A stretch of 64,000 nt of DNA, from positions 64,566-128,565 of IMG/VR virus record IMGVR_UViG_3300008952_000015; one strand, given 5' to 3'. A program made the translations under genes and the position numbers. This document shows, piece after piece, positions 1 to 64,000 of this stretch. Within the stretch, counting starts at the first letter, position 1. Each line of letters opens with the position of its first letter. Below the pieces are notes generated by a model. That model was not told the DNA's origin, searched no databases, and saw nothing but the letters and a program-made list of their open reading frames with translations. The DNA is from a virus.

Positions 1-491
1 ATCTCAGGAGTGCTGTCATAATAGCCCCACAGGGTTCTTCCTTCAAGTTTAGCTACGCCAAACTTCCTTTTATAAAAACTACGAAACCTAGCATCATCTT
101 GAAGGATATTTGCAGATACAACTACCACAATTAAATTATACTTATATCCCCTACAATCCGAAAGCGTTATTCCTTTTTCCTTTAAAAAGAGATCCATAAC
201 ATCAGAGGTTCTTTTCACCATACCCTCTACAAAGAGGGGCTTATGAGTTTTATAGACAGAGGGAATCGCCTTCCCTTCTCTCGCTTCATATAGGATAGTT
301 AAATTAACTGACCTTTTCTTTGAAGCTATTTTCTTAGAAACAGTAGCTTCTGTTTCTACGTCCGAAATTAACGGTAACTTATAAGCCTTTTGCGCTGGCC
401 CCTCTGCTCCGTTAGCATCACAACTTGCTGTTGTGAAAAGACTAAGAAGTAATACTGTTACGATCCTTTTGTAAAGTTTTCCTGTATTCAT
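1..491 (-). CDS. Putative lipoprotein, truncated by window edge
   Basis: Manual translation MNTGKLYKRIVTVLLLSLFTTASC...: basic N-terminus, hydrophobic stretch, lipobox-like Cys; frame stays open to the window start. Confidence 0.6.
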   Translation of the reverse strand, partial: MNTGKLYKRIVTVLLLSLFTTASCDANGAEGPAQKAYKLPLISDVETEATVSKKIASKKRSVNLTILYEAREGKAIPSVYKTHKPLFVEGMVKRTSDVMDLFLKEKGITLSDCRGYKYNLIVVVVSANILQDDARFRSFYKRKFGVAKLEGRTLWGYYDSTPE

Positions 492-648
492 CGCCACCAT
501 CCCTATAGTGACCCAATATATCTACCTCTAGATTTGGGCTAAGTTTAAGCATTTCAACATGCTCATAGGGAATTTTGCTATGAATATATACAGCTTTCGT
601 ATCAAGATTGGTAACTTTAATCTTACAGAAGAAATTATCTTTACTCAT
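442..648 (-). CDS. Hypothetical protein
   Basis: 68-aa ORF with GAGG RBS, co-oriented with neighbours. Confidence 0.6.
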   Translation of the reverse strand: MSKDNFFCKIKVTNLDTKAVYIHSKIPYEHVEMLKLSPNLEVDILGHYRDGGDEYRKTLQKDRNSITS

Positions 649-693
649 AAGTGCCTCTTCTTTCTTTTAGAGAATCAATCTATGCTTTCAAAA

Positions 694-1638
694 TCACTCG
701 CTATCGTCACCTTCGTCAATAAGACGGTTAAGCCTTTGTCCTAACCAATGGTGTCCTGATGCAGAAGGCAATAGCCAAGGCAAATTATCCCTAGACAAGC
801 AGTCTATCAGGCTCTCTACAACTTTATAATCATCACAGCCTACAAACAGCATAGCCCTAGCTTCTAGCTTGGCAACTCTTTCTTTGGCAAGTTCAACTTG
901 GTCAGCTTCAGCTTCATTTTCCTGATTCTTCAATGACCTCAGCCTTCTATCTGCTCTTTCCTTGTCCTCTCTTATGCCTTCGACAATAGTTCTCTTAAGT
1001 CTCTTGGGCGATGACTTTGCAATCTTTGCAACAAGTGAATCGGACAGAGCATCATTTGACATAGCTGCCCTAATTATACCTTGCTTCTTATCTACAGCGC
1101 CCTTCTCTCTTTTTACTTGGGACCAAAGGTAATCAAACAACTCTTCATCCTTAGATGAACTCAGAGCAACTCTTTCCCACAGGGAGAACAGGTCGCTATC
1201 ATCTTCTATAAGAGAATACTTGTGAAGCTCGCTTAGATAATCAAAGCCCTTGTCTACAACAGGTGCGATTCTTGCTCGCAACTTATTCGTATCCACCTTG
1301 TCATCCACAGGTATATCAGAATAAAACTTGATTAAGAAGCTTTCGCAAAAAGTCTCTGACAAAGACTTTATTCTGTGGCCGTAACCAGATTTATCAACTG
1401 CGTTTATTGTTATACCTAAAAGATCACCCCGCTGATCGGGAAAAGAATTCCAAATATAATCAAAGGTATCATCTTTAATGATAGCCTGAGCCTTCTGTGA
1501 ATTCCAGTATGACCCAAAAGCCTCAACTGCATTTTCTATTGCGTAATTAAAGACAACTGATAGATACTCGTCTTTCAGAAAGTCATCCTTAAAAGTAGAG
1601 ATTGATTCAACTGTATATGTATTTAGGTAATCAGACAT
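694..1638 (-). CDS. Alpha-helical repeat (HEAT/LRV-like) protein
   Basis: Helical composition; C-terminal LSRDNLPWLL resembles the ends of 1631-2350, 9354-10292 and 22597-23406; start moved to MSDYL after a GGAGG RBS. Confidence 0.55.
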   Translation of the reverse strand: MSDYLNTYTVESISTFKDDFLKDEYLSVVFNYAIENAVEAFGSYWNSQKAQAIIKDDTFDYIWNSFPDQRGDLLGITINAVDKSGYGHRIKSLSETFCESFLIKFYSDIPVDDKVDTNKLRARIAPVVDKGFDYLSELHKYSLIEDDSDLFSLWERVALSSSKDEELFDYLWSQVKREKGAVDKKQGIIRAAMSNDALSDSLVAKIAKSSPKRLKRTIVEGIREDKERADRRLRSLKNQENEAEADQVELAKERVAKLEARAMLFVGCDDYKVVESLIDCLSRDNLPWLLPSASGHHWLGQRLNRLIDEGDDSE

Positions 1639-2350
1639 CGTTAACATCCTCCGTTGAGAGTCTTCCTTCAAGTTTTGAAGAGATCCACTTATTTTTCAAA
1701 TTCCTATTTGCCAAAAGCATTGGTAAGTATTCAGAAGAAATTTTTGTAATTAACTCTGAAAATGGTCCTCTCGCTATTTCCTTGGTCATATCATTTAGCT
1801 TTTCATACCCAACGGGAGCCATTCTGACCCCCTCTTGTCTTATGTCTGCTATTTTGTCTGACAGCATCAAGTCTAAACACTCTACTGGCCCAAGCCTCTG
1901 AAAGACTGCCTTCCTAACCTTTGTAGACTTTGCATCAACTATATCTCTAAGAGCCTCAATGCTACAGAACTGTGCGGCAATAAACTGAACCTCGCCCTCT
2001 TCATTTCTAGCAACATGATCAAGAACAGAAACATCCGAGTAAAGCCCTCGGCAAAGGACGAGTTCTTTCGCTCTATAGACAGTGGATTCTTTTAATATGC
2101 GATCTGACTTATCACTATGCTTAGAAAGTGCTGCCAAAAGAATCTTGTCTCCAACCCAAGAAGATAGCCCAACATCATTCACAAGCTTGTTATAAACTTT
2201 GTCTTCAAAGAATACTTCATCAAAAGTTTTCTCGTCTAACTCTGGAATATTATCCTGAATTATTTGATCTGCTTCTCTCCATCCTGCTTTATTTACGGCA
2301 GTAAGAAAGTTGGCGAATTTATTTATTCTCTCTTTTTTTGTCATTATCAT
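1631..2350 (-). CDS. HEAT/LRV-like repeat protein
   Basis: Recurring LxxxxxDxxxxVR-type units (DAKSTKVR, SDKIADIR, RNEEGEVQ). Confidence 0.6.
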   Translation of the reverse strand: MIMTKKERINKFANFLTAVNKAGWREADQIIQDNIPELDEKTFDEVFFEDKVYNKLVNDVGLSSWVGDKILLAALSKHSDKSDRILKESTVYRAKELVLCRGLYSDVSVLDHVARNEEGEVQFIAAQFCSIEALRDIVDAKSTKVRKAVFQRLGPVECLDLMLSDKIADIRQEGVRMAPVGYEKLNDMTKEIARGPFSELITKISSEYLPMLLANRNLKNKWISSKLEGRLSTEDVNDV

Positions 2351-3176
2351 CTCCTACAGCTAATTGTGACAAGTTCTCTATTCGGAATCCAGAAGCGTTC
2401 TTATGACCCCCACCTCCAAACTCTGCGGCAACCAAAGATACATCATCACCACCCTCTTTTGATCTCAAGGAAAACTTATAAGCCTCCCCGTCAAAATAAT
2501 AAGCGGCAGCGTAATCAGCCGTTAGAGCTAACTCTGCTGCTATCTCTGATTGAAAAAATGGAATGTTTATAATAGGAATAGTCTTCCCCATTATATTCGC
2601 CTGATACGCGTTTCTCATTAATGACTTTATTAGATTCTTTTTATATTGAAGAATCCCCTCTCCCATCGTCTTAACTCTTTTCCATCTAGCAGAATCCTCT
2701 GCATCTAAGTAACTGTGAAGCATATCCCAATTCTCAAATGTTCTTTCAAAAGAATCTACTGCTGACAAGATTTCTTCTGTAGAATCAAGGTCCCATTTCC
2801 ACAAATCTCTATCTTCAACATACCTTATTAAGAGTGGCACGTTCTCTCCTGAGAAAAGATATTCCCACGCTAAAAAGGCACCCGAATGACTCATATCAAA
2901 GCTGCAAAACTCAAGATCACCACACTCTTCTTGGGAGGACTTATGATGATCTAGCACCACAAGACTGTTTGCATCAGCTTTCATCTGTATCATTATCGGC
3001 CTCTTATAACAGAAATCGGCCATAAATACATCGCAATCATCAACATTAGGTGGTTCGGTTCCATGAGACACAGGGATATACTCTATAGAGCTTCCATACT
3101 TTCTCCAAAAAGCCCACGCTGCTCCAAACCCATCTGGACACCCTGCATGATATAGTAACACTGTTTTTCTTGACAT
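2319..3176 (-). CDS. DHH/DHHA1 family phosphoesterase
   Basis: Motifs YHAGCPDG, DF, LDHH, EDRDLWKW, SLRS and GGGGHKNASG. Confidence 0.9.
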   Translation of the reverse strand: MSRKTVLLYHAGCPDGFGAAWAFWRKYGSSIEYIPVSHGTEPPNVDDCDVFMADFCYKRPIMIQMKADANSLVVLDHHKSSQEECGDLEFCSFDMSHSGAFLAWEYLFSGENVPLLIRYVEDRDLWKWDLDSTEEILSAVDSFERTFENWDMLHSYLDAEDSARWKRVKTMGEGILQYKKNLIKSLMRNAYQANIMGKTIPIINIPFFQSEIAAELALTADYAAAYYFDGEAYKFSLRSKEGGDDVSLVAAEFGGGGHKNASGFRIENLSQLAVGDDNDKKRENK

Positions 3177-4193
3177 TTAAATTCCTTCTGGAGAAGAGGA
3201 AAAAGTTATACTACGAATAAGGTCTGAACAATCTCTCACTGATCCGTGAATATAATGCTTCATTTCATCAATAGAGGTAAATGTATATAATGAATCTCTG
3301 TGATATGCTTTGTAGATACCAAGCTCTCTAAGTACATCACATTTACTTACTACCAAATCTGTAGTTCCAGTTACCTTAATAGCCTTGCAAAGATAGTCTA
3401 AGTTCAGCCAGTTAACCTTTCTTCTTCTCCCTGTTGTTACGCCATACTCCTGTCCTATACGGCCAATTTCACTTAACTCTGAATCATCAAGAAGAGAGGC
3501 CGGAAACATCGGATCTTCACCACTTCTTGTATCATAAATCTTTGCTGCACCCCAAACCCTATCTATCTTTTGAGAAGGAAAGCCAATGCTACAAGCTCCA
3601 TAAGGAAGCGTTGTTGACGATGTAACATAGGGATAATTACCTTGATCTAAGTCAAGCCAAACACCTTGCGCTCCTTCACACAAAATGTTGCCACTTAACT
3701 CTCCCTTCCAAATCAGATTGTCCTCTAAAATATCTTCTGCCAAAACACCCGTTCTGCCAGCTTTAGCAGCATAACATGGAGCAATTCCCCTGCTAGTTGT
3801 GCCAAGCTTTTCTGCTAAGTTATCTTTATCAAATTGCAAAAACTCATCTTTAACTATGTGGCACTTTGGAGATACCTTGACCAAGGAGGTATCAAAGCCG
3901 CTCTTCTTTAAATACTCTAGCTCTTCATAAAAGGATTCTGGATGAAGAACACATGCTGGTCCGACCAACGAAGGAATCCCATGAAAGACTCCAGATGGAA
4001 CAAGGTGTGTCTTATACTTCTTTCCGCTAACATACACAGTATGTCCTGCATTGTTTCCACCCGCCCACCTTGCAACTAATGAGTAATAAGGCAACCCATC
4101 TGATCCCACTTGCGATGCAAGTTGACTGGTGATCTTTCCCTTCGCCTCGTCGCCCCATGCAAGTCCAACAACTACGTCTGCTTTATTTGTCAT
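3177..4193 (-). CDS. purA: Adenylosuccinate synthetase (compact form)
   Basis: WGDEAKGK, GGNNAGHT, GTTSRGIAP, EGAQG, YPYVTSS and GVTTGRRR motifs. Confidence 0.95.
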   Translation of the reverse strand: MTNKADVVVGLAWGDEAKGKITSQLASQVGSDGLPYYSLVARWAGGNNAGHTVYVSGKKYKTHLVPSGVFHGIPSLVGPACVLHPESFYEELEYLKKSGFDTSLVKVSPKCHIVKDEFLQFDKDNLAEKLGTTSRGIAPCYAAKAGRTGVLAEDILEDNLIWKGELSGNILCEGAQGVWLDLDQGNYPYVTSSTTLPYGACSIGFPSQKIDRVWGAAKIYDTRSGEDPMFPASLLDDSELSEIGRIGQEYGVTTGRRRKVNWLNLDYLCKAIKVTGTTDLVVSKCDVLRELGIYKAYHRDSLYTFTSIDEMKHYIHGSVRDCSDLIRSITFSSSPEGI

Positions 4194-4809
4194 CTATCAT
4201 CACCTTTTTAAGCTCTGGCTCCGCAAGAGAAATGGGAGCATGAATCTCTGATACCCTGATTTTACTTGGACGACGCAGAAAAGTAATACCCTCTTTATGA
4301 GCAGACACCGTTGCTGTAAATGAAATTATATTTCCAGCGGCGAAGTCATAGGCTTTAGAGGTTTTGAAATAAAACCTCCACCCTCTGTCATCCATACAGA
4401 TTATTGCTGGCATAGGATACTCAGCATCATCCTTTGCGGCAACTATCTTTGCTATCACAAGGTCTTTGAACTCAATCCTATCGCCTTCGGCATAATCTGG
4501 TGGATCAAGAAGAATTGCTTTAGAGATTGAATCAACCAACTTATTTATAGAAGCAATCCATTTATCTGTAAGAAAATGAGGAGTTTCTGATATGACTTTC
4601 AACGAAGACCTTAAAAAATCATTATTAGGATTTTCCTGAACCTTTACTGCCAAAAGACCAAAAGCCATAGGATTTATCTTTGAAAGCTTTTCTTCTCCAG
4701 CTTCAGATAAATCTTTACTACGGCTTTTAGAGCGTTTCTTAGAACGCTTTTTGCGAACCTTAGATCCGCTATTTGTATTGAATATATTAATCAAAACAAT
4801 TCCTCGCAC
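4183..4809 (-). CDS. Hypothetical protein, possible C-terminal OB-like domain
   Basis: 208-aa ORF downstream of the promoter motif at 4822. Confidence 0.6.
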   Translation of the reverse strand: MRGIVLINIFNTNSGSKVRKKRSKKRSKSRSKDLSEAGEEKLSKINPMAFGLLAVKVQENPNNDFLRSSLKVISETPHFLTDKWIASINKLVDSISKAILLDPPDYAEGDRIEFKDLVIAKIVAAKDDAEYPMPAIICMDDRGWRFYFKTSKAYDFAAGNIISFTATVSAHKEGITFLRRPSKIRVSEIHAPISLAEPELKKVMIDDK

Positions 4810-4821
4810 CTTCTCAACCAG

Positions 4822-4838
4822 ATATAACTGGTGGAGGA
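4822..4838 (-). promoter_or_regulatory. Extended phage promoter motif (degenerate copy)
   Basis: ATATAACTGGTGGAGGA is the reverse complement of a variant of the recurring motif. Confidence 0.6.
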
Positions 4839-4897
4839 ATTATTTTAAATATTATCTATAGCTAACTTAATAGCTATCTTTTAACCAGAAGTCATTA

Positions 4898-7210
4898 CTA
4901 GCTTTGGGGCGTTTGCTTTCTTGTCGTAGGAGTCTCTTGCTCTGCCTTCTGTCTGGCTTTCCATTCTGCGTACTGAGCCTCATTCCTTTCAAGCTCTACG
5001 GCCCTCAGGCCTTCCAACGCTTTCGATGCTTCGTCTAAGTAGGCATACTCTTTCTCTCTTGAATCTCGGAAGGCTGATGCAAACCCAGTCTGAGCCTCTG
5101 TATCAGACTCTATTGCCTGACCATACATATTGAACCAATACTTCCAAGCCTCTTTAGCTTCATCTGTTTTCTGCTGTTCTACAATCCAGTTTCCTTCGGC
5201 TTCTGTAAGGTTTGATGGGCCTCCACCGCCATTTTCGGCGCTCACTCTTCTTCTTAACTCTAGCTCGACTATCCCTACCTGCTTTCCATCTCGTGACTTC
5301 GCCATAAAAAATGCGTTTCCAAGCTTAAATTGACCCTGTGATCCATCCCCTCTTGATACAAAGACTGTTCCGAGAGGATACTGTCCATCGGGACCTCTGG
5401 TAGCGCCTTTGGTCGCAACAAAGAATTTATTTAAATCCATAAAGATCTTTTTGGACCCTGCTTCTTCTGGCTTTGAAGCCTCATCTGGCGTCTTAGCACG
5501 CGCTCTATCAATAGCCGAAAAAGTAAGCTTATCGGCCAAAGCTCCATCCTTATTGTCCACTCTAAAGGCTTGTATTACTTGCTTTTTAAGCCCATCTCTC
5601 TTCATAATTTCTACTACATCATCTTTAGACTGCTGCGTTAGCTCTCCCTCTGGACCTCGCTTAAAGGTATCAATCCGGCCCCATCTAGAAAGCAATTTGG
5701 TTCTCTCTGCTGCGACAGTCCCATCAGGATCATTAAGATATAGGTACTCGGTCAATAGCTCATCAGTAGGGGGAAGAGTCGCCTGTCCCTCAGACTCAGC
5801 TGGCTTTACAACCTTACCTTCAGAGGCCAAGTATTCTTTGCTCCATGCGTCCCATGCTTTTATCATGTACGAGTTGTTCCATCTGCCTTTATCGTCTAAC
5901 GTGCGTCCTCCCCAATTCGGGATTTCAACCTTAGATGCACCCTCTTTTCCATGAGTCTTAACGGCCCATTGTCGAAACTTAGTTCCGGTCGCTTCATTGT
6001 GAATCTTGCCGCCGGAATGAGCCTTCATATCAACCTTCGGCTTACTAGAGGTAGGCTTCTTTGTAGTAGCAGTATCACCTGTAGCAGTATCACCTGTAGC
6101 AGTATCACCTGCGGGGGTAGCCGTTTGCTCTGCAAAAGCCTTTGCTTCAGCTTCAGAGTTAAACCTCTTCTTCTCGCCTGTTACGGCGTTATGACCAAAC
6201 CACATGTTGCTGCTTCTCTGATCATCAGGGCCTGTTCCTTCTCGCCAGTAATTGGCACTTTGTGTGGCGCTTGGCCTTCCCTTTGCACGGTCAGCAATCG
6301 CTGGTTCAGTATTGCCTGTAGCATACTTAGCTATCGGAGAAGTTCCTCTTGATGCACTCTTCCATATTCCGTCATCAGACTTGTATCCATAGTAGGTAAA
6401 CATAGCTTTTGTGGCCGGATCAGACCATGAGCAATTCTGGTCAGTGAAACATGAAGGGACGTTGTCGCAATCCCAGTCAGTAGGACATTTGCTTACATAG
6501 TATTCAACTCTATCAGGAAGTCTGTCAGTGGCGGGTTGTCGTTGTCTAAAGATATATGTTTTATTGTCAGACCAATCAAAATCGCCCTCTTCCTTTTGTC
6601 GGATTCTTTCTTGTTTCTTTGAATGTCCAGCCTTCTCTGCGTCATGTGCATTTTTCCACGCAGTAAAGAGATCAGAGTTTCGTTCCTTGATAAGCCACCA
6701 AGCAAGGGGTTGTTTGACCATGTAAGATTCTAATGAACCTTGGTGTCTTCTAAGAACAGGAACTATAGACTTGTAACTCCCAGTTTCACCAGGAGGCAGC
6801 TTCGGCAGTTCACTTCTATCCAACATGGCGTTTAAGGCCTCATCATAGGCTGCTTCTTTATCCTTAGGTGAAAAGTCTTTCCAGTTTGCTTGAGCGCCAC
6901 GCAGCGTATTAAAAGCGTTCGTATAAACTTTTTTCATCCAGTTAAAAGTATTCAGGACACCCGCTTTATCGGAGGACAGCCCGTGTTCGCTGTCGGAGTA
7001 AATATCATAATCTGCCCAAATATTCTTAACGAAATCCTGATAGGCGGCATCACAGAGTTCGTAAAATTGCCTAATCAAAGCATTGTTTTGTGCCGTTAAC
7101 CTAGCTGACTTAACGAGCCTCAATGCACTTACAGTCTCCGCTTGTTTTGTATGCCCTCGTTGTTCCAAGGCTTTCGCCAGTCTTCCTAATTCTCTTTGTT
7201 CTATATTCAT
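4898..7210 (-). CDS. Large protein with N-terminal helical tag, putative virion/internal protein
   Basis: N-terminus RELGRLAKALEQRGHTKQAETVSAL...VKSA matches the shared tag; low-complexity TATGD linker. Confidence 0.7.
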   Translation of the reverse strand: MNIEQRELGRLAKALEQRGHTKQAETVSALRLVKSARLTAQNNALIRQFYELCDAAYQDFVKNIWADYDIYSDSEHGLSSDKAGVLNTFNWMKKVYTNAFNTLRGAQANWKDFSPKDKEAAYDEALNAMLDRSELPKLPPGETGSYKSIVPVLRRHQGSLESYMVKQPLAWWLIKERNSDLFTAWKNAHDAEKAGHSKKQERIRQKEEGDFDWSDNKTYIFRQRQPATDRLPDRVEYYVSKCPTDWDCDNVPSCFTDQNCSWSDPATKAMFTYYGYKSDDGIWKSASRGTSPIAKYATGNTEPAIADRAKGRPSATQSANYWREGTGPDDQRSSNMWFGHNAVTGEKKRFNSEAEAKAFAEQTATPAGDTATGDTATGDTATTKKPTSSKPKVDMKAHSGGKIHNEATGTKFRQWAVKTHGKEGASKVEIPNWGGRTLDDKGRWNNSYMIKAWDAWSKEYLASEGKVVKPAESEGQATLPPTDELLTEYLYLNDPDGTVAAERTKLLSRWGRIDTFKRGPEGELTQQSKDDVVEIMKRDGLKKQVIQAFRVDNKDGALADKLTFSAIDRARAKTPDEASKPEEAGSKKIFMDLNKFFVATKGATRGPDGQYPLGTVFVSRGDGSQGQFKLGNAFFMAKSRDGKQVGIVELELRRRVSAENGGGGPSNLTEAEGNWIVEQQKTDEAKEAWKYWFNMYGQAIESDTEAQTGFASAFRDSREKEYAYLDEASKALEGLRAVELERNEAQYAEWKARQKAEQETPTTRKQTPQS
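6066..6110. repeat. 3 x 15-bp tandem repeat (GDTAT linker)
   Basis: GTAGCAGTATCACCT x3, exact. Confidence 0.95.
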
Positions 7211-7231
7211 TATAACCCCTAAGTCCTTTTT

Positions 7232-7756
7232 TTATTTTCTCTCAAATTTCCCGTCAAACGAGTTGAGAAAACTAAAGAAATCTTCAAACTCATTTTGTTC
7301 AAGAATATTAATAGGTTTATTATTACATCGTTCTATATTAGCAGGTGGAGAAGACTCTTCTGATTCAATATTTGATTCTGCTCCAAAAAAACTCTCCGCA
7401 ACTTCTTTGTCCTGTTGCTCATATTTGTCTCTTTGCCTATGAGATACGTCTTCACCGTGACTACCGTAAGGCACATCGAATAACCCATGAGCCTTCTTTC
7501 CTATTTCATCATCATCTGTAAAATTATTGCCCGGTTCGGGGTCGTCGGAATAGCTTATAATGCGCTGAGGCATCTTATCCTTAAGAACAACTCCTGTTTC
7601 ATAGTTTCCAATTAAATCTATTATACTAAAAGCATCATCATCAGAAGGACACTCCCCCTCTTTCGCATACTTAGCCAAGGCGCTCAGGAAGGCTGCCTCT
7701 TTATGAAACCCTTTTTTGTAAAGATATGCTTTCAATTTTAAGAGTTTATCAAACAC
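7232..7756 (-). CDS. Acidic protein with N-terminal helical tag
   Basis: MFDKLLKLKAYLYKKGFHKEAAFLSALAKYA. Confidence 0.7.
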   Translation of the reverse strand: MFDKLLKLKAYLYKKGFHKEAAFLSALAKYAKEGECPSDDDAFSIIDLIGNYETGVVLKDKMPQRIISYSDDPEPGNNFTDDDEIGKKAHGLFDVPYGSHGEDVSHRQRDKYEQQDKEVAESFFGAESNIESEESSPPANIERCNNKPINILEQNEFEDFFSFLNSFDGKFERK

Positions 7757-7771
7757 GGCATCCTCAGCTAT

Positions 7772-8584
7772 TTAGCCTCGACTGACATTCCCGCCAGCAG
7801 TTAATGAGAACTCTCTTGAGATTCGCTTAGCCATTTCATTGATCCTATCAGAAGCAGTTGCCTCTACTGGCGCATCATCTATTGCAGCCTGATCTTTTAC
7901 AGCTTGCTCAACCGTCTCTGTGGTTTCTGACTGCTCGTTCAATATGGCTTCCAACTCAGGAGGAATTTCCATTTCTGCACTCTTTAATATAGCATCAAGT
8001 CTATCTGCAAGATCGGAATGACCTAGCTTATCCAAGTGATTTGCTAATTTTATTATTTCTTTCTTCATTTTAATATCTCCATTTTTAGATAATTCTAAAG
8101 GTGAAATTACCTTATTACTAACATTAGTAATAGATGCTGGTCCAAAATTAGGAGTAAAAGCGTTCTCACGGGACTCAGCAACGCCCTCTCCTCCGGGGAA
8201 AGCCCCATCCTTATGATCATCAATATGAGCTAACTCGTGTATTAATGTTTTAGCAACCCCGTTCAAAATATCTTGAAACACTGGATCTGATTCATCCATC
8301 TGATTTATTTTAGACAGAATATCTTGGGGCCATTCCTTCTCAAGATTTGTAACTACTATATTTATAGTCTCTATGTTTCCATCATCGTTCGTATCTTCTG
8401 TTGTAACGTAGGCCTTTGCGTCAGGTGCTATACCTGGAGGCAAAGCTTGGTGAAACTTAAGTTTATCTCTGTTGCCTAACACGGCATGTACTGGGCCAGG
8501 AAGGTTTGTAATCTTCCTTAAACCGCCCTCTATCTTATCCCAATAACTTGGTCTTGCTATCTTTTTCATAAGCCTCTCACTCAT
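7772..8584 (-). CDS. HExxH zincin-like metallopeptidase domain plus internal helical tag
   Basis: TLIHELAH motif; internal KKEIIKLANHLDKLGHSDLADRLDAILKSA. Confidence 0.65.
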   Translation of the reverse strand: MSERLMKKIARPSYWDKIEGGLRKITNLPGPVHAVLGNRDKLKFHQALPPGIAPDAKAYVTTEDTNDDGNIETINIVVTNLEKEWPQDILSKINQMDESDPVFQDILNGVAKTLIHELAHIDDHKDGAFPGGEGVAESRENAFTPNFGPASITNVSNKVISPLELSKNGDIKMKKEIIKLANHLDKLGHSDLADRLDAILKSAEMEIPPELEAILNEQSETTETVEQAVKDQAAIDDAPVEATASDRINEMAKRISREFSLTAGGNVSRG

Positions 8585-8598
8585 TTCTTAATTATACC

Positions 8599-9012
8599 TT
8601 AAAACTTTGGGATAAAAACCCTTGACTTTCGAGGCTTTTTATAATAGGTTGATGTTGTAATTATATCTATACCTTCGGGCCTTATTACAGAAAAGAAAAA
8701 ATTAAATGCTTTTCTTGTTTTAACTTTCCTTATCTCTATCCAGCTTCTCTTTTTGGAATCTATACTTGATGTGTTTGAGACAAACATATGAACAACTCCA
8801 TCAGCACTTACGGCAAAGTCTTGAGCTATAATGTCATTAAGCTGCCTATTACTCAGGTCCTCTAGCATATCTCTTCTGTCCGACCAGAATTCATTAAAAT
8901 ACTTCCTATATTTAATTCTAGCAGTAGTAGATACACGAATTGGAAGTCCGGTCCTCGGATCGGTTAGTGTCGCTTGCTCCATCCCTGCGTTCTTTATATG
9001 ATCAGTCTTCAT
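8599..9012 (-). CDS. Hypothetical protein
   Basis: 137-aa ORF with N-terminal IKNA and upstream CTAATATTA element. Confidence 0.65.
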   Translation of the reverse strand: MKTDHIKNAGMEQATLTDPRTGLPIRVSTTARIKYRKYFNEFWSDRRDMLEDLSNRQLNDIIAQDFAVSADGVVHMFVSNTSSIDSKKRSWIEIRKVKTRKAFNFFFSVIRPEGIDIITTSTYYKKPRKSRVFIPKF

Positions 9013-9054
9013 ACTCTGTCCTAAAGCTTACAGAATATTACCTAATATTAGCAT

Positions 9055-9083
9055 AAAAAAAGCCCAACTAAAAAGTTGGGCTT
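9055..9083 (-). terminator. Intrinsic terminator
   Basis: AAGCCCAACT/AGTTGGGCTT stem followed by a U-run on the minus strand. Confidence 0.75.
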
Positions 9084-9106
9084 AAATTAGACATATTAAA
9101 TGTTTT

Positions 9107-9367
9107 TTATAAGGATACGAAATAAGCTAAAAACTTATACAGATCATCCTCTGTCTCTACCTTTAGGTCTTTTGGCATTTTCTCATACCCCGCCTTTACC
9201 ATCTGAACATTATTATCAATATAATGTTGCTCAACAAGCCCTCTTTCTACTGCCATTATAGATCCGTCAAAGCTGAGCTGTAACGTCGATAACTCGTCAA
9301 GGTCAATCTCTTTAAACCTATTTTTATGAAGTGGCATATCCAGCCATACAAAATCAGACATTATCAT
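9107..9367 (-). CDS. Hypothetical protein
   Basis: 86-aa ORF overlapping the upstream stop. Confidence 0.6.
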   Translation of the reverse strand: MIMSDFVWLDMPLHKNRFKEIDLDELSTLQLSFDGSIMAVERGLVEQHYIDNNVQMVKAGYEKMPKDLKVETEDDLYKFLAYFVSL

Positions 9368-10292
9368 ACTCCAGCTTATCTTCCCATCTATCTTCGTTTT
9401 GTTTGGCAGCCTCTTTGTCTGCCTCTATCTGCTCAAGCCTTCTCTCTACACGTCGCTTGCCACGATATGATTCAGTTCCCATAAGTGAAGTAATTAAATA
9501 CTCAGGCAAAGTATCTGCAAGCAGGATTATTACATCATCATATTTAGAATCCGTAAATTGCAACAGAAGGTCATCGTAATTAAAATACTTCTCTTTGTTT
9601 TCAACCAAGCTCTTTAGACCTGCAACAGAAGAATCTGACGAGGCATCACTACGAATCTTTCGTGCGGTTTTCAGCGTTAAAAATCCAGACTCAACGTATT
9701 GGCTATACATAGCGCCCCTTGCTGCGTAACAAGGCTTTGTCTTTGAAAAGAATATCTCCTCTTCAGTAAGGTCTTTAAATGCAGTTGGAAGACTATTTGC
9801 ATAGTTTTTAAGGATTTTTCTAAAAGTTTCTCTTACATAATTATTATGTTTTTGAATCTCCCAAGTCTTGCTGAAGAGATTGTCCCACTTAAAACTGTCA
9901 ACCATTCCTGCCGCAGCAATAGCATACCCTCTGTATCCGTTCCAAATGTCGTGAGCAGAAGTGTTCTCTGTAAAAAGAGACTCCGCTAAATCCGCTATAG
10001 GCTTTTGCCAGTCAGGAATAGAGTATAGATTAAGATCAATAGTCTCAGCATGTAACAGAATTGCATTTAAGAAATTCTCATCGCTCTCTACTGTAGCTCG
10101 CTTAACCTCTGGCAAAAGCATCTTACCATCTTTCAAGAGAAAGGTCTTTGCTGCAAGCAAGAGTCTTAGCTCAGGAGAGGGAGAGGGAGAGGTCGTACTT
10201 CTGGGGTTACGATAATGCCTAGAGTTAACATAGAAAAGCTTTCTTAAGCCTTGCTGCTGCATATACTCCATAGGTGTTAGGTCTTTAGTCAT
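9354..10292 (-). CDS. Alpha-helical repeat protein (paralogue family)
   Basis: C-terminal LPEYLITSLMG...VERRLE resembles ISSEYLPMLLAN...LEGRL; start moved to MTKDL after a GGAG RBS. Confidence 0.55.
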   Translation of the reverse strand: MTKDLTPMEYMQQQGLRKLFYVNSRHYRNPRSTTSPSPSPELRLLLAAKTFLLKDGKMLLPEVKRATVESDENFLNAILLHAETIDLNLYSIPDWQKPIADLAESLFTENTSAHDIWNGYRGYAIAAAGMVDSFKWDNLFSKTWEIQKHNNYVRETFRKILKNYANSLPTAFKDLTEEEIFFSKTKPCYAARGAMYSQYVESGFLTLKTARKIRSDASSDSSVAGLKSLVENKEKYFNYDDLLLQFTDSKYDDVIILLADTLPEYLITSLMGTESYRGKRRVERRLEQIEADKEAAKQNEDRWEDKLEYDNV

Positions 10293-10611
10293 TAGAAGAC
10301 TCCTTGATCCACCTCTTAAATTCATCTAAGTGCATATTAATAATAGCTATTTTGACCTGATCGTTCAGGTGCTCCCAGGCATTAACTAGGGTAGAAAGAG
10401 GCAGCTCTATATATGCTTGATACATCTTCTTAGCCGTTTCATCATACTGTCTGTGACTGGCATTTACACCGACAGCTGTGAGGTAATTTACAACCTCTTC
10501 CTCGCTCATAATATCTTCTTGCACCTCTTCTGGTACAACTTCTAAATTTTTAATCTCAGCTTGCATCGGTAACAACTCCTTTTTATCAATAAACCGTAGC
10601 CTTCGGAACAT
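10285..10611 (-). CDS. Hypothetical protein
   Basis: 108-aa ORF directly after the promoter motif at 10627. Confidence 0.6.
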   Translation of the reverse strand: MFRRLRFIDKKELLPMQAEIKNLEVVPEEVQEDIMSEEEVVNYLTAVGVNASHRQYDETAKKMYQAYIELPLSTLVNAWEHLNDQVKIAIINMHLDEFKRWIKESSND

Positions 10612-10662
10612 ATTTCTTACAGATTAATATAACTGGTGTAGATTTTTTTTATAAAAGTTTAT

Positions 10663-12261
10663 CTACTCTTTTTCCTCATTTATCTCACATACCGTTACTT
10701 CGGTAGTTAAGAGAGTCCCACTTGCTGAAGCGGCATTTTGAATAGCGGATCTAACTACCTTTACCGGATCTATAATACCTCCATCTACCATGTCTGCAAC
10801 GAAAGCACCTTTAAGCGCATCAAAGCCACAGGCTTTGTTTTTGGAGGATATAATCTTCTCCATATAAGAGTGATATTCCTCTCCGGAATTCGCCAACACT
10901 TGCTTAAATGGAGCCTTTATTGCCTTAAGGATAATGTCTACTCCTACTAACTCTTCAGTCATCATAGGCTCCTTTCTTAGAGCCGCCAGATCCTTTACAC
11001 AGTGTAAGAGTGCTGCTCCACCACCCGGAACAATGCCTTCTTCTATTGCGGCTTTAACTGCATTTATTGCATCCTCTACTCGATCCTTCTTCTCCTTAAC
11101 CTCAGACTCAGATAGACCTCCTACGCTCAAAACTGCAACAGCTCCAGATAATGAAGACAAACGCTGCTTTAATGCGGCGTGCTCATAAGCCTCTAGTGAT
11201 TGGTTGGCCTGAGCTTTTATCTGCCTGACCCTTTCACCTACTGCCTCCTGTGTTCCTGCTCCATCAATTATAGAAGTTAAGTCTCTTAATACCGCGACCT
11301 TTCTGGCTTGCCCAAGATCCTCTAAGGCCAAACCCCTCAGGCTTCCCGTTACCTCAGAGGTAAATAACTTGCCCCCACATACAACAGCTATATCTTCCAT
11401 CATATCTTTTCTTATGTCACCAAACCCAGGCGCTCTAACAGCACAAGAAACCAAAGCTCCACGAGCCTTATTTAATACCAAGGTCTGCAAAGCTTCTCCC
11501 TCAACTGTCTGAGCGATAACAAGCAGCGTTCTTCCTTCTTCAGAAATTGCTTCAAGAATAGGAAGTAACTCAGACGTTGCAGATATTTTGCCATCGTATA
11601 ATAGGATATATGGATTATCTAATTCACACGACAGTTTCTCTAAGTTGGTGGCAAAGGTAGGAGTTATATATCCTCTATCAAAATTCACTCCTTCCGTATA
11701 AGAAACAGAAGTCTCAAGGCCGGTCGCTTCTTCTACAGAGATCATACCGTCATCACCTACGGCAGCTACGACAGAACCTATAAGGTTCCCTAGCTTTACA
11801 TCATTATTTGCAGATATAACAGCAACACTATTAATTAACTCTTCACTATCAACAGACTGGCTTATATCATTCAGCTTGGCTACGACAACATCGACAGCTT
11901 TATCTATACCTCTTTTTATAAGAACAGGATTGTGACCAGCGGAAACCATCTTAGCCCCTTCTGTATATATAGCTTGAGCTAAAACAGTAGCCGTTGTAGT
12001 CCCATCACCAGCAGCGTTATTTGTCGCACTTGCAACGCTCTTGATTAGCTCCGCTCCCATATTTTGAACTCTATCATTCAAAGTTATTGACCTAGCAACC
12101 GTAACTCCATCTTTAGTTATAAGCGGTGGCCCGAACCTCCTTTCAATAGCGGCGTTTCTGCCCCTTGGTCCGAGAGTGGCCTTTACCGCATTAGCCAAAA
12201 CATCAAGACCCTCTTGTAACCCTTGTCTTGCATCAGAACTAAATCGAACTTCTTTACCCAT
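10663..12261 (-). CDS. groEL: Chaperonin GroEL
   Basis: TLGPRGRN, ITKDGVTVA, AGDGTTTATVLA, FDRGY, APGFGD, RVEDA and GIVPGGG motifs; no GGM tail. Confidence 0.97.
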   Translation of the reverse strand: MGKEVRFSSDARQGLQEGLDVLANAVKATLGPRGRNAAIERRFGPPLITKDGVTVARSITLNDRVQNMGAELIKSVASATNNAAGDGTTTATVLAQAIYTEGAKMVSAGHNPVLIKRGIDKAVDVVVAKLNDISQSVDSEELINSVAVISANNDVKLGNLIGSVVAAVGDDGMISVEEATGLETSVSYTEGVNFDRGYITPTFATNLEKLSCELDNPYILLYDGKISATSELLPILEAISEEGRTLLVIAQTVEGEALQTLVLNKARGALVSCAVRAPGFGDIRKDMMEDIAVVCGGKLFTSEVTGSLRGLALEDLGQARKVAVLRDLTSIIDGAGTQEAVGERVRQIKAQANQSLEAYEHAALKQRLSSLSGAVAVLSVGGLSESEVKEKKDRVEDAINAVKAAIEEGIVPGGGAALLHCVKDLAALRKEPMMTEELVGVDIILKAIKAPFKQVLANSGEEYHSYMEKIISSKNKACGFDALKGAFVADMVDGGIIDPVKVVRSAIQNAASASGTLLTTEVTVCEINEEKE

Positions 12262-12475
12262 TTGTATCTCCATTATTCATTTTCTTAAAATCAACACCAT
12301 CATTGATGGTATCATTAACCTTTGCAGCTATTAGATAACCCATAAGAAAGAGTGATAGTACCAAAAATACTTGAAAACCAAGTATTATTTTGAACTGCAA
12401 ATACTTCTCCATGTAAACTATATTACCATTATAACGGCTAAGTTACAAGTGCGTTTAGGTCTTTTTGACATCCAT

Positions 12476-12802
12476 CTATTCCTGGTCCTCATCTCTACAC
12501 TCTTCAGTCTCTTTAGCCTTCTTTGCAGCTATCCTATCGAGTCTCTTTATTCTTCCAGAAATTCTCTCTGCCGCAAAAACTACTTCATCCTCATCAAGTT
12601 CTTCCGCAAAGAAATAAAAGATAGCCTTCCCGCCATCAGTTAAACCTGCCTCAATTTCTGCAACCTTCTGCTTAAGAGCCGAAAGATTTATCATATCTCT
12701 AAGCAATTCTTGACCAGCCTCAAGCACCTTTGGATCGTCGGCCTTATCAATCATTGTTCTAAATTCATCAAGTTTACTCATCAAAAACTCCTGCTGTTTC
12801 AT
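12476..12802 (-). CDS. Hypothetical coiled-coil protein
   Basis: 108-aa ORF divergent from 12851. Confidence 0.6.
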   Translation of the reverse strand: MKQQEFLMSKLDEFRTMIDKADDPKVLEAGQELLRDMINLSALKQKVAEIEAGLTDGGKAIFYFFAEELDEDEVVFAAERISGRIKRLDRIAAKKAKETEECRDEDQE

Positions 12803-12850
12803 GGGTTATTTTACTACTAATATTAAAAATATAGTTAGTTTTCGTTACTT

Positions 12851-14401
12851 ATGGAGAAAATTATGGACATATCAAACAGAGCGGCCTTACTTGAAACTAT
12901 GTATAAAAGTGCTAACCCAGCCAGAGGAGCTGGCAAAGCAACCTCTGAAACCGTCAAAGAACTGTCTCAGCCATTCCTATCTCTTGAGGAGAGACAGGAG
13001 AGGCTAAGAGCGATTCAAAATTCGCTTCGTGGTGCAGATGGACCATTAACTTACACTGAAGAACAAAAGAAAAAACTAGCATCATATAAAGACCTTGTTG
13101 ATAACTGGGATTCTTACAAAGAATATGTAAACCCCCAGTTACAAGCTTTGGGTGATTTGGTTGCCGAAAAAACTATTCTGCCAATCATAAAGGCTATAAA
13201 GGGTGGAGAGAAAGGAGCGGTAGAGCACGGAATTCCTGTTCCCAAAAAGCGCGATACAGCCAAAGCTGAAGCAGATATAAAGGCAACTGGATCAACCATT
13301 CACGATCTCCGATGTTTCAAGCAAACCTATGCCGCACTTCAGAATAATACTTTTCATAAAATTGCCTCTTCAAAAATGGCTAGAGAAGACATATCCTCTG
13401 CCTTTCAAACAGAATTTGATAAGTCTTATGACATATTCATAAAAAACGCTAAAGACTACGGAGATTTAGATCACGAGACATACGCTCAATTTCACGAACT
13501 TGCCGTAGCACATCATATTTTAACCCAAGAAGGGTTCGTTAAAGATGCTAAGGTTATAGATAACTTTGTCATAAAAAATGCTGGATTCTGGAGCACTGTA
13601 GGTGACGGGTTATCTGACGGGTTATCTTATGCTTGGGATGCAGCAAAAGGTGTAGCCTCAAAAGCTATTGAGTATGGTGGCAAAGCAATAAGCTTTGTTG
13701 CCGATGTAGCTGTCGGTGCAGTTAAAGCAGTCGGAAAGGCCGCATGGGGAGTGTTAAAAGGCTTAAAATATATCGTTACAAAGCTTCCTTTTATTGGAAT
13801 CATTTTTTCTGCTCCCTTTTTCCTAAAAAATCTTATTGAAAGTTACCAAAACGGAAAACGAATACTTTTAGAACAACCGCTTGAGAAATATGGATGGAAC
13901 CCATATATCGTCATAACTCCCGCTGGTCTTGGTCATGTTCGTTCGACGTTTATAAAAGCAGTTGATAAGCATAAGAAAGATCCAGACGCTCTAAAGGAAA
14001 TCTTAACTATCTTTAGAACAATAGGCGCATTTTGGATTGACCTTCTGTTTATGATAACTAATGGATTCATGCTCTTTCTTGACTTATGTGCTCTCATTGG
14101 ATTCATAGCTGGGTTTTTTACTGCTGGTGCAGGTTGGCTGGTAGCTGTTGGTGCCTACGGAGGAAGCTTTCTCTTAGCCCTCGGAATAGGCGCATTAGAA
14201 CTTGGTGCCGAATACTTCAAAGATGAAATGTGGGACAAAGATTGTCTGTACTTACTCGATGAAGCTAAGAAGGAAATCAAAATCTTGCTATCAGAAGGAA
14301 CCCCTGCTAAACGATCCAAAACTACGGTGGTAAACCCCTATGAGGAATCTAGCTCTGATGTTATCGAAACATCAGAAGATCCTATTCCTATTGCTGCCTA
14401 G
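12851..14401 (+). CDS. Membrane-associated protein with internal helical tag, putative virion/ejection protein
   Basis: Internal FHELAVAHHILTQEGFVKDAKVIDNFVIKNA, followed by Gly/Ala amphipathic repeats and hydrophobic helices. Confidence 0.7.
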   Translation: MEKIMDISNRAALLETMYKSANPARGAGKATSETVKELSQPFLSLEERQERLRAIQNSLRGADGPLTYTEEQKKKLASYKDLVDNWDSYKEYVNPQLQALGDLVAEKTILPIIKAIKGGEKGAVEHGIPVPKKRDTAKAEADIKATGSTIHDLRCFKQTYAALQNNTFHKIASSKMAREDISSAFQTEFDKSYDIFIKNAKDYGDLDHETYAQFHELAVAHHILTQEGFVKDAKVIDNFVIKNAGFWSTVGDGLSDGLSYAWDAAKGVASKAIEYGGKAISFVADVAVGAVKAVGKAAWGVLKGLKYIVTKLPFIGIIFSAPFFLKNLIESYQNGKRILLEQPLEKYGWNPYIVITPAGLGHVRSTFIKAVDKHKKDPDALKEILTIFRTIGAFWIDLLFMITNGFMLFLDLCALIGFIAGFFTAGAGWLVAVGAYGGSFLLALGIGALELGAEYFKDEMWDKDCLYLLDEAKKEIKILLSEGTPAKRSKTTVVNPYEESSSDVIETSEDPIPIAA

Positions 14402-14638
14402 ACAACTTATTACTAGGCTTTCTACTCCACCATCTTAACCATTCCTGTTCCCACTCTTCCTGGGAAACTCGCCGCGATCTTCCTCTTATGATAGAGAAGT
14501 AAATGGTTCTCGAAACATTGTTCACTATATTATCTCCTAGATATGTCAAAAGAAGCTTCGCTCTAATAGCCAAACCCACAGCAATATAACTCATGCAGAT
14601 TATTTTTCATAAATCTGCTACCCAAGCTTCTGTTTTTT

Positions 14639-15085
14639 TCAAGTATTGGCTTGAATTAACTTAAAGATTCTGCCATACTGTGTGAATTTACCGCCATCCT
14701 TTAAAAGCTTCGCAAGAGATAATAGAAATTCTCCTTCTCCCTCTCTATAATTTGGATTAGAGGATTTTCTTATGCCTTCAAGTTGAGGCAAATCTTTTTC
14801 CCATTTAGACAAGAAGTCACTTGGAGAATCACCCGTAAGCGATTTGAAGTATCTCAAGTAATCTGACAAAGATGCTGCGTTTACTCCCGCCTCTTTTGAC
14901 CACCTAACATCGGCCTCGTTGATACTTTTTGCCTTAGACCCATAAGAAACAACAAATGGAAGCTCAAGGCTGTCCTTCTCCATAGGTATCCAGCCAAAGG
15001 TAATCTCCGTATCTGAAGCACGTTCTTCATGGTATGCGAAGCAACTTTTTACTTTAAGCTTCTTTATAGTGTCATTACTACTCAT
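14639..15085 (-). CDS. Hypothetical protein
   Basis: 148-aa ORF coupled to the glutamine synthetase stop. Confidence 0.6.
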   Translation of the reverse strand: MSSNDTIKKLKVKSCFAYHEERASDTEITFGWIPMEKDSLELPFVVSYGSKAKSINEADVRWSKEAGVNAASLSDYLRYFKSLTGDSPSDFLSKWEKDLPQLEGIRKSSNPNYREGEGEFLLSLAKLLKDGGKFTQYGRIFKLIQANT

Positions 15086-16142
15086 TTGATTCCTTATCTA
15101 CCGCTGTAGCCTCAAGGAGATAAGTAGCTACCTTATAGGGATCTGCGTTAGAGTTAGGTCTACGGTCCTCAAAGTACCCCAGACCCTGCTTTTCTACATG
15201 CCAAGGAATTCTAATTGAAGCGCCTCTATCTGAAACTCCATAGCGAAACTCATTTATAGAGCATGTCTCATGTTGCCCCGTAAGCCTTCTCTCTAAGCCT
15301 TCTCCGTAAACGCTAGAAATCTTTTCTAAATTACTGGAAAGACCCAACTTTTCACAGGCTGCGTTAATATGCTCTAGACCACCCTCTTCTCGCATATCTT
15401 TCGTTGAGAAGTTAGTGTGCATACCGCTTCCATTCCAGTCGCCAGAAACAGGCTTTGGATCAAGCTCAATACTCAAGCCTCTTGTTTCGGCAATTCTGTT
15501 TAGAATAAACCTAGAAACCCACAGATGATCGCATGTAGCTACTGCATTAATGCCCGGTCCTCCAATCTGATATTCCCACTGACCTAAAGCTACTTCTGCG
15601 TTTACACCTACGATAGATATTCCAGAGCCTAAGCAAGCTGTCAGATGAAGTTCTGATACCGACCTTCCTTCAGCTAAGCCTCCACCAACAGCACAATAGT
15701 ACGGACCTTGAGGATCTGGATCTCCAGACTTACCCCAGCCCATAGGTCTGTTAGTTTCAGTATCAATTATAAAGTATTCCTGCTCAAACCCAAGAAACGG
15801 CTCTGACCCTCCATGCTCTATCATGGCATCAATCATCCTTGCTCTAGAGTTTGACGAATGAGGTGTCAAGTCTGCATTAAGAACATCACATAACACCAAG
15901 ATTCCATTCTGCCTATTTGAGTCAACACAGGCGAAAACGGGCCTTAAAACGCAATCAGATGACTCAGTAGTAGCTTGCCCCGTACTGCTTCCGTCGAACC
16001 CCCATACGGGAATGTCTGAAAGACTTAACTTCCAATCTTCATCCTCAGATTGGATGTTCAGAACCCTCGTCTTAGACCTAATCTGCGGCGTATCGCCTCC
16101 ATCTAACCAAATATATTCGCACTTTAATGTAGCTGCACTCAT
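15078..16142 (-). CDS. glnII: Glutamine synthetase type II
   Basis: EYIWLDG, RSKT, WGFDGSSTGQA, EQEY, GPYYC, QWEYQIG, DWNGSGMH, RRLTGQHET and YFEDRRP motifs; ~350-aa GSII length. Confidence 0.93.
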   Translation of the reverse strand: MSAATLKCEYIWLDGGDTPQIRSKTRVLNIQSEDEDWKLSLSDIPVWGFDGSSTGQATTESSDCVLRPVFACVDSNRQNGILVLCDVLNADLTPHSSNSRARMIDAMIEHGGSEPFLGFEQEYFIIDTETNRPMGWGKSGDPDPQGPYYCAVGGGLAEGRSVSELHLTACLGSGISIVGVNAEVALGQWEYQIGGPGINAVATCDHLWVSRFILNRIAETRGLSIELDPKPVSGDWNGSGMHTNFSTKDMREEGGLEHINAACEKLGLSSNLEKISSVYGEGLERRLTGQHETCSINEFRYGVSDRGASIRIPWHVEKQGLGYFEDRRPNSNADPYKVATYLLEATAVDKESNE

Positions 16143-16157
16143 TGTATAATCTCCTGT

Positions 16158-17003
16158 TTAGCTATTGTCTATAGTCTCTGAAAAGGTAGAAACAAACTTA
16201 CCGTAATAAGGTTCCTTCAACATGCTCTCAAATCCCATACTTTCAAATGAAGCTCTCACTTCCTGTTCGTTAAATTCTGAGGTCGAAACCTCAAGGCCCG
16301 TAGTGTCAACGGGCATAAGTCTTATTAAATCGTAACTAGTATTATACTCATTGTAGAAACGAGAATCTTTCAATCTATTTTCTAATTCACCATCTTTGGA
16401 AAGAATCTTTGAAGCAGTCTTTTTTCCGATGCCTTTAACCCCAGGAATATTATCAGACTTATCTCCCACCATAGCCTTCCAAGAGACATAATCATAATCT
16501 GTATTCTGTCGATAAGAAGAGGCTACTGGATTGTATAGCTTTACTGTATCTGGATAGTCGTTTAAAATTTGTATAAAGTCCGTATCGCTTGACACTATGA
16601 GTACATCATCGGATGCGTGTAAAGTCTTTATTATGTGCAAAACAAGATCATCGCACTCGTAATCAGGGTGATACATAGAAGTTACGGGAAAATGCTTTCC
16701 CATCAGCTCTATAATGGTATCCTTTTGTCGCTTAAAAGACTTCCAGTAAGCAACCTCATCTGGATCAGTAGTTTCAACGCGCCTAGTCCCTTTATACTCA
16801 GGGTACATCTCCAGTCTTACGGTAGGCTTTCCATCCAAGGGAAAGTATATCTTATCAGGTTCAAACTGTTCTACGGTTGCCCTTAAAGTTCTCATAAAAT
16901 TAAAAACTATCTGGTTATCACCAGTGGCAAACCCACCTCCCCACTGAAACCGACACCTATGTATCATGTTGTAAGCATCAATTATCATTATTTTCTTCTT
17001 CAT
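16158..17003 (-). CDS. 5'-3' exonuclease / flap endonuclease (T4 RNase H / PolI N-terminal-like)
   Basis: IIDAYN, YPEYKGTR, ECDD, SSDTDFIQ and GDKSDNIPGVKGIG motifs. Confidence 0.92.
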   Translation of the reverse strand: MKKKIMIIDAYNMIHRCRFQWGGGFATGDNQIVFNFMRTLRATVEQFEPDKIYFPLDGKPTVRLEMYPEYKGTRRVETTDPDEVAYWKSFKRQKDTIIELMGKHFPVTSMYHPDYECDDLVLHIIKTLHASDDVLIVSSDTDFIQILNDYPDTVKLYNPVASSYRQNTDYDYVSWKAMVGDKSDNIPGVKGIGKKTASKILSKDGELENRLKDSRFYNEYNTSYDLIRLMPVDTTGLEVSTSEFNEQEVRASFESMGFESMLKEPYYGKFVSTFSETIDNS

Positions 17004-17084
17004 ATCTCTTCCTATATACTTATGTTGCTCTCGTTAAGAAAATATACCCACAACTTTGATATTTTCAACTTCTTTATGAAAAAA

Positions 17085-17121
17085 AACAAAAAGCCGTGGA
17101 GACAGCTATATCTCCACGGCT
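17085..17121 (-). terminator. Intrinsic terminator
   Basis: AGCCGTGGAGA/TCTCCACGGCT stem with U-tail on the minus strand. Confidence 0.75.
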
Positions 17122-17136
17122 AATTGCAATCTTGAT

Positions 17137-17337
17137 TTAGCTTAAGTTTTGATTTAAAAAACTCTTCAAAGCCTTAGCATCCCGAATAGTCATGCTAACA
17201 GTCTGATCGCTAAGCCGCCAGTCATCAGAGCTGACAGTCAGCGTCAGATTATTGCTACCAGCTTGCTTTCGAGTGCTATGGTTTGTTAGCTCCATCTTAA
17301 CGCTCTTTGTATCGTGAACTTTATTTATATTCGACAT
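17137..17337 (-). CDS. Small hypothetical protein, possible PC4/PUR-like beta-beta-alpha fold
   Basis: AGGAG RBS; strand-strand-helix pattern (LTLTVS...VSMTIRDAKALKSFL). Confidence 0.55.
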   Translation of the reverse strand: MSNINKVHDTKSVKMELTNHSTRKQAGSNNLTLTVSSDDWRLSDQTVSMTIRDAKALKSFLNQNLS

Positions 17338-17549
17338 TTATTTCTCCTTTGTGTTGAAAATCATAATTTTATCATCAAGCTTAGGCTCATCCTTAGGCTT
17401 GCTCTTGACCTCTCTTTGCTTATCGCTCAGAGTACCTTCTTCTTCTGTTGCAGACTCTTCGTTCATCAATCCTCCTTCTCCGGTTAAGTCTCCCCATAGT
17501 GGAGAGAACGGGTTATTTCCAAAGCAATATACGCCTTGGCTCTCTACTG

Positions 17550-17825
17550 CTAGTTCTTTAGAAAATCTTTTTTAAAACCTTCTAATGAAATGATATAATT
17601 TATCGTAGTGATATTGTCATCGCTATCTGCTGTTCTATAGTGGATAAGGCAGTTGTTCAGATCAATATCTGTTACAACACCTTTTTTAAACCTCTCACTC
17701 TTAGATTTAGTAGATACTCTTATCGAATCTCCTTTGCGAAAATCTTTGATAAAAAAACAATGAAACTCGTCGAAAGGCTTACCCCTCATCTTCTTCGCGC
17801 CCTTTTTGTAAGGCTTGTCAGACAT
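17550..17825 (-). CDS. Small basic protein, KOW/SH3-like
   Basis: FRKGDSIRV...KKGVVTDID pattern. Confidence 0.5.
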   Translation of the reverse strand: MSDKPYKKGAKKMRGKPFDEFHCFFIKDFRKGDSIRVSTKSKSERFKKGVVTDIDLNNCLIHYRTADSDDNITTINYIISLEGFKKDFLKN

Positions 17826-17879
17826 TTTCTTTTCCTTTAATTAAGGTTTTGATTAGGCATCATCGCCACATGACGATGA

Positions 17880-18053
17880 TTAAGTAGGATCATTAAAGTG
17901 AACAACTTGATCTCCAGCAACAATGGCTAATACGTCGCCCTTAAACCCTTTCTTAAGAAAAGATAGGGTGTCGCTTTTTCCATGCGGCCCATGAATAACC
18001 TTTGAGGATAATTCATAAGTACAAGGCTCTCTGTATATAACTGTCCAAATCAT
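17880..18053 (-). CDS. Hypothetical protein
   Basis: MIWTVIYREP start after a GGAGGAG RBS, just downstream of tRNA-Leu. Confidence 0.55.
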   Translation of the reverse strand: MIWTVIYREPCTYELSSKVIHGPHGKSDTLSFLKKGFKGDVLAIVAGDQVVHFNDPT

Positions 18054-18073
18054 ATCGCTCTCCTCCAGGCAAG

Positions 18074-18160
18074 TGGTAGGGATGATGGGACTCGAACCCA
18101 TAAGATCATTTGATCGACAGATTTTAAGTCTGTTGCGTATGCCAATTCCGCCACATCCCC
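18074..18160 (-). tRNA. tRNA-Leu(TAA)
   Basis: Cloverleaf with long variable arm; anticodon arm ACAGA-CTTAAAA-TCTGT; GTTCGAGTC; encoded CCA. Confidence 0.95.
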
Positions 18161-18174
18161 ATTGTAGTCATAAA

Positions 18175-18795
18175 TCAAATAATGTCAATAGAATTTTCAA
18201 ACATATGTTTGACCTTCTTTTTTATCACCTTGTTAATACCAGGGTTGATAGTTAAAACATTTTCCATCAGTTTGTGCCGGATAAGATTCCGCATATAAGA
18301 AGTGTCAGCGTTACTAGGATCTTCTAAGAATGGGACTTCTTTTCTGGCGCACCAGCCCGTTAGAGCAAGTTTGCTGGTAGCTAAGAATGGTCTGATAAAG
18401 TTGTCCCGACTATATGGAATAAGCATTGGGTTGCCATGAATGGATGTAAATAGCCATGTTTCAACTGCGTCATCTAGGTGATGGCATGTGATAATCTTTT
18501 TGTCTAAAAAGTTAGAGAAAAATGCGTATCTTTCATTTCTCCAGTATTCTTCTTTTGATTCGTCAGAAGCTCGTTCTCTCTCTACCGTTCCGACCTCAAG
18601 TCGAAGATTTCTGTTCTCACAATAATTTCTAACAAAAGCTTCTGCTTTGGGCGCAAATGCAGTACCATGATTAAAATGGAGCACGAGCAATTCTCTATTG
18701 CTTCGACTAAGAAAGTCCAATACAGCCATGCTATCAGAGCCTCCAGAGACAGCTACCGCTACCTTCTTTGGAATACTCCCTAAAATATTAATCAT
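18175..18795 (-). CDS. tilS: tRNA(Ile)-lysidine synthetase, catalytic domain only
   Basis: PP-loop AVSGGSDS, NHG, R..RY, HHLDDAVET, IRPFL, EDPSN and RNLIRH motifs. Confidence 0.9.
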   Translation of the reverse strand: MINILGSIPKKVAVAVSGGSDSMAVLDFLSRSNRELLVLHFNHGTAFAPKAEAFVRNYCENRNLRLEVGTVERERASDESKEEYWRNERYAFFSNFLDKKIITCHHLDDAVETWLFTSIHGNPMLIPYSRDNFIRPFLATSKLALTGWCARKEVPFLEDPSNADTSYMRNLIRHKLMENVLTINPGINKVIKKKVKHMFENSIDII

Positions 18796-18830
18796 AAAGC
18801 AATACCCTACCAGTAATGATTCCTATGTCA

Positions 18831-18849
18831 ATATAACTGATGAAGAAAA
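18831..18849 (-). promoter_or_regulatory. Extended phage promoter motif upstream of tilS
   Basis: ATATAACTGATGAAGAAAA. Confidence 0.75.
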
Positions 18850-18862
18850 TATTTAAAATAAT

Positions 18863-19147
18863 TTAATGAAGCATCCCATCATCACCACCGAACCCGCCGC
18901 TTGAGGATATTATGTGAGATAGGATCTGTTCAAATGTCTGCAACTTTGTTACATTAAGTTGGATTTGTGTCTGATGTAATGTTTGCTGTTGCTCTAAAAT
19001 AGATAGCTCTTTCTCTAAAAGTTCAAAGCTTTTATTTATGATCTCTGATTTTAAATGCTTTTGTATCATAAACATCGAATATATGTTTGCAACAGATAGA
19101 ATTAAGGCTATCATTAATAATGCTATTGAAAAATAATCTATATACAT
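18863..19147 (-). CDS. Small membrane-anchored coiled-coil protein
   Basis: N-terminal hydrophobic helix followed by a heptad-like region. Confidence 0.55.
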   Translation of the reverse strand: MYIDYFSIALLMIALILSVANIYSMFMIQKHLKSEIINKSFELLEKELSILEQQQTLHQTQIQLNVTKLQTFEQILSHIISSSGGFGGDDGMLH

Positions 19148-19149
19148 AT

Positions 19150-19467
19150 CTATTCTATATACTCAGTTAATAAGTTTTTAATTTCTTCAAGGTCACTTGC
19201 ATCAAATGACTCATATATAATACTAACAAGTTCGCTTTTAAACATTTCATTTGTAGCGTTTGCTTGAATTTCTGCCCTAAGGTCATCAAAGTCAGCCCCG
19301 CGACTATACCCCTCTTCTGCCTCTAGGCTAAGTTCATCAGAGGTACTTGTAGCGACTCCATAAAGCTTATGTATCATGTCGTCAATATATATTGACTCCT
19401 CAGTCATCTCTAGTTCATAAAGTTCTTTTGATAATCTTAATAATTCAGCTAACATTTTAATCTCCAA
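19150..19467 (-). CDS. Acidic protein with degenerate helical tag
   Basis: MLAELLRLSKELYELEMTEESIYIDDMI. Confidence 0.6.
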   Translation of the reverse strand: MEIKMLAELLRLSKELYELEMTEESIYIDDMIHKLYGVATSTSDELSLEAEEGYSRGADFDDLRAEIQANATNEMFKSELVSIIYESFDASDLEEIKNLLTEYIE

Positions 19468-19540
19468 TTCTATTATTTTTCACAAGTAACATTACATCGT
19501 ATTACTATATTTTATTATTTTTCAATAATAGAACAACTTT

Positions 19541-19798
19541 ATGTGCAAGAAGAGAATAAATCTTATGAAAATTATACCGAAAATTGTTTTATATGTTGCT
19601 GTAGTTCTGCTGCTATCTGTTTCTTTAAACGAAAAAGCTGATTCTCAAATTGAGTCGTCAATAATAGAACCTATTGTGATTGAGAGTCAAGCAAAAGTAG
19701 AGCCTACCCCCTATAGCGTTAGCGACGAAAATAAAATTAAGAACCCAATATATAAAGAGAAAATAATTTTAAGCTCTAGTTTAAAATTAGATCATTAG
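19541..19798 (+). CDS. Small secreted/membrane protein
   Basis: Signal-peptide-like N-terminus. Confidence 0.45.
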   Translation: MCKKRINLMKIIPKIVLYVAVVLLLSVSLNEKADSQIESSIIEPIVIESQAKVEPTPYSVSDENKIKNPIYKEKIILSSSLKLDH

Positions 19799-20102
19799 AT
19801 CTAGAAAAATTAGAATAAGCATCTATGTGAAACTTATCTATAAAATCTAAATATATATCTTGGTCTGGAAAGACTATAGTAGATGCGATTGCTCCACCGC
19901 TAGGCTTTTCTACGCAGAATGTCATAACTGGAAACGAAAACTCTTCCTCAATACCTTCGCTTCCCATAACCGATATAAAGCCCTGCATATTCTCTACTGA
20001 GCTGCCAAAAGGAATTGTTGTTAGAAGTCTTCCTCCTAAGCCTTTTTGTTGTTCCCATAATGTTTGAGGGGTTTCTTCATTCATCTTTGACGCAAAAGTC
20101 AT
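19776..20102 (-). CDS. Hypothetical protein
   Basis: 108-aa ORF within the operon. Confidence 0.55.
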   Translation of the reverse strand: MTFASKMNEETPQTLWEQQKGLGGRLLTTIPFGSSVENMQGFISVMGSEGIEEEFSFPVMTFCVEKPSGGAIASTIVFPDQDIYLDFIDKFHIDAYSNFSRSNDLILN

Positions 20103-20112
20103 ATATGCCTAC

Positions 20113-20391
20113 CTATGTTTTGATTTTATCAAGCAAAAATAACGCAGGGTATGACAATGTTTCCTCTAACTCTACAAACTCCCAGAGTGGTAGGTCTTCA
20201 AGAACACCCTCATACCTCTTAGTCTTATAAGAACTGTCTCTAAGGCGCTTTAATCCATTATTAATAGCTCGTACAGCATCTCCTTTTCTAGGCCATGTCT
20301 TCCCTACTTTGGTCCATTTCTCTCGCGAGAGAGAAGACAGAAAGAGCTTTGTTTTAGTATGCCGAACTTTATATCCAAGAACTTTTCTCAT
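20113..20391 (-). CDS. Hypothetical protein
   Basis: 92-aa basic ORF. Confidence 0.55.
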   Translation of the reverse strand: MRKVLGYKVRHTKTKLFLSSLSREKWTKVGKTWPRKGDAVRAINNGLKRLRDSSYKTKRYEGVLEDLPLWEFVELEETLSYPALFLLDKIKT

Positions 20392-20427
20392 GGGTATATT
20401 ATACCCATTATTATTTTCAGTCTCTAT

Positions 20428-20661
20428 TTATTCTTTTTTAGAAACAATCGTGCCAGATATATTATCATCAGTCTTGCCAGCCAATGTAGTTGATACAAAC
20501 TTTTGAAAACGCTTATGAGAAAACCTCTTTAGGCCCTCTCTTTTTTTGAACCATTCTACAAAATCTTTGTCTAAATCAAAGTGTAAAGTAGACGTTCCGT
20601 TTTTATTATCTGTAATTTTAGATATTTTAAGTCGAGCAATATGTTCTGCTTCACTCTTCAT
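20428..20661 (-). CDS. Hypothetical protein
   Basis: 77-aa ORF overlapping the CYTH gene stop. Confidence 0.5.
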   Translation of the reverse strand: MKSEAEHIARLKISKITDNKNGTSTLHFDLDKDFVEWFKKREGLKRFSHKRFQKFVSTTLAGKTDDNISGTIVSKKE

Positions 20662-21244
20662 CTTTCAAGCTCCTAACTTTGGCTCTAGCGGCAGCTCCTT
20701 CTTCGGTAAATATTTCATACAAAGACCGAACTTCTCTGGTTAACTCCGATAACCCAAGGCTTTCTTCCCAGTCATTAATAGACCCAACGCCCTCTTCCAA
20801 GGAAGAGTAATTCACGGCCTCTAACTCAACAACGCTGCGTCCATCAGATAAGGTATAGTAGGACACGTCACAGTTATCAAAGTGCCATATCCAAGCCTCC
20901 TTATAGACCTGAAATGCTTTTTCGTATCCAGCCAAGGTTAAGAACTCTACTACAGCAGAGTCTTCGTTGTCTGTAACATTTAGGTTAATTTCTTTTCTTA
21001 TAACATTTGTCTTGAGCTTCCTCTTTAATGTTAGCTCGTAAATGCCGCCACCTTTTCTAAAGCGCACAAAGTTTTGCCCATCATCTTCATTTCTTAGATA
21101 ATAATCATCACAGGATACAACGTAAATAGTTTCCGGGGTTTCCAGAGAATTATTCCCTATTACAACCTCTTCTATTCGCGCAAACAAATCTTCTTTAGTA
21201 AAAGATTTTGCCCAATATTTATATTCAATTTCCTTATAATCCAT
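20651..21244 (-). CDS. CYTH-domain (triphosphate tunnel) protein
   Basis: N-terminal EIEYK (ExExK), DDYY, VRFR, LTLK and VVELEA motifs. Confidence 0.85.
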   Translation of the reverse strand: MDYKEIEYKYWAKSFTKEDLFARIEEVVIGNNSLETPETIYVVSCDDYYLRNEDDGQNFVRFRKGGGIYELTLKRKLKTNVIRKEINLNVTDNEDSAVVEFLTLAGYEKAFQVYKEAWIWHFDNCDVSYYTLSDGRSVVELEAVNYSSLEEGVGSINDWEESLGLSELTREVRSLYEIFTEEGAAARAKVRSLKDEE

Positions 21245-21253
21245 TTCTTACTC

Positions 21254-21610
21254 CTATTTTATTCTATGTATAGCATAGCCTTCTGATACCATCAGGTCAT
21301 TTACACTACACCAAGAACCATCTGGACTCTCTATCCATATGTTCGCCAAATATCGCCCATACTTACCCTTCTTGTCTCGTATTGTTTGAACAAGAACGCT
21401 TCTGTCTAAGACTTTAGACCTAAGAAAGTCCCTAGACTCCCTTGCTTTTATCAAGGTCTTTCCTCTAAGCTCAGGAGAGTCTATTCCATAAAGTCTCATC
21501 TTCAAGCCATCTCGCTTAATCTTCATGCCCAAATCAAGACTTATAGTCACAGTATCTCCGTCATAAACGCCTGTAATAACCCCTTTGTAAAAATATAAGT
21601 TATCTATCAA
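21254..21610 (-). CDS. Thermonuclease (SNase) family protein
   Basis: VYDGDT, RLYGIDSPE, GKYGRYLA and VNDLMVSEGYA motifs. Confidence 0.92.
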   Translation of the reverse strand: MIDNLYFYKGVITGVYDGDTVTISLDLGMKIKRDGLKMRLYGIDSPELRGKTLIKARESRDFLRSKVLDRSVLVQTIRDKKGKYGRYLANIWIESPDGSWCSVNDLMVSEGYAIHRIK

Positions 21611-21619
21611 GTTTTCTCC

Positions 21620-22600
21620 CTAGATATAGATATGAGACACAGACGGAGGAAAAGTTCTTTCTGCATCAAGAAACTCTCTTACTCCATCTAAATTCTTTCT
21701 GCCTAATAGAAAAAGGGCGTAATCGCCTCTAAATGTCTTCATTTTTGTAAAATGTTTAAAACATAACTCAAATGATCTCACCATATCTTTAAAGTCACTT
21801 CCGGCAAGAAGAACTTTCCCATACACATCATTAACAAGAGTTACTTTCTTCTGATATTCAGAATAATCTATAGTATCTGTGTCAACATATATTTGATATA
21901 TAAGCTCAGATAGCGAAGGTGAAAAGTCTAATAAGTATCTTTTGGAATACTTAAAGGCCCTTAGCCCTGCGTATATTCTCTGAGACATAGAGCGATCACT
22001 CAGATAGTTTGTTGGGTTATTGATTCTTAATTTGAAATCATCAAAAGCAGAATCTAACGCAGAGTCATAATAAAGAACCCCATCGTGATAAGCAACGCAA
22101 CAATTTATAAAATCAAAAGTCTCAAATAAATCTCCTATTGAAGAGACAGGCTTTTTTATAGCTTGAAAAACATATGATGTTGGGGCAACTTCTCTGAGAA
22201 AACTATTCGCCCACTTGCTAGTCTTTACTATTCTGTAGTCAGATCCAAGTGGAGAAGATAGACTCGGAACCCCAACCGTTTCTTTTAAGAGTGTATCAAG
22301 GTCTGATAGCATCCAAGATCCAAACCCATTAGAGTGTAATGGGCTGCTCTCAAAGAACCAAGCGTCTATATCTCCAAACTTATCTAGCTTGTCCTCAAAG
22401 ACAACATTCCTAGTTCCACTGAAAGTGGCGGCTCTCTCAAGCTGCCTCCACTTTGAGTCTGAATCATAAAGCCGATAAGCTCTGTATACAGAGAGCATTG
22501 AGCCTCCTGCAAAAACAGGCTTTAGCTGCATGAGGTTATCATCTTTTACAATGTGACTTACAAGCCAATCAATTCGTTTATCGGAAATGGTTTTAATCAT
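21620..22600 (-). CDS. Pol-beta superfamily nucleotidyltransferase-like protein
   Basis: FAGG...GDID motif and FDFINCCVA, resembling CCA-adding/poly(A) polymerase heads. Confidence 0.6.
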   Translation of the reverse strand: MIKTISDKRIDWLVSHIVKDDNLMQLKPVFAGGSMLSVYRAYRLYDSDSKWRQLERAATFSGTRNVVFEDKLDKFGDIDAWFFESSPLHSNGFGSWMLSDLDTLLKETVGVPSLSSPLGSDYRIVKTSKWANSFLREVAPTSYVFQAIKKPVSSIGDLFETFDFINCCVAYHDGVLYYDSALDSAFDDFKLRINNPTNYLSDRSMSQRIYAGLRAFKYSKRYLLDFSPSLSELIYQIYVDTDTIDYSEYQKKVTLVNDVYGKVLLAGSDFKDMVRSFELCFKHFTKMKTFRGDYALFLLGRKNLDGVREFLDAERTFPPSVSHIYI

Positions 22601-23406
22601 GTATGCTTTAGCTTTCGCTCTAAGGCTCTTGAGATCCTCTCGCCAGCATTTCTTAGGTTAATAAAATACAAGGCATCTTCTGGTGACATTCGGCTAATTA
22701 AAGCCGTTAGCATCATTTCCATATTGCTATAGTTTAGATCTATAGACGGATCAAGCTCTTTTGCTTGCTCTATAAGAGGTGCAAACTCTTCTGGCTCAGC
22801 AAGGGCAATAGCCTGTCTGTGAAGCCAAGTTGACCACCACCACTGGCTCTCTTCTTTATTCACAGTTAAAGAGGAAGGAAGAAAGGTCTTGTAGCAATTA
22901 TCAACACCTATTCTTGTCATAGCCATGTTTCTTACACTATACTTCTTATCTCCCAGCATAGGCTTTAAAAACTTTACAGGCAGGATTCTTGCACACCTAG
23001 TTCTAATACGAGCATCAGGAGAGTTACGAAGCCTCTTAGCCATCTTAAGCCTAATTGACGAATGAGCATTGTCCAACATAAAGATTGCCCATACGCCACT
23101 GGAGCTGTTCGTTAAAACCTTTAGATCCTCTTGCCTTTGGACGCTCAAGGAACTCATTACAACCTCGTTGATTAGAACTCCAAATCTCTTTTTCGACCCC
23201 TTAGTAAAAGACGTTAGAGGGTAATGGTTCCATCTTGAATCTGAAATAAGCTTAGCCTTAGAGCGGCTAGACATAGCGTTCCATACCTCAAAGACTTGAT
23301 CTGTATTACTAAAGGAAAGTCCTTGCCACCTTCTTCCGTCATCAGTTGTTGTAAGCCTTAGGGCTTTTGAAAATTTTTCATATGGATGATTTACAGCTTT
23401 CTTCAT
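22597..23406 (-). CDS. HEAT/LRV-like repeat protein
   Basis: NSPDARIR and GDKKYSVR repeats; similar to 1631-2350. Confidence 0.6.
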   Translation of the reverse strand: MKKAVNHPYEKFSKALRLTTTDDGRRWQGLSFSNTDQVFEVWNAMSSRSKAKLISDSRWNHYPLTSFTKGSKKRFGVLINEVVMSSLSVQRQEDLKVLTNSSSGVWAIFMLDNAHSSIRLKMAKRLRNSPDARIRTRCARILPVKFLKPMLGDKKYSVRNMAMTRIGVDNCYKTFLPSSLTVNKEESQWWWSTWLHRQAIALAEPEEFAPLIEQAKELDPSIDLNYSNMEMMLTALISRMSPEDALYFINLRNAGERISRALERKLKHT

Positions 23407-23461
23407 CGTATCCTCATATTGTTAAATTGTTATGGAAATTGTCTTAGCAAAATCCTATGTC

Positions 23462-24043
23462 TCATTTTCCTTTTTCCCATCTTTTTCTACAAATTTCTTC
23501 CCAATTTTTATGGCAATCAGAACAGAGGGTTCTGATCCAGCCACCACTCCTCTCTTCGCCAGGACTTCCACATTCTTCACAAGTCTTGCAAGAAAGCTCT
23601 TCTGCTTTACTAATCAAGTTATAAATCTCATCATTTCCAGCGGTCATATAGAATCTAAGTCCACCATACTTTTCTTTTACCTGTATTGCTTTTGGGTAAG
23701 ATCCCTTGTATTCATCACAAAAGCAAGCATAGTAGTTTACAGGCGGCTTCTCCTTTGACTCTAAATCTTCATGGATGGATAGACACCTTCCTGGGCTTTG
23801 CGTCTTACAGGCGTAATGACGCTCCTTAGAGCACCCACATTTAGAACAGGACAGATTGGGGTTGTCGTCAATAATACCCTGTATGATAGGCTCAAGCTTT
23901 GAGGATAAATCCCAAACTATATCAAACCATCCATCGCCACACTCAAAGCCCCAACACATGCAGGTTGCTTGCATCGAACCTTGTCTGTCGCTATAAAGAA
24001 GCGGAAAGCTCTCAACCAGCTTTTTATCTAACTCTTCATTCAT
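23462..24043 (-). CDS. Conserved phage protein with Zn-ribbon motifs
   Basis: CGDGWF, QVKEKYGGLRFY and CEECG...C..C motifs. Confidence 0.7.
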   Translation of the reverse strand: MNEELDKKLVESFPLLYSDRQGSMQATCMCWGFECGDGWFDIVWDLSSKLEPIIQGIIDDNPNLSCSKCGCSKERHYACKTQSPGRCLSIHEDLESKEKPPVNYYACFCDEYKGSYPKAIQVKEKYGGLRFYMTAGNDEIYNLISKAEELSCKTCEECGSPGEERSGGWIRTLCSDCHKNWEEICRKRWEKGK

Positions 24044-24139
24044 CTTAAGCCCTTAAGTATTAAATGGCAAGACCCAGCCAACCTGCCTGTTGCTACGCAA
24101 CCCACCCACTACGAACGGGGTAACTTCATAATATATCAG

Positions 24140-24352
24140 TTAGCCCTTATCCTGAACGAACTGATAAAGTTTTTCAGCTTCTTCTAAAACGTCTTCTGTC
24201 GTATAAGGCTCAACGGCATCACGCTGCCCCTCTGGTCTTAAGTGTTCATTTTGAAATTGTTGGTTTACCCGACTTTCCAAAATGCCAATAGCCATCCCCA
24301 ATAGATCTGTGCGAATCTCATATCCGTTTTTATTTATATTATATGTGCTCAT
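24140..24352 (-). CDS. Conserved small phage protein
   Basis: NGYEIRTDLL...AEKLYQFV. Confidence 0.65.
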   Translation of the reverse strand: MSTYNINKNGYEIRTDLLGMAIGILESRVNQQFQNEHLRPEGQRDAVEPYTTEDVLEEAEKLYQFVQDKG

Positions 24353-24428
24353 TTCATCTTCTCTCTCTGTGTTAAAGGCTTAATTGCCTCAATTATATTA
24401 TACCACAAAAAGATTAACTTATACTAAG

Positions 24429-24799
24429 TGGTGGAGGCGGCGGGAGTCGAACCCGCGTCCAAAATAAGTCACGCATCAAGTCATTCACAAGCTTGTCTGA
24501 TGTATTCCCACAACAGCAAGGTAGCTACAGAAAACCCTTTTCCTATGTAGCCTCGGAAGCCCACTCATTAAAATGAGGCATCCATCTTGATTTTTTATTT
24601 TAGCAGGATCTCTACCTGTTATTTAACATTGGATTACAAGGCTGTTAAAGGCCCAGACAACTAAGCTGCTAAAGCAAATTCGTTGTAGTAATAATTGTCA
24701 TTGGCAATTATAAGTTTTGCAACAAGTTTTAAGCCATTTGTTACCGTAGACTGCTTGCACTATCCGCTATCATTACCCTGTCGATACCATTTCGCCCCC
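24429..24799 (-). ncRNA. ssrA: tmRNA
   Basis: 5' GGGGGCG pairs with 3' CGCCTCC-ACCA including the G3-U alanine determinant; T-arm GGTTCGACTCCC; tag ORF ANDNYYYNEFALAA-stop at 24661-24705. Confidence 0.97.
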
Positions 24800-24821
24800 A
24801 TATATAGATTAGGTCAAAGTC

Positions 24822-24840
24822 ATATAATTGATGTAGAAAA
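24822..24840 (-). promoter_or_regulatory. Extended phage promoter motif upstream of tmRNA
   Basis: ATATAATTGATGTAGAAAA. Confidence 0.7.
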
Positions 24841-24861
24841 AATAACAAAAATTATTACAAG

Positions 24862-25305
24862 CTAGTTAGAAAGGCGGTATATGCAGTAGCCGCTATTCTC
24901 CTTAACGACGCTTAAATCTAAAGAAACACTCCTTTGAAAGCCTCTTGAGGTCTTGCCATCTTTCTTTATATCCCTTCTGACAGCTATAAAGGCATGTCCT
25001 CCTTTTCTCAAAAGAGACTTAATAGAACTTAAAATTTCACTTTCAGACTCTTCGCTTACAACATTTAAAACATAAGTGCATAATATGGTGTCAAAAGACA
25101 GCCCTGTAAGGTCCATAGGTCGCCAATGTGGGTCGTAAGCCTCAACAGTATGTCCGGCTTTTTTAAGGTGGTCAAAGTCAGCTCCCCTTCCACAGCCGTA
25201 GTCTAGAATGGCTCCACTTAGTAGGCCACTCTCTTGAAGGAATCTCAAAGGAGCCGAAGCTGCCTTTCTGGATATAGCGGTATTATAACTTTGTACAGTT
25301 TGCAT
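24862..25305 (-). CDS. Class I SAM-dependent methyltransferase
   Basis: ILDYGCGRG and FDTILCTYVLNV motifs. Confidence 0.85.
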   Translation of the reverse strand: MQTVQSYNTAISRKAASAPLRFLQESGLLSGAILDYGCGRGADFDHLKKAGHTVEAYDPHWRPMDLTGLSFDTILCTYVLNVVSEESESEILSSIKSLLRKGGHAFIAVRRDIKKDGKTSRGFQRSVSLDLSVVKENSGYCIYRLSN

Positions 25306-25371
25306 ATCAACTCCGTTATCATGTTATGATGTATATCTTGCTTTTATAGTAAGCAGCATTGAATGGAGTGC

Positions 25372-25755
25372 TTACTCATCCCTATGTAGAATATCTTGAA
25401 ACAGCTGATCTGCCTGTGCTCTTTCCTCGTCTGTAGGAGCACCTGCACCTTCTACCTCTGCTGCCAACTGATTCATTTCTCTTACAGCCGCAGCTGCCGC
25501 GCCGTTCATATCTAATCCAAACTCTTGAATATTTCGCATAAACAAAGCTCTAAACATATCTGCATAAGACTCAGGATCTAGCCAATCGCTATCCAGAAAG
25601 CCTTTATGCACAGCCTCATCCTCCCTGCTCAAAGGCTCATTATTAAAGCCTTCCGCAAGAGTTCCTGCGAACTTGTCTAAAACATCAGCTTCTTTAGCTA
25701 ACCCCTTGCTATCTAGCTCTTGAGCTAATTTCAAAACCTTTGTTAATAATGACAT
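25372..25755 (-). CDS. Protein with N-terminal helical tag
   Basis: LLTKVLKLAQELDSKGLAKEADVLDKFA. Confidence 0.75.
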   Translation of the reverse strand: MSLLTKVLKLAQELDSKGLAKEADVLDKFAGTLAEGFNNEPLSREDEAVHKGFLDSDWLDPESYADMFRALFMRNIQEFGLDMNGAAAAAVREMNQLAAEVEGAGAPTDEERAQADQLFQDILHRDE

Positions 25756-25775
25756 TATATTCTCCTTTGCCTCTA

Positions 25776-25976
25776 TTATTTATTATTAATAGTAACAGAT
25801 TTTTCGGGAACCTTTGATAAAAATTTCTCCATTTCTTTGGAAAGGCTTTCAGAAAACTTCTCTAACTCTTCCAAAGAAAAGCTTTCTAAGTGCATAAAGC
25901 CAACGTCATCTCTCCAAATGAGATACTTATACTTCCTGTATGTTTCATCTTTTTTATGTGGAGGTTTAATGTTCAT
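25776..25976 (-). CDS. Hypothetical protein
   Basis: 66-aa ORF. Confidence 0.5.
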   Translation of the reverse strand: MNIKPPHKKDETYRKYKYLIWRDDVGFMHLESFSLEELEKFSESLSKEMEKFLSKVPEKSVTINNK

Positions 25977-26172
25977 TACTTTAATGTTACCGAAAAATAT
26001 TCTTAAAAGAATTAATTATTTTTCCTTAAAAGACTTCCGGCTTCATTAAATACCTTTTTAATCTTTTCCCTGAAATCCTTTTGTACCCATCCGTCATTTC
26101 TGGGATTGCTTGCTTCGCTACCCCAGTCCTTAAGCGCATCTAAGACTTCTCTCAAAGAGGGTTTGCTTTTGC

Positions 26173-27021
26173 TCATTTGTACTCCTCTATCCCATAATGT
26201 ACCCTTAGCCTCTTTCTAAGCCTATCTATTGCCCTCTTCTCTACTCTTCTGACCCACTCCCTAGATATATTTAACTCTTTCTCTAAGACCCTTAATGTTT
26301 TTGGCTCTTCGGTTAAGAATCTATTTTTTATAATTTTTCGCTCAAGATCGGGTAAGGTTGGCATTATCTCGTTAATAGCAAGCGTAAGGCTGTTTAACTC
26401 GTCTGCATCTTCATACTCACTGTGAGGACTGATGGGGTCTTGCAATAAATCTACTCTAAGAGTAGTTCCATCCTCACCTGCTTTAATAGGCGTATCTAGC
26501 CTAACGTCAGCGCCTTTTAAGGAGGCCATCATTTGTCGCAAAGAATCTTTTTTTACAGACAGAGAAGTTGCTATATAATTTAACTTATCTTCTCCTGTCA
26601 GCTCGCTCTCTTCAGCTTCTTTTAAGGATTTAGATAGATTGGAAAACAGAGTTCTGTCATCTCTGGTCGTTCCCATCTTGACCACTGATTTATAATCCAT
26701 AATATATCTTTTCATATTCGCCCTAACCCACCACATAGCATAAGTTAGGAAAGTCACCTCTTGTGTTGTATCAAACATGCTTGCCGCCTTAAGCAGTCCC
26801 GCAATACCTTCTTGCATCAAGTCTTCGTAAGAAATATAATAATTCTTAGCCTTTAGCTTAAAGGCTTCCTTTGAAACAATCTTCATATTAGACAATACAA
26901 GTTGGTCTAAAGCAGGTTTATTAGAGTTGACCTGCCACTTCTTTACCAGATCAAGCTGCACATTTGCAGGAAGAACAGGGTTGTCTTTTATAATATCTTT
27001 TATTAAATCTATCGACGGCAT
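26173..27021 (-). CDS. Sigma-70 family sigma factor, RpoH (sigma-32)-like
   Basis: Region 2 DLMQEGIAGLLKA...FLTYAMWWVRA; degenerate RpoH box VKMGTTRDDRTLFSNL; region 4 HTH ISREWVRRVE. Confidence 0.88.
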   Translation of the reverse strand: MPSIDLIKDIIKDNPVLPANVQLDLVKKWQVNSNKPALDQLVLSNMKIVSKEAFKLKAKNYYISYEDLMQEGIAGLLKAASMFDTTQEVTFLTYAMWWVRANMKRYIMDYKSVVKMGTTRDDRTLFSNLSKSLKEAEESELTGEDKLNYIATSLSVKKDSLRQMMASLKGADVRLDTPIKAGEDGTTLRVDLLQDPISPHSEYEDADELNSLTLAINEIMPTLPDLERKIIKNRFLTEEPKTLRVLEKELNISREWVRRVEKRAIDRLRKRLRVHYGIEEYK

Positions 27022-27031
27022 ACAGTCTCCT

Positions 27032-27277
27032 TTACCATTCATCACGCTGTTTGTATAAACGTTTTTTTGAACGCCTTATTTTTGAATTTTTGTTCTGAAT
27101 CTCTCCAACATCATACCACTCGTCCCACTCATCCTCCTTTGGGTCGTAAACAATATCCTTAGGCCCTTTCTTTTCTTCCTCTGTATTGTAATTAGAGTCA
27201 CCCCTATCGCTCTTCTCCGAAGAATCCATTTCGCTACCTGCTCCTTTTATCTCTCTATTTATTAGAGTCTGTTCCAA
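27032..27277 (-). CDS. Hypothetical acidic/basic protein
   Basis: ORF between the desaturase and sigma genes. Confidence 0.5.
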   Translation of the reverse strand: MEQTLINREIKGAGSEMDSSEKSDRGDSNYNTEEEKKGPKDIVYDPKEDEWDEWYDVGEIQNKNSKIRRSKKRLYKQRDEW

Positions 27278-27698
27278 ACATTCTGTCTACTACAGGATAA
27301 ATGCCCCCATAATTACTGTGGGGATCTTTCAAATGATGGTGCATGTGATGTTCTGCCCAATAAGCAGCTGACCCATTATGAGCCTTCCAGTGTCTATGAG
27401 CATAAACGGGAAAGAAAGAGCAGACTCCTAGCGCAAAGGGCAGACTTATGTAGCCAAGGCTGATCATAAAAATGGCGATAAGAACCTTAGACCATCCTGG
27501 GAACAATGCTCTTTCCAAGGAATCTGGCTTAGCATGGTGCCTTGTGTGAATGGCTCTAATCTTATTTAGGATAGGCAGGGTTCCTAGTTTGCCGTGAAAA
27601 ACAAACCTGTGAGTAAAGTAAAATGCTAAGGCACCAGAAATGTGTCCAGCAAAGATTAGTAATATAAAAAGTAACGTATCAAATAGTGTATGTTCCAA
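27255..27698 (-). CDS. Sterol desaturase / fatty acid hydroxylase family membrane protein
   Basis: His boxes HRFVFH, HTRHH, HRHWKAH and HHMHHH; NYG...DRMFGT. Confidence 0.85.
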   Translation of the reverse strand: MEHTLFDTLLFILLIFAGHISGALAFYFTHRFVFHGKLGTLPILNKIRAIHTRHHAKPDSLERALFPGWSKVLIAIFMISLGYISLPFALGVCSFFPVYAHRHWKAHNGSAAYWAEHHMHHHLKDPHSNYGGIYPVVDRMFGTDSNK

Positions 27699-27700
27699 GT

Positions 27701-27997
27701 TTAGTCTCCAGATTCTTTTATCATTCTTATTATTTCCCGGTCAAAAGTGAAGCTTTTTGTTTTAGAAAGCCTTTCTTTTCCAGTATAAGGAACGCACATT
27801 TCTTTCAAAGCATACAGATCTTTTCTTCTGACGAAAGATCCCTCAAACCCTTTCACATGGGTTATTTCTCCGCTTTGCCACTCGGTAACTCTATCTATAA
27901 TCTTTTTAACTTTTTTATAAACTTTTGGTCCAGCAGCAGTCTTTACCTCTAAAATATCACCGACTTTGTAGGTAATGTTATTCTTTTTCGTTTTCAT
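27701..27997 (-). CDS. Hypothetical basic protein
   Basis: YKVGDILEV KOW-like start. Confidence 0.55.
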   Translation of the reverse strand: MKTKKNNITYKVGDILEVKTAAGPKVYKKVKKIIDRVTEWQSGEITHVKGFEGSFVRRKDLYALKEMCVPYTGKERLSKTKSFTFDREIIRMIKESGD

Positions 27998-28166
27998 TTT
28001 TATTCAACTCCATAGATAGCAGGACTGTGGCGTAAGACATGCCAGAAAGTAGCATCAAGTCAAGGTTGTCATAATATAGACCCGCCCCAAAGACGAACGC
28101 ATTTATAACAAGCAAAGATGTTAAAAAGGTTTTATTCCTCAATATTTTCAAGAAGTTACTGTTCAT
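27978..28166 (-). CDS. Small two-TM membrane protein
   Basis: Two hydrophobic segments. Confidence 0.55.
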   Translation of the reverse strand: MNSNFLKILRNKTFLTSLLVINAFVFGAGLYYDNLDLMLLSGMSYATVLLSMELNKNENEKE

Positions 28167-28202
28167 ATCCTGTTCCTTTCTAGCTACATATTTAATAGTA
28201 TA

Positions 28203-28565
28203 TCAAAGCCTCATAATCTCCCACGTTCCATCCCACTCTGTATAGTGAACTTTTCTTACTCCATGCTTCTTTAAGAACCTTTGACAGTACAAGCAGGGCT
28301 TAGACATTGTTGGAACACCATTTTTAGAAAACCTTATAACTCTTATCTCGCTTATCTCACCTGGCTTAAACTGCCGGATAAGATCCATCTCTGCATGAAG
28401 ATGAAAACCCTTAGTGCCGTCTGGATGAACTCTCTTAAATTTTGCTGAAGACCTATCAGAGTTTGTTCCGAATATAACAGACGAACCTCTTTTGGCCCAA
28501 GCCGCAAGGTGATAGTCGTGACTATTATTTAGAGCAATCTCTCTTGCTTTATTTAGATAATACAC
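28203..28565 (-). CDS. Zn-dependent cytidine/dCMP deaminase family protein
   Basis: HAE and PCLYC motifs. Confidence 0.85.
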   Translation of the reverse strand: MYYLNKAREIALNNSHDYHLAAWAKRGSSVIFGTNSDRSSAKFKRVHPDGTKGFHLHAEMDLIRQFKPGEISEIRVIRFSKNGVPTMSKPCLYCQRFLKKHGVRKVHYTEWDGTWEIMRL

Positions 28566-28613
28566 TGGACATTATGCCGCCTCCTAACGGGGCTAATATT
28601 AAGAAAATATATT

Positions 28614-29051
28614 CTACCACTCATATTTAGGAAAATCCTCATACTCTGGGCCATCCGAATCTAAATCTAGATACTGACAGTCGTTTGATATGGCAAACAA
28701 AATAAGCATCCTCAGTCCCTCGCTAACAGTGACCTCTCCTATTTCTTTTAGCAAGTCTTCTCTTAGGTGTATTCTTGTCCCATAATGATGGTCGTGAAGC
28801 GAGAAGATTTCGGGGAAGTAGGCCAACGTATCAAAGTCCTTCTGCTCTACATGGCAGGTTGAGGCTACCATAGTTTTATATACCTCAAAGCCTTCGCCAA
28901 CAGGTGTTAAATCTTCTGTGCCTCTACTCTTATCTATTTTGGTCATCAATGATTCTATTTCAGAAGAATAATTATATTTAAATTGAAACGATAATGTATC
29001 AATAATAAGATTAAGCTCTTCTTCAGTTAGCTCTACTTTGCAAGTAGACAT
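28614..29051 (-). CDS. Hypothetical protein
   Basis: 145-aa ORF with ASTCHV and LDSDGP motifs. Confidence 0.6.
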   Translation of the reverse strand: MSTCKVELTEEELNLIIDTLSFQFKYNYSSEIESLMTKIDKSRGTEDLTPVGEGFEVYKTMVASTCHVEQKDFDTLAYFPEIFSLHDHHYGTRIHLREDLLKEIGEVTVSEGLRMLILFAISNDCQYLDLDSDGPEYEDFPKYEW

Positions 29052-29263
29052 TAGTTTGTTCCCGTAAGAAGGGGGCTTAACTCTTCTGTCGCTTTAAAGA
29101 TATAATCCATAGCATGATCTATGTTTTCAAACTTTGTTGTTACCTGATGACCATTACTAAGGTTAATAATAATGCCATTAGAATCTTTCGCAATAGACGC
29201 AATATGCTCTGCGTTTACAAGAATGATCTTGCCCGTTGTAGTTTCTATTGGAAGTAATTTCAT
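29051..29263 (-). CDS. Small beta-rich protein (LytTR/FlbD-like)
   Basis: ILVNAEHIASI motif; similar to 36521-36760. Confidence 0.5.
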   Translation of the reverse strand: MKLLPIETTTGKIILVNAEHIASIAKDSNGIIINLSNGHQVTTKFENIDHAMDYIFKATEELSPLLTGTN

Positions 29264-29274
29264 ACTATTCTCCT

Positions 29275-30411
29275 TTACTCGTAATCTCTTACGCTAATTC
29301 CAACGGGAAACCTTGGCCTACCATCATCAGTAAGCTCTTGATATTTAACCGTTAAATCCTTACCTATATAAGAGTTAAGATTCTTGTATATCTCAGCCCT
29401 GTCTTCGTGAGTTCCCTTTGGTCTAACGTCAAACTCAAGCCCGTCAGCAGTTACGCATCTAAAGATAACAAGGCCAGTCTCTCTGCCAGTGCCATCTTTT
29501 CCTCCGATAATCTTAAACTCATTATCGACAAACCTCTTTACCTTCTGTAAATCATAAGAGCGATGCTTATATTTGTAGGGACTATTTTGATTGCGAACCA
29601 TCATTCCCTCATAGCCATCGCCAATAAATCTTGATTCATAAAGATCAAATTCCTCTTGATTTTCAATGTCAACCGTTTCTACAAACTTAATGTTATCAAT
29701 AAGTCCGATATGCCCGTTCCATTCTTTGCAATACGCCGGAAACATAGTGGTACACATAGTTCTCTTGGGAATCCTATCTTCAAAGGAAAGGCTTGGGTGT
29801 GGACTGTCATAAATATGATACTCCAAGAGGTCTGTATCGGCTCTCTTTTTCTTAACCGCAGAGATAATTCTTTGAAAGGTCCAGTCGTGAACATATATTT
29901 CTCCGTCTACACACTGACCTTCGCTTAGCATTACCCCTAATTGAGTAGCGATTTTATCTGGAATATCCATTTCCTTGCCCTTTCTAGACCACATCAGTAT
30001 ATTGCCATCTTCTTTCTTGGCAATCATCCTGACTCCATCCAATTTAGGCTGAACCCAACATGGAAACTTAATCTTCGCACTATGCTTATCGTATCTGTGG
30101 GCAAGCATAGGAAGGAATAACCCGTCAGATGCAGATGGAATCTTGCTCTTATCCTCTACATACCCTGAGTCTTTCTTGCGACTATGGGCAGACTTAGCCT
30201 CAGACAATGCTTGTTCATAGGGAGAAGTTTCATTGGCTCTGCCAATATTTTTTCCTTCCTCTATATAGCGTTGATCAAGCTGCTTCTTGCCATCTTCATA
30301 GCCATGCTCGGTTTCGATATAGCAGGTTCCATCGGCCATTTTAAGAACCGAGATATTCCACTCCTTAATCTTACCGTTAGTGGATCTTCCATACAGCGTA
30401 GATAAACTCAT
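29275..30411 (-). CDS. lig: ATP-dependent DNA ligase
   Basis: PMLA, KLDGVR (motif I), DGEIY, EGMMVR, KVK and RFPV motifs. Confidence 0.93.
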   Translation of the reverse strand: MSLSTLYGRSTNGKIKEWNISVLKMADGTCYIETEHGYEDGKKQLDQRYIEEGKNIGRANETSPYEQALSEAKSAHSRKKDSGYVEDKSKIPSASDGLFLPMLAHRYDKHSAKIKFPCWVQPKLDGVRMIAKKEDGNILMWSRKGKEMDIPDKIATQLGVMLSEGQCVDGEIYVHDWTFQRIISAVKKKRADTDLLEYHIYDSPHPSLSFEDRIPKRTMCTTMFPAYCKEWNGHIGLIDNIKFVETVDIENQEEFDLYESRFIGDGYEGMMVRNQNSPYKYKHRSYDLQKVKRFVDNEFKIIGGKDGTGRETGLVIFRCVTADGLEFDVRPKGTHEDRAEIYKNLNSYIGKDLTVKYQELTDDGRPRFPVGISVRDYE

Positions 30412-30606
30412 CTATTCCTCCTCTTCAACATAGCCTAAAACCGTTAACAATATAATTCCATCATCAACACCAGATACTTCCCAGGAAATGCCCTGAAGAT
30501 AAGGCTCTCCGGTTAAGTCACAAAGATGATCATTAAAATCATCAATAGTCGTACCAACAACATCGTCGAAATCTATTTCAACAACTTTCTTTACATCATA
30601 AGTCAT
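30412..30606 (-). CDS. Small acidic protein
   Basis: 64-aa ORF abutting the ligase start. Confidence 0.55.
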   Translation of the reverse strand: MTYDVKKVVEIDFDDVVGTTIDDFNDHLCDLTGEPYLQGISWEVSGVDDGIILLTVLGYVEEEE

Positions 30607-30719
30607 GTGCTTATTTCCCTTTGAAAAGATTTATAGCAAAGAGATTGTAGAAAACAACCGCTGAAAAACCTGAACTAAAAATAATACAGGCTAAGATAGC
30701 TGCTTCATATAGAACTTGC

Positions 30720-30956
30720 TTACTCAAACCTAAATCCTTCTTCAAGCTTTTCAGTAGGTATTCTGAGCGCCATATAAACCTTGTCATTACGATTGACCAG
30801 AACCCCTTTTTGTGCGGGACGATAAGCAAATACTTCGTTATCCCACTTCAAAAGGCTCCATTCAAGGCGACTAAATAAGACGCTTTTAATGTGAATCCCC
30901 AAGGTTAATCCTGCTATAAAAAGAATTATACCAAGCATTACTGACATTTCAATCAC
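30720..30956 (-). CDS. Small membrane protein
   Basis: N-terminal TM helix. Confidence 0.5.
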   Translation of the reverse strand: MIEMSVMLGIILFIAGLTLGIHIKSVLFSRLEWSLLKWDNEVFAYRPAQKGVLVNRNDKVYMALRIPTEKLEEGFRFE

Positions 30957-31422
30957 CTAAATCCATTCCATATTCAAAATTTACAGTTGTAGCGTTTACT
31001 CTATATTCTTTTGCGTTATTTTTCACATGAAATCTTCTCGCCATCTTTGTAATGGGAGATAGAGTTACGACACGCCTTATTGAAGGCTTCGTCTTAGCCA
31101 TACTTATTACTCTCTTAACGATCTCTTTCCCAGCTCCAGCCTGATAACTCCATACAGTATAAGGTACTGCTATAGGTCCATCAACACATGAAAGCGTATC
31201 CAGTGATTCTATATCATATGGAACTTCTAATGTTCTAGCTAAACATAAAAATGCTGCATAAAAATCACTATCATCGACTAAGGCAAAGACTTTTCTGCCA
31301 GATGAAACTCGGAATCCCCTTGGTAATTCTGGCCTTACAGGGTCTTTCCCTTCCCACAATCGAGGGCTGTCTGTAACATCATTAACCGTGTGATTCTCAT
31401 AGCTTATTCTCTTTCGGGTCAC
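30949..31422 (-). CDS. GNAT-like phage protein
   Basis: DPVRP, YTVWSYQAGAG and VTLSP...ARRFHVKN motifs. Confidence 0.6.
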   Translation of the reverse strand: MTRKRISYENHTVNDVTDSPRLWEGKDPVRPELPRGFRVSSGRKVFALVDDSDFYAAFLCLARTLEVPYDIESLDTLSCVDGPIAVPYTVWSYQAGAGKEIVKRVISMAKTKPSIRRVVTLSPITKMARRFHVKNNAKEYRVNATTVNFEYGMDLGD

Positions 31423-31497
31423 ACTACCCTCCGATACAAAAAGGTTTCCTCTACATTATAACCGATGTAGAATTTTTTTTAATTAAATTATGCCTTG

Positions 31498-32661
31498 CTA
31501 CAGAAGGCCTCTTATCTTCGACACATATTCCTTTGCTACGCGGGAAGGCATATGAACCCCGTCGCACTTAGAGCAGACGTAACCAGACTTAATCTCCCTG
31601 CCGCCTATAATTTGAGGCTTATCAAACCTTATATGTTTATAAGGATCAATGAAAGTCCACCCTTGAGCCTCAACCAAGGGTCTTACAAAATCATTATCTG
31701 AGCTTCTTTTGTCATATCGGGCAAGGAAGCTTTTGTCTGACCTTTGAAACTTATAATTACTGCCCCTTTTTCTCACCGGAGGCGGGGTTCCACTCCATAT
31801 CACAGGAGCCTTTGAGTACGAAGAAATTAAGCTTATCAGGGTTTCAGTGCCACCTGTTCCATTACCGCCTAAAGAAATTATTATCTTAGTTGGACCTTTT
31901 TCTAAGAGGCTAATTAGTTTTGCATTGGTTGCCCAATGAGAAGCTCTTGTAGAGCGTTTTGCAAGTCTAATTTTCTCCCCACTACCTGCGGCCATAAGAG
32001 CGTTTCCAAGGGTCCATGCCATCTGACTATCCCCAAGGTAAAGGGTAAAGTCACCCTTTGTAATTCGTGGCCCTGTACCATGTTCCTTGCTGCCCTTATC
32101 GGGGTAGGATTCGATTAGCTCTAAGGTATCTTCGTTTACTAGATCATCAATTTCTCCTGAGTATTTTCCGTCCGATTTAGCTTTCTCTTTAAATGCAATT
32201 ACTGCTGATTTGGTTTCTCTTCCAAAAAGACCATCTACGCCAAATCTCGGCAGATCAAACCCAGCTCTCACTAATGCTTTTTGCAGCCGTTCTACTGCGC
32301 CCTTATTTTTTGAGTTAACCTTTAATAAAAGGCCTTCATCAAAATCTTCTGATTCAGACGAAGACCCCTTTGGCGGCGGTCTTTCTTTGGAAAGGGAAAT
32401 CGGTGGAGACTCAGATGCCTCTGGCTTTGTATCAGAAGTAGGCTCAGGATTCAAAGGAGGGCTATAACTTACGCTCTCTCCCGTTATCTCTCTTAGTTCT
32501 GCTCGTAGCTTCTCAGCCTTTTCTGCATCTCCGATAGGCGCAGCGTTTTTGAGGATCAAGTCTCCGCTAAGCAAAAGGACTTTATCGGACTCTTTAAGAA
32601 GACCTCTCTCCCTCAATACTGCGGCTAACCTATTTAGCTTTTTGTCGAAGAAATTACTCAT
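31498..32661 (-). CDS. Helical tag + peptidoglycan-binding domain + SGNH/GDSL hydrolase
   Basis: KKLNRLAAVLRERGLLKES tag; VERLQKAL...VDGLFGRETKSAV..F (PG_binding_1); GDSQ, GGN and DGVH catalytic motifs. Confidence 0.8.
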   Translation of the reverse strand: MSNFFDKKLNRLAAVLRERGLLKESDKVLLLSGDLILKNAAPIGDAEKAEKLRAELREITGESVSYSPPLNPEPTSDTKPEASESPPISLSKERPPPKGSSSESEDFDEGLLLKVNSKNKGAVERLQKALVRAGFDLPRFGVDGLFGRETKSAVIAFKEKAKSDGKYSGEIDDLVNEDTLELIESYPDKGSKEHGTGPRITKGDFTLYLGDSQMAWTLGNALMAAGSGEKIRLAKRSTRASHWATNAKLISLLEKGPTKIIISLGGNGTGGTETLISLISSYSKAPVIWSGTPPPVRKRGSNYKFQRSDKSFLARYDKRSSDNDFVRPLVEAQGWTFIDPYKHIRFDKPQIIGGREIKSGYVCSKCDGVHMPSRVAKEYVSKIRGLL

Positions 32662-32716
32662 ATCATAACTATGTTTATTAATAGTAAAAACGCAAAAAGC
32701 AGAGACAAAGCCTCTG

Positions 32717-33067
32717 CTAAAATTGCGCCTCTTGACGTATATCATCAAATACAGGCCAACTATTATTTATAAGGTCATCTACCCAAGAGACTACTTTATT
32801 CGTCTTGCCTCCTATGTGCCACTCTCTTATGTCGCATAAGTCCAGACCACCTTCTCCAAGGTAGTTCTTTCCATCTTTCCAGTTATATATCGTTGCTATA
32901 GAGCCATCCTCAAACTCTATAACCCATTCTGCATCAGACTTATAGTTATCAAAACCCTCGCATGGTGGTCCTAACTTTTCAAGTATCTCGCTATAACTAG
33001 CGTTTATCTCACCTTGCAAACAGGTTCCAGAGCAACAAGCCTCGTTTATAGAAGCGACTTTAGGCAT
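32717..33067 (-). CDS. Conserved phage protein (paralogue of 61291-61611)
   Basis: YKSDAEW...TIYNWK...WHIGG versus YKVSGEY...TLYDWK...FNIGG. Confidence 0.7.
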   Translation of the reverse strand: MPKVASINEACCSGTCLQGEINASYSEILEKLGPPCEGFDNYKSDAEWVIEFEDGSIATIYNWKDGKNYLGEGGLDLCDIREWHIGGKTNKVVSWVDDLINNSWPVFDDIRQEAQF

Positions 33068-33263
33068 AGATAACTCCTTACAGAAGAATGGTGAGCAAAA
33101 ATACTGAAGCGCCAAGGCTCACCAGTATCTTTAGAAAGTTAATATCATCCTCATCAAAGTATTTTCTCATAGCTTCTCCTTATATTATGAGAGTTTAGGT
33201 GGAGGTGGGTCAAAGATATATGATTGCTCATAATCTGGATATTGATTAAATAAATTATCATAA

Positions 33264-33494
33264 TTATCCACAGGGTTCACCAATTCCTTCAAAGTTGTAG
33301 TTTCCGACTCTAATTGCCTCTGCTTCTGCGCTTCTAGCTTCTTCGTAGTCATCACGCTCTTCCTCCTTGCTCTTACATTTCATGCAGATAAGCTTAACTG
33401 AATACATAGACATAATTCTGCTGCCTGTCTCTTTATAGCAGCGTTGGCATAATTCGGCCCAAACAGGCTCGCTATGATCATTGTAGTGATTCAT
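33264..33494 (-). CDS. Small Zn-finger protein
   Basis: CQRC...CMKC motifs. Confidence 0.6.
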   Translation of the reverse strand: MNHYNDHSEPVWAELCQRCYKETGSRIMSMYSVKLICMKCKSKEEERDDYEEARSAEAEAIRVGNYNFEGIGEPCG

Positions 33495-33516
33495 TCTTCA
33501 CTCTCTTCAAAAGTTA

Positions 33517-33690
33517 TTACTCTTCAGCTTGAGCGTCTTGCTGAACAACATCAGTTACGTCTTGCTGAACAACATCAGTTACGTCTTGCTGAACAACTCT
33601 TTCAGAAGCACTATTGCCAAGGCATCCTCCAAAGTATGCGCCAGCTGCGCCAATTAAAACCGCTGCAATTAAAGTCATTAAAATTTTCAT
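33517..33690 (-). CDS. Small lipoprotein with VVQQDVTD repeats
   Basis: Manual translation MKILMTLIAAVLIGAAGAYFGGC...VVQQDVTD x2.6; GGAG RBS. Confidence 0.65.
   Translation of the reverse strand: MKILMTLIAAVLIGAAGAYFGGCLGNSASERVVQQDVTDVVQQDVTDVVQQDAQAEE
33534..33597. repeat. 24-bp tandem repeat (~2.7 copies)
   Basis: CGTCTTGCTGAACAACATCAGTTA repeated. Confidence 0.95.
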
Positions 33691-33721
33691 TACTCTCTCC
33701 TATTATTTATTGAATTAAAAA

Positions 33722-33964
33722 TTATCTCGGAGCAAAAGATGCTGTTGCAAACCACATATCAGGCGGGTTCGATTCATATCTGATGCTTTCAACCAAGTAT
33801 CTTGTTGTACCATCATCCTGCTTTAAAAGCAAAAAATCACCACTTTTAATTCCAGAGCACCAGCCAACAAGGTCTACGCTCATACCTCCGTCACGAAGCT
33901 CCATGATGTTGTAATTGCATCCCCAAGATTTTCTCGATATATCATGCGTCATTACTCGCTCCAC
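33722..33964 (-). CDS. Hypothetical protein
   Basis: 80-aa ORF within the operon. Confidence 0.55.
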   Translation of the reverse strand: MERVMTHDISRKSWGCNYNIMELRDGGMSVDLVGWCSGIKSGDFLLLKQDDGTTRYLVESIRYESNPPDMWFATASFAPR

Positions 33965-34188
33965 TTTTCATATAGTTCTAGCTCATCAGAATCCATTTCA
34001 TATGGATCAACATAGTCAATCTCTCTGCCCTTAGAGAGTTGTGTATCAACTATGTCTACAATCTCATAATCAGTAATCTGGCTATGATCAAAAGAGTAAT
34101 CTAAGTCTTGAACAATCTCCTGAATAGACTCTTCTGTTTGACCGTCCTCTAAATAAAGCTTAACGTGCAAATATACATAGCTACTCAT
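33952..34188 (-). CDS. Hypothetical acidic protein
   Basis: 78-aa ORF within the operon. Confidence 0.55.
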   Translation of the reverse strand: MSSYVYLHVKLYLEDGQTEESIQEIVQDLDYSFDHSQITDYEIVDIVDTQLSKGREIDYVDPYEMDSDELELYEKWSE

Positions 34189-34898
34189 CGGGTAATCTCC
34201 AGTGCCTTCTTTTCCTTTTTAGAAAGAGTTTTAACTCTAACGTACTGTCCTCTAATTACTCGCTCTCCAATTATATCGACAATCCAGCTTTGATTCTCAT
34301 AAGACACAAAGGCTAGGCCATCAAAATCACTCGGCCATCCTTCTAAGGATGCCTTAAACCAAGTCCCATCTGTTGCTCTTCTAATATAGAAAACAGAATC
34401 ATCACCAGTCTTGATGAGATTAGGGTTATCTTTTTCTTTATTCCAAGGTGGACGTTTTTCTTTCGGCTCTTTAAGAATACCGTTCTTATCTACATAAAAA
34501 GTCCGACCATTACGATAAAGAGGGGTTAGGCCCCAGCCAACCCCATGTGGTTTTCCGTTTTTAAAAACAGGATGAAGCTCAACATAATCAAACAAATGTT
34601 GAAAGATATGATCTTGAACGACCCCTCTGCGGTCCATATTTTCACAAATTTCTGAATAAACCTTGTTCCAAGGTCTATTGCAGTTCTTTGCCAGATACCG
34701 AACAAGAGGATTTAAGTATTCATTAAGCTCTTTTCTTCCCCACCAATTTCTGTCTTTGGGCTTCATAGAAGAGTAGCTAGGAAGGTCGTCATAACTGCCT
34801 TCTCTCTCCAGCCTTCTACTCTTTTTTACCTCACCATTTTTTCGACTGCTACCAATGCGAGGAGTAGTGACCAGAACTTTATCCATATCTTTACGCAT
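34185..34898 (-). CDS. Conserved hypothetical protein
   Basis: MRKDMDKVL...ELNEYLNPLVRYL..RPWNKVYSEIC. Confidence 0.65.
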   Translation of the reverse strand: MRKDMDKVLVTTPRIGSSRKNGEVKKSRRLEREGSYDDLPSYSSMKPKDRNWWGRKELNEYLNPLVRYLAKNCNRPWNKVYSEICENMDRRGVVQDHIFQHLFDYVELHPVFKNGKPHGVGWGLTPLYRNGRTFYVDKNGILKEPKEKRPPWNKEKDNPNLIKTGDDSVFYIRRATDGTWFKASLEGWPSDFDGLAFVSYENQSWIVDIIGERVIRGQYVRVKTLSKKEKKALEITR

Positions 34899-34907
34899 GT
34901 CTAATCC

Positions 34908-35174
34908 CTAGTGATTGTCTACGCTAAGTTGCTGAATACTGAAGAACTCAGTGTCTCCTGATAGCTCAGTCCACGCTTCCCATAGGTCATCGTCGCTCAG
35001 ATGAGAAGTGTCTTCTCCCCATTCTTTTGCCGTATCTCTCATTAATGCTGTGCCAGCAATACGGGCTTTTTCATGTGAGCTATATAAGGATAAGTCATGC
35101 CCATGTTTATGATCGTAGACCAATAGCCAGAACGTGTCTCTATACAGTGCGTTTGCTAATTGCCAACGATTCAT
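34908..35174 (-). CDS. Hypothetical protein
   Basis: 88-aa ORF with HKHG motif. Confidence 0.55.
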   Translation of the reverse strand: MNRWQLANALYRDTFWLLVYDHKHGHDLSLYSSHEKARIAGTALMRDTAKEWGEDTSHLSDDDLWEAWTELSGDTEFFSIQQLSVDNH

Positions 35175-35378
35175 TTATATATCCTAATGAAGTGTTCTAT
35201 TAAAGTTAGCAAAGTATTCAGAAGCCTCTTTCAAGCCTTCAGCTATAGCATCCCTTGTTACTGAGTCAGTCAACTCTAGCTCAGTATACATACACTCATC
35301 TAGAATCACCTTTACTATCCATCCACTAATATCGGATGCTAAATTCTTATTATCCTCAGTCATACTTACCTCGTTAAA

Positions 35379-35456
35379 TGGTCGGCTGACCGAGACTCGA
35401 ACTCGGAACCCTCTGTTTATGAGACAGACGCTCTAACCTGATTGAGCTATCAGCCG
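35379..35456 (-). tRNA. tRNA with CAT anticodon (elongator Met or Ile2)
   Basis: Anticodon arm TCTGT-CTCATAA-ACAGA; paired 1-72, so not an initiator; encoded CCA. Confidence 0.93.
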
Positions 35457-35903
35457 ATATGTTTTATTTTATATCGAATTGAAACCAGTAATAACCGTCT
35501 TCAAACTCAAGCTCTTCATCTATTACAGTCTGCCCTACAATATAAGAGAGAGCCTCTGCAATATAAGGCCCATCATGGTAGTCTTTAAGCGGAACCTTTG
35601 GAGTAGGAAACTCAAGCCACATAACCTTCTTATCGTTCTTCATCAGAATATCTCTCGACTTCTTCAACAGTTGTATAAAAGCCTTCTCCGTCAATTCTAT
35701 AAGAAGCGCGTACAGCTTTAGATTTATTCTCAAATTTATACGCTTGTTCCAAGTTACCCCACATAGACCAAGGAAAGAATGTGGTTGTTCCCACATAGAA
35801 CCTTTCGTCCCATGAGACTCCTGACCGTTCTAATACATACATAGTTACTCCTGTCTGCATATAACCGATGAAGAAAATCTTTTACAAAAGTAGTCTACAG
35901 CCT

Positions 35904-36146
35904 TTATTTAGGCTGCTTGGAGAGATATAGGTTTATCTTGCTCCATAAGGTCTTAAACGAATCAGTGGGCCTGACTCCAGCTTTTCTCTTTAGCTTTCTA
36001 AACTTTCTTCTTATAAGTCTTTTTTGAAGTTTGTTATATCCGTCAAACGAATCTTTGCCCGTTTCTTTATTATGTCGCCACAGGTCTTTGGGCAAAACTC
36101 CATAGAGTGTTTGGAGTATATAGGCTTCGGAATTATCATCGCTCAC
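35904..36146 (-). CDS. Small basic protein
   Basis: RRKFRKLKRK; GAGG RBS. Confidence 0.55.
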   Translation of the reverse strand: MSDDNSEAYILQTLYGVLPKDLWRHNKETGKDSFDGYNKLQKRLIRRKFRKLKRKAGVRPTDSFKTLWSKINLYLSKQPK

Positions 36147-36164
36147 ATTAAAGCCTCAATTCCA

Positions 36165-36376
36165 TAAGAAGGATTACTAGCTACCTTTCGGCAAAAGTAG
36201 TGTTCATCTGTTTAATATTATAGAAGACCCATGAAACGTAGTGGCAAACGAATCATTTGACCGAGCTTTTTCATTATTATGCTTAACGCCACAACTTGTA
36301 TATTACCGTTACTTATATGTTTCGGCAATACGTTTCTGAAACCCACCCTCTCTAAAAAGACAACCAAACCTTCTTA
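36165..36376 (-). ncRNA. Candidate structured ncRNA
   Basis: ORF-free; nested complementary segments TAAGAAGG/CCTTCTTA, GAAACGTA/TACGTTTC and GTGGC/GCCAC; lies directly downstream of a tRNA. Confidence 0.45.
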
Positions 36377-36431
36377 GAGAAACTTCAGAATTCCTCTCCA
36401 ACAAGTGTTGAGCGACAACACTGAATTAAAA

Positions 36432-36509
36432 TGGTAGGGCTAGTAGGACTCGAACCTACAACCGTTCCGTTATGAGCGGAAAGCTCTAACCAGATTGAGC
36501 TATAGCCCC
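36432..36509 (-). tRNA. tRNA with CAT anticodon (probable Ile2, lysidine-modified)
   Basis: Anticodon arm TTCCG-CTCATAA-CGGAA; encoded CCA; tilS in the same window. Confidence 0.93.
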
Positions 36510-36520
36510 ATAAATAATAG

Positions 36521-36760
36521 TTATAAATCTTGTCCGAGACTTGCTGGAACATAACTCTGTATGCAGCTAGACATCAGGTGATCGGGACTTAATTCTGGAA
36601 CAGCAATCTCTTGAGCGTTACTATACATAACTATAGAGCCTCCATTAGAGTCTGATCTAACGCTAATGATTTGCGATACAGAAATAAAAGTTACATTCTT
36701 GTCTTTCGACCCAAGAATGTTTGAATGTGTCTCAATTCTTAAAAAAAGTTCCATGAACAT
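36521..36760 (-). CDS. Small beta-rich protein
   Basis: FISVSQIISV; promoter motif at 36775. Confidence 0.55.
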   Translation of the reverse strand: MFMELFLRIETHSNILGSKDKNVTFISVSQIISVRSDSNGGSIVMYSNAQEIAVPELSPDHLMSSCIQSYVPASLGQDL

Positions 36761-36804
36761 ACTCCTTCAAAACGATATAACCGATGTAGAAAAATTTTGT
36801 ATTT

Positions 36805-37962
36805 TTATAATACTGATTTTATAAGATTAATATACCTAGATATATTCTTTGGGTTATCAGGAGAGTGGTTCCAAATCATTTCTTCACATCCGTTGTTGTA
36901 TATGCGTAACTCTTTCGGACTAAGAGTCTCATGCCGAAGGGCCTCCTTCAGCTTCTCCTTGCCGTCTAAGACATTGTTTTCTTTGTAGTAATACCCGTAA
37001 CTTGATAACGCTTCTGAGTTATGAACGAATGGATACCCTTTAAGTGCAAATTCAAAATATGTATAGTTAAGGGAGTTCAATATCTGGTGGCTCACCAAAA
37101 CTCTGGCCTTGTTCGCAAAAATATCTATCATAGGCTCTCTATCCTCTAAGGACAATATATTATCCTCAAACACCTTTAGGTGATTTAATCTGTTTTTTAA
37201 AACCTTCCCATTCTTGCCGTTTTTTATACGCTTTGAGTTGAAGACAAATCCCTTCTCTATTAGATCTGGAACTTCTCTGTAGGCCTCATTTATCATCATT
37301 ATTGGTATTAAGTTTGTTTTAAGAAAGGCTATGCTAGGCTCAACACATGCCACTGATCTATTTCTCTTGTCATTCTTTTTGAATGTCAGATCATATTTTT
37401 CTCCAAACTTCTTTTTATAAAGCATTGAATATATATTTATAAAAAATGGATTCCATATATAAGGACATTGTTTCGCCTTATCTTCTGACACCCCAGATGC
37501 TAATGATATATACTGTTTTTGAAACTCAAAATGTGGACTATACAAAAGAAGATCCGGAGGCACCTCGTAGGTAACTCTAAGCCATTCATGTAAATCATAG
37601 ACAGGCTTAAGGTCTAGCGAATATTGAACAAAGGTTTCTAGGTCTGAACATAGGTTATTCCCATACTTTATAAGAATTAGCTTGACTCCATTTGCCCTTA
37701 AAACCTTGGCCTCTTCGTTGCTCACAGAGTATGCAATTTGTATGACTATATCTTGCTTTTTTAACAGCTCTATATTATGCTGAAAGGCTTTAACTCCCAT
37801 TATATCTGTAGTCTTACATGGGTCTTTCGATACCAGGTTAACTTCAAACTCATTGCTTTTATCAAGCATTTTTGCTAAAGACCATGCGTTTTGATATAAA
37901 CCATTTTTAAAGAAAGAATTTAAATTGGTGTTTCCCAATATGGTTACTTTTATTTTATTCAC
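36805..37962 (-). CDS. DUF2827-like / glycosyltransferase-fold protein
   Basis: NGLYQN, PYIW, EPSI..KT..IP and VSHQILNSLNYTYFE...YPFVHNS motifs. Confidence 0.7.
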   Translation of the reverse strand: MNKIKVTILGNTNLNSFFKNGLYQNAWSLAKMLDKSNEFEVNLVSKDPCKTTDIMGVKAFQHNIELLKKQDIVIQIAYSVSNEEAKVLRANGVKLILIKYGNNLCSDLETFVQYSLDLKPVYDLHEWLRVTYEVPPDLLLYSPHFEFQKQYISLASGVSEDKAKQCPYIWNPFFINIYSMLYKKKFGEKYDLTFKKNDKRNRSVACVEPSIAFLKTNLIPIMMINEAYREVPDLIEKGFVFNSKRIKNGKNGKVLKNRLNHLKVFEDNILSLEDREPMIDIFANKARVLVSHQILNSLNYTYFEFALKGYPFVHNSEALSSYGYYYKENNVLDGKEKLKEALRHETLSPKELRIYNNGCEEMIWNHSPDNPKNISRYINLIKSVL

Positions 37963-38453
37963 TAGAATTCCTTAGTATTCTTTAGAAGATTATACAATCT
38001 ACCTGGAGGTATTCTTGGCGTATCATAAAGCTTTAGCTGCCCCCACGTTAAGACTCTAGACACAGATAGAGCATAGGCGACCCATTCGCTGCAATACCAT
38101 TTATTAGGGAATCTTACTTTGAATGGCGTTAGGTGAGAAATTATCATCCCCAACCAATCGTAGCCTTGTCCTCTTGTGCTTTCTATAAAACTTCTTAGTG
38201 AGTCAAGTTGTTTTTCTGTTACAGCTATATCAACAAAGTCCCAATCTGTTTTCGGAAAGTTCCAATCTGCTTTCTGTATTCCTCCAAGGCTTTTCGTTCT
38301 GATTACCGGATGATCTGGAGGGGTTATGCCTGTCATAGTTCCATTGGGCATAATGAGTTCTACATGACTATAGGGACTATCTGTCCACCACCTTACAATC
38401 CTATCCCTTCTAAGCCCCTCACCCTTGTAAAATGCTATCGTTATATCGCTCAC
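37962..38453 (-). CDS. Permuted papain-like NlpC/P60 (YiiX/YebB-like) enzyme
   Basis: YSHVEL before YDW and WYCSE (His before Cys). Confidence 0.8.
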   Translation of the reverse strand: MSDITIAFYKGEGLRRDRIVRWWTDSPYSHVELIMPNGTMTGITPPDHPVIRTKSLGGIQKADWNFPKTDWDFVDIAVTEKQLDSLRSFIESTRGQGYDWLGMIISHLTPFKVRFPNKWYCSEWVAYALSVSRVLTWGQLKLYDTPRIPPGRLYNLLKNTKEF

Positions 38454-38482
38454 TAATCACCCCTATCTATTTTGTTTTATAG

Positions 38483-39496
38483 TTATTTAATCTTTGCCAC
38501 GTCATCTCCTAAACCATCCGGCTCATCAGAGCTGTTAGTATCTAATTCTCCGCTAAGAATATCAGATATGTGTTCGCGTATCCTGCTTCTAGTTGGGCGG
38601 CCAGCCTCGCCTGTATCTTTTTTATATTCGGCGTGCTCCCACTCAACACCTGCATCTTTTAAAAACTCATTTGCCTCAATTATCATTTCAGTATGAGTAG
38701 TTACTTTTCCCTTTGTTCCTTTGACGAAAGATATCCATCTTCGTCCCGGCTCATTGTTGTTTATAATAAACTTCGAAATAACTTTACCAAGCTTTCGTAT
38801 AACCTCGCTATATGCCTCTTTGTCAAATGGTACAGAGAATTTTTCTCCAACTAATTTATCCCAATCTTTCGTGAGCATCCCGCTCGCTCTCTGAGAGGGA
38901 TCTTTGAAAAGTCCAGGCACATCATATCCGGGGAAACTCTCCCACATATCCTCAGGAACAATTCCTAATGGTTCAGATATTGTCACCCAATAAGCGAGTT
39001 TTTCTTTTTCGTTTAATCGATCCTTAATATCACTATAGGCCTTATAATACTGTCCAGAGCCAGGGCAGCTCTCTCCCCAAGGCTTTGAGGCTGCACATGG
39101 GACTAAAATAATATGCTTATACTTCTCTGGAATTATAAAGTCTTCTATCTCTTCAAACCAAGCTTGTATTTTAGGATTTTTTAATAAATCTAAAACCTCA
39201 CCTGGAGTATAGGCTGTTAGTTCTGGGTCATATTTGAAATCTTCTGTCTCTTTGTAGCTTGAGCTAGGCTTTTTATCTACAAGATGAGGCCGTAAGATAT
39301 TGTCGTAAGTATCTTGATCTATATAAGGAAAGCTGCTTCCTTCCTTTTCCTTACCCCACTGATCAGCCTCCCATTTGGATACAGGCGCAGCCTGTTTTAA
39401 TATCAAGTCAGCTTGATCCGCAAGAGAGTATAGTCCACCACTATCTAACTCATTGGCTATCAAAATTAATTCTTTAATGGCCCTCAGATTCATCAT
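38483..39496 (-). CDS. Helical tag + DUF5591 (archaeosine synthase-associated)-like domain
   Basis: AIKELILIANELDSGGLYSLADQADLILKQA tag; LVPCAASKPW, ISEPLGIVP and YDVP motifs. Confidence 0.65.
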   Translation of the reverse strand: MMNLRAIKELILIANELDSGGLYSLADQADLILKQAAPVSKWEADQWGKEKEGSSFPYIDQDTYDNILRPHLVDKKPSSSYKETEDFKYDPELTAYTPGEVLDLLKNPKIQAWFEEIEDFIIPEKYKHIILVPCAASKPWGESCPGSGQYYKAYSDIKDRLNEKEKLAYWVTISEPLGIVPEDMWESFPGYDVPGLFKDPSQRASGMLTKDWDKLVGEKFSVPFDKEAYSEVIRKLGKVISKFIINNNEPGRRWISFVKGTKGKVTTHTEMIIEANEFLKDAGVEWEHAEYKKDTGEAGRPTRSRIREHISDILSGELDTNSSDEPDGLGDDVAKIK

Positions 39497-40056
39497 ATTC
39501 CAACTTCGTGCTCTTCTTCTATTAAATAATATTTTACAGCTTCTACTAAAAAAGAGAAGTCTTCGCTATAATGAGGGTTGTCTGATGCCTCACCTTCTGC
39601 CGCTTGTTCTGCCTCAGACACAACGTCTCTAATGAGCTGATTAATATCAGACTCCCCCAGATCATGATACAGGTCTGCTAATCTATCTGGAAGCACCTCT
39701 ATTATATACATTATAAGCGTTGTACTGCCGTGATAAGCATATTCTGAAAGCTTGCGCTCCCCACCTTCATGCTCGAATTTTGCGTCAGGAGATAAATTCT
39801 TTAGAGCGAACTCTCTAATCATATTATTTCTTCTTTCGTCTCTTTTGTCCTCAAAGTTAACAACCTCTCCCAGCTGTTCTTCCTCATCAAGCGTGTCACT
39901 TTTAGGCTCTAGCTTAGGCCTTAAAGCTCTAGCTCTTTCTTCAAAATTAATAATATCAGCTGCAAGTTTATCTAAAACACTTGCCTCTTTCAAAAGACCT
40001 CGACTATCCAGCTCTGCGGCTATTGAGATCAACTCTTTTATATATTTATTCTTCAT
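39493..40056 (-). CDS. Protein with N-terminal helical tag
   Basis: YIKELISIAAELDSRGLLKEASVLDKLA. Confidence 0.75.
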   Translation of the reverse strand: MKNKYIKELISIAAELDSRGLLKEASVLDKLAADIINFEERARALRPKLEPKSDTLDEEEQLGEVVNFEDKRDERRNNMIREFALKNLSPDAKFEHEGGERKLSEYAYHGSTTLIMYIIEVLPDRLADLYHDLGESDINQLIRDVVSEAEQAAEGEASDNPHYSEDFSFLVEAVKYYLIEEEHEVGI

Positions 40057-40104
40057 GTGATATTCCTGCGTATATTGGACTAGGCTGCTCTAAATCCCCA
40101 CTAC

Positions 40105-40120
40105 TATTAGTATACTAATA
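40105..40120. promoter_or_regulatory. Palindromic divergent late-promoter-like element
   Basis: TATTAGTATACTAATA is a perfect palindrome between divergent genes 40056(-) and 40147(+). Confidence 0.55.
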
Positions 40121-40146
40121 ATTACTATAAGTGAAGGGAGTCTGAT

Positions 40147-40551
40147 ATGAAAAAGATCGCAGCAGATAGAAATTATAGAATATTTAGAAAAAAAGCTAAC
40201 CTTGTATTAAAGACAGCAATAGCTGCTTCTTATGAAGAACATATGAAAGATGGTTATCAGGTGTCTTCGCTAGACCCTGAGATAGAGAGGATCGACATAA
40301 CTAAAGACGACGATGGAGTCATAACTCTGTCAGCTGATATTGCCGCCATTGTGTCGAGAAATATCAATAAAGCCGGACCTCTTCTCTCAGAGATAGCAGA
40401 ACAACTGGATAGAGCGTTGGCCTTTGAAACAGCCTACTACGTGCTCGACCCCAGACTAATTTCGTTAATAAACAATCTTGAAGAAGCTAATGAAAAACTA
40501 TTTAATGCAGGAATGCAAGCAAATCATTTGCGAGATGGAACCGGAGACTGA
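40147..40551 (+). CDS. Hypothetical protein with MKKIAA start
   Basis: GGGAG RBS; N-terminus resembles that of 45118-45273. Confidence 0.7.
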   Translation: MKKIAADRNYRIFRKKANLVLKTAIAASYEEHMKDGYQVSSLDPEIERIDITKDDDGVITLSADIAAIVSRNINKAGPLLSEIAEQLDRALAFETAYYVLDPRLISLINNLEEANEKLFNAGMQANHLRDGTGD

Positions 40552-40582
40552 GGGCTTTTAGAAGATCTCTCTAGCATTAGGT

Positions 40583-41275
40583 TTATGCATGATCAATAGT
40601 CTTAGAGAGATGATCCTTTATCAGCCATAGCTCTGCCATAATCTCTTCAGAGGCTGCCTTTATACCGCCTTCAGAACGACCCGATGGATCTTCTCTCAGG
40701 ATAGTAACGGCAAGATTTGATTCCTTATCCTCAATCTGTTCGGTTACTGAACCAATAATGCTAATTAGACCCTCTACTCCTAATGATAATGCTGCTATAA
40801 AGCGTGCTGGAGCATGTTTAGCTAAAAGAATTATTCCGCCGCTAGACCGAAGGCTCTTAAGAAGATTAAAGGCTCTAAGCGCAGCTCCAGCAGGAACTGT
40901 AATTGCGGCAGATAAAAGATTAAAGAAACCATTAAGGTTCTCCCCTTTTTTAAAGTACCCTATTGCAGCAGTAATGTCTATAAGCATAGTTCCTTTCATG
41001 GCGGCTATACCCCCTGCTGTTGTAACTGGATCAGGCCAAACTATAGCTCCTGCTGCCGCAACTTTTCCAAATATAGATATAACCTCTAATACTTCTGGAT
41101 TTCCCATAAGAAGCTCATAAACACCTTTTCCTGAACTTGGTGGAGCAGACTCAACGTGCTGTAGTAGACCAGAGCCATCTAAAGACTCTTTTATTATCTG
41201 ATCTAGAGCATCAGCTTCCTTGCATAGACCCTTTGAGTCCAAAGTATTTGCAATTATAATAAGATCTTTTATCAC
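40583..41275 (-). CDS. Hydrophobic protein with N-terminal helical tag
   Basis: MIKDLIIIANTLDSKGLCKEADALDQII; Ala/Gly-rich hydrophobic helices. Confidence 0.75.
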   Translation of the reverse strand: MIKDLIIIANTLDSKGLCKEADALDQIIKESLDGSGLLQHVESAPPSSGKGVYELLMGNPEVLEVISIFGKVAAAGAIVWPDPVTTAGGIAAMKGTMLIDITAAIGYFKKGENLNGFFNLLSAAITVPAGAALRAFNLLKSLRSSGGIILLAKHAPARFIAALSLGVEGLISIIGSVTEQIEDKESNLAVTILREDPSGRSEGGIKAASEEIMAELWLIKDHLSKTIDHA

Positions 41276-41403
41276 AATAAACTCCTTATTATCTTGATCT
41301 TAAATATTAATAGCCCCAACGGTCGCCGCCCACGCTCTTAGTTTGTTTTTGTTCGACGCAAAAATTTTTTTAAATCAACCCTCGCATCTTTCTTTTGTTT
41401 GCT

Positions 41404-41781
41404 TTAGTTATGTTTGACGCGAAAATTTTTTGAGAGGTTAGCGTACTTGACTAGCAAAGCTAGTCTGGATTGACTTGGGGACAATGATTCTTTAGATCCA
41501 AGTCTTACTCTTTGGTATTGGGAGTTAGCATAAGCATCATTATACTTGGCTATACCTACTAGCCTTGCCTTCTTACCCTTACCTCTATATATGTACTCTC
41601 CGGGGTTAGAGGCCTCCTCTGCTTCGTCTTTGCCTACTATCACTACGAATACCCCATAGTCTTCTCCGTGGTACATAGAGGACGTTATAGCGTGCTCTCT
41701 GGCGAACCTAATGGATGGGGTTAGGTAGTCTCCGTTTCTAATCCCATCTGCTTCTATTGGCATGGCTCTATAAAAAATCAT
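41404..41781 (-). CDS. Hypothetical protein, ADP-ribosyltransferase-fold-like motif pattern
   Basis: IFYRA...GDYLTPS..FA..H...EY pattern. Confidence 0.5.
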   Translation of the reverse strand: MIFYRAMPIEADGIRNGDYLTPSIRFAREHAITSSMYHGEDYGVFVVIVGKDEAEEASNPGEYIYRGKGKKARLVGIAKYNDAYANSQYQRVRLGSKESLSPSQSRLALLVKYANLSKNFRVKHN

Positions 41782-42411
41782 TTGTTTTTAAACTCGAAGT
41801 GATATATTAGTCTTGGTGGTCCAGAGCCTTTTTGTGATTTAATTACTTTAGACGGCTTAATTCCGCAGGTCCACTTCTTAATCATTTTTTTTGTAACCAT
41901 ATGATGACAATTGCTTTCATCTTCCATTCTCCATAAATAAGGAAAAGAAAGGATCGCTCCCTTAGAAATTCTCATTACTTCAGAGAAGGCTTGCTCCTGC
42001 TTTCCCCCTAAGTGCTCCCATACCTGTAGTGCAACAAATAGATCGAACTGCTTGTCCTCAAAAGGCCACGGAGTATCTGTTGCATCGTGTCTTACCCACG
42101 GGTTGCGTAACGTGCTTAGAAAAGATTTTCTTAAATCCATAACAGTGCTTGTCTTGCACAAAGGCATACTAGCGCAACCTACTTCTAATACGGAATTAAT
42201 ACTTCTTGGTATTGTTTTTATTTTATCAATAACCTGAGATGTATAGGCCCATCTGCTTTCCTTCCAATAGCCTGGGTTTATTTTTTGCGCTTCCTTAAAG
42301 TCTGCGTAAGCTACCAGCTCAGGTTTAGTGAGTTTTTTGATTATTTTCATAGGTAGTCTCCGTTTCTAATCCCATCTGCTTCTATTGGCATGGCTCTATA
42401 GAAAATCATTT
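41722..42411. repeat. 62-bp direct repeat pair (41722-41783 and 42350-42411) flanking a methyltransferase gene
   Basis: The two copies are identical except for one base. Confidence 0.95.
41778..42350 (-). CDS. Class I SAM-dependent methyltransferase
   Basis: VLEVGCA and PFEDKQFDL...VWEHL motifs. Confidence 0.8.
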   Translation of the reverse strand: MKIIKKLTKPELVAYADFKEAQKINPGYWKESRWAYTSQVIDKIKTIPRSINSVLEVGCASMPLCKTSTVMDLRKSFLSTLRNPWVRHDATDTPWPFEDKQFDLFVALQVWEHLGGKQEQAFSEVMRISKGAILSFPYLWRMEDESNCHHMVTKKMIKKWTCGIKPSKVIKSQKGSGPPRLIYHFEFKNK

Positions 42412-42617
42412 TAATTCTCTATTTCATCTAAAGATTCTTCTTCAGTATCGCAGACAACAGTTCCCGCTTGGAAAGCTTCGTCCTTAGTTATGTTTGTATC
42501 GTCTAAGTCTGAGAAATCTCCAAGGTCGCTTATTATCTCATCTAAAGCATCAGCTTCTTTCCGAAGTCCTTTTGCATCCAGCTCATTTGCCAGTTTAATT
42601 AATTCTTTTATAATCAT
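42411..42617 (-). CDS. Minimal protein: helical tag plus acidic tail
   Basis: MIIKELIKLANELDAKGLRKEADALDEII. Confidence 0.75.
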   Translation of the reverse strand: MIIKELIKLANELDAKGLRKEADALDEIISDLGDFSDLDDTNITKDEAFQAGTVVCDTEEESLDEIEN

Positions 42618-42622
42618 AATAT

Positions 42623-43057
42623 TTACTTCCTTTTGTAATCGTCTTCGATGATCTCGTAAGCAGTCTCTACTCGATCAGACGACTCTATAACCACTGAGTC
42701 CTCCAAGGCTGTTAGCCTATAGGGGCATCCAGAGGGTACTGATAAAGCTTGCTTGGGATTTAGCTCTGTTGTCATCATACGCTTAGGATCTGTAGTCTTG
42801 TGGTCCCCATACATAACCTCTAGCTTTCCTGATACTAAGTAAAAAGATTCGTTCTTTACTTGGTACTTCTTTAGGGATGTTCTATGTCCCTTTTTAATAT
42901 TTATTATTTTACAGTGCGATACCGTACTTGTTGTGGCCCATGTAGTCTCCAGCCCCCACGGTTTGTCTTTTGTTGTTACGTCGCTTATCCAAGGGACTTT
43001 AATCTCATAGCCCATATCTTTCCTTAATTTATTTATTTTATATTTGTACCTTAACAA
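42623..43057 (-). CDS. Cupin (mannose-6-phosphate isomerase-like) protein
   Basis: KPWG, RTSL, KNES and VPSGCPYRL motifs; canonical His ligands appear replaced. Confidence 0.7.
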   Translation of the reverse strand: MLRYKYKINKLRKDMGYEIKVPWISDVTTKDKPWGLETTWATTSTVSHCKIINIKKGHRTSLKKYQVKNESFYLVSGKLEVMYGDHKTTDPKRMMTTELNPKQALSVPSGCPYRLTALEDSVVIESSDRVETAYEIIEDDYKRK

Positions 43058-43147
43058 ACATCCCGAAACTTAATTAACTGAAACTACTCTCATCTGATCT
43101 AATGCCCTTAAAAATTAATTATTTATATATATATGTTTTAGGAGGCC

Positions 43148-43684
43148 TTACTCATCCTCTGGCTCTTGGAACTTACGGTATTCGTTTCCAAGACTGTCAA
43201 TAGCATGGCCTGGGTTCTTTTGTTCAAACTGCCATTTCTCAAAGGCAAGTTCACTAGGATCTCGCTTTTCCTTCTGCATTGATTTCTCATTCAGAATATC
43301 CCGCTCAAGCTTTCGGATTGTTCCCTTTATATTAGCGGCAAACCTAAGAAACGGCTCGTGCAGCATACCAAGATCATCGCTTATATCATTTCTTCTTTTA
43401 ATATATTCAACAGCGTCCTTGTACCAGCTAGTTGCAAACTCTTCTGCGGCCATCTCTCGGCCATAAAAAAACATATCTTTTGCTTCTTCATCTGTATTAT
43501 ACGTCTTTAGATAAAACTCTAAATTATCCTCATTCAAAGCATCATCGCCTGAGCTTAAGTCTGTGTCCTCATCGCCCTCTTCAGCCGCCATTCTAATTAT
43601 CTTATCCAAGATGCCAGCCTCTTCAGCCAAGCCTCTCTGATCTAACTCATTCGCTAATTTAATTAATTCTTTTATCATCTTCAT
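43148..43684 (-). CDS. Protein with N-terminal helical tag
   Basis: MIKELIKLANELDQRGLAEEAGILDKIIRMA. Confidence 0.75.
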   Translation of the reverse strand: MKMIKELIKLANELDQRGLAEEAGILDKIIRMAAEEGDEDTDLSSGDDALNEDNLEFYLKTYNTDEEAKDMFFYGREMAAEEFATSWYKDAVEYIKRRNDISDDLGMLHEPFLRFAANIKGTIRKLERDILNEKSMQKEKRDPSELAFEKWQFEQKNPGHAIDSLGNEYRKFQEPEDE

Positions 43685-43993
43685 ATCCTTTGGGTTCTGA
43701 GTCCTTAACAACCAAGTCCTGCCTTTTTATTTAATATTAGTATGTGCGCGTGTGTATAGGACCTGTGCATCTTTTGCGTGTGCGTGTATGGTCATCAGTG
43801 TGCGTGTGTGCGAGCCTCTATTCTTACTGATCTAAGCAGCCTCAGTTCTTATACAAAAGTCTGAAAAAATTTCCAGCGGAAAAATTTGGAAAACCGTTTT
43901 TTCTTATATGAAACATCCAAAAAAGGTTCCGTGGGAAAAACTACGCTACGCCGTTTTTTACCGTTTTTCACAGAAAACTGAAGATTTTTAGCC

Positions 43994-44102
43994 GAAAAAA
44001 AAGGTCTTTTGCTCTCAGAAAAAAGGGTCTTTGATTTCCAGAAAAAAAGGTCTTTTTACCCCAGAAAATAGGTTGCTTTGTTTCTCACAGAGAAAAAGTC
44101 TT
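43994..44102. repeat. Iteron-like ~23-24-bp periodic repeats
   Basis: GAAAAAA(A/G)GGTCTTT at 43994, 44018 and 44041; degenerate copies at 44064 and 44090. Confidence 0.7.
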
Positions 44103-44242
44103 ATGCTCTGTAAAATTTCTTCAGGTTCTCCTGCGTTTTTTTGGGACTATTCCTCCTTATATATATAAAAATAAAAAAACCAGCGTAGCTTTGTGGGCTA
44201 GGCTGGTTTAGTGGGGCTACCCTCTATATATATTCTATTTAC

Positions 44243-44782
44243 TTACTCGTCTGTATCGTCTGGTAGGTAGGGAAGTTCCTCATCTTCAATATCGGGAGAG
44301 TTCTTGGAAGGAATAGTTTTATTATCCTTATAGGTAAAGTTGAATTCTAACTGAGTGTTATAGGGGAATCCTTTTTCTTCATCATCCTCTCCAACAACAA
44401 AGTAATCATCCACGTTATCATAATTAAAAGGATTATATTCGAAGTCATAGTCTAGCGTATCACTATGATTTCCATAATTAAATTGTGGGGTGGTGAAAGT
44501 AGAGAACGTATTTTTATTCTCATACTTCGGAAAAGAATATTTAGATATATTCTCTTCGCTGAGATACCGATAGTATTCATCAGCGGAACAGGCGAGGTTA
44601 GACTCTTGGTCTATCTGATATAAGAAGGGGTGAGTTGGAAGATTTAGTTCTAAGAAATTAATTATCTCTCCCTTGGGCTGGGAGAAAAGAATCTTTTTAT
44701 CTGTTACTGAATTGTATAAGTCATAATGATTCTCGGCAACTTCAATAAGATAAAATCCTAATCCATAGTTTAAGTCTGACAT
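44243..44782 (-). CDS. Acidic Tyr/Asn-rich hypothetical protein
   Basis: 179-aa ORF with AGGAG RBS. Confidence 0.7.
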   Translation of the reverse strand: MSDLNYGLGFYLIEVAENHYDLYNSVTDKKILFSQPKGEIINFLELNLPTHPFLYQIDQESNLACSADEYYRYLSEENISKYSFPKYENKNTFSTFTTPQFNYGNHSDTLDYDFEYNPFNYDNVDDYFVVGEDDEEKGFPYNTQLEFNFTYKDNKTIPSKNSPDIEDEELPYLPDDTDE

Positions 44783-45117
44783 AATGTTCTCTCTCCTTTT
44801 GCCTTGCGGTGTGTTTGATATTTTAATATTACTATGAAAAATGTATATAGATTAAATATTTATTAAAATAATAAAATCTTTTTAACATTCCATTAACTAT
44901 CACTGTTGCTTTCTTGAAACATTATTATTACCTGATACCTCTATCAGTTGTAAACTCAAATGTTTTATTAACAGGTTATCAGTACCCCAAGGAAACTGAT
45001 GGCATACCCATCCACAACGATATAACTGGTGGATAATTTTTAAGAAATAAAAGGTGGAGGAGGGTCTAATAGTAGCGGGCACTGCTACCTCTATAGCTGG
45101 TTAGATGCTATGTAAAA

Positions 45118-45273
45118 CTAATGCCCGTGAGTCCTGATAGCTGCTGCGAGTTTTTTATCAAACTCTTCTCTTAGTTGCTTAAGAATTGCGCTCAACTGAT
45201 TGTGATCTACCAACTGTCTTTTCTGGGCTAACTTTAATAATTTATATTTTTTTTCTGCCGCTATTTTCTTCAT
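45118..45273 (-). CDS. Small protein with MKKIAA start
   Basis: GAGG RBS; resembles the 40147 N-terminus. Confidence 0.55.
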   Translation of the reverse strand: MKKIAAEKKYKLLKLAQKRQLVDHNQLSAILKQLREEFDKKLAAAIRTHGH

Positions 45274-45375
45274 GGGGTCACCTCTATCAAACAGGCTTTT
45301 ATTAGTATATGTAAAACTATTGCCCTGAGTAATGAACAGAACTATAGCCATAAGTAATCCATTTGGGGTAAAGTA

Positions 45376-45678
45376 TTATTCTTTATCTAACATAAAGGTA
45401 GCCCTAGTATCAGCTATTGCACCCCTATATTCTAAAGTTAAATCTCCCTTTAAGACCTGCCCGCGCCGCCTGGTTGAATTTACTGGGCTACTGGGGCTAT
45501 CTGTTTTTTTATTATTCTTTACATTCAAAACCTCATTATGAATGTAGCTTATAGATCTCACCATAGCCTTCTGATTATTATTTAAAGCTTTTATTTTAGC
45601 CAGCATAAACTGAAAGACCACGCCCATCGAAACTGTAAGGAGTATGAATAGAGCATAGAATGTAAACTCTTGAGACAT
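45376..45678 (-). CDS. Membrane-anchored hypothetical protein
   Basis: N-terminal TM helix. Confidence 0.6.
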   Translation of the reverse strand: MSQEFTFYALFILLTVSMGVVFQFMLAKIKALNNNQKAMVRSISYIHNEVLNVKNNKKTDSPSSPVNSTRRRGQVLKGDLTLEYRGAIADTRATFMLDKE

Positions 45679-45706
45679 AATTATATCCTTTCTATTAAAT
45701 AAAGAA

Positions 45707-45789
45707 AGGGCTCTTAAAGCATAGTTCCTGGGCCGCCTTACTGATTTACTGGGCGAATTTCGGAAAGTATAGCTTGCTTTAAGAGCCCT
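45707..45789. other. 15-bp perfect inverted repeat enclosing 53 nt (small RNA candidate)
   Basis: AGGGCTCTTAAAGCA ... TGCTTTAAGAGCCCT. Confidence 0.6.
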
Positions 45790-46083
45790 GTTATATTTAA
45801 TACTACTCTATTTAATATAAATTATTTTGCAAGTCGCGAACATCTCTTTATTTTTTTGCCTATAGAGTATTTAATCAATGGCTTTTAATGTATCTATAAA
45901 CCAGATTAAATGCCCAGCTGGTTACGAGCTCGACGCTTAACGAGTCATTCTTTCTTTCTAATATTTTTTATTAAATTTTGTAAACCTTTTGCCCGGCTTA
46001 CATCGCATTCTAAGTCACAGCGATTGCAATAAATGATAGCCTATTTCTATTAAAAATCATTCTTATATTTATTTTTGAGATTT

Positions 46084-46102
46084 TTTTCTACATCGGTTAT
46101 AT
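46084..46102 (+). promoter_or_regulatory. Extended phage promoter motif
   Basis: TTTTCTACATCGGTTATAT preceded by TTGAGA. Confidence 0.8.
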
Positions 46103-46150
46103 CGTTGTGCAGGGTGGTCCTGCTCCTAACAACCAAGAAAAGGAAAACCA

Positions 46151-46633
46151 ATGAGCGACAAAACAAACATTTTTGCTAACGAAAACAGCGAGTCTCCGCT
46201 TCAGACTATCCGCCAGACCATGAGTGTTGCGGTGGATGATGATGGAACTCCTAATGTGAACTTCGCCACGAATCGTGGTAAGGGAAGTGGATCTCAAACC
46301 ATTCCTGTTGCTGACTACGCCGAGGTAGTTAGTACGCTTCAAGAGTATGCAGATGCTGGCATCGAGGGCAGAGAGGAAGAGAGTCTTTCCCCTGCCGAAA
46401 CAATCCGCCGCACCATTCGCGTTGAAGATGGTATGATTTCGTTCCGAACTCGATCTGGTAAAGGCTCTAAGCCAGCCAAGATTCCTTTGGCTCAGTTTGG
46501 CGAAGTCTGCTCTTTGCTTACTGAAACTGTCTCCGCTGTTGAGGCTGCTGGAAGTAAGCTTAGTTCGGCAGAAGAAGAGGCCGATAATTCCGAAGCTTGG
46601 GACGATCAATATGACGATCTAAGCGAAGAGTAA
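46151..46633 (+). CDS. Paralogue 1 of a triplicated two-repeat putative nucleic-acid-binding protein
   Basis: High similarity to 51089-51496 and 55520-55966; internal duplication. Confidence 0.8.
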   Translation: MSDKTNIFANENSESPLQTIRQTMSVAVDDDGTPNVNFATNRGKGSGSQTIPVADYAEVVSTLQEYADAGIEGREEESLSPAETIRRTIRVEDGMISFRTRSGKGSKPAKIPLAQFGEVCSLLTETVSAVEAAGSKLSSAEEEADNSEAWDDQYDDLSEE

Positions 46634-46642
46634 TCTCTCAAT

Positions 46643-46679
46643 AAAAAGGCCCAGGCAGCGATCTAATGCTGCCTGGGCC
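46643..46679. terminator. Terminator hairpin between convergent genes
   Basis: GGCCCAGGCAGC/GCTGCCTGGGCC stem. Confidence 0.75.
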
Positions 46680-46714
46680 ACCCTTTGCTTAAACTGTAAA
46701 ACTATTGCCCTGAG

Positions 46715-46897
46715 TTAGTCTACCGTCTTACCTAGGGTTAACTTAACTAAATCTGCTGCGTTCTTCTTCAGAGTTCTCAAGCCCTTTCTAGCTCTAGTCC
46801 CTGCTGCAGCATTACCTCCAGCATTCTTCATTACATCTGTTTCTAAAGAGTCTACTAACTCCTTGAGTTCTTGCCATTTTGTTTCTACTGTAGCCAT
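46715..46897 (-). CDS. Histone H1-like (Hc1 family) protein
   Basis: GNAAAGTRARKGL motif typical of Hc1-like proteins. Confidence 0.75.
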   Translation of the reverse strand: MATVETKWQELKELVDSLETDVMKNAGGNAAAGTRARKGLRTLKKNAADLVKLTLGKTVD

Positions 46898-46996
46898 AAA
46901 AAAATCTCCTTATATAATATTTATTTTTTTACAGGGAAGACACCCCGTCAAATCTATTCTACTTAATTTGTAAAACTATTGCCCAAAAAATTTACC

Positions 46997-47386
46997 TCAG
47001 CAATCATTCGGATCATGTCCAGAACAAGTAGCGATGCAACGAAATCTTAATATCTGATCATTCTCCAGCATATCTGCCTTTATGGATAAGTCATCACCAC
47101 AATGCTTCTTCATAAGCTCGCTAGGGTTGTCCCAAGCTGCTCTGTGATACGAATACCATCTGTCTCCCGATCCCTCATCGGCAAGATGAACCGCTTCAAA
47201 TGCTGCGTTACAAGCCTCTGCTTCTGCTTGCTTATCACTAAGTCCGGGATTTAAAAGCCCTACCTGCTCTATAACTGTAACTGCATAATTTAAAGCACAT
47301 TCATCAGATGCGTGCGTGCGTTCCACTGAAGCCTCCGGACAGGCCGTCAGTAAAGCAGTTGTAATTAAAATTAAAATATATCTCAT
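46997..47386 (-). CDS. Cys-rich lipoprotein
   Basis: MRYILILITTALLTAC lipobox. Confidence 0.7.
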   Translation of the reverse strand: MRYILILITTALLTACPEASVERTHASDECALNYAVTVIEQVGLLNPGLSDKQAEAEACNAAFEAVHLADEGSGDRWYSYHRAAWDNPSELMKKHCGDDLSIKADMLENDQILRFRCIATCSGHDPNDC

Positions 47387-47735
47387 ATACTTACCTCCAA
47401 TAAGTGTATTGTTTCCTAATTGTAAATCTTTTGCCCTGAAAGTTAAGGGACTTTATTAAGTTGTATCTCATCCTCAACTATCTCTGCATCATATATTTTT
47501 TCATCTATATTTTTTTTGTACATATACGCGAGAGAATCCTCGCTAGGCAATTTATTTAAAAAAGCTTTTTTTTTAAATGACTATAATCTTGACACATCGG
47601 GGGCTTCTGCTTCGAGGAAGGAGTAGTAACACGTTGGCGATAAGGGGTTTTTCTTCCATCTGTCCATCCCATAAAAAATCCCAAGAGATACCCTATGGAG
47701 ACTAAGACTAGACTTCCTATAAATTCTATCATTTA

Positions 47736-47888
47736 TTATCCACGCCAGTAATTCCGCGCACACATGCACGCAAATAAAGCACACAACGCGCCTAGGGCGT
47801 GATTGCCATTCGCGAATAAAGATACAGCAACTCCAGTATTAAACACTGTGCAAGCTAAGCTAAAGTTTTTTGATGTAAAAATTTTCAT
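47736..47888 (-). CDS. Small membrane protein
   Basis: MKIFTSKNF start after a GAGG RBS; two hydrophobic segments. Confidence 0.55.
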   Translation of the reverse strand: MKIFTSKNFSLACTVFNTGVAVSLFANGNHALGALCALFACMCARNYWRG

Positions 47889-47914
47889 AATATCCTCTCT
47901 AGATAAAAAGGGGA

Positions 47915-48044
47915 GGTGGAGCTCACTTGGAGTAGCAGACGATAGTGTGGAGTGCGTATTCTGACCACCTATCTCTTCCGTAGGCTTCGAAGGTACGCCT
48001 CCTGAACACCTACCTTTTTGTAAGCCATCCAAGGAGCTCACACC
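47915..48044 (-). ncRNA. Candidate structured RNA or leader
   Basis: Terminal pairing GGTG-TGAGCTC-CTTGGA-TGGC / GCTA-C-TCCAAG-T-GAGCTC-CACC. Confidence 0.45.
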
Positions 48045-48120
48045 TTTTCTAAACTCCCGTCGAAATTTAGCCCCAAGCCCTCCATACTCTATACCGTTAT
48101 AGTTATATTACTCTAAAGAA

Positions 48121-48252
48121 AATAAGAATTCAGCGTCGATTATTTGAATCATCGAGCGATGGTCTAGCTAGCAACGTTTTCCCCACTCTCTTGACCCAGA
48201 GAGGCTTAGAACTTAAGGGGTCGGGGGTTTCACCCGCCACTGAACTCTTATT
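48121..48252 (-). ncRNA. Candidate structured ncRNA
   Basis: 13-bp closing stem AATAAGAGTTCAG/CTGAATTCTTATT whose G-U pair works only on the minus strand; internal hairpins. Confidence 0.5.
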
Positions 48253-48270
48253 GTTGTCCATTATACTTAG

Positions 48271-48504
48271 TCAGTCTGGATTATGAGCGTTGCAAGTGCA
48301 GCACATTTCATCTTCGTGCTCCGTCTTCTCCCTACACTTGTAGCAGTAATTATAATAATATCCTTCATCATAACCACCTTTATCTTGCATGTGTACGGGT
48401 ACGTACTTCCACACCCAATCTCTTTCCTTAGGCATTACTCTCTTCTCCTGCAAATAGTTAGGCCTCTCTTTATTCAACCTTTTGAGGGTCAATAGATCCC
48501 ACAT
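48271..48504 (-). CDS. Small Zn-finger protein
   Basis: CYKC...H...CCTC motifs. Confidence 0.55.
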   Translation of the reverse strand: MWDLLTLKRLNKERPNYLQEKRVMPKERDWVWKYVPVHMQDKGGYDEGYYYNYCYKCREKTEHEDEMCCTCNAHNPD

Positions 48505-48518
48505 AATTCTCTCCGAAA

Positions 48519-48595
48519 TGGCACGCCCGATAGGATTCGAACCTATGACCCTCGGCTTAGAAGGCCGATGCTCTATCCAGCTGAGCTACGGGCGC
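48519..48595 (-). tRNA. tRNA-Arg(TCT)
   Basis: Anticodon arm TCGGC-CTTCTAA-GCCGA; canonical D and T loops; encoded CCA. Confidence 0.96.
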
Positions 48596-48601
48596 ATATA
48601 A

Positions 48602-49087
48602 TTATTCTACATTTTTCTCTGAATCTTTTTTATTATTTTCAATCATCTTAGCGATTTCTTCGTGCAAGGCTTTATCCCAAGCTTCCTTGGCTTCTTCTGG
48701 GGCCTCATAGCCTTCCTCATAAGCTTCATCAGGATGCACATATCCTGCGTGCTCTACATGCTCTTCTCCAATGCGAAGAAAGCTATCCTCATCCTCGTGT
48801 ATGTGCATATACAGAGCATCCTTGGGAAGCGTAATTGGATCTGAATGTAAAGGAGTTACTACTCGGCCTTCACCTTCTTCAACAAAAGAGAAGGTGGTAG
48901 GGGTATGAAAATAAATTTGGTGGATTTCCCCAGGAAAGCTCACGGGGCCATCAAAAAAGAAGGGAGCTACGGTCGGTAGCTTCTGCCACCATACTCTTAG
49001 CTCATCAATAGTCATATTAGGAACCCACAGCCATTCCCTGTATCCGTACTCTTCTTCTACCTGAACAACGTATTCAAACTGGTCCAT
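48602..49087 (-). CDS. Hypothetical protein
   Basis: 161-aa ORF with GGAG RBS. Confidence 0.65.
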   Translation of the reverse strand: MDQFEYVVQVEEEYGYREWLWVPNMTIDELRVWWQKLPTVAPFFFDGPVSFPGEIHQIYFHTPTTFSFVEEGEGRVVTPLHSDPITLPKDALYMHIHEDEDSFLRIGEEHVEHAGYVHPDEAYEEGYEAPEEAKEAWDKALHEEIAKMIENNKKDSEKNVE

Positions 49088-49260
49088 TACTTACACTCCA
49101 GCCGCTAGGAGATACTCAATCTGAGCTTCTTTTCCATCATTATTAATTGCTGCCGCTTCGCTTGCCTTCACCTCGTGGACTAACTCGTCTAAGTCCTCTA
49201 CTTCCAATTTCTCAAGGTCTTCTTTAGTCATCACTACACTCCGGGCAAAAGTTTTACTAT

Positions 49261-49482
49261 CTATGCTTCTGCAATCGGCTGAGGAAAAGCAGATGAAAAT
49301 AGCATACTTGTGTACACGCTCTGCCCCATCTTTGAAATAGTAATCAAAGGACTCCCATCCTCATCCATCTGAACGTCAAGATAGCCTTTTTTATATAAAG
49401 ATAAAATAGCCTCATTCATATCTCTTTCCATGTAATGAGAATTATTTATTTTCTCTAGCATAAAAGATTCAAATTCACTCAT
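49261..49482 (-). CDS. Small winged-helix-like protein
   Basis: LYKKGYL...ITISKMG pattern. Confidence 0.5.
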   Translation of the reverse strand: MSEFESFMLEKINNSHYMERDMNEAILSLYKKGYLDVQMDEDGSPLITISKMGQSVYTSMLFSSAFPQPIAEA

Positions 49483-50071
49483 CACAATCCTCCTCCTCTT
49501 CTTCTTCTGGCAACTCATAGCAATTATCACCCTGAAACTCACCCTCATAAAACTCTGCATCTCCGGCAAAGCCCATGCCAGCTTCTTCATAATGAAGCTC
49601 AAAGCATAGGGTAGGCCAATCTTTAGAAACTTTTGTTAGAAAGTTTAGGGGAGGAGCCCAAGGAGTCTCAAATGAATAACCAAGAAAAGAATCTTCTGCA
49701 TCATCTAGCTGAGCTTCTGAGGCACCCCACTTACAACCCCAGTTATCATTCTCCCATGTATAGCCTCCATACGCACATGTACGTCCGAGCATTTCTGCTA
49801 CCTTCGCTGCTTGACTTCCATCATAAGGCAACTTCCTAACTTCGTCAGGAACAGGATACAGTGCGTGAAAGGAAAAGACAGAAACTTCTCCTGGCTCTGG
49901 AAGAGACTCGGACAAAGCCTTCAGCCTAACATCATCGTGAATGGGCCACCCACCACCTGTTGCATGGTAGTTATGATATGATTGCACAGGGCCTTCGGCT
50001 GTCACCTTGAACCTCTGAATGTCCTTAGATGGGCCACTTACATTTAGTTTATTCCAACACCAATTAGGCAT
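49475..50071 (-). CDS. DUF1281/YubB ferredoxin-like family protein
   Basis: MPNWCWN, NWGCKW, FETPWAPP and YEEAGMGFAG motifs. Confidence 0.75.
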   Translation of the reverse strand: MPNWCWNKLNVSGPSKDIQRFKVTAEGPVQSYHNYHATGGGWPIHDDVRLKALSESLPEPGEVSVFSFHALYPVPDEVRKLPYDGSQAAKVAEMLGRTCAYGGYTWENDNWGCKWGASEAQLDDAEDSFLGYSFETPWAPPLNFLTKVSKDWPTLCFELHYEEAGMGFAGDAEFYEGEFQGDNCYELPEEEEEEDCDE

Positions 50072-50072
50072 C

Positions 50073-50261
50073 TTACTCTCCCTGCTTTTCGCTATTAGTT
50101 TCGTCATCAAATAGATTTTCAGAAACAAAATCAGCACCACTTGTAAGTACCGACCCAACCTTGTTTACCATAGACTCTGCACTTGCAGGGTTAGTTACGG
50201 CCCAATGCACAAGACAATAAGACAAGCCCAATGCGATTATAATTTTTATATAACTTTCCAT
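50073..50261 (-). CDS. Small membrane protein
   Basis: N-terminal TM helix. Confidence 0.5.
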   Translation of the reverse strand: MESYIKIIIALGLSYCLVHWAVTNPASAESMVNKVGSVLTSGADFVSENLFDDETNSEKQGE

Positions 50262-50322
50262 GTCACTTCCTCTTTATTATTGTACGCACATACGCGTACA
50301 GGGCAAGTATTTTTTATACTCG

Positions 50323-50553
50323 CTACTCTCTCCATCTATCTGATTTAGAGAAAATCATCATATCTTCTTTGTTATCTTCTTTCTCTAGAATCTTTTTAGA
50401 CCTCTCATTACCACACAATGCTTTGTCTCTATGGTGCCACTTCCGAGAAGCCTTCTTTTGGTCATTCTCTGAAGCATATCGGAGCTTTATGATTTCTCCA
50501 CCATTCTTTAGAAATTCAGCAATTAGTTCTTCTGTACTACGTTCGTCACTCAT
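50323..50553 (-). CDS. Hypothetical protein
   Basis: IAEFLKNGGEIIKL motif seen in phage proteins. Confidence 0.6.
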   Translation of the reverse strand: MSDERSTEELIAEFLKNGGEIIKLRYASENDQKKASRKWHHRDKALCGNERSKKILEKEDNKEDMMIFSKSDRWRE

Positions 50554-50567
50554 TATTATCTTCCTTT

Positions 50568-50834
50568 TTAGAAAATAGAAATTGAATTCTTATTCTTCTT
50601 TTTAGAAGTCCTTTTAGAGACTTTCTTCTTTTCTTTTACAGGTGTTACAAATTCATCAGGCGAATAGCCTTCGTCTAAGGCTTGCTGGTTCAGGTCTTTC
50701 CACAAAGCAGTCGGAACCCTACAGTTAGGACACCTACCCATAGAACCATTATAGCCAGCTTTCCCTAGCCAATAATTACCTTCTTCACTCTTGTGATAAT
50801 AGTATTTATATCCATCTAATGTAACTTCCACCAT
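50568..50834 (-). CDS. Hypothetical protein
   Basis: MVEVTL start after an AGGAG RBS. Confidence 0.55.
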   Translation of the reverse strand: MVEVTLDGYKYYYHKSEEGNYWLGKAGYNGSMGRCPNCRVPTALWKDLNQQALDEGYSPDEFVTPVKEKKKVSKRTSKKKNKNSISIF

Positions 50835-51088
50835 CACAAATCTCCTGCTTAGTAATAGGTCAACTGACCTTTCACAAAGATATAATCGGTGCAATAAATA
50901 TGCCAAATAATTTCTATAAGCCGACCAAAGAGTTTGTAAACCTATTGTTTGCTCGGTATGTAAACCTATTGCCCGAGGCTGGGTTGAGGGAAAATTTCAT
51001 TTTATTTTCTACATCGGTTATATCGTTGTGAGAGAATACTCTCTCAAGAAACCCTCCATCATCGGCGGGATTAGACTAGGAGTCTGTT

Positions 51089-51496
51089 ATGCAGTCCATT
51101 TTTACAAGCGAGCACAGCGAGAGTCCCGCAGCAATCCTGCGTAAGACTATGAGCGTCAGTCTCGGTGATGATGGCACCCCGATGGTGTCTTTCGCCGTGA
51201 ACCGAGGCAAGGGGTCTGGTCGTCAATCAATGCCAGTTTCGGAGTTTGCCGATTATGTCGGTGCTCTGGAAGATGCCCTTCAAGCAGGTATCTCGGAGGA
51301 ATCTGACGAGGCTCTTTCGGCAGCAGATATGGTGCGGCGCACCATCCGTCAGGACGAAGGTATTGTATCCTTCCGAGTCCGAGGCGGGAAGGGTGCTAAG
51401 CCAGCGAAGCTGCCAGTTGATAGCTTCTCTGAGGTTGTTGACCTTCTCTCCTCCACTGTTGACGCAGTAGAGGATGCTGGTAGCAAGTTGGCCTAA
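51089..51496 (+). CDS. Paralogue 2 of the triplicated protein
   Basis: See 46151; own promoter motif at 51005. Confidence 0.8.
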   Translation: MQSIFTSEHSESPAAILRKTMSVSLGDDGTPMVSFAVNRGKGSGRQSMPVSEFADYVGALEDALQAGISEESDEALSAADMVRRTIRQDEGIVSFRVRGGKGAKPAKLPVDSFSEVVDLLSSTVDAVEDAGSKLA

Positions 51497-51597
51497 GAGC
51501 ATGGGGGAGGGGCTGCCGAGTAAAGTTCGGACCCTCCCCCATTAGGACGAGTTGTAAATCTTTTGCCCAAAACAGTTCTGACACAGTAAGGACCATT

Positions 51598-51801
51598 ATG
51601 CGCTTCGGAACGAATGAAACTCGGTCAATGTCTAACCAAGCATTGTTCACCCTCATTGATAACAAAAAGCAAGCCATTGAGAGGCTTCAGGAAAAGAAGT
51701 TAGATTCAAAGAAAGAAGAGGTAGAGTATTGCTACCTCGTTCGAGAAAAGCAACGAAGATTTCACAAGCCAGTAAAGCACCCTGGCTGCTGTATCAACTA
51801 A
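51598..51801 (+). CDS. Hypothetical protein
   Basis: AAGGA RBS; bracketed by 15-bp motif copies at 51554 and 51814. Confidence 0.55.
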   Translation: MRFGTNETRSMSNQALFTLIDNKKQAIERLQEKKLDSKKEEVEYCYLVREKQRRFHKPVKHPGCCIN

Positions 51802-51995
51802 GGCTAAGGTCTTGTAAAACTATTGCCCGAGGGGTATAATGAAAACTGGTAAATCAAAACTTTTCAAATCAAGAAAAGATCTTGACGGTCAGTTTCACCG
51901 AGGAAATAAGGGTCGTAGTGCTGCCAAAGCAAAGAAGCATAAAAGATCTATAGAGAAATCTCTAAGGCAAAAGTCCAAAGAGATATGTAAGGACC

Positions 51996-52298
51996 ATGAA
52001 GAATAATTATAAAAAAATAGCTTCTGAAATTGGAGAGTTAGTTCAAGAGAAGAATGATGCTTATGGCGATTCTTTTGGACAAGCCTGTCGAATCTTAGAG
52101 GTTCTTTATCCAAATGGGATAAAACCATTTCAATACAGAGATGCTTTGGCTATAACAAGGGTTATTGATAAGCTATTTAGGTTGGCTAATAAGAAAGATG
52201 CCTTTGGCGAAAGTCCTTGGCGTGACATTTGCGGTTATGCCATATTAGGTGTTGCTAATGATGAAGATGATGAAAAGAACAGAATAGATAATAAGTGA
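51996..52298 (+). CDS. DUF1599 / nucleotide-modification-associated domain 1 protein
   Basis: KNDAYGDSF, DKLFRL and DICGYAIL motifs. Confidence 0.75.
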   Translation: MKNNYKKIASEIGELVQEKNDAYGDSFGQACRILEVLYPNGIKPFQYRDALAITRVIDKLFRLANKKDAFGESPWRDICGYAILGVANDEDDEKNRIDNK

Positions 52299-52516
52299 TG
52301 CAAGATCCGTGCCAAAGCAATGTAAAACTATTGCCCGACGAGCTGTCGGACGAAGAACTAGAGCAGGTAGTTGGCGGGATGAACTACAATCAATTTCAAG
52401 TCTGGCGTGTAAATTATTTAAATAATTTTCTTCACCAGTTATATGATCCTGAGAGAAGTAGAACGGCAAAGCAACCCGGTGTGATTACCGAAAGTGTATC
52501 TCCCCCAAAAAAATAA
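52295..52516 (+). CDS. Small protein with double-glycine leader-like motif
   Basis: ELSDEELEQVVGG. Confidence 0.5.
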   Translation: MMQDPCQSNVKLLPDELSDEELEQVVGGMNYNQFQVWRVNYLNNFLHQLYDPERSRTAKQPGVITESVSPPKK

Positions 52517-52585
52517 GCTGCGCTATTGCTTCCTCCCTCGCCCTACCTGCTGCGACACGAAACGTGGCAGGTAGGGCTTTTCCTT
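52445..52585 (+). ncRNA. Candidate small RNA A
   Basis: Promoter motif 52426-52444, terminator hairpin 52540-52581, two boxes shared with the 53940 RNA. Confidence 0.5.
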
Positions 52586-52604
52586 TTATAAAACATAGGG
52601 GCAA

Positions 52605-52877
52605 ATGATGGACGTTAGAATTGAAGCAATCAGAAAAGATCCTTGTGTTGGAAATGGCACTTGCAGCTCAATCGACGAATGTTTGGGCGACGATGAATTG
52701 TCTTGGATGCTTAATGAGGATGGTGTTGTCTCAACAGCAGTCGCTATCCAATGGGCAAGAGATTATGAGCAAATGTTTATGGAACAACTGCTGAACACTA
52801 GATGGGGAGAGGATAGCGACCCTGAGCTAAAAGAATATGCAGCTTGGAAAAAGAAACTTGAGGATAATCCCCTTTAG
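52605..52877 (+). CDS. Hypothetical protein
   Basis: 90-aa ORF. Confidence 0.6.
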   Translation: MMDVRIEAIRKDPCVGNGTCSSIDECLGDDELSWMLNEDGVVSTAVAIQWARDYEQMFMEQLLNTRWGEDSDPELKEYAAWKKKLEDNPL

Positions 52878-52946
52878 AAGTAACATGGGCCATCGAGAAA
52901 ATTTTAACATATTTTCTTCACCAATTATATAAGAAAGGAATATAAG

Positions 52947-53165
52947 ATGAAAGCAATTATTATCGGAGTCACGGCAGCTATCGGGCTGCTTGGCGGAGCA
53001 GTAAGTATGGTCGGAAACGACAAGACCGAAGAGAGCACTCAGGGCTACATTAACCAGCCAGTGCAGTACCTTGAATTCACAGAGCCTATGGAAATTACAG
53101 GGCGCATACAACATATCATTTTCACGCCTGATGAAGCAGAGGAAATATTGAGCAAGGAAAAGTAA
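52947..53165 (+). CDS. Small exported protein (paralogue of 63348-63578)
   Basis: Signal/TM helix then GY..PV.Y..F.EPMEI. Confidence 0.65.
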   Translation: MKAIIIGVTAAIGLLGGAVSMVGNDKTEESTQGYINQPVQYLEFTEPMEITGRIQHIIFTPDEAEEILSKEK

Positions 53166-53286
53166 GTAAACAGAATGCACGCACGCACACACAGCGTATA
53201 CATAGTGTGTGCGTGCGGGAGCTTATGCGGGCTTTAAAGTTAGTTGCGTGCGTGTATACTTAATTTGTAAAACTATTGCCCAGGAA

Positions 53287-53637
53287 TTATATCATCATAA
53301 AAAATATCATGATGTGAATCATGGCGACGAAAGAATAGCATAACAACAGAAGCCCAATTCCACTTTGGGCTATTTTTTTATTTATATATTTATTTAATAA
53401 ATATAGTCCAGGCAGGCTCAAACCAAGCTTTATCAAAACAAAGCTTGCTGGAGAGTCCTTGATTTGGGCGGAGAGCAATGGATTGGCCTCTTCTATCCCG
53501 AAAAAAAAATACCAATTAAGGGTAGCTATGAGATCAAGTATTATAAGTAACAGTAATATTCTGATATGAACTTGTTTAAAGTACTGTATAACCTTTGTCA
53601 TATTTAGAATACTACAAGAAATAACTCCGCAAGACAA
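53287..53637 (-). CDS. DUF5658-like membrane protein
   Basis: LDLIATL...EANPLL...FVLIKL; three TM helices. Confidence 0.65.
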   Translation of the reverse strand: MSCGVISCSILNMTKVIQYFKQVHIRILLLLIILDLIATLNWYFFFGIEEANPLLSAQIKDSPASFVLIKLGLSLPGLYLLNKYINKKIAQSGIGLLLLCYSFVAMIHIMIFFMMI

Positions 53638-53939
53638 GCTCTAGTTGATTATGAAGCAAAGTCTCCAATACCTTAGCCTCTTCTTCATCAATATCTAGGT
53701 TGAAAGGCAAGTCTACTTTGACAGAAACTGACCTCTTTTTGATATCGGTGTGGAATACCGCACCAGAGGTCAGGCACTTTGTTTCGTTTGCCACGGACCA
53801 CCTCCCTTCTATCCTATATAATTGATGCCAATTTCTCTTCAAATAAAAGAAGTTGGCACATTTGTTGCACAGAGTAAAACTATTGCCCAGGATGCTGGGA
53901 AACAAGAATTGAAAATATTTTCTTCACCAGTTATATAGC

Positions 53940-54205
53940 TCTGGATGGAGAAAGAAGATAAACGGCAAAGCAAAGAGGTAGAGTCAGAGGCCATCACGAA
54001 TCACAGAGAAACTTATCCGGTCCATAATCGAATACTAGTCAAGACTTGGCATAAGGATAAGAGGACATGTAATTCAAAGAGCGGGCTCCAGACGCTGTTT
54101 TACACGCAGGCTGCGCTAAACTTTTTCTGAACCCTTCTGGGATACTGTTCGCGAACAGGAACCGGGGACTCAAGCTAACGCATTGGTCCCCGGTATCCCT
54201 CTACT
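53940..54205 (+). ncRNA. Candidate small RNA B
   Basis: Promoter motif 53917-53936; boxes shared with RNA A; 3' hairpin GGGATAC..ACCGGGGAC/GTCCCCGGT-ATCCC. Confidence 0.45.
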
Positions 54206-54446
54206 CGAATTGTAAAACTATTGCCCGGGGCAATTGATAAAGTTTTTATCAATAGCTTCCAAACGCCATAGCCATAAATGTAAGAGCTAAGCCGAAAGAG
54301 CCAGCTCCTATAGTATAACCTATTATCTTTACAATTCGGATTGTTTTGTAACTATCCATGAAAACCTCCCTACTTATAAAAGTATTGACTTTCACCAATA
54401 ATTAGCAGATTTTCAGCACGCACGCGGGCAAAAGGTTTACATAAGG

Positions 54447-54479
54447 CAAAAAAAAAGCACCCTGCCGAAGCAGAGTGCC
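54447..54479 (-). terminator. Intrinsic terminator of the large ncRNA
   Basis: GCACTCTGC-TTCG-GCAGGGTGC followed by 9 T on the minus strand. Confidence 0.9.
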
Positions 54480-55158
54480 TAAAAACTCAGGACTGCATAT
54501 CCTTGGTTTTTAAGTGGGAGACACTAGCATGTCTTGTTCTCCCTCCAGTGACCCCCAAAGCGGTTAAGCTCTGTCCCCTTGCGGGTTAGGCGTACACACA
54601 CGGGCAACTAATACCCTTCACTGGATTGCTCCCTGTTCTCACCCTTTGGAGGTGTTGAACAGCAAACGATACTCCTGGCCCCATTCTGTGCTCGATAGAG
54701 TAGGTTGTACACCTCCCCCCTCAATCACACGCTAAGGTTCAACCCCTTGGTAGGATATTCCCCTAACCCCTTTCGGGACGGTAGGACCGTTGCCGTTCCT
54801 ACCAGAGAGCCTTCTGACACCAGAAGTTAAGTTCTGTCAGCGTTAACCGACTTACCAAGAGTTTTTCTTAGTGTATGCCCTGTACCCGTTTCCACGATGA
54901 ACCTACAAGTTCGCAGATACCTTCAGCAGCACTCCTATAGTGGAATATAGGCTCACGCATCCGATTACCAGATGATACTCAGGGCTACCACACCCCTTAA
55001 CTCATCCCCCTTCATAGTTGGGCGGCAACGTGTATGCACACGTCTTTCCCAAACCGGGTTCTCGCTATCTTCCGAAGAAGCTTCAGATCCGGTATCTGAA
55101 GTTTAAAGACCCGAGAGCAAGGGTCATATTCTAAATTTTAAAAGACCGTATTTCTTAC
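54480..55158 (-). ncRNA. Large (~680-nt) structured ncRNA, GOLLD/ROOL-class size, family unassigned
   Basis: No ORF >=60 aa in any frame; bounded by a promoter motif (55165-55183) and a terminator; many GNRA/UUCG-capped hairpins. Confidence 0.75.
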
Positions 55159-55247
55159 ACTAGCATATAACTGATGTAGAAAATAATTTCATTTTTCAAT
55201 CGTGATACAATCATACCCGTGACTGAAAAAAAACTCAACTTTATTTT

Positions 55248-55457
55248 CTAAAATTCTTTCCAGCTAATTGATTCTCCGTCAAGCTTCCTTTGAAGCCTCA
55301 CTTTGAAGCCAAGAGCTTTGTGTCCACTCAGGGGAGATACAAGCTCAAGAGCATAGCTCACTTGATCCGTAGTAGCATTTCGCTTCAATGCCTCTCGGCA
55401 AAACCCATACACAAATTTTCTATGCTCGCTCGTATCTGCCATGATGCTCCTTTGCAA
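55248..55457 (-). CDS. Hypothetical protein
   Basis: MADTSEH start after an AAGGAG RBS. Confidence 0.55.
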   Translation of the reverse strand: MQRSIMADTSEHRKFVYGFCREALKRNATTDQVSYALELVSPLSGHKALGFKVRLQRKLDGESISWKEF

Positions 55458-55519
55458 TCAATCGGTTAGAGAGATGAGGCACCTGATTTCCCTGTGCCTC
55501 CCCGTGGGGTTCCAAACTT

Positions 55520-55966
55520 TTATTCCTCGAATGAAGGCTCATCAATCGGGCTGGACAATTTATTCCCAGCCGTTTCGACGGCATCCACAGTTGACCGCAG
55601 CAACTCTACGACCTCAGAGAAATCTTCCGAACCGAGCTTAGCTGGCTTTGAACCCTTGCCAGACCGGACCCTAAAAGAAATCTGCCCATCATCCTGCCGA
55701 ATTGTACGTCGCACAGTCTCAGCAGCCGAAAGATTCTCGTCTTCAGCCTCAGGAATTCCATTCTCGGAATATCCTTCCAATGCCATGACATACTCTCGGT
55801 ATTGGTCAACAGGCAAAACCTGCGCTCCGCTACCCTTACCACGGTTCGTGGCAAAACTTACCATCGGTGTTCCATCGTCATCAACAGAAACCGACATAGT
55901 TTGTCGAATAACCTGTGCTGGGCTTTCGCTATGGTCGCTTGCAAAAATGTTAGTCTTATCGCTCAT
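55520..55966 (-). CDS. Paralogue 3 of the triplicated protein
   Basis: See 46151; two tandem promoter motifs at 56024 and 56095. Confidence 0.8.
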   Translation of the reverse strand: MSDKTNIFASDHSESPAQVIRQTMSVSVDDDGTPMVSFATNRGKGSGAQVLPVDQYREYVMALEGYSENGIPEAEDENLSAAETVRRTIRQDDGQISFRVRSGKGSKPAKLGSEDFSEVVELLRSTVDAVETAGNKLSSPIDEPSFEE

Positions 55967-56222
55967 AATTTATCCTTTTTCTTGCGGCGTTTGGTTGAAA
56001 GTAATATCGGGTGCCGCACAACGATATAACTGATGTAGAAAATAATCTCAAATTTTCTATCTGCTCTTTTTCTCTTGTCCTTTCCTACACAACGATATAA
56101 CCGATGTAGAAAATAATCTCAAATTTTACCGTAAAACTATTGCCCGGCGCAGGGCAGAGATGGCGGGAAGAAAATGAAGTTTTTTTCTTCATCAGTTATA
56201 TCAATGTGAAAGGAGACTAAAG

Positions 56223-56441
56223 ATGAATAAACCATTTGAGAACGAAGGAAAGAATGAAGTAATCGAGAATCTTCTTGAAGAATTTTCGAAGAAAATCGGG
56301 ACGCCTCGAAGTATTGCTTTCAAAACAAATACTTGCGTCACTTGTGGCGGCGAAGCTAACGACTTTCGAGATACGACTTCCAAGAAGGAATACTCTATCT
56401 CCGGCATGTGTCAAGCCTGTCAGGATAAGATTTGGGGTTAG
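56223..56441 (+). CDS. Small Zn-ribbon protein
   Basis: CVTCG...EYSISGMCQACQD; promoter motif at 56183. Confidence 0.7.
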   Translation: MNKPFENEGKNEVIENLLEEFSKKIGTPRSIAFKTNTCVTCGGEANDFRDTTSKKEYSISGMCQACQDKIWG

Positions 56442-56518
56442 GAAGTATAGTATATACCTGTAAAGGTAAAATATACCCAACCGTTAGAATTTTTCAACCA
56501 TAAAAATAGGAGAAAATT

Positions 56519-56749
56519 ATGGGAATGCAAAGAAATCGATCTGCTCGTCAAGCAGAGGCTAAAGAGAGGGATGCTGCTCGGGCAGAACTTACCGATCAGC
56601 AGCAGCTTGATCGACTGGATACAATCCTTGGAGTTGGGATTGGGGCGAAAAAGGAGCGAGCAAGGCTCGCCAAGCGAATTGTTGAGGTTGCAAAAACTAA
56701 GACCTCGGCTCCAAAAAAGAAAAAGAAGGCAACCAAAGGGAAGGAGTAA
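56519..56749 (+). CDS. Small basic protein
   Basis: AGGAG RBS; stop codon supplied by the 15-bp motif. Confidence 0.7.
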   Translation: MGMQRNRSARQAEAKERDAARAELTDQQQLDRLDTILGVGIGAKKERARLAKRIVEVAKTKTSAPKKKKKATKGKE

Positions 56750-56825
56750 AACTATTGCCCGGTGGGGACAGAATATAAGATTTATTTCTTCATCGGTTAT
56801 ATAGTGATGTAATCAGGAGGTAAGC

Positions 56826-57095
56826 ATGGGATTGATAAATGATGATGATACAGGCCGACCGTTATGGTATCGAGCCATCCACCGCAAGGTTTTGGTGGTC
56901 TACACCGAACACGCCTTTGGTGATGACCGTGGAGTGTGGGCTGCTTATGTAGTCCCAGTAAAGGGTGAGAATCATAATAAGGAAGCCCAAACTTGGCGCT
57001 CAGAAGGCGTTAAGATGACCGAAAGTGAGGCTCGTGCTATATACGGTGCTGTGACAGAAGATTTTGACAATCGTGGTTTGAAGTATAATCCCTAA
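56826..57095 (+). CDS. Hypothetical protein
   Basis: GGAGG RBS; promoter motif at 56785. Confidence 0.7.
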   Translation: MGLINDDDTGRPLWYRAIHRKVLVVYTEHAFGDDRGVWAAYVVPVKGENHNKEAQTWRSEGVKMTESEARAIYGAVTEDFDNRGLKYNP

Positions 57096-57101
57096 TAAGG
57101 G

Positions 57102-57515
57102 ATGGGAGGCGGTATGTTTGACGAATTGGTAGGACAAGCGGTCCAGGCAATCATTCTTGAGAAAGAGGGCCAAACCCTTATTATCAAAACCGACAAGTAT
57201 AAATATACTTTCGTTGCGGAAGGTGACTGCTGTGCTGTCGCCTATGTTTTGGAGCCTGACGAAGAAGATCTGAGGGATTTTCTGGGGAACAAAATTGTTC
57301 AAGCCACCTCAAGTGCCGTTAGTGTTACTAACGATGATTGGGGAAACCAGACCGATACCGAATTCTACAACCTTCGAACTCACAAGGGAGAGCTAACCCT
57401 TGAGCTTCGGACAGAACATAACGGATATTATTGTGGCTGGCTGATGCTGGTCGGCAGGGAAGAACTGTGGCCTATCCATGATGACATTCGAGAGAAGGCA
57501 ATCCGGGGAATGTAA
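57102..57515 (+). CDS. Conserved phage protein (DCC...NGYY)
   Basis: GDCCA and HNGYYCG motifs; stop codon lies inside the 15-bp motif. Confidence 0.7.
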   Translation: MGGGMFDELVGQAVQAIILEKEGQTLIIKTDKYKYTFVAEGDCCAVAYVLEPDEEDLRDFLGNKIVQATSSAVSVTNDDWGNQTDTEFYNLRTHKGELTLELRTEHNGYYCGWLMLVGREELWPIHDDIREKAIRGM

Positions 57516-57595
57516 ATCTTTTGCCCGGCCGGTGGAGAATTTGAAATAATTTTCTTCATCGGTTATATCATGGTGTAACAAACACGGAGTGTAAG

Positions 57596-57901
57596 ATGAG
57601 TGTAGAATTCGATTACGAAGATATTGAAGAAGGCTATAACGTCGAAAATGAACAATGGTTCTTTTCTGCGGCGATGGTCAGCACTTGTGAGCCGCTTTTC
57701 AATGATTGCGAAGATAATTATGATGTTAGGGCAAAGCTCGAAAATGCTGGTGTCATCGACTCAACTGTTGAGGACGACACCGAATCTTGTCAGCTCTGGT
57801 GCTATTTCAATAGCAAGGCAGACGGCGAAAGCTTCGTTGATCGGCTGAACGAATATCTTGTAAAGAAAGCTGCGGTGCTCGAAGAAGCGGCGGCGTTCTA
57901 A
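57596..57901 (+). CDS. Acidic hypothetical protein
   Basis: GGAG RBS; promoter motif at 57550. Confidence 0.7.
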   Translation: MSVEFDYEDIEEGYNVENEQWFFSAAMVSTCEPLFNDCEDNYDVRAKLENAGVIDSTVEDDTESCQLWCYFNSKADGESFVDRLNEYLVKKAAVLEEAAAF

Positions 57902-57932
57902 AGTAAATCTTTTGCCCAGGGAGGGTGATAAA

Positions 57933-58271
57933 GTGGGATTTTTTAGTTGGAATTGTAATGGATGCGGCCACCCGATGCTGAACCCATACTCTGTGAATGG
58001 CATCAATAGCTGGATGGCGAATGTTGTAGTCATTGAGGGTGGCAGCAAAACTCTGCTGAGAGGCGAGTACGATGGATATGGTCGGGTCGATGATAGAGAT
58101 ATACAGCTCGGACCCTGGAAAGATAATTCCAATCTTGAGAACGAACCATGCTGTTATCACGATGCGTGCTGGGTGAAGGCCGGCGAACCTACAGAATATA
58201 TCCCATCAACGCACGCAGAGGATCAAGGATACTTTTTTGACGATGAACACGATATAGAACCCCCAACGTAA
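57933..58271 (+). CDS. Conserved Cys-containing phage protein
   Basis: GTG start GFFSWNC..C, YDGYG, H..CW and DQGYF motifs. Confidence 0.7.
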   Translation: MGFFSWNCNGCGHPMLNPYSVNGINSWMANVVVIEGGSKTLLRGEYDGYGRVDDRDIQLGPWKDNSNLENEPCCYHDACWVKAGEPTEYIPSTHAEDQGYFFDDEHDIEPPT

Positions 58272-58312
58272 ATCTATTGCCCGCGCACGCACGGGTTTTG
58301 CATGGAGATAGC

Positions 58313-58540
58313 ATGGAAAATAACCAAGGACCAATAACCCTGGATGACATTGAGGCAACTCTAAATGTCCATCGAAATTATTTGCGGCAGCTCGCGCTGG
58401 ATATAATCCTATTGGAAGATGATGATATAAATAAAAGTCTCTTTGAGTATATTCAGGTCATGGGTGAGTTTGAGCTCCTCGGAGAAATGACGGCCCTAAC
58501 GATGAAATTGCACCGACAAAATAATCACCCGCACACATGA
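58313..58540 (+). CDS. Hypothetical protein
   Basis: GGAG RBS. Confidence 0.5.
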   Translation: MENNQGPITLDDIEATLNVHRNYLRQLALDIILLEDDDINKSLFEYIQVMGEFELLGEMTALTMKLHRQNNHPHT

Positions 58541-58783
58541 AAATTTTAACTAAAAAAAGTATCATCATCGGATGATACGTATAGTTAAAAAATCCTTGAA
58601 GATTATTGTAATGTGTGCTACTATTTGTGCAATAACTTTTATTGCACAATATAGCTTCCTTAGCGCAGCAAAAGCTTTTGGCCTTGCGCACGCACAGGTA
58701 CAAAATATCCCGGACCCCGGGCAATAGGTTTACAATTTAAATAAAAGATAGCAGCCGAAAGGCTGCCATCAATTATTACGCGC

Positions 58784-59098
58784 CTATTCTTCAGACGCGG
58801 GCGCAAAGGTAATCTCTCCCCTGCATAGGCCCAAACATACTTCCAGCATATTATTCAGCCCAAGATTGGCAGGGGTAACTGGAATTCCCCAGTTTACATT
58901 CTTCCCAATATCCTCAACGAAGATTCCGCTATAAGGAACATTTCCAAGAATATGAAAAGTTGACTCATGGTGTTTCGGCACTGTGACCGTCACTCCTTCA
59001 TCATTACGATAAGTGAGTCCAATCCTTGTCATTTGGAGGTTGGACTTTTTAAATCCAATCTTTCTCATTCTTGCAAAAAATTGCTTACGAGTCAACAT
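58784..59098 (-). CDS. HicA-like small protein
   Basis: MRKIGF...VTVPKHH pattern reminiscent of the HicA fold. Confidence 0.45.
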   Translation of the reverse strand: MLTRKQFFARMRKIGFKKSNLQMTRIGLTYRNDEGVTVTVPKHHESTFHILGNVPYSGIFVEDIGKNVNWGIPVTPANLGLNNMLEVCLGLCRGEITFAPASEE

Positions 59099-59242
59099 TA
59101 TTCTTCTCCTCGGTATAGGTTTTTACGGAATAATTATCTGCGTCTGCCTGTGCATGTTCGGCCTTTCGCCTCTCTTTGATGCGAGCCTTGATAGCTTCTT
59201 GTCGGCTTCTGTCCGGTTGGGTGATTACCTTTACTCTAAACA

Positions 59243-59425
59243 TTATCCCATATCCTCTAATTCCAGCCAAGCTGAAATGTTTTGTTCAAGGCATCCAGCC
59301 TCGTCATCATTGATGTCTAATTCTTCAAGGACACGCTCACACACGTCATCACCACATTTTCCTGTCAAAACCATGTGAGCAATTTCCATCGCAGATACTG
59401 TCATGTTAAATTCAAAGTCTTCCAT
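59243..59425 (-). CDS. Small acidic protein
   Basis: AAGGAG RBS; promoter motif at 59451. Confidence 0.6.
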   Translation of the reverse strand: MEDFEFNMTVSAMEIAHMVLTGKCGDDVCERVLEELDINDDEAGCLEQNISAWLELEDMG

Positions 59426-59536
59426 TCTAATCTCTCCTTGTTACACTCTTATATAACTGGTGCAGAAAATAATCTCATATTCTGCTTAAAATTTCCCGCC
59501 GCCCGGGGCAAAAGATTTACACACTCACATATGCTC

Positions 59537-60178
59537 TTATTGAACATGATAATCAATGTTTTTAACATCTACTTGCCAACACGCTCGGCAGGGTCCACAC
59601 TTATTATCACGCTTGTATGCCTCACACGGCATGCCCATATTAGCTTGAACGGTAGATGTGGGGAGATCCCCAAAAGATTTAGGCGGTTCCCTTCCAATCA
59701 TTGGAGCGGATAGCCTAACCACAAGATTTGTAGGCCACACATCTCCAACAATCGCCGCTGCCTCTTTATACATCCTATTTTCCTTTGTCGGCATCCAAAA
59801 CTTAATGTTTGGTAGGTTATTAGCTACCGCAACCCACATCAAAAGATGTTTGACAGACTGAATGTCACCGCTGTCATGAATCCTAAAATAAGGGTCGGCA
59901 GGGTCTGTATAGTGACCAATCAAAAGAGTCATCGCCTCAATCCATCGAGGATGCTGCAAGGCTTTTAGGCGAGCTTGGTGAGCATCCTTTACAACTTGAT
60001 ACCTATAGTTTCCGTTGAACGCATAACACTTGCTGCATACACTGCCTTCGACCTTAGCCAGCTTAGCACCTGTTTTGCAGTCAAATGCTGACAAACTTGT
60101 CGACCATCCCGGCATCTTAGATGGTTTGCCTAAGCCGCTTTTATGACCCGTTATTTCTTTCGCCTCACCCAACTTCAT
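59537..60178 (-). CDS. Gp88-like (radical-SAM-related) phage protein
   Basis: C...CSKCYA, FRIHDSGD and CGPCRACW motifs. Confidence 0.75.
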   Translation of the reverse strand: MKLGEAKEITGHKSGLGKPSKMPGWSTSLSAFDCKTGAKLAKVEGSVCSKCYAFNGNYRYQVVKDAHQARLKALQHPRWIEAMTLLIGHYTDPADPYFRIHDSGDIQSVKHLLMWVAVANNLPNIKFWMPTKENRMYKEAAAIVGDVWPTNLVVRLSAPMIGREPPKSFGDLPTSTVQANMGMPCEAYKRDNKCGPCRACWQVDVKNIDYHVQ

Positions 60179-60317
60179 ACCCGCCTCCGTTATTACATAA
60201 CGATATAACCGATGAAGAAAAAAATCTTAAATAGTTTTGTAAAGCTATTGTATCAATCCCTAAAAATTGTTGGCACGATTCTTGCAAGAATACTTTTGTA
60301 AATCTTTTGCCCGGATT

Positions 60318-60361
60318 GAAAAAAAGACCGATGAAACAGGAGGCATTGTTTCATCGGTCTT
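60318..60361 (-). terminator. Intrinsic terminator
   Basis: AAGACCGATGAAACA/TGTTTCATCGGTCTT stem with U-tail on the minus strand. Confidence 0.75.
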
Positions 60362-60391
60362 GAGCAAAAGATTTAGAAACCCATTACTCCA

Positions 60392-60847
60392 TCACCTTTC
60401 CCAAGGTGGACGGGGATCACCACTTCCCCAATTTTCTTCCCAACTATTCCTCATTCGCTGGATTCCTTCGAGTGGAACCCCATGACCATTACGATAAGCC
60501 AACTCCTCATCTGTACACCCGCCATCGTAGGTGCTTACAACAGTTACACGATAACCGTGTTTTTCGGCCATATCAAAATATGGCTGCATCTCCCACCGCT
60601 GGCAAAAGGTGTTGTGAACAACAACGCTTCGACCATTAGCCATAGCTGTAGCTGCACGGTCCTGACAGTGCGCGTGTGCTTGCGGAAGGAGGTTTGGGCT
60701 AAAAATATACTCTCCCTCTGGAGTAGTAAAGAAATCATCCGCTGCCAAAGAAACAGCCCCAGTACCAGCGCAAAGCAGGTTTCCCAGAGTGGTCTTTCCA
60801 GACCCAGAAATTCCTCGAATAAGAATAATAGACTTTTGCATGATCAT
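60392..60847 (-). CDS. P-loop kinase (AAA_33 / N4BP2-like)
   Basis: RGISGSGKTT, ADDFF, VHNT and RNGHGVP motifs. Confidence 0.85.
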   Translation of the reverse strand: MIMQKSIILIRGISGSGKTTLGNLLCAGTGAVSLAADDFFTTPEGEYIFSPNLLPQAHAHCQDRAATAMANGRSVVVHNTFCQRWEMQPYFDMAEKHGYRVTVVSTYDGGCTDEELAYRNGHGVPLEGIQRMRNSWEENWGSGDPRPPWER

Positions 60848-60910
60848 CTCCCTGTGTATCGATATAACTGGTGAAGAAAATTATTTCAAATTTTCCATGT
60901 GTACGTGGGC

Positions 60911-61279
60911 TTACCCCTTCCAGTTCAGCCATTCTTGATCAGTCTGTGGAGCAAGACCCTTCTCTACTCCTAAGTTTACCTGAACCATTCGATCCCGTTG
61001 ATTTTTAAGGATTATATTTTGCTCCTCAAGTTCCACCATTTTAGATGAAAGAAAATGAATATACTCGCCCGCATCCCTGCCGGCATCTTCTTGCCCCTGT
61101 TTATGAGCCTCCTGGATGACAAAGGCTATAAGATCAGCAAGCTCAGGGTAGGCGTTACCGGGGAACCCCTCATCCTCTACCCAGGGAAATTTATCGTAAA
61201 TTGCTTCGTACAAAGCTTCCTCAGGAAAATCTCCCACCACATAATCTGGCGGGTCCATATCGTTTGGTGATCTAATCAT
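60911..61279 (-). CDS. Hypothetical protein
   Basis: 122-aa ORF with GGAG RBS. Confidence 0.6.
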   Translation of the reverse strand: MIRSPNDMDPPDYVVGDFPEEALYEAIYDKFPWVEDEGFPGNAYPELADLIAFVIQEAHKQGQEDAGRDAGEYIHFLSSKMVELEEQNIILKNQRDRMVQVNLGVEKGLAPQTDQEWLNWKG

Positions 61280-61290
61280 TATAGCAACTC

Positions 61291-61611
61291 CTACAAAACT
61301 TGCTTTTTGAGCCAGTCAACAAAATCGAAAGCATTAGTTTTGCCACCGATATTGAACTGAACGGGGGCGGTTCCAGCCCAAAACTCTGATGGGGTAATCC
61401 CAGTATCAGGGCAGTACAAGGTTGTATATTTCCAGTCGTACAGGGTAAAAACTTCTCCCTCATTATTTTCAAAAATATACTCCCCGGAAACTTTATACCC
61501 GTCACATTCAATCGGCTCACCAAACTTCTCGATAAGCTTCGCTGGTGAAAGGTCAACCTCTGATTGACGGTGAGAACCATTTGTATCTGCATCTTGTGAT
61601 AATCTAAACAT
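61291..61611 (-). CDS. Conserved phage protein (paralogue of 32717-33067)
   Basis: Shared motifs; promoter motif at 61632. Confidence 0.7.
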   Translation of the reverse strand: MFRLSQDADTNGSHRQSEVDLSPAKLIEKFGEPIECDGYKVSGEYIFENNEGEVFTLYDWKYTTLYCPDTGITPSEFWAGTAPVQFNIGGKTNAFDFVDWLKKQVL

Positions 61612-61687
61612 TTGTTATCTCCTTCACAACCATATAACCGATGTAGAAAAATATATCAAATAGTTATGTAAATCTTTTGCCCATGAT

Positions 61688-61954
61688 TTATTCTGAATCT
61701 CTTGATGGGGACTCTTGCATACACACGCATCTTGTGGGTGTCACTTCTTGCATGACAACCCCAGTGGCATCGCAGGCACTCTTACACTCCTCTATAATAT
61801 CTTCACTTACCTGAAAAGAATAGAAAAGTACGATAAGGGAAATAGTGGCGCAAATAGCAAGAAATATATCCCGATATACTCTATAGGTATAGAGCTTTCG
61901 AGTTATAGTCTTTAACTCGTCCTCGCACGTTTCTGGTGATAAATGATGCGCCAC
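61688..61954 (-). CDS. Membrane protein with Cys-rich C-terminus
   Basis: TM helix, CKSAC...CVC. Confidence 0.55.
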   Translation of the reverse strand: MAHHLSPETCEDELKTITRKLYTYRVYRDIFLAICATISLIVLFYSFQVSEDIIEECKSACDATGVVMQEVTPTRCVCMQESPSRDSE

Positions 61955-61963
61955 TATTTCCTC

Positions 61964-62299
61964 CTATTTCAAAGATGGGCCAGCTTTCTTCATAAGAGTC
62001 TTTTGCTTATGAAGAAAGCTCGTCCCATCTTCATCTTCGATATAACGATAGACCTTGACCTTGTAACGCTGGCCCTTTTTTATCTTACCATCTTTATGGT
62101 CACGCCTACACGTATGCACCGAAAGAGAAATAAGTTTATTCCAAGTCATTCCATCATCAAGCTCATAACCTGCATCGGCAAGCCACGGACGATCTGCGTT
62201 TTCAAGCAAACCTTCAGGACACGAGCATCCACCTTCGGACGCATGGCATCCACATGAATAATAGTACATTCCCCAATCATCTGGTACGTTATAGCTCAC
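61964..62299 (-). CDS. Cys/His-containing hypothetical protein
   Basis: CGCHASEGGCSC. Confidence 0.55.
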   Translation of the reverse strand: MSYNVPDDWGMYYYSCGCHASEGGCSCPEGLLENADRPWLADAGYELDDGMTWNKLISLSVHTCRRDHKDGKIKKGQRYKVKVYRYIEDEDGTSFLHKQKTLMKKAGPSLK

Positions 62300-62484
62300 T
62301 CTCCACCTCGCGTTTTCCAATCAGGCACAACATTGTAAACTTTCGATCCGTTTTGGATTTCCTCAAGCTCCTCCTCAGTAACCTCAACCGCTACCGTTGG
62401 TTCGCCAGAATAAGTTTCCCCATCCTCAAGCACATAGATTGTGTGCGTCCGGGGCAAAAGATTTACTTTATTTTCTTTATACAT
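62296..62484 (-). CDS. Hypothetical protein
   Basis: MYKENKVNLLP start; VNLLP is encoded by the 15-bp motif. Confidence 0.5.
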   Translation of the reverse strand: MYKENKVNLLPRTHTIYVLEDGETYSGEPTVAVEVTEEELEEIQNGSKVYNVVPDWKTRGGE

Positions 62485-62719
62485 CGTCAAACTCCCATTG
62501 GGCATCGGTGAACTCATACGCACGCTTATCTGATTCGGGCCTATCATTACTCTCAATAATAGTATAATAATACGCTCCCGAACGATGATATTCAACAGAT
62601 TTTATCTCAAGAGCCTGTTCATAGGTTTCAAAGGGTCCAGCCATTGTATCCTGAGATTGAACTCCACTCACGAAACCCATAATAGCATCATCTCTCTTTT
62701 CAACAATCCAAAAACTCAT
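62477..62719 (-). CDS. Hypothetical protein
   Basis: GGAGG RBS; promoter motif at 62739. Confidence 0.6.
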   Translation of the reverse strand: MSFWIVEKRDDAIMGFVSGVQSQDTMAGPFETYEQALEIKSVEYHRSGAYYYTIIESNDRPESDKRAYEFTDAQWEFDDV

Positions 62720-62773
62720 CTCTAACCTCCCTGCTTCAATATAACTGATGAAGAAAAAATACTCAAACTTTGC

Positions 62774-63103
62774 CTACCACCACGATGAATAGATAATCTC
62801 GTACCCATCTTCAATGGCTTTATAGGCCATTGTAATAAACTCCTCGGTAGCATTATCATCTTCGGGTCGAGACTGACCCCAGAAGAACCCGCTTGCAGAT
62901 TCAAGATTTCGATAGTCTTTCTCAAGGCGCTCCAAGTCACAAGGCTTTAGCTTCAACTCAACACAGTTGAACTGCCCCTTGCCTCCTCGACTATGATAAA
63001 GGTCTGCCATCCAGCCCTCAAGATTAGAGTGCTTTCGCCAATACATAATCTCGGTATCTTCTTCGCCGCTCTTTCGAGCGAAAGCATATTGGTCAAGTCC
63101 CAT
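62774..63103 (-). CDS. Conserved phage protein
   Basis: MGLDQY, YWRKH, GFFWG and YSSWW motifs. Confidence 0.75.
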   Translation of the reverse strand: MGLDQYAFARKSGEEDTEIMYWRKHSNLEGWMADLYHSRGGKGQFNCVELKLKPCDLERLEKDYRNLESASGFFWGQSRPEDDNATEEFITMAYKAIEDGYEIIYSSWW

Positions 63104-63251
63104 CTCTTATCTCCTGTTCAACAAAGTTCTTCTCTCACAACGATATAACCGATGTAGAAATATATTTCAAATAATTATGTAAAACTATTGCCCGGGACGA
63201 AAATGAGATTATTTTCTTCATCGGTTATATTGCTATGGGAAAAGAACTCTT

Positions 63252-63327
63252 GGGCCGTTAGCTCAACAGGTAGAGCATCGGACTTTTAATCCGCAGGTTC
63301 TGGGTTCAAGTCCCAGGCGGCCCACCA
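63252..63327 (+). tRNA. tRNA-Lys(TTT)
   Basis: Anticodon loop CTTTTAA; canonical D and T loops; encoded CCA. Confidence 0.93.
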
Positions 63328-63347
63328 TACACAGCAGAGAGGATAGG

Positions 63348-63578
63348 ATGAAAGACAGAGAGTTTGGGGTTATTCTAATGGTCGTATCAGTTATTATTAT
63401 TGGTACAGTTTTTTTCTTCAACAGCGTTGATGCTCCGCCGGAGAGTGCCAGCGAGGGTTACGTTGCGCCGGTGGAATACGTTGACTTTGATGAGCCAATG
63501 GAAATCAGCGTTCCTATAACGCATTACGATTTTAGCGATGAACCTCCCATGTTGATTACGCCCAATATGGTAGATTAG
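63348..63578 (+). CDS. Small membrane-anchored protein (paralogue of 52947-53165)
   Basis: TM helix then Y.DF.E.PM.I twice. Confidence 0.65.
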   Translation: MKDREFGVILMVVSVIIIGTVFFFNSVDAPPESASEGYVAPVEYVDFDEPMEISVPITHYDFSDEPPMLITPNMVD

Positions 63579-63586
63579 CGGAAAGA

Positions 63587-63660
63587 TGGGGCGAGGTGTC
63601 ACAGGCAGACATATCGGGTTGTTACCCCGGACGTTGTTGGTTCGAGTCCAACCGCCCCAG
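63587..63660 (+). tRNA. Atypical tRNA-Asn(GTT)
   Basis: Acceptor TGGGGCG/CGCCCCA + G discriminator; T-arm GTTGG-TTCGAGT-CCAAC; anticodon loop TTGTTAC; non-canonical D arm. Confidence 0.7.
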
Positions 63661-63761
63661 CCTTTCCGTAAATCTTTTGCCCTCGCGAGGGCACTGATTT
63701 AGATAGAAAATGATATATTTTTCTTCATCGGTTATATAAGAGTGTAACAAGGAGATAGACC

Positions 63762-64000
63762 ATGCTTAGGCCGGATATCAAAAAGATGTTTGTCGAGTTG
63801 AATGAAATGCACTTCAACGGAGAGATTCCTGACATTCCGGTGGTGTGGAATGGTCGGATGACTACCACGGCGGGGTATTGCCGATACAGGAAAAGCAGGA
63901 TTCATGGCGTGTGGCCCGAGCGGACCATGACCCTTGTTCCGGTGAAGATTGACCTTTCCGATAAACTTTTCAGAAACCTCGATTACGACTTGGCGAAGGT
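63762..64000 (+). CDS. SprT-like metalloprotease, N-terminal part (truncated)
   Basis: F.ELNEMHFNG.IP..PVVWNGRMTTTAG; promoter motif at 63718 and AAGGAG RBS. Confidence 0.7.
   Translation, partial: MLRPDIKKMFVELNEMHFNGEIPDIPVVWNGRMTTTAGYCRYRKSRIHGVWPERTMTLVPVKIDLSDKLFRNLDYDLAK

What the first reader, a model, noticed from the sequence alone, without database searches (positions are those of the whole stretch)
45311..63682. 26 copies of a polar 15-bp motif GTAAA(A/T/C)CT(A/T)TTGCCC confined to the small-gene region
Seen on + at 45311, 45980, 46696, 46970, 47422, 50960, 51554, 51814, 52322, 53267, 53874, 54212, 56131, 56746, 57512, 57903, 58268, 60298, 61668, 63179 and 63668; on - at 49243, 54426, 58719, 59506 and 62452; none noticed before 45.3 kb. 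It is non-palindromic, 21:5 strand-biased regardless of gene direction, and occurs about every 0.7 kb. Most copies sit at gene boundaries: it supplies the TAA stop of three ORFs, encodes V(K/N)LLP in two, and often lies 20-50 bp upstream of the extended promoter, including between back-to-back promoters (56131, 63179). Inference: (a) recombination sites bounding promoter-gene cassettes (an integron-like shuffling array), (b) polar protein-loading sites for DNA entry, segregation or protection, or (c) an activator box. I do not recognise it as a described element.
Basis: partly seen in the sequence, partly recalled or inferred. Interest (0 to 1): 0.86.

Follow-up and report, generated by a model that had tools for sequence, protein, structure and literature searches.

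The report
Polar boundary motif of phage gene cassettes
A 15-base one-directional DNA word marks the borders of small early-gene cassettes in a group of huge marine phages, sits at a fixed place upstream of their promoters, and is where related phages have gained, lost or swapped those genes.

Summary
All 26 copies of GTAAAHCTWTTGCCC lie at the stated places (21 +, 5 -; 0 expected).

The window is the end of a 128.6-kb fragment of a huge marine phage (CheckV 38 % complete). That record holds 28 copies, 26 of them in the last 19 kb.

The word has two conserved arms, GTAAA-N4-TTGCCC. Related records carry the same arms with other middles (G004 58 copies, G011 30). G007 and G009 carry variants ending in TTCTCCC. 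All are clustered in a small-gene region and strand-biased.

In 80 marine metagenome loci (377 kb, 446 copies):
- Promoters always fire away from the word, mostly at one spacing (8-10 nt from the -35, or one or two helical turns more).
- 197 of 330 copies have no promoter nearby.
- Homology between contigs breaks at the edges of the word five times more often than chance.
- Clean one-gene indels are bounded by direct copies.

Best reading: a protein-recognised operator and boundary element of PeSL-like mobile regulatory cassettes, with stoperator-like features. It is a new variant of a known kind.

The parts
45112..64000 (.). Hyperplastic small-gene (early or anti-defence type) region that holds the word. 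It runs to the end of the contig.
45112..45126 (+). Variant copy GTAAAACTAATGCCC (1 mismatch). Left border of the 199-bp cassette that G006 lacks.
45127..45325 (.). One-gene cassette (51-aa ORF 45118-45273 on -, plus one copy of the word). Present in G000; G006 has a single copy of the word at this place.
45311..45325 (+). Motif copy, between two - strand genes.
45980..45994 (+). Motif copy in a divergent intergenic region.
46696..46710 (+). Motif copy after terminator 46648-46679, between convergent genes.
46970..46984 (+). Motif copy between - strand genes.
47422..47436 (+). Motif copy between - strand genes.
49243..49257 (-). Motif copy, co-oriented with - strand genes.
50960..50974 (+). 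Motif copy upstream of promoter 51012 (+).
51554..51568 (+). Motif copy between + genes, 29 nt before the start codon at 51598.
51814..51828 (+). Motif copy between + genes, 10 nt before the start codon at 51839.
52322..52336 (+). Motif copy after gene end 52298; promoter 52433 (+) lies further on.
53267..53281 (+). Motif copy.
53874..53888 (+). Motif copy upstream of promoter 53925 (+).
54212..54226 (+). Motif copy between convergent genes.
54426..54440 (-). Motif copy just after terminator 54455-54480 (-).
56131..56145 (+). Single copy between back-to-back promoters 56096 (-) and 56190 (+). It lies 8 nt from the -35 of the - promoter.
56746..56760 (+). Motif copy that supplies the TAA of ORF 56519-56749; upstream of promoter 56791 (+).
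57512..57526 (+). Motif copy that supplies the TAA of ORF 57102-57515; upstream of promoter 57557 (+).
57903..57917 (+). Motif copy between + genes.
58268..58282 (+). Motif copy that supplies the TAA of ORF 57912-58271.
58719..58733 (-). Motif copy after terminator 58747-58770 (-).
59506..59520 (-). Motif copy upstream of promoter 59452 (-).
60298..60312 (+). Motif copy between terminator 60324-60361 (-) and promoter 60204 (-).
61668..61682 (+). Motif copy 8 nt from the -35 of promoter 61633 (-).
62452..62466 (-). Motif copy inside ORF 62296-62595 (reads VNLLP).
63179..63193 (+). Single copy between back-to-back promoters 63144 (-) and 63219 (+).
63668..63682 (+). Motif copy after tRNA-Asn; upstream of promoter 63726 (+).
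56096..56106 (-). Example core (CAYCRGTTATA) of the conserved sigma-70-like early promoter. The 19 cores in this region start at 45021-, 46091+, 51012+, 52433+, 53925+, 55166-, 56025-, 56096-, 56190+, 56791+, 57557+, 59452-, 60204-, 60863-, 61633-, 62740-, 63144-, 63219+ and 63726+.
46151..46633 (+). Family A paralogue 1. Tandem-repeat protein and the commonest family of the region.
51089..51496 (+). Family A paralogue 2 (the one modelled).
55520..55966 (-). Family A paralogue 3.

Best explanation
The word is a bipartite, asymmetric protein-recognition site with invariant arms GTAAA and TTGCCC about one helical turn apart. It belongs to the regulatory cassettes of the hyperplastic early region in a clade of huge marine phages.

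A typical unit reads: stop codon of the previous gene, the word, often a G+C-rich stem-loop, an optional strong sigma-70-type early promoter, then a small gene.

I infer two linked roles.

(1) It is the operator of a conserved factor that is not yet identified and is most likely phage-encoded. The factor would act at about -45 to -59 of the early promoters, and also at promoter-less gene junctions. This resembles the operator and 'stoperator' sites of mycobacteriophage L5.

(2) It is the one sequence shared by all cassettes, so it is the place where recombination joins otherwise unrelated DNA. Exchange between direct copies deletes, inserts or swaps cassettes, as PeSL elements do in T4-type phages. 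Exchange of this kind preserves direct orientation, which would account for the strand polarity.

Shown here: the conservation pattern, the geometry relative to promoters, the polarity, and breakpoints and indels at the word. Inferred: protein binding, the sign of regulation, and the recombination mechanism (homology-driven or enzyme-assisted).
For: Conservation
- The arms are kept while the middle differs between lineages. G000-type sites read GTAAA[N]CT[W]TTGCCC; over 427 distinct contexts, position 7 is C in 99 % and position 8 is T in 100 %.
- G004 reads GTAAAYRNWTTGCCC, 58 copies, 57 of them in C1:5-35.5 kb.
- G011 has 26 + and 4 - copies with a relaxed left arm.
- G007 and G009 have variants ending in TTCTCCC. 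In G007, 35 of 45 hits lie in 18.5 kb. In G009, 19 of 22 hits are on one strand.
- The reversed control word scored 0 in every record.

Geometry
- Within 150 bp, 295 promoter-motif pairs have the promoter firing away from the word and 6 have it firing towards it.
- In the arrangement that the search did not select for, the gap is 24-26 nt in 76 of 122 pairs, which is 8-10 nt from the -35.
- In the other arrangement the gaps cluster at 24-26, 33-37 and 42-44 nt, one helical turn apart.
- The same 8-nt spacing holds in G004 and G011, whose promoter sequences differ.
- G004 has tandem arrays about 34 bp apart and head-to-head pairs 8 bp apart, as expected for co-operative binding.

Recombination
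- 102 of 663 internal homology endpoints fall within 3 bp of the word (15.4 % against 2.7 % at random).
- Homology coming from the 5' side ends at position 15-16 of the word in 40 of the 103 endpoints of that class that lie within 25 bp of a copy. Homology coming from the 3' side starts at -3 to +2 in 50 of the 90 of that class.
- Of 453 junctions with no colinear continuation, 67 are at the word (14.8 % against 2.9 %).
- Of 39 colinear indels, 4 are bounded by direct copies with a single copy at the empty site (0.5 % expected) and 19 have the word at one border (13.5 % expected).
- Worked examples: window 45127-45325 against G006, and C1:57766 against G001 and G006.
- The small-gene regions of G000 and G004 share about ten gene families in a different order.

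Stem-loop
- The 3' flank folds better than shuffled or 5' flanks. 168 of 430 flanks reach -8 kcal/mol or lower, against 107 shuffled and 69 upstream.

Published parallels
- PeSL cassettes (PMC2839356, sections 13 and 16 read; PMC4122927, abstract read).
- L5-type operators and stoperators (PMC9283540, introduction read).
Against: - No binding protein is identified, and no RNA or read-level data could be used.
- The conserved promoter is also a junction hot spot: 48 of 453 junctions, 10.6 % against 4.3 % at random. Part of the signal may therefore reflect any conserved island in diverged spacers.
- 16 of the 39 indels have no copy of the word at either border.
- 19 of the 39 indels, and the C1:57766 case, have the word at one border only. 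Plain repeat-to-repeat exchange does not predict that.
- The variable middle bases travel with either flank, so no crossover point could be placed.
- A site at -45 to -59 does not overlap the -35 or -10, which is unusual for a repressor.
- 64 of 218 copies between same-direction genes point against transcription, unlike L5 stoperators.
- The metagenome loci were picked with a pattern that demands word plus promoter, and several loci overlap or come from one population. The counts are therefore not independent.
Confidence: 0.55

Rival explanations
1. The word is the target of a dedicated enzyme, a nuclease, nickase or unconventional recombinase. The enzyme cuts at the edge of the word and actively drives cassette insertion and excision. 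Any regulatory role is secondary.
For: - Per base, the 15-bp word is a stronger junction hot spot than the longer conserved promoter: 5.1-fold against 2.5-fold over random.
- Many events have the word at one border only, as expected for a break at the site followed by untemplated repair.
- The edges of the junctions are sharp.
- An endonuclease VII / HNH-like gene (G000:C1:56222-56602, phrog_3322, E 3e-22) is present in all four long records that carry a form of the word, and absent from the one complete record that has none. An isolated copy of the word lies in its operon in G000, G001, G004 and G006.
Against: - No tyrosine or serine recombinase was found in 0 of 5 records.
- None of the 93 representative proteins of the region matched a nuclease or recombinase family in Pfam.
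- Tandem arrays of the word with no gene between copies (G004) and the fixed promoter spacing fit a binding site better than a cut site.
- The presence-absence profile rests on a single informative negative genome.
Confidence: 0.15
2. The word is read on one strand as single-stranded DNA, for instance during replication, entry or repair. It would act as a polar loading, priming or protection site. Promoter proximity and recombination are side effects.
For: - Strand polarity exceeds what transcription explains: 263 to 70 copies while promoters split 127 to 156. G011 has 26 + to 4 -, and G009 has 19 of 22 hits on one strand.
- The commonest protein family of the region (Family A, three paralogues per genome) is a tandem repeat. 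Its model weakly resembles PUR and PC4 single-strand binders: Foldseek E 0.011 and probability 0.93 to human PURA; VIA Z of at most 4.2.
- Family A is found in 5 of 5 records that carry a form of the word, and in 0 of 4 records with none or only one chance-level copy (only one of those four is complete).
- The 3' flank of the word is G-rich on the motif strand.
Against: - The word is confined to about 20-30 kb and is not genome-wide.
- In G004 both orientations are common and often paired head to head.
- The fold matches lie in the range the tool calls common by chance.
- G009 has Family A proteins close to those of G000 but a different right arm, so protein and site do not co-vary.
Confidence: 0.12
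3. The word is an UP-element-like or host-factor site (RNA polymerase alpha subunit, or a Fis- or IHF-type protein) that boosts early promoters. No phage-specific partner exists.
For: - It occupies the -45 to -59 position at promoters, with helical phasing of the more distant copies.
- Its core is A/T-rich.
- From memory, not tested: it resembles the distal UP-element consensus, and the N4-TTG layout of the IHF consensus.
- All five records tested encode an HU/IHF-family protein.
Against: - Eleven invariant positions, including G/C-rich ends, are far more specific than known UP, Fis or IHF sites.
- 197 of 330 copies have no promoter core within 50 bp.
- The HU-like proteins are alike in records with and without the word.
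- The right arm changes between phage lineages.
Confidence: 0.1
4. The word acts in RNA, as part of a terminator, a processing site or a translational operator just upstream of ribosome-binding sites.
For: - In + strand operons it lies 10-30 nt before start codons.
- 154 of 218 copies between same-direction genes point with transcription.
- A stem-loop often follows the word.
- On the opposite strand, GGGC plus the T-rich remainder of the word was scored as terminator-like at 4 sites.
Against: - 64 of 218 copies point against transcription, and many lie between a terminator and the next promoter, where little RNA is expected.
- The GCCC of the word is not paired more often than in shuffled controls (54 % against 45 %; in G004, 53 % against 61 %).
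- Tandem and head-to-head arrays lie upstream of promoters.
Confidence: 0.08

Closest known systems
PeSL (promoter-early stem-loop) mobile regulatory cassettes of T4-type phages (Arbiol et al. 2010, PMC2839356; Comeau et al. 2014, PMC4122927)
   Same: - Repeated intergenic elements concentrated in hyperplastic regions full of small orphan genes.
- Strong sigma-70-like early promoters together with stem-loops, starting at the stop codon of the previous gene.
- Indels and replacements between related phages are bounded by the element, with a single element at the empty site.
   Different: - Here the shared core is a sharply bounded 15-bp word with 11 invariant positions. It is separable from the promoter: 60 % of copies have no promoter nearby.
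- It is asymmetric and strand-polar, and it is kept across lineages whose promoters differ.
- PeSL similarity is spread over about 100 bp, and the papers propose exchange in the A/T-rich part.
- Mini-circles were shown for PeSLs but could not be tested here.
Operators and stoperators of mycobacteriophage L5 / cluster A repressors (PMC9283540, introduction read)
   Same: - Many copies (more than twenty) of a short asymmetric site.
- Sites lie both at promoters and in short intergenic spaces.
- Orientation is biased with transcription.
- The L5-type site is read by a monomer with two DNA-binding domains. That would suit a site with two unlike arms one helical turn apart.
   Different: - Stoperators are spread over the whole genome of a temperate phage and follow transcription strictly.
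- Here the sites are confined to one region of a phage in which no integrase was found. About 30 % point against transcription.
- The sites lie upstream of the -35 rather than over it.
- No L5-like repressor was identified.
Integron attC / attI cassette system
   Same: Arrays of small genes separated by a repeated site in one orientation, with gain and loss of single-gene units at the site.
   Different: - No attC-type imperfect palindrome.
- No IntI-type tyrosine recombinase found.
- Genes lie in both directions and many have their own promoter.
- Tandem copies of the site occur without genes between them.
'Linker' or 'boundary' sequences of the modular theory of phage evolution (Susskind and Botstein; lambdoid boundary sequences). 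Recalled, not read here.
   Same: Short conserved sequences at module borders that direct exchange between otherwise unrelated DNA.
   Different: Such linkers have rarely been demonstrated. Here one defined word accounts for about 15 % of all mosaic junctions in the region.
Asymmetric C1 operators of phage P1. Recalled, not read here.
   Same: An asymmetric site of about 17 bp, scattered in many copies, sometimes paired head to head.
   Different: The P1 sites are genome-wide immunity operators that overlap promoters. No link to cassette borders is known to me.

Membership tests
PeSL-type mobile regulatory cassette | Concentrated in hyperplastic regions rich in small genes of unknown function | tested here: met
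   26 of 28 copies lie in the last 19 kb of the record. In G004, 57 of 58 copies lie in 30 kb. 93 representative proteins of the region gave matches to only 14 Pfam families.
PeSL-type mobile regulatory cassette | Composite of a sigma-70-like early promoter and a stem-loop or terminator | tested here: inconclusive
   A promoter core lies within 50 bp of 133 of 330 copies. The 3' flank folds to -8 kcal/mol or lower in 168 of 430 cases, against 107 shuffled. Terminator-like hairpins were found 34 times against 16.7 expected. Many copies have neither.
PeSL-type mobile regulatory cassette | Indels and replacements between related phages are bounded by the element | tested here: met
PeSL-type mobile regulatory cassette | Excised mini-circles exist | not testable with these tools
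L5-type operator / stoperator | Short asymmetric site in many copies, at promoters and in short intergenic spaces | tested here: met
L5-type operator / stoperator | Orientation strictly follows the direction of transcription | tested here: not met
   154 copies point with transcription and 64 against, among copies between same-direction genes. In the window the split is 15 to 5.
L5-type operator / stoperator | A cognate monomeric repressor binds the site | not testable with these tools
   No binder was identified. The candidates are only leads.
Integron (attC cassettes) | Site is an imperfect palindrome of about 57-141 bp that folds as a single strand | tested here: not met
   Conservation ends sharply at 15 bp and the word has no internal symmetry.
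Integron (attC cassettes) | IntI-type tyrosine recombinase encoded with the array | tested here: not met
   PF00589 matched in 0 of 5 records and PF00239 in 0 of 5. G000 and G004 are incomplete, so absence there is not proven.
Genome-wide polar words (Chi, KOPS/SRS, uptake sequences) | Spread over the whole replicon | tested here: not met
   The word is confined to one region in G000, G004, G011 and G007.

The most novel reading that the evidence does not exclude
Huge marine phages run a dedicated, strand-specific cassette-exchange system that uses no tyrosine or serine recombinase. A phage protein, possibly the endonuclease VII/HNH-like enzyme or the tandem-repeat Family A proteins, recognises the polar word. 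It nicks or melts the word and so captures, excises and reshuffles promoter-gene cassettes of the early anti-defence region. This would be a phage counterpart of the integron built from different parts.
Probability: 0.15. Interest if true: 0.9.

Novelty: new variant of a known kind. Interest (0 to 1): 0.62.

Why it matters
Early small-gene regions are where large phages keep fast-changing host-takeover and anti-defence genes. ArdC-like, SprT-like and kinase genes are seen in this one.

Here a single defined 15-bp word marks about one in seven of all mosaic junctions in that region, and it is conserved across lineages. This gives the old idea of 'linker sequences' directing modular phage evolution a concrete, testable case.

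The word also gives a sequence handle for three things:
- finding such regions in metagenomes (81 stretches were recovered with one pattern);
- finding the unknown protein that reads the word;
- building or swapping cassettes in large phages.

Tried and rejected
- Read-level test for motif-joined deletions, inversions or circles: runs were found (20 holders in 13 studies, marine or seawater; no RNA holder listed).
- Exact 15-mer scan of viral contigs: 114 stretches, all single copies in the 80 rows shown, mostly chance. The word-plus-promoter composite gave 0 hits in viral contigs.
- Scan for the word 8 nt before TTGA: mostly chance hits, but it led to G011.
- A gene of the region (GP88-like) gave only distant relatives in viral contigs.
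- Rfam: only tRNAs reach threshold in 44-64 kb.
- HU/IHF-family protein as the binder: present in all five records tested, including those without the word, with near-identical DNA-binding arms. Set aside as unsupported.
- Crossover point from the variable middle bases: the middles co-segregate with either flank, so the test was inconclusive.
- Pairing of the GCCC of the word in a hairpin: not above the shuffled control.
- Family A function: no Pfam or PHROG match, no hit by PDB sequence search, the Atlas gave only unnamed viral clusters, and the fold matches were weak.
- Z-genome idea: the PHROG name suggested PurZ, but the protein is far closer to cellular PurA (E 3e-56) than to the solved entries I recall as phage PurZ (E 3e-13).
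- Earlier findings of this scan: none for this genome or sequence.
- Literature: searches for huge-phage intergenic repeats and for boundary sequences returned no description of this word (listings only). Supplements were not consulted.

Full report
**1. The observation**

None appeared in 100 shuffles.

Allowing mismatches adds a 1-mismatch copy at 45112, another at 7518, and two doubtful 2-mismatch sites.

The window is bases 64566-128565 of a 128,565-bp IMG/VR virus record and ends at the contig end. CheckV rates the record 38 % complete. The record holds 28 exact copies (23 +, 5 -) and no copy of the reversed control word. The two extra copies are at C1:57766 and C1:60469.

**2. What kind of genome**

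The record encodes:
- a gpA-type large terminase, a DnaE-type polymerase, two GroEL-like proteins, SbcCD-like proteins and an FtsK-like ATPase;
- an HU-family protein, a DNA ligase and a PurA-like enzyme;
- a tmRNA and six tRNAs.

Runs that hold the DNA are marine or seawater metagenomes. It is a fragment of a huge marine phage. Its terminase has 150 relatives among IMG/VR contigs.

**3. Anatomy in the window**

A second conserved element, aaaTTGAgAttATTTTCTwCAyCrGTTATAt, is a sigma-70-like promoter followed by a Shine-Dalgarno sequence and a start codon. It occurs 27 times in the record and 19 times in window 45-64 kb (9 +, 10 -).

Flanks of the 15-bp word are not conserved, apart from a T just before it and G-richness after it.

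The word occurs in three settings:
- after terminators and before the next promoter;
- between back-to-back promoters;
- between genes of one operon a few bases before the ribosome-binding site, three times supplying the TAA stop.

By my gene calls:
- 15 copies between same-direction genes point with transcription and 5 against;
- 4 lie in divergent spacers and 2 in convergent spacers.

+ strand genes carry the word at most junctions. The roughly twice as many - strand genes carry it rarely.

**4. Relatives**

A degenerate search (GTAAANNNNTTGCCC; reversed control 0 everywhere) gave these counts:

| Record | Copies | Notes |
|---|---|---|
| G000 | 30 | own record |
| G004 | 58 (15 +, 43 -) | terminase 78 % identical; 57 copies in C1:5-35.5 kb |
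| G001 | 3 | |
| G006 | 4 | |
| G011 | 8, all + | 26 + and 4 - with a relaxed left arm |
| G003, G005, G007-G010 | 0-2 each | |

- In G004 the arms are the same but the middle differs (GTAAAYRNWTTGCCC). Sites stand in tandem arrays about 34 bp apart and in head-to-head pairs 8 bp apart.
- G007 (395 kb, 100 % complete) and G009 carry related words ending in TTCTCCC. They are again clustered (35 of 45 hits within 18.5 kb in G007) and strand-biased (19 of 22 hits in G009).
- G005 (99 % complete) has no comparable repeat.

So this is a lineage-variable, clade-wide feature of the small-gene region.

**5. A larger sample**

One scan of metagenome contigs for word plus promoter returned 81 stretches. 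80 loci (377 kb) were analysed and hold 446 copies of the word.

Two caveats apply to all counts below. The pattern selected for one arrangement. Several loci also overlap or come from one population, so counts are not independent.

*Geometry*
- 295 promoter-word pairs within 150 bp have the promoter firing away from the word. Only 6 have it firing towards the word.
- In the unselected arrangement (promoter leftwards, word rightwards) the gap between core and word is 24-26 nt in 76 of 122 pairs. That puts the word 8-10 nt from the -35.
- In the selected arrangement the gaps peak at 24-26, 33-37 and 42-44 nt, one helical turn apart.
- The 8-nt spacing recurs in G004 and G011, although their promoters differ in sequence.
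- Still, 197 of 330 copies have no promoter core within 50 bp.

*Polarity*
- Over 33 contigs with six or more copies, the count is 263 majority to 70 minority copies. Under no bias the simulated mean is 208 and the maximum 226 in 2,000 trials.
- Promoters split 127 to 156 relative to the majority direction.
- Flanking coding strands give 154 copies with transcription, 64 against, 55 divergent, 37 convergent and 98 unclear, out of 408.
- Orientation therefore correlates with transcription, and it also has a genome-level bias.

**6. Breakpoints**

*Worked examples*
- Comparing G000 with G006: G000 has a 199-bp unit (a 51-aa gene plus one copy of the word) between direct copies at 45112 and 45311. 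G006 has one copy there, with matching flanks on both sides.
- At the isolated copy C1:57766, G001 and G006 carry an extra gene of about 320-350 bp that starts exactly at the 3' edge of the word. There is no second copy at its other end.

*All-against-all comparison of the loci*
- 102 of 663 distinct internal homology endpoints lie within 3 bp of the word (15.4 % against 2.7 % at random). For the promoter core the figure is 18 (2.7 % against 1.9 %).
- Homology from the 5' side runs through the word and stops at position 15-16 in 40 of the 103 endpoints of that class that lie within 25 bp of a copy. Homology from the 3' side starts at -3 to +2 in 50 of the 90 of that class.
- I then kept only junctions with no colinear continuation within 250 bp. 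Of these, 67 of 453 are at the word (14.8 % against 2.9 %). 48 are in the whole promoter element (10.6 % against 4.3 %).
- Of 39 colinear indels, 4 have direct copies at both borders and one copy at the empty site (0.5 % expected). 19 have the word at one border (13.5 % expected), and 16 have it at neither (86 % expected).

*Further signs of plasticity*
- The G000 and G004 regions share about ten gene families in a different order.
- The contigs of G000 and G006 both end in this region.

**7. Interpretation**

Three features point to recognition by a sequence-specific protein near early promoters:
- invariant arms with a lineage-specific middle;
- a fixed and phased position upstream of otherwise different promoters;
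- arrays and head-to-head pairs in G004.

The copies at promoter-less junctions and the partial co-orientation with transcription recall the operator and stoperator system of L5-type phages. There a monomer with two DNA-binding domains reads an asymmetric 13-mer (PMC9283540, introduction).

The breakpoint and indel data show that the word is also where cassettes are exchanged. PeSL elements of T4-type phages do the same (PMC2839356, sections 13 and 16; PMC4122927, abstract).

Exchange through direct repeats, by excision and re-insertion or by unequal crossing-over, keeps the copies in direct orientation whatever the direction of the gene inside. That offers a simple reason for the polarity.

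Against a classical integron-like mechanism:
- no tyrosine or serine recombinase in 0 of 5 records;
- no recombinase or nuclease family among the 93 region proteins scanned;
- no palindrome in the site;
- arrays of the word without genes between copies.

Points that keep an enzyme-assisted or single-strand mechanism open:
- The short word is a stronger hot spot per base than the longer promoter.
- Many events are one-sided.
- The polarity exceeds what transcription explains.

**8. Candidate partners (leads only)**

*Family A*
- It is the commonest family in the region, with 33 members in 21 contigs and three paralogues each in G000, G004 and G009.
- It is a tandem repeat of a strand-strand-strand-helix unit with GKG loops and an acidic tail.
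- Its model (pLDDT 79) weakly resembles PUR and PC4 single-strand binders.

*Endonuclease VII/HNH-like protein*
- This 126-aa protein is at G000:C1:56222-56602.
- Besides the ligase and Family A, it is the only family found in all four long records with a form of the word but not in G005. An isolated copy of the word lies in its operon.

With one informative negative genome, this profile is weak.

**9. Verdict**

The cassette-border reading and the promoter-box reading each hold in part. The closest known systems are PeSL cassettes and L5-type stoperators.

It differs from both in having a sharply bounded, strand-polar, lineage-conserved 15-bp core. I file it as a new variant of a known kind. 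The binding protein and the recombination mechanism remain open.

Noticed in passing
window 54441-55166 (- strand): About 700 bases without a convincing ORF lie between early promoter 55166 (-) and terminator 54455-54480 (-). This is a possible non-coding RNA. No Rfam family reaches threshold there.
   Followed up: partly
G000:C1:56222-56602 (-) = L118:6222-6602: A 126-aa protein matches PHROG 'endonuclease', 'HNH endonuclease', 'endonuclease VII' and T4 'Srd' families. It lies next to the HU-like gene, in an operon with an isolated copy of the word. It is present in G000, G004, G011 and G007 and absent from complete G005.
   Followed up: partly
window 46151-46633 (+), 51089-51496 (+), 55520-55966 (-): Three paralogues of an uncharacterised tandem-repeat protein (Family A) are conserved in every small-gene region seen. 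The fold resemblance to PUR and PC4 single-strand binders is weak.
   Followed up: partly
window 24429-24799 (-): Phage-borne tmRNA with tag peptide ANDNYYYNEFALAA. The window also holds six tRNAs, three of them in the small-gene region (48519-48595, 63252-63327, 63587-63662).
   Followed up: no
window 3177-4193 (-): A short (338 aa) adenylosuccinate-synthetase-like protein. The PHROG name hints at PurZ, but it is much closer to cellular PurA (E 3e-56) than to the solved entries I recall as phage PurZ (E 3e-13). An IMPDH/GMP-reductase gene lies at C1:63286-64389.
   Followed up: partly
G007:C1:143443-161904 and G009:C1:2059-18160: Related phages carry a sister word ending in TTCTCCC(C), with G(T/C)AAAC(T/C)TT before it in G009. 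It is also clustered, strand-biased and partly in inverted pairs. This is a natural series for finding the protein that co-varies with the right arm.
   Followed up: partly
metagenome loci L210-L289 (representatives in alignment A4): Small-gene regions of relatives encode ArdC-like anti-restriction (ArdcN plus a zincin peptidase), SprT-like, Hc1 histone-like, GP88, AAA_33 kinase and metallophosphatase proteins. This fits an early anti-defence or host-takeover region.
   Followed up: no
G000 contig end (window 64000) and G006 contig end: Assemblies of close relatives stop inside or at the edge of this region. G006 ends 367 bp after its fourth copy. This is as expected if populations are polymorphic there.
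   Followed up: no
G000:C1:44388-45482 (-) = L117:8388-9482: An FtsK/SpoIIIE-family ATPase (364 aa) in a tailed phage that also has a gpA-type terminase. Its role is unknown.
   Followed up: no

What the first reader, a model, noticed from the sequence alone, without database searches (positions are those of the whole stretch)
54447..55183. About 700-nt ORF-free, highly structured RNA gene with its own promoter and terminator
Seen: a minus-strand unit from the promoter motif (55165-55183) to a UUCG-capped U9 terminator (54447-54479), with no ORF >=60 aa in any frame and higher GC than its surroundings. Hairpins include GACCC/GGGTC, CTTCAGAT/ATCTGAAG, CTTC-TTCG-GAAG, ACGTGT/ACACGT, GGTAGGAACG-GCAA-CGGTCCTACC, CCC-GAAA-GGG, CCC-GCAA-GGG and CTGTTC/GAACAG, with long-range CCAGTGA/TCACTGG and GGGAGA/TCTCCC pairs. 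Known: phages encode giant ncRNAs of unknown function (GOLLD, ROOL) of similar size. I cannot assign this one to a family; it does not resemble rRNA, tmRNA or RNase P and interrupts no gene. It may be a new large ncRNA class.
Basis: partly seen in the sequence, partly recalled or inferred. Interest (0 to 1): 0.88.

Follow-up and report, generated by a model that had tools for sequence, protein, structure and literature searches.

The report
Uncatalogued giant folded marine-phage RNA
This gene-free stretch of an uncultured large marine phage is a real gene for a roughly 640-700-base, intricately knotted non-coding RNA from a family that matched no catalogued RNA family, resembling the enigmatic GOLLD and ROOL phage RNAs in size and setting, with its job still unknown.

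Summary
On the minus strand, 55183-54447 holds a stand-alone RNA gene. It has a phage promoter motif that also precedes the tmRNA and a tRNA, a 636-nt core (55147-54512), a lineage-specific 3' hairpin and a UUCG/U9 terminator.

There is no ORF and no Rfam 15 hit, even at permissive thresholds, in the window or in 21 homologous loci.

Homologues were found in 146 of 158 fetched loci, including 204-317 kb phage genomes with one copy each. On 82 sequences (median identity 67%), a curated structure of 163 pairs in 32 helices is 97.4% paired, against 83% in shuffles and 41-46% in slid controls; 119 pairs show compensatory changes. Six pseudoknot or kissing helices also covary.

The RNA often lies among, or directly abuts, tRNA genes. 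No protein neighbour is conserved throughout.

It is best read as a third GOLLD/ROOL-like class of giant phage RNA; function and self-assembly are inferred, not shown. I found no description in print in six searches. This scan has already followed up the same family on other DNA.

The parts
55165..55183 (-). Phage-specific promoter motif (19-mer, 1 mismatch to the commonest form). The transcription start is inferred to lie a few bases downstream.
   Evidence: 23 copies in the window against 0.04 expected. Copies lie 21-22 nt upstream of the tmRNA 5' end and of a tRNA, and 17 nt upstream of this RNA's conserved 5' end.
55137..55147 (-). Conserved 5' end of the RNA (GGUCUUUUAAA here; GUUCUUU(A/G)A(A/C)A in most relatives), which resembles boxA.
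   Evidence: G[ACU]UCUUUNA[ACU]A occurs in the first 25 nt of 64 of 82 aligned sequences. The boundary is sharp, lying after varied promoters or tRNAs. The boxA core is 8 nt; the E. coli form is derived from passages of PMC3177189. The window matches 6 of 8 positions.
54512..55147 (-). Family-conserved core RNA, 636 nt: 26 nested helices plus 6 tertiary helices.
   Evidence: nhmmer profile of 651 positions; alignment A3; RNAalifold; pair counts. The window forms 149 of the 163 curated pairs, and 7 more are gapped.
55108..55125 (-). P1 hairpin GACCC/GGGUC. Its loop (55113-55117) pairs with junction 55061-55065 (tertiary helix PK5).
   Evidence: Helix 1 is 97.8% paired. PK5 is 96.6% paired, with 3 of 5 pairs showing double changes.
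55069..55101 (-). P2 hairpin (55081-55101, conserved UACYGG-type loop) and P3 hairpin (55069-55080, UUCG loop here and mostly GAAA-type elsewhere).
   Evidence: Helices 2 and 3: all 11 pairs have compensatory changes.
55008..55058 (-). P4-P5-P6 domain. The P6 loop (55034-55037) pairs with 55012-55015 (PK6).
   Evidence: Helices 4-7. PK6 is 98.2% paired, with 3 of 4 pairs showing double changes.
54919..55007 (-). Two neighbouring long hairpins (P7/P8 at 54970-55007; P9-P11 at 54919-54965) whose loops kiss (54986-54991 with 54940-54945; PK1).
   Evidence: Helices 8-13. PK1 is 96.5% paired, with 5 of 6 pairs showing double changes.
54891..54917 (-). P12 hairpin with a conserved 13-14-nt loop. Loop bases 54899-54905 pair with 54828-54834 (PK2).
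   Evidence: Helix 14 is 99.8% paired. PK2 is 99.8% paired, with 4 of 7 pairs showing double changes.
54745..54860 (-). Pseudoknot PK3: 54853-54860 pairs with 54745-54752, crossing the long-range helix P14.
   Evidence: 96.5% paired, with 3 of 8 pairs showing double changes.
54671..54827 (-). P14-closed central domain, containing:
- the GCAA-capped stem (54780-54803);
- the invariant CCC-GAAA-GGG hairpin (54768-54777);
- P19 (54731-54767);
- P20/P21 (54688-54730), whose conserved loop holds the palindrome UGUACA (54706-54711).
   Evidence: Helices 18-25. UGUACA occurs in the loop of 75 of 82 sequences and its GUAC core in 82 of 82.
54629..54666 (-). P22/P23 hairpin (CUGUUC/GAACAG with a covarying distal stem).
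   Evidence: Helix 26: 13 pairs, 98.7% paired, 7 with double changes.
54544..54625 (-). 3' domain closed by CCAGUGA/UCACUGG (P24). It contains P25 (54602-54616), P26 (54553-54592), CCC-GCAA-GGG (54577-54584) and P28 (54559-54570).
   Evidence: Helices 27, 28 and 30-32.
54516..54543 (-). Terminal hairpin GGGAGA/UCUCCC. Its loop (54527-54532) pairs with 54594-54599 (PK4). In many relatives this hairpin is followed directly by a U-run.
   Evidence: PK4 is 98.6% paired, and each of 3 pairs has double changes in 34-36 of 82 sequences. U-runs are seen. The stem itself was judged by eye only, because its register shifts in alignment A3.
54481..54511 (-). Extra 3' hairpin found only in the window's sub-clade.
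   Evidence: Conserved in L141, L110 and L094, with compensatory changes in L110. Folds in isolation.
54447..54480 (-). Intrinsic terminator: a roughly 10-11-bp stem with a UUCG loop, followed by U9.
   Evidence: Terminator scan. The stem covaries in L141, L110 and L094.

Best explanation
The locus is a stand-alone gene for a stable, trans-acting, highly structured non-coding RNA. The core is about 636 nt, and about 700 nt with this lineage's 3' extension. It belongs to an uncatalogued family carried in single copy by many uncultured large marine phages.

Shown:
- It is transcriptionally framed by the phage's own promoter class, which is also used for the tmRNA and a tRNA, and by an intrinsic terminator.
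- It does not code for protein.
- Its fold of about 26 nested helices plus six pseudoknot or kissing helices is maintained by compensatory evolution.
- In relatives it sits in or beside tRNA islands, sometimes 8-12 nt from tRNA ends, so that tRNA-processing enzymes could release it.

Inferred:
- Like GOLLD and ROOL, it acts as an RNA in its own right during infection, not as a leader.
- It folds into a compact particle and probably self-associates. The candidates for contacts between copies are the conserved palindromic loop UGUACA and one or more of the covarying loop-loop helices.
- It may serve as a scaffold, cage or decoy for parts of the translation or stable-RNA machinery.
- The boxA-like 5' end may recruit host NusB/NusE so that the long untranslated transcript escapes Rho termination.

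My odds:
- Real structured RNA gene of a family absent from Rfam 15: about 0.97.
- Acts in trans as a stable RNA: about 0.85.
- Forms GOLLD/ROOL-style homo-oligomers: about 0.3.
For: - Framing: promoter motif statistics and spacing; terminator.
- Non-coding. The best sense frame has a median of 8 stops across 82 sequences.
- Family size: 146 of 158 fetched loci hold it. There are 98 distinct full-length sequences.
- Copy number: one copy in each of 5 records searched whole, 3 of them at least 90% complete at 204-317 kb.
- Structure:
  - RNAalifold gives 136 pairs, 103 with double changes.
  - The curated structure has 163 pairs, 97.4% paired against 83.1% in shuffles (0 of 500 shuffles reach it) and 41-46% when slid. 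119 pairs show double changes, against 87.5 in shuffles and 37-59 when slid.
  - An MI-APC scan made without any structure recovers the same helices among its top pairs.
  - The six tertiary helices are 97.7% paired, against 88.2% in shuffles and 42-52% when slid.
- Setting:
  - tRNAs lie within 4 kb in 33 of 99 loci and within 300 nt in 12 of 99, nearly all on the same strand. In one locus (L132) tRNAs flank the RNA on both sides, at 9 and 12 nt.
  - tRNA islands and a tmRNA lie beside it.
  - Downstream and upstream genes vary.
- GOLLD and ROOL are described as phage or prophage RNAs near tRNA islands that form RNA-only cages, in which some covariation-predicted kissing loops proved to be intermolecular (passages of PMC12286853; PMC5737381).
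- Palindromic loop counts and boxA-like counts.
- Near-identical sequence is held by 10 metatranscriptome runs at 0.40-0.49 of 75 sampled words.
Against: - No experiment or read-level evidence was obtained. RNA libraries can carry DNA.
- Self-assembly has no direct support. The palindromic loop never varies in its GUAC core, so it cannot covary. In the 7 of 82 sequences that lack UGUACA the outer pair is not restored. All six tertiary helices can be explained as contacts within one molecule.
- The tertiary helices were picked from the same alignment on which they were then counted, so their controls lean in their favour.
- The boxA-like element matches only 6 of 8 core positions in the window and 7 of 8 in most relatives. 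It is absent from 18 of 82 sequences under my loose pattern, and the host is unknown.
- The family has far more invariant unpaired nucleotides than the 10 highly conserved ones reported for ROOL (many invariant columns). That could point to catalysis or to binding of a conserved partner, not to a cage.
- A same-strand gene often starts within tens of bases of the 3' hairpin, so read-through into mRNA is possible in some lineages.
Confidence: 0.6

Rival explanations
1. It works as a monomeric decoy or scaffold for a conserved host or phage partner, such as the ribosome, a translation factor, an RNase or a defence protein. It would not self-assemble. The many invariant unpaired blocks would be the binding surface.
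For: - Alignment A3 has many invariant columns outside helices, far more than the 10 highly conserved nucleotides reported for ROOL (PMC5737381 passages).
- No phage-encoded neighbour is universal, which fits a host partner.
- Subsets have RNA-chaperone-type (cold-shock domain) or FKBP genes directly downstream.
- PMC12286853 cites pull-downs in which GOLLD bound ribosomes.
Against: No partner is identified. High sequence conservation may simply reflect the limited divergence of the carriers (median identity 67%). Nothing here separates this reading from self-assembly.
Confidence: 0.2
2. It is a ribozyme, for example one that processes or modifies RNAs from the phage tRNA islands, or one that cleaves itself.
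For: - Its size, six tertiary helices and strictly conserved unpaired nucleotides are typical of large ribozymes.
- It is physically linked to tRNA genes.
- PMC5737381 notes that large complex-folded bacterial RNAs often catalyse reactions.
Against: - There is no match to any ribozyme family in Rfam 15 (RNase P types, group I and II introns, small self-cleavers) at gathering or permissive thresholds.
- It interrupts no gene.
- GOLLD, ROOL and OLE are equally ornate, and the passages I read report no catalysis for them.
Confidence: 0.12
3. It is a very divergent member of GOLLD or ROOL, not a separate class.
For: The setting is the same: phage, tRNA islands, and directly behind tRNA-Met in L132 and L150, as described for the marine GOLLD env-38 (PMC12286853 passage). 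Its size is close to the 659-nt ROOL env-120 mentioned there.
Against: Neither covariance model gives any hit, even at E<=10 on 1 kb of the window or E<=5 on 11 short homologous loci, nor at gathering score on 10 further loci. I could not compare secondary-structure maps directly, because figures are not held.
Confidence: 0.04
4. It is a cis-acting leader or 5'UTR that regulates the gene downstream, or it is a protein-coding region or intron missed because of an unusual genetic code.
For: Same-strand genes often start within tens of bases after the RNA: a 68-aa protein in 28 loci, an FKBP gene in 20 and a cold-shock-domain gene in 9, out of 99.
Against: - The downstream gene differs between loci, and in the window a strong terminator intervenes.
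- The RNA can be flanked by tRNAs on both sides.
- All three stop codons occur in every frame, and no single recoding opens more than 101 aa.
- Stops are not avoided across the family.
- There is no intron model hit and no split gene.
Confidence: 0.03

Closest known systems
[quoted passage not shown]
   Same: - Phage-encoded, very large and ornate, with pseudoknots and kissing loops supported by covariation.
- Often beside tRNA islands and sometimes directly behind tRNA-Met.
- Also found in marine samples.
- Function unknown.
(Passages read; my.)
   Different: - No similarity to the Rfam GOLLD model.
- About 640-690 nt, whereas many GOLLD members exceed 800 nt.
- Conserved along its whole length, whereas GOLLD has a conserved 3' part and a variable 5' part.
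- Found almost only on phage-like contigs, not in prophages of sequenced bacteria: 2 of 4 pattern hits among 32.2 million genome contigs, both on contigs of 101 and 306 kb.
- Multimer formation is untested.
ROOL RNA (rumen-originating, ornate, large; in Rfam; cryo-EM octameric nanocage as I recall, PMC12286853; PMC5737381)
   Same: - Similar length: a mean of 581 nt, with the 659-nt env-120 studied by cryo-EM.
- Many multistem junctions and pseudoknots.
- Phage or prophage setting near tRNAs.
- No known protein partner and unknown function.

   Different: - No similarity to the Rfam ROOL model.
- Six tertiary helices here, against three pseudoknots described for ROOL.
- Far more invariant nucleotides than ROOL's 10.
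- Marine large phages instead of rumen, gut or Firmicutes-type sources.
rrn / lambda boxA antitermination element (NusB-NusE binding site; PMC3177189)
   Same: - A U-rich 8-nt core sits at the very start of a long untranslated structured transcript.
- Most relatives match 7 of the 8 core positions.
- 5 of 82 sequences carry the E. coli-type first seven bases.

   Different: - Only 6 of 8 positions match in the window.
- No boxB or boxC was sought or shown.
- The host and its NusB specificity are unknown, and binding is untested.
- The role in escaping Rho is my inference from general knowledge.
OLE RNA (ornate, large, extremophilic; about 600 nt; dimer by cryo-EM)
   Same: Similar size and ornateness, with highly conserved unpaired nucleotides (and abstracts listed).
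   Different: - OLE is chromosomal in Bacillota extremophiles and works with the dedicated Oap proteins encoded nearby.
- This RNA is phage-borne with no conserved neighbour.
- There is no Rfam OLE hit.

Membership tests
GOLLD RNA | Scores with the Rfam GOLLD covariance model | tested here: not met
   - No hit at gathering thresholds in the window or in 10 homologous loci.
- No hit at E<=10 on 1 kb around the RNA.
- No hit at E<=5 on 11 short homologous loci.
GOLLD RNA | Phage or prophage setting, often near tRNA islands | tested here: met
   Viral contigs of up to 317 kb. tRNAs lie within 4 kb in 33 of 99 loci and within 300 nt in 12 of 99. This setting is shared with ROOL and is not specific to GOLLD.
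GOLLD RNA | Universally conserved 3' region with a less conserved 5' region; many members over 800 nt (PMC12286853 passage) | tested here: not met
   The 80 non-redundant homologues are 623-687 nt long and the window's core is 636 nt. Conservation and covariation run along the whole length.
GOLLD / ROOL kind | Forms RNA-only homo-oligomeric nanocages | not testable with these tools
   There are only hints: a palindromic conserved loop in 75 of 82 sequences, and covarying loop-loop helices that could act within or between molecules.
ROOL RNA | Scores with the Rfam ROOL covariance model | tested here: not met
   No hit.
ROOL RNA | [quoted passage not shown] | tested here: inconclusive
   This RNA also has several multistem junctions, plus six tertiary helices. 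The ROOL diagram is a figure and is not held, so the arrangements could not be compared.
   No such hits. As a positive control, the same scans found the window's tmRNA and tRNAs. There is no split gene around the RNA.
boxA (NusB-NusE site) | An 8-nt core as in rrn boxA (PMC3177189) | tested here: inconclusive
   - The window matches 6 of 8 positions.
- The commonest relatives match 7 of 8.
- 64 of 82 sequences fit a loose pattern, and 5 of 82 have the E. coli-type GCUCUUU.
- Binding was not tested.
Stand-alone structured ncRNA gene (generic) | Own promoter and terminator, no ORF, and a structure conserved through compensatory changes | tested here: met

The most novel reading that the evidence does not exclude
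This is a third, independently evolved class of self-assembling giant phage RNA. Copies would join through the conserved palindromic UGUACA loop and/or the covarying kissing loops into a closed RNA-only particle. Large marine phages would produce it together with their tRNAs and tmRNA to capture or organise part of the host's translation or RNA-surveillance machinery. Because it is abundant in seawater phages and highly conserved, it would be the most tractable member of the kind for finding out what such RNA cages are for.
Probability: 0.25. Interest if true: 0.9.

Novelty: new variant of a known kind. Interest (0 to 1): 0.8.

Why it matters
Very few bacterial or phage RNAs of this size and complexity are known. 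Those whose functions are known do fundamental jobs (rRNA, RNase P, self-splicing introns). The two phage classes of this size, GOLLD and ROOL, were recently shown to build RNA-only cages whose purpose is still open.

A further, unrelated class would matter for three reasons:
- It is widespread in large marine phages.
- It has an exceptionally well-determined secondary and tertiary pairing map from covariation alone.
- It is present in ocean RNA libraries.

It would show that giant structured RNAs are a recurrent feature of large phages with tRNA islands. It would give structural biologists a ready cryo-EM target with many constraints. It also offers a comparative handle: what do three unrelated RNAs in the same genomic niche have in common?

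It is also a practical annotation point. These roughly 650-bp 'gene-free' gaps in marine phage genomes are genes.

Tried and rejected
- Alternative genetic code or hidden ORF: rejected.
- Known RNA family: rejected for all 4227 Rfam 15 models. The only weak hits in the window were terminator-like (L10 leader, suhB and others, E 0.1-9).
- Cultured or deposited phage relatives: blastn of the RNA and tblastn of a 770-aa neighbouring protein against 50,697 phage records gave nothing.
- A first 20-mer probe from the RNA found no other viral contig, and the 770-aa protein found no related locus. The 148-aa neighbour gave the first homologous contig.
- Conserved protein partner: none. The most frequent neighbour clusters cover at most 28 of 99 loci. 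Pfam names only FKBP_C and CSD, and PHROGs names none of the window's two upstream neighbours.
- Long-range pairing of cols 42-44 with 743-745 proposed by RNAalifold: I replaced it with the local P1 hairpin, which covaries.
- The small local pairs 471-472/478-479 were dropped in favour of pseudoknot PK3. Pair 471-479 also covaries, so this corner is not settled.
- An alternative partner for P1-loop column 37 (cols 36-38 with 260-262) shares the same 16 double changes. I preferred PK5 because three of its pairs covary.
- The terminal hairpin stem could not be counted, because its register shifts by one column between sub-groups in alignment A3.
- Pattern hits L040, L042, L065, L084 and L142 gave no nhmmer match and are taken as chance or too distant.
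- T4-type capsid (Pfam Gp23) as a common lineage marker: found in only 2 of 5 carrier records, which is 2 of the 3 that are at least 90% complete. The carriers are therefore not shown to be one lineage.
- Expression: the run listing shows presence in RNA libraries only. Eight of the ten RNA runs look like one 2020 campaign, and one is from the study that may be the source.
- Literature: six searches and passages of PMC10690425, PMC12286853, PMC5737381 and PMC3177189 and two 2026 preprints gave no description of this family.
  - One preprint id was not held.
Full report
WHAT IS THERE. The window is the 3' half of a 128,565-bp IMG/VR viral record that CheckV rates 38% complete. It carries a tmRNA, six or seven tRNAs, a GroEL gene and an ATP-dependent DNA ligase gene, so it is a fragment of a large phage. 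On the minus strand between 55183 and 54447 there is no ORF longer than 44 aa. All six frames hold 9-14 stop codons of all three kinds, and reading any one stop as sense opens at most 101 codons. GC is 0.49-0.53 against about 0.38-0.44 beside it. The 694-nt stretch folds to -262.6 kcal/mol, z = -7.8 against shuffles.

The upstream 19-mer at 55165-55183 is one of 23 copies in the window (0.04 expected by chance). Other copies lie 21-22 nt before the mature 5' ends of the tmRNA and of a tRNA, so this is the phage's own promoter class and it also drives stable-RNA genes. The unit ends in a 10-11-bp stem with a UUCG loop followed by U9.

NOT A KNOWN FAMILY. Infernal against all 4227 Rfam 15 models finds only the tmRNA and tRNAs in the window at gathering thresholds. 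A permissive scan (E<=10) of 1 kb around the RNA returns only terminator-like chance hits. Ten homologous loci at gathering score and eleven short homologous loci at E<=5 show tRNAs and a tmRNA but no GOLLD, ROOL, OLE, RNase P, intron or other large-RNA match. According to PMC12286853, GOLLD, ROOL and OLE profiles are in Rfam. There is no blastn match among 50,697 deposited phage records.

HOMOLOGUES. The 148-aa protein upstream led to a 223-kb viral contig that holds a syntenic copy of the RNA at 72% identity. Blocks invariant between the two copies then served as probes.

An nhmmer profile detects the RNA in 146 of the 158 fetched loci: 117 full-length and 29 partial, 28 of the partials being cut by a locus end. 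Five pattern hits (L040, L042, L065, L084, L142) have no match. There are 98 distinct full-length sequences, 80 of them below 95% identity to each other, with pairwise identity from 0.49 and a median of 0.67. Five carrier records searched whole have one copy each. Three of them are at least 90% complete (204, 293 and 317 kb), and two of those have terminal repeats. A T4-type capsid gene is recognisable in 2 of those 3. Only 2 true hits among the species-representative prokaryote genomes, on contigs of 101 and 306 kb, suggest phage contigs binned into MAGs rather than prophages.

STRUCTURE. On 82 sequences (alignment A3), RNAalifold predicts 136 pairs, of which 103 show compensatory double changes. 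A mutual-information scan that uses no structure puts the same helices at the top. It also adds pairs that a nested fold cannot contain. I curated a structure and counted it: 163 pairs in 32 helices, with 97.4% of 13,271 cells paired. Column shuffles give 83.1% (0 of 500 reach the observed value), and sliding the partners by 1-3 columns gives 41-46%. 119 pairs show changes on both sides, against 87.5 in shuffles and 37-59 when slid. The covariation score is 0.520, against 0.229 and about 0.1.

Six tertiary helices are supported:
- P1 loop with a conserved junction
- P6 tetraloop with the P5/P4 junction
- a 6-bp kiss between the loops of two neighbouring long hairpins
- the conserved P12 loop with the strand leading into P14
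- an 8-bp pseudoknot crossing P14
- the loop of the 3'-terminal hairpin with the conserved GUGUG strand

Together these make 36 pairs, 97.7% paired (88.2% in shuffles, 42-52% when slid), with 21 pairs showing double changes (12.8 in shuffles, 2-6 when slid). Because I chose these helices from the same alignment, the controls lean in their favour. The per-pair counts are the stronger evidence: for example, 34-36 of 82 sequences carry double changes at each of three adjacent pairs in the terminal-loop pseudoknot. The window's own sequence forms 149 of the 163 pairs, and 7 more fall in gaps.

BOUNDARIES AND SETTING. The 5' end is sharply conserved (GUUCUUU(A/G)A(A/C)A). It lies 6-8 nt after TATAAT-like boxes of otherwise unrelated upstream sequences, or 8-9 nt after the 3' end of a same-strand tRNA. 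The 3' hairpin is followed by a U-run in many relatives. In the window's sub-clade a further hairpin and the UUCG terminator follow, both with compensatory changes, which gives a transcript of about 700 nt here.

tRNAs lie within 4 kb in 33 of 99 distinct loci and within 300 nt in 12 of 99, nearly all on the same strand. In L132 the RNA sits between tRNA-Met (9 nt) and tRNA-Leu (12 nt). No protein gene is constantly linked. The largest neighbour clusters are a 68-aa protein (28 loci), an FKBP-type isomerase (20), the 147-aa protein also present in the window (16) and a cold-shock-domain protein (9), out of 99 loci, of which 54 have at least 1.5 kb upstream and 62 have at least 1.5 kb downstream. 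Across the family the best sense frame carries a median of 8 stops. These facts argue against a leader, an intron or a coding region, and for a stable RNA made with the phage's other stable RNAs.

HOW IT MAY WORK. The closest known things are GOLLD and ROOL. They are phage or prophage RNAs of about 600-800+ nt near tRNA islands, with pseudoknots found by covariation, no known partner and unknown function. Cryo-EM has shown that both form RNA-only cages, in which some 'tertiary' kissing loops turned out to join different copies (passages of PMC12286853; PMC5737381). This RNA shares the setting and the style but not the sequence or the models, so I read it as a separate class of the same kind.

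Two features hint at, but do not show, self-association. The first is the conserved loop of P21, which holds the palindrome UGUACA in 75 of 82 sequences and its GUAC core in all 82. The second is the set of covarying loop-loop helices. The 5' end resembles the 8-nt boxA core bound by NusB-NusE. The E. coli form can be derived from passages of PMC3177189. The window matches 6 of 8 positions, most relatives match 7 of 8, and 64 of 82 fit a loose pattern. That such an element would protect a long untranslated transcript from Rho is my inference from general knowledge. The unusually many invariant unpaired nucleotides keep two rivals alive: a monomeric decoy or scaffold for a conserved partner, and a ribozyme.

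EXPRESSION. A search of public runs lists 20 rows that hold part of the stretch, in 16 studies. Eight DNA runs hold at least 0.55 of the 75 sampled words. Ten runs recorded as metatranscriptomic RNA hold 0.40-0.49; eight of those look like one 2020 campaign, and one is from the study that may be the source. All listed organisms are marine or seawater metagenomes.

NOVELTY. I found no description in six full-text searches or in the passages read.

Within this scan the family is not new. Look-ups by sequence with two homologues return earlier follow-ups on other genomes that describe the same uncatalogued RNA of about 650 nt in more than 100 marine phage contigs, its boxA-like start, its tRNA setting and a self-pairing loop. 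One first-stage note covers a stretch identical to my locus L022. Those are unchecked AI notes. My conclusions rest on the calls above, and they agree with them.

VERDICT. This is a real gene and a real RNA family that is absent from Rfam 15, with a very well supported fold. Its function is unknown. The GOLLD/ROOL-like reading is the best available analogy, at modest odds for actual self-assembly.

Noticed in passing
window 45112-63682 (plus one copy at 7518): A 15-mer (GGGCAATAGTTTTAC and close variants) occurs 28 times at up to 2 mismatches, against 0.11 expected. 23 copies are on the minus strand, and nearly all lie in the small-gene region. One plus-strand copy (54426-54440) lies immediately after this RNA's terminator, and that arrangement is conserved in relatives L141, L110 and L094.
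   Followed up: partly
window, 23 sites, e.g. 24822-24840, 36775-36793, 46084-46102, 56095-56113, 63212-63230: The 19-mer promoter-like motif TTTTCTACATCGGTTATAT recurs on both strands in front of the tmRNA, tRNAs and many small genes. It does not look like a sigma-70 promoter by spacing, so a phage-specific transcription signal is likely. It also occurs in the related record G002.
   Followed up: partly
window 24429-24799 (-): A complete phage-encoded tmRNA (Rfam 122.4 bits), preceded by the same promoter motif. Another carrier (L020) also has a tmRNA about 2.3 kb from its copy of the large RNA.
   Followed up: no
window 46151-46633 (+), 51089-51496 (+), 55520-55966 (-): Three paralogous, GC-rich genes for proteins of 135-160 aa; the one copy scanned (55520-55966) has no Pfam or PHROG match. 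The copy at 55520-55966 lies upstream of the RNA, and homologues hold that position in 16 of 99 family loci. It was the handle that led to the first homologous contig.
   Followed up: partly
window 10663-12273 (-) and 29275-30411 (-): A phage-encoded GroEL-type chaperonin (PHROG 5725, E 2.8e-153) and an ATP-dependent DNA ligase (PHROG 114).
   Followed up: no
L132:10-843 and L150 (metagenome loci): The large RNA is embedded in a tRNA array with almost no spacers: tRNA-Met ends 9 nt before it, and in L132 tRNA-Leu starts 12 nt after it. Release by tRNA-processing enzymes would give defined ends without a dedicated promoter or terminator.
   Followed up: partly
L030, L140, L047, L033, L045, L053, L147: This is a divergent, GC-richer sub-group of the family. 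It lacks the boxA-like 5' end and has changed loop and junction sequences that still satisfy the tertiary pairings. That makes it the most informative group for covariation.
   Followed up: partly
L039 and L041 (genome contigs): Contigs of 101 kb and 306 kb, filed under a Halobacteriovorax MAG and a Methylococcaceae MAG, carry the RNA. The 101-kb one has the same length as an IMG/VR viral contig. They look like phage genomes binned into MAGs, so they are not reliable host evidence.
   Followed up: no
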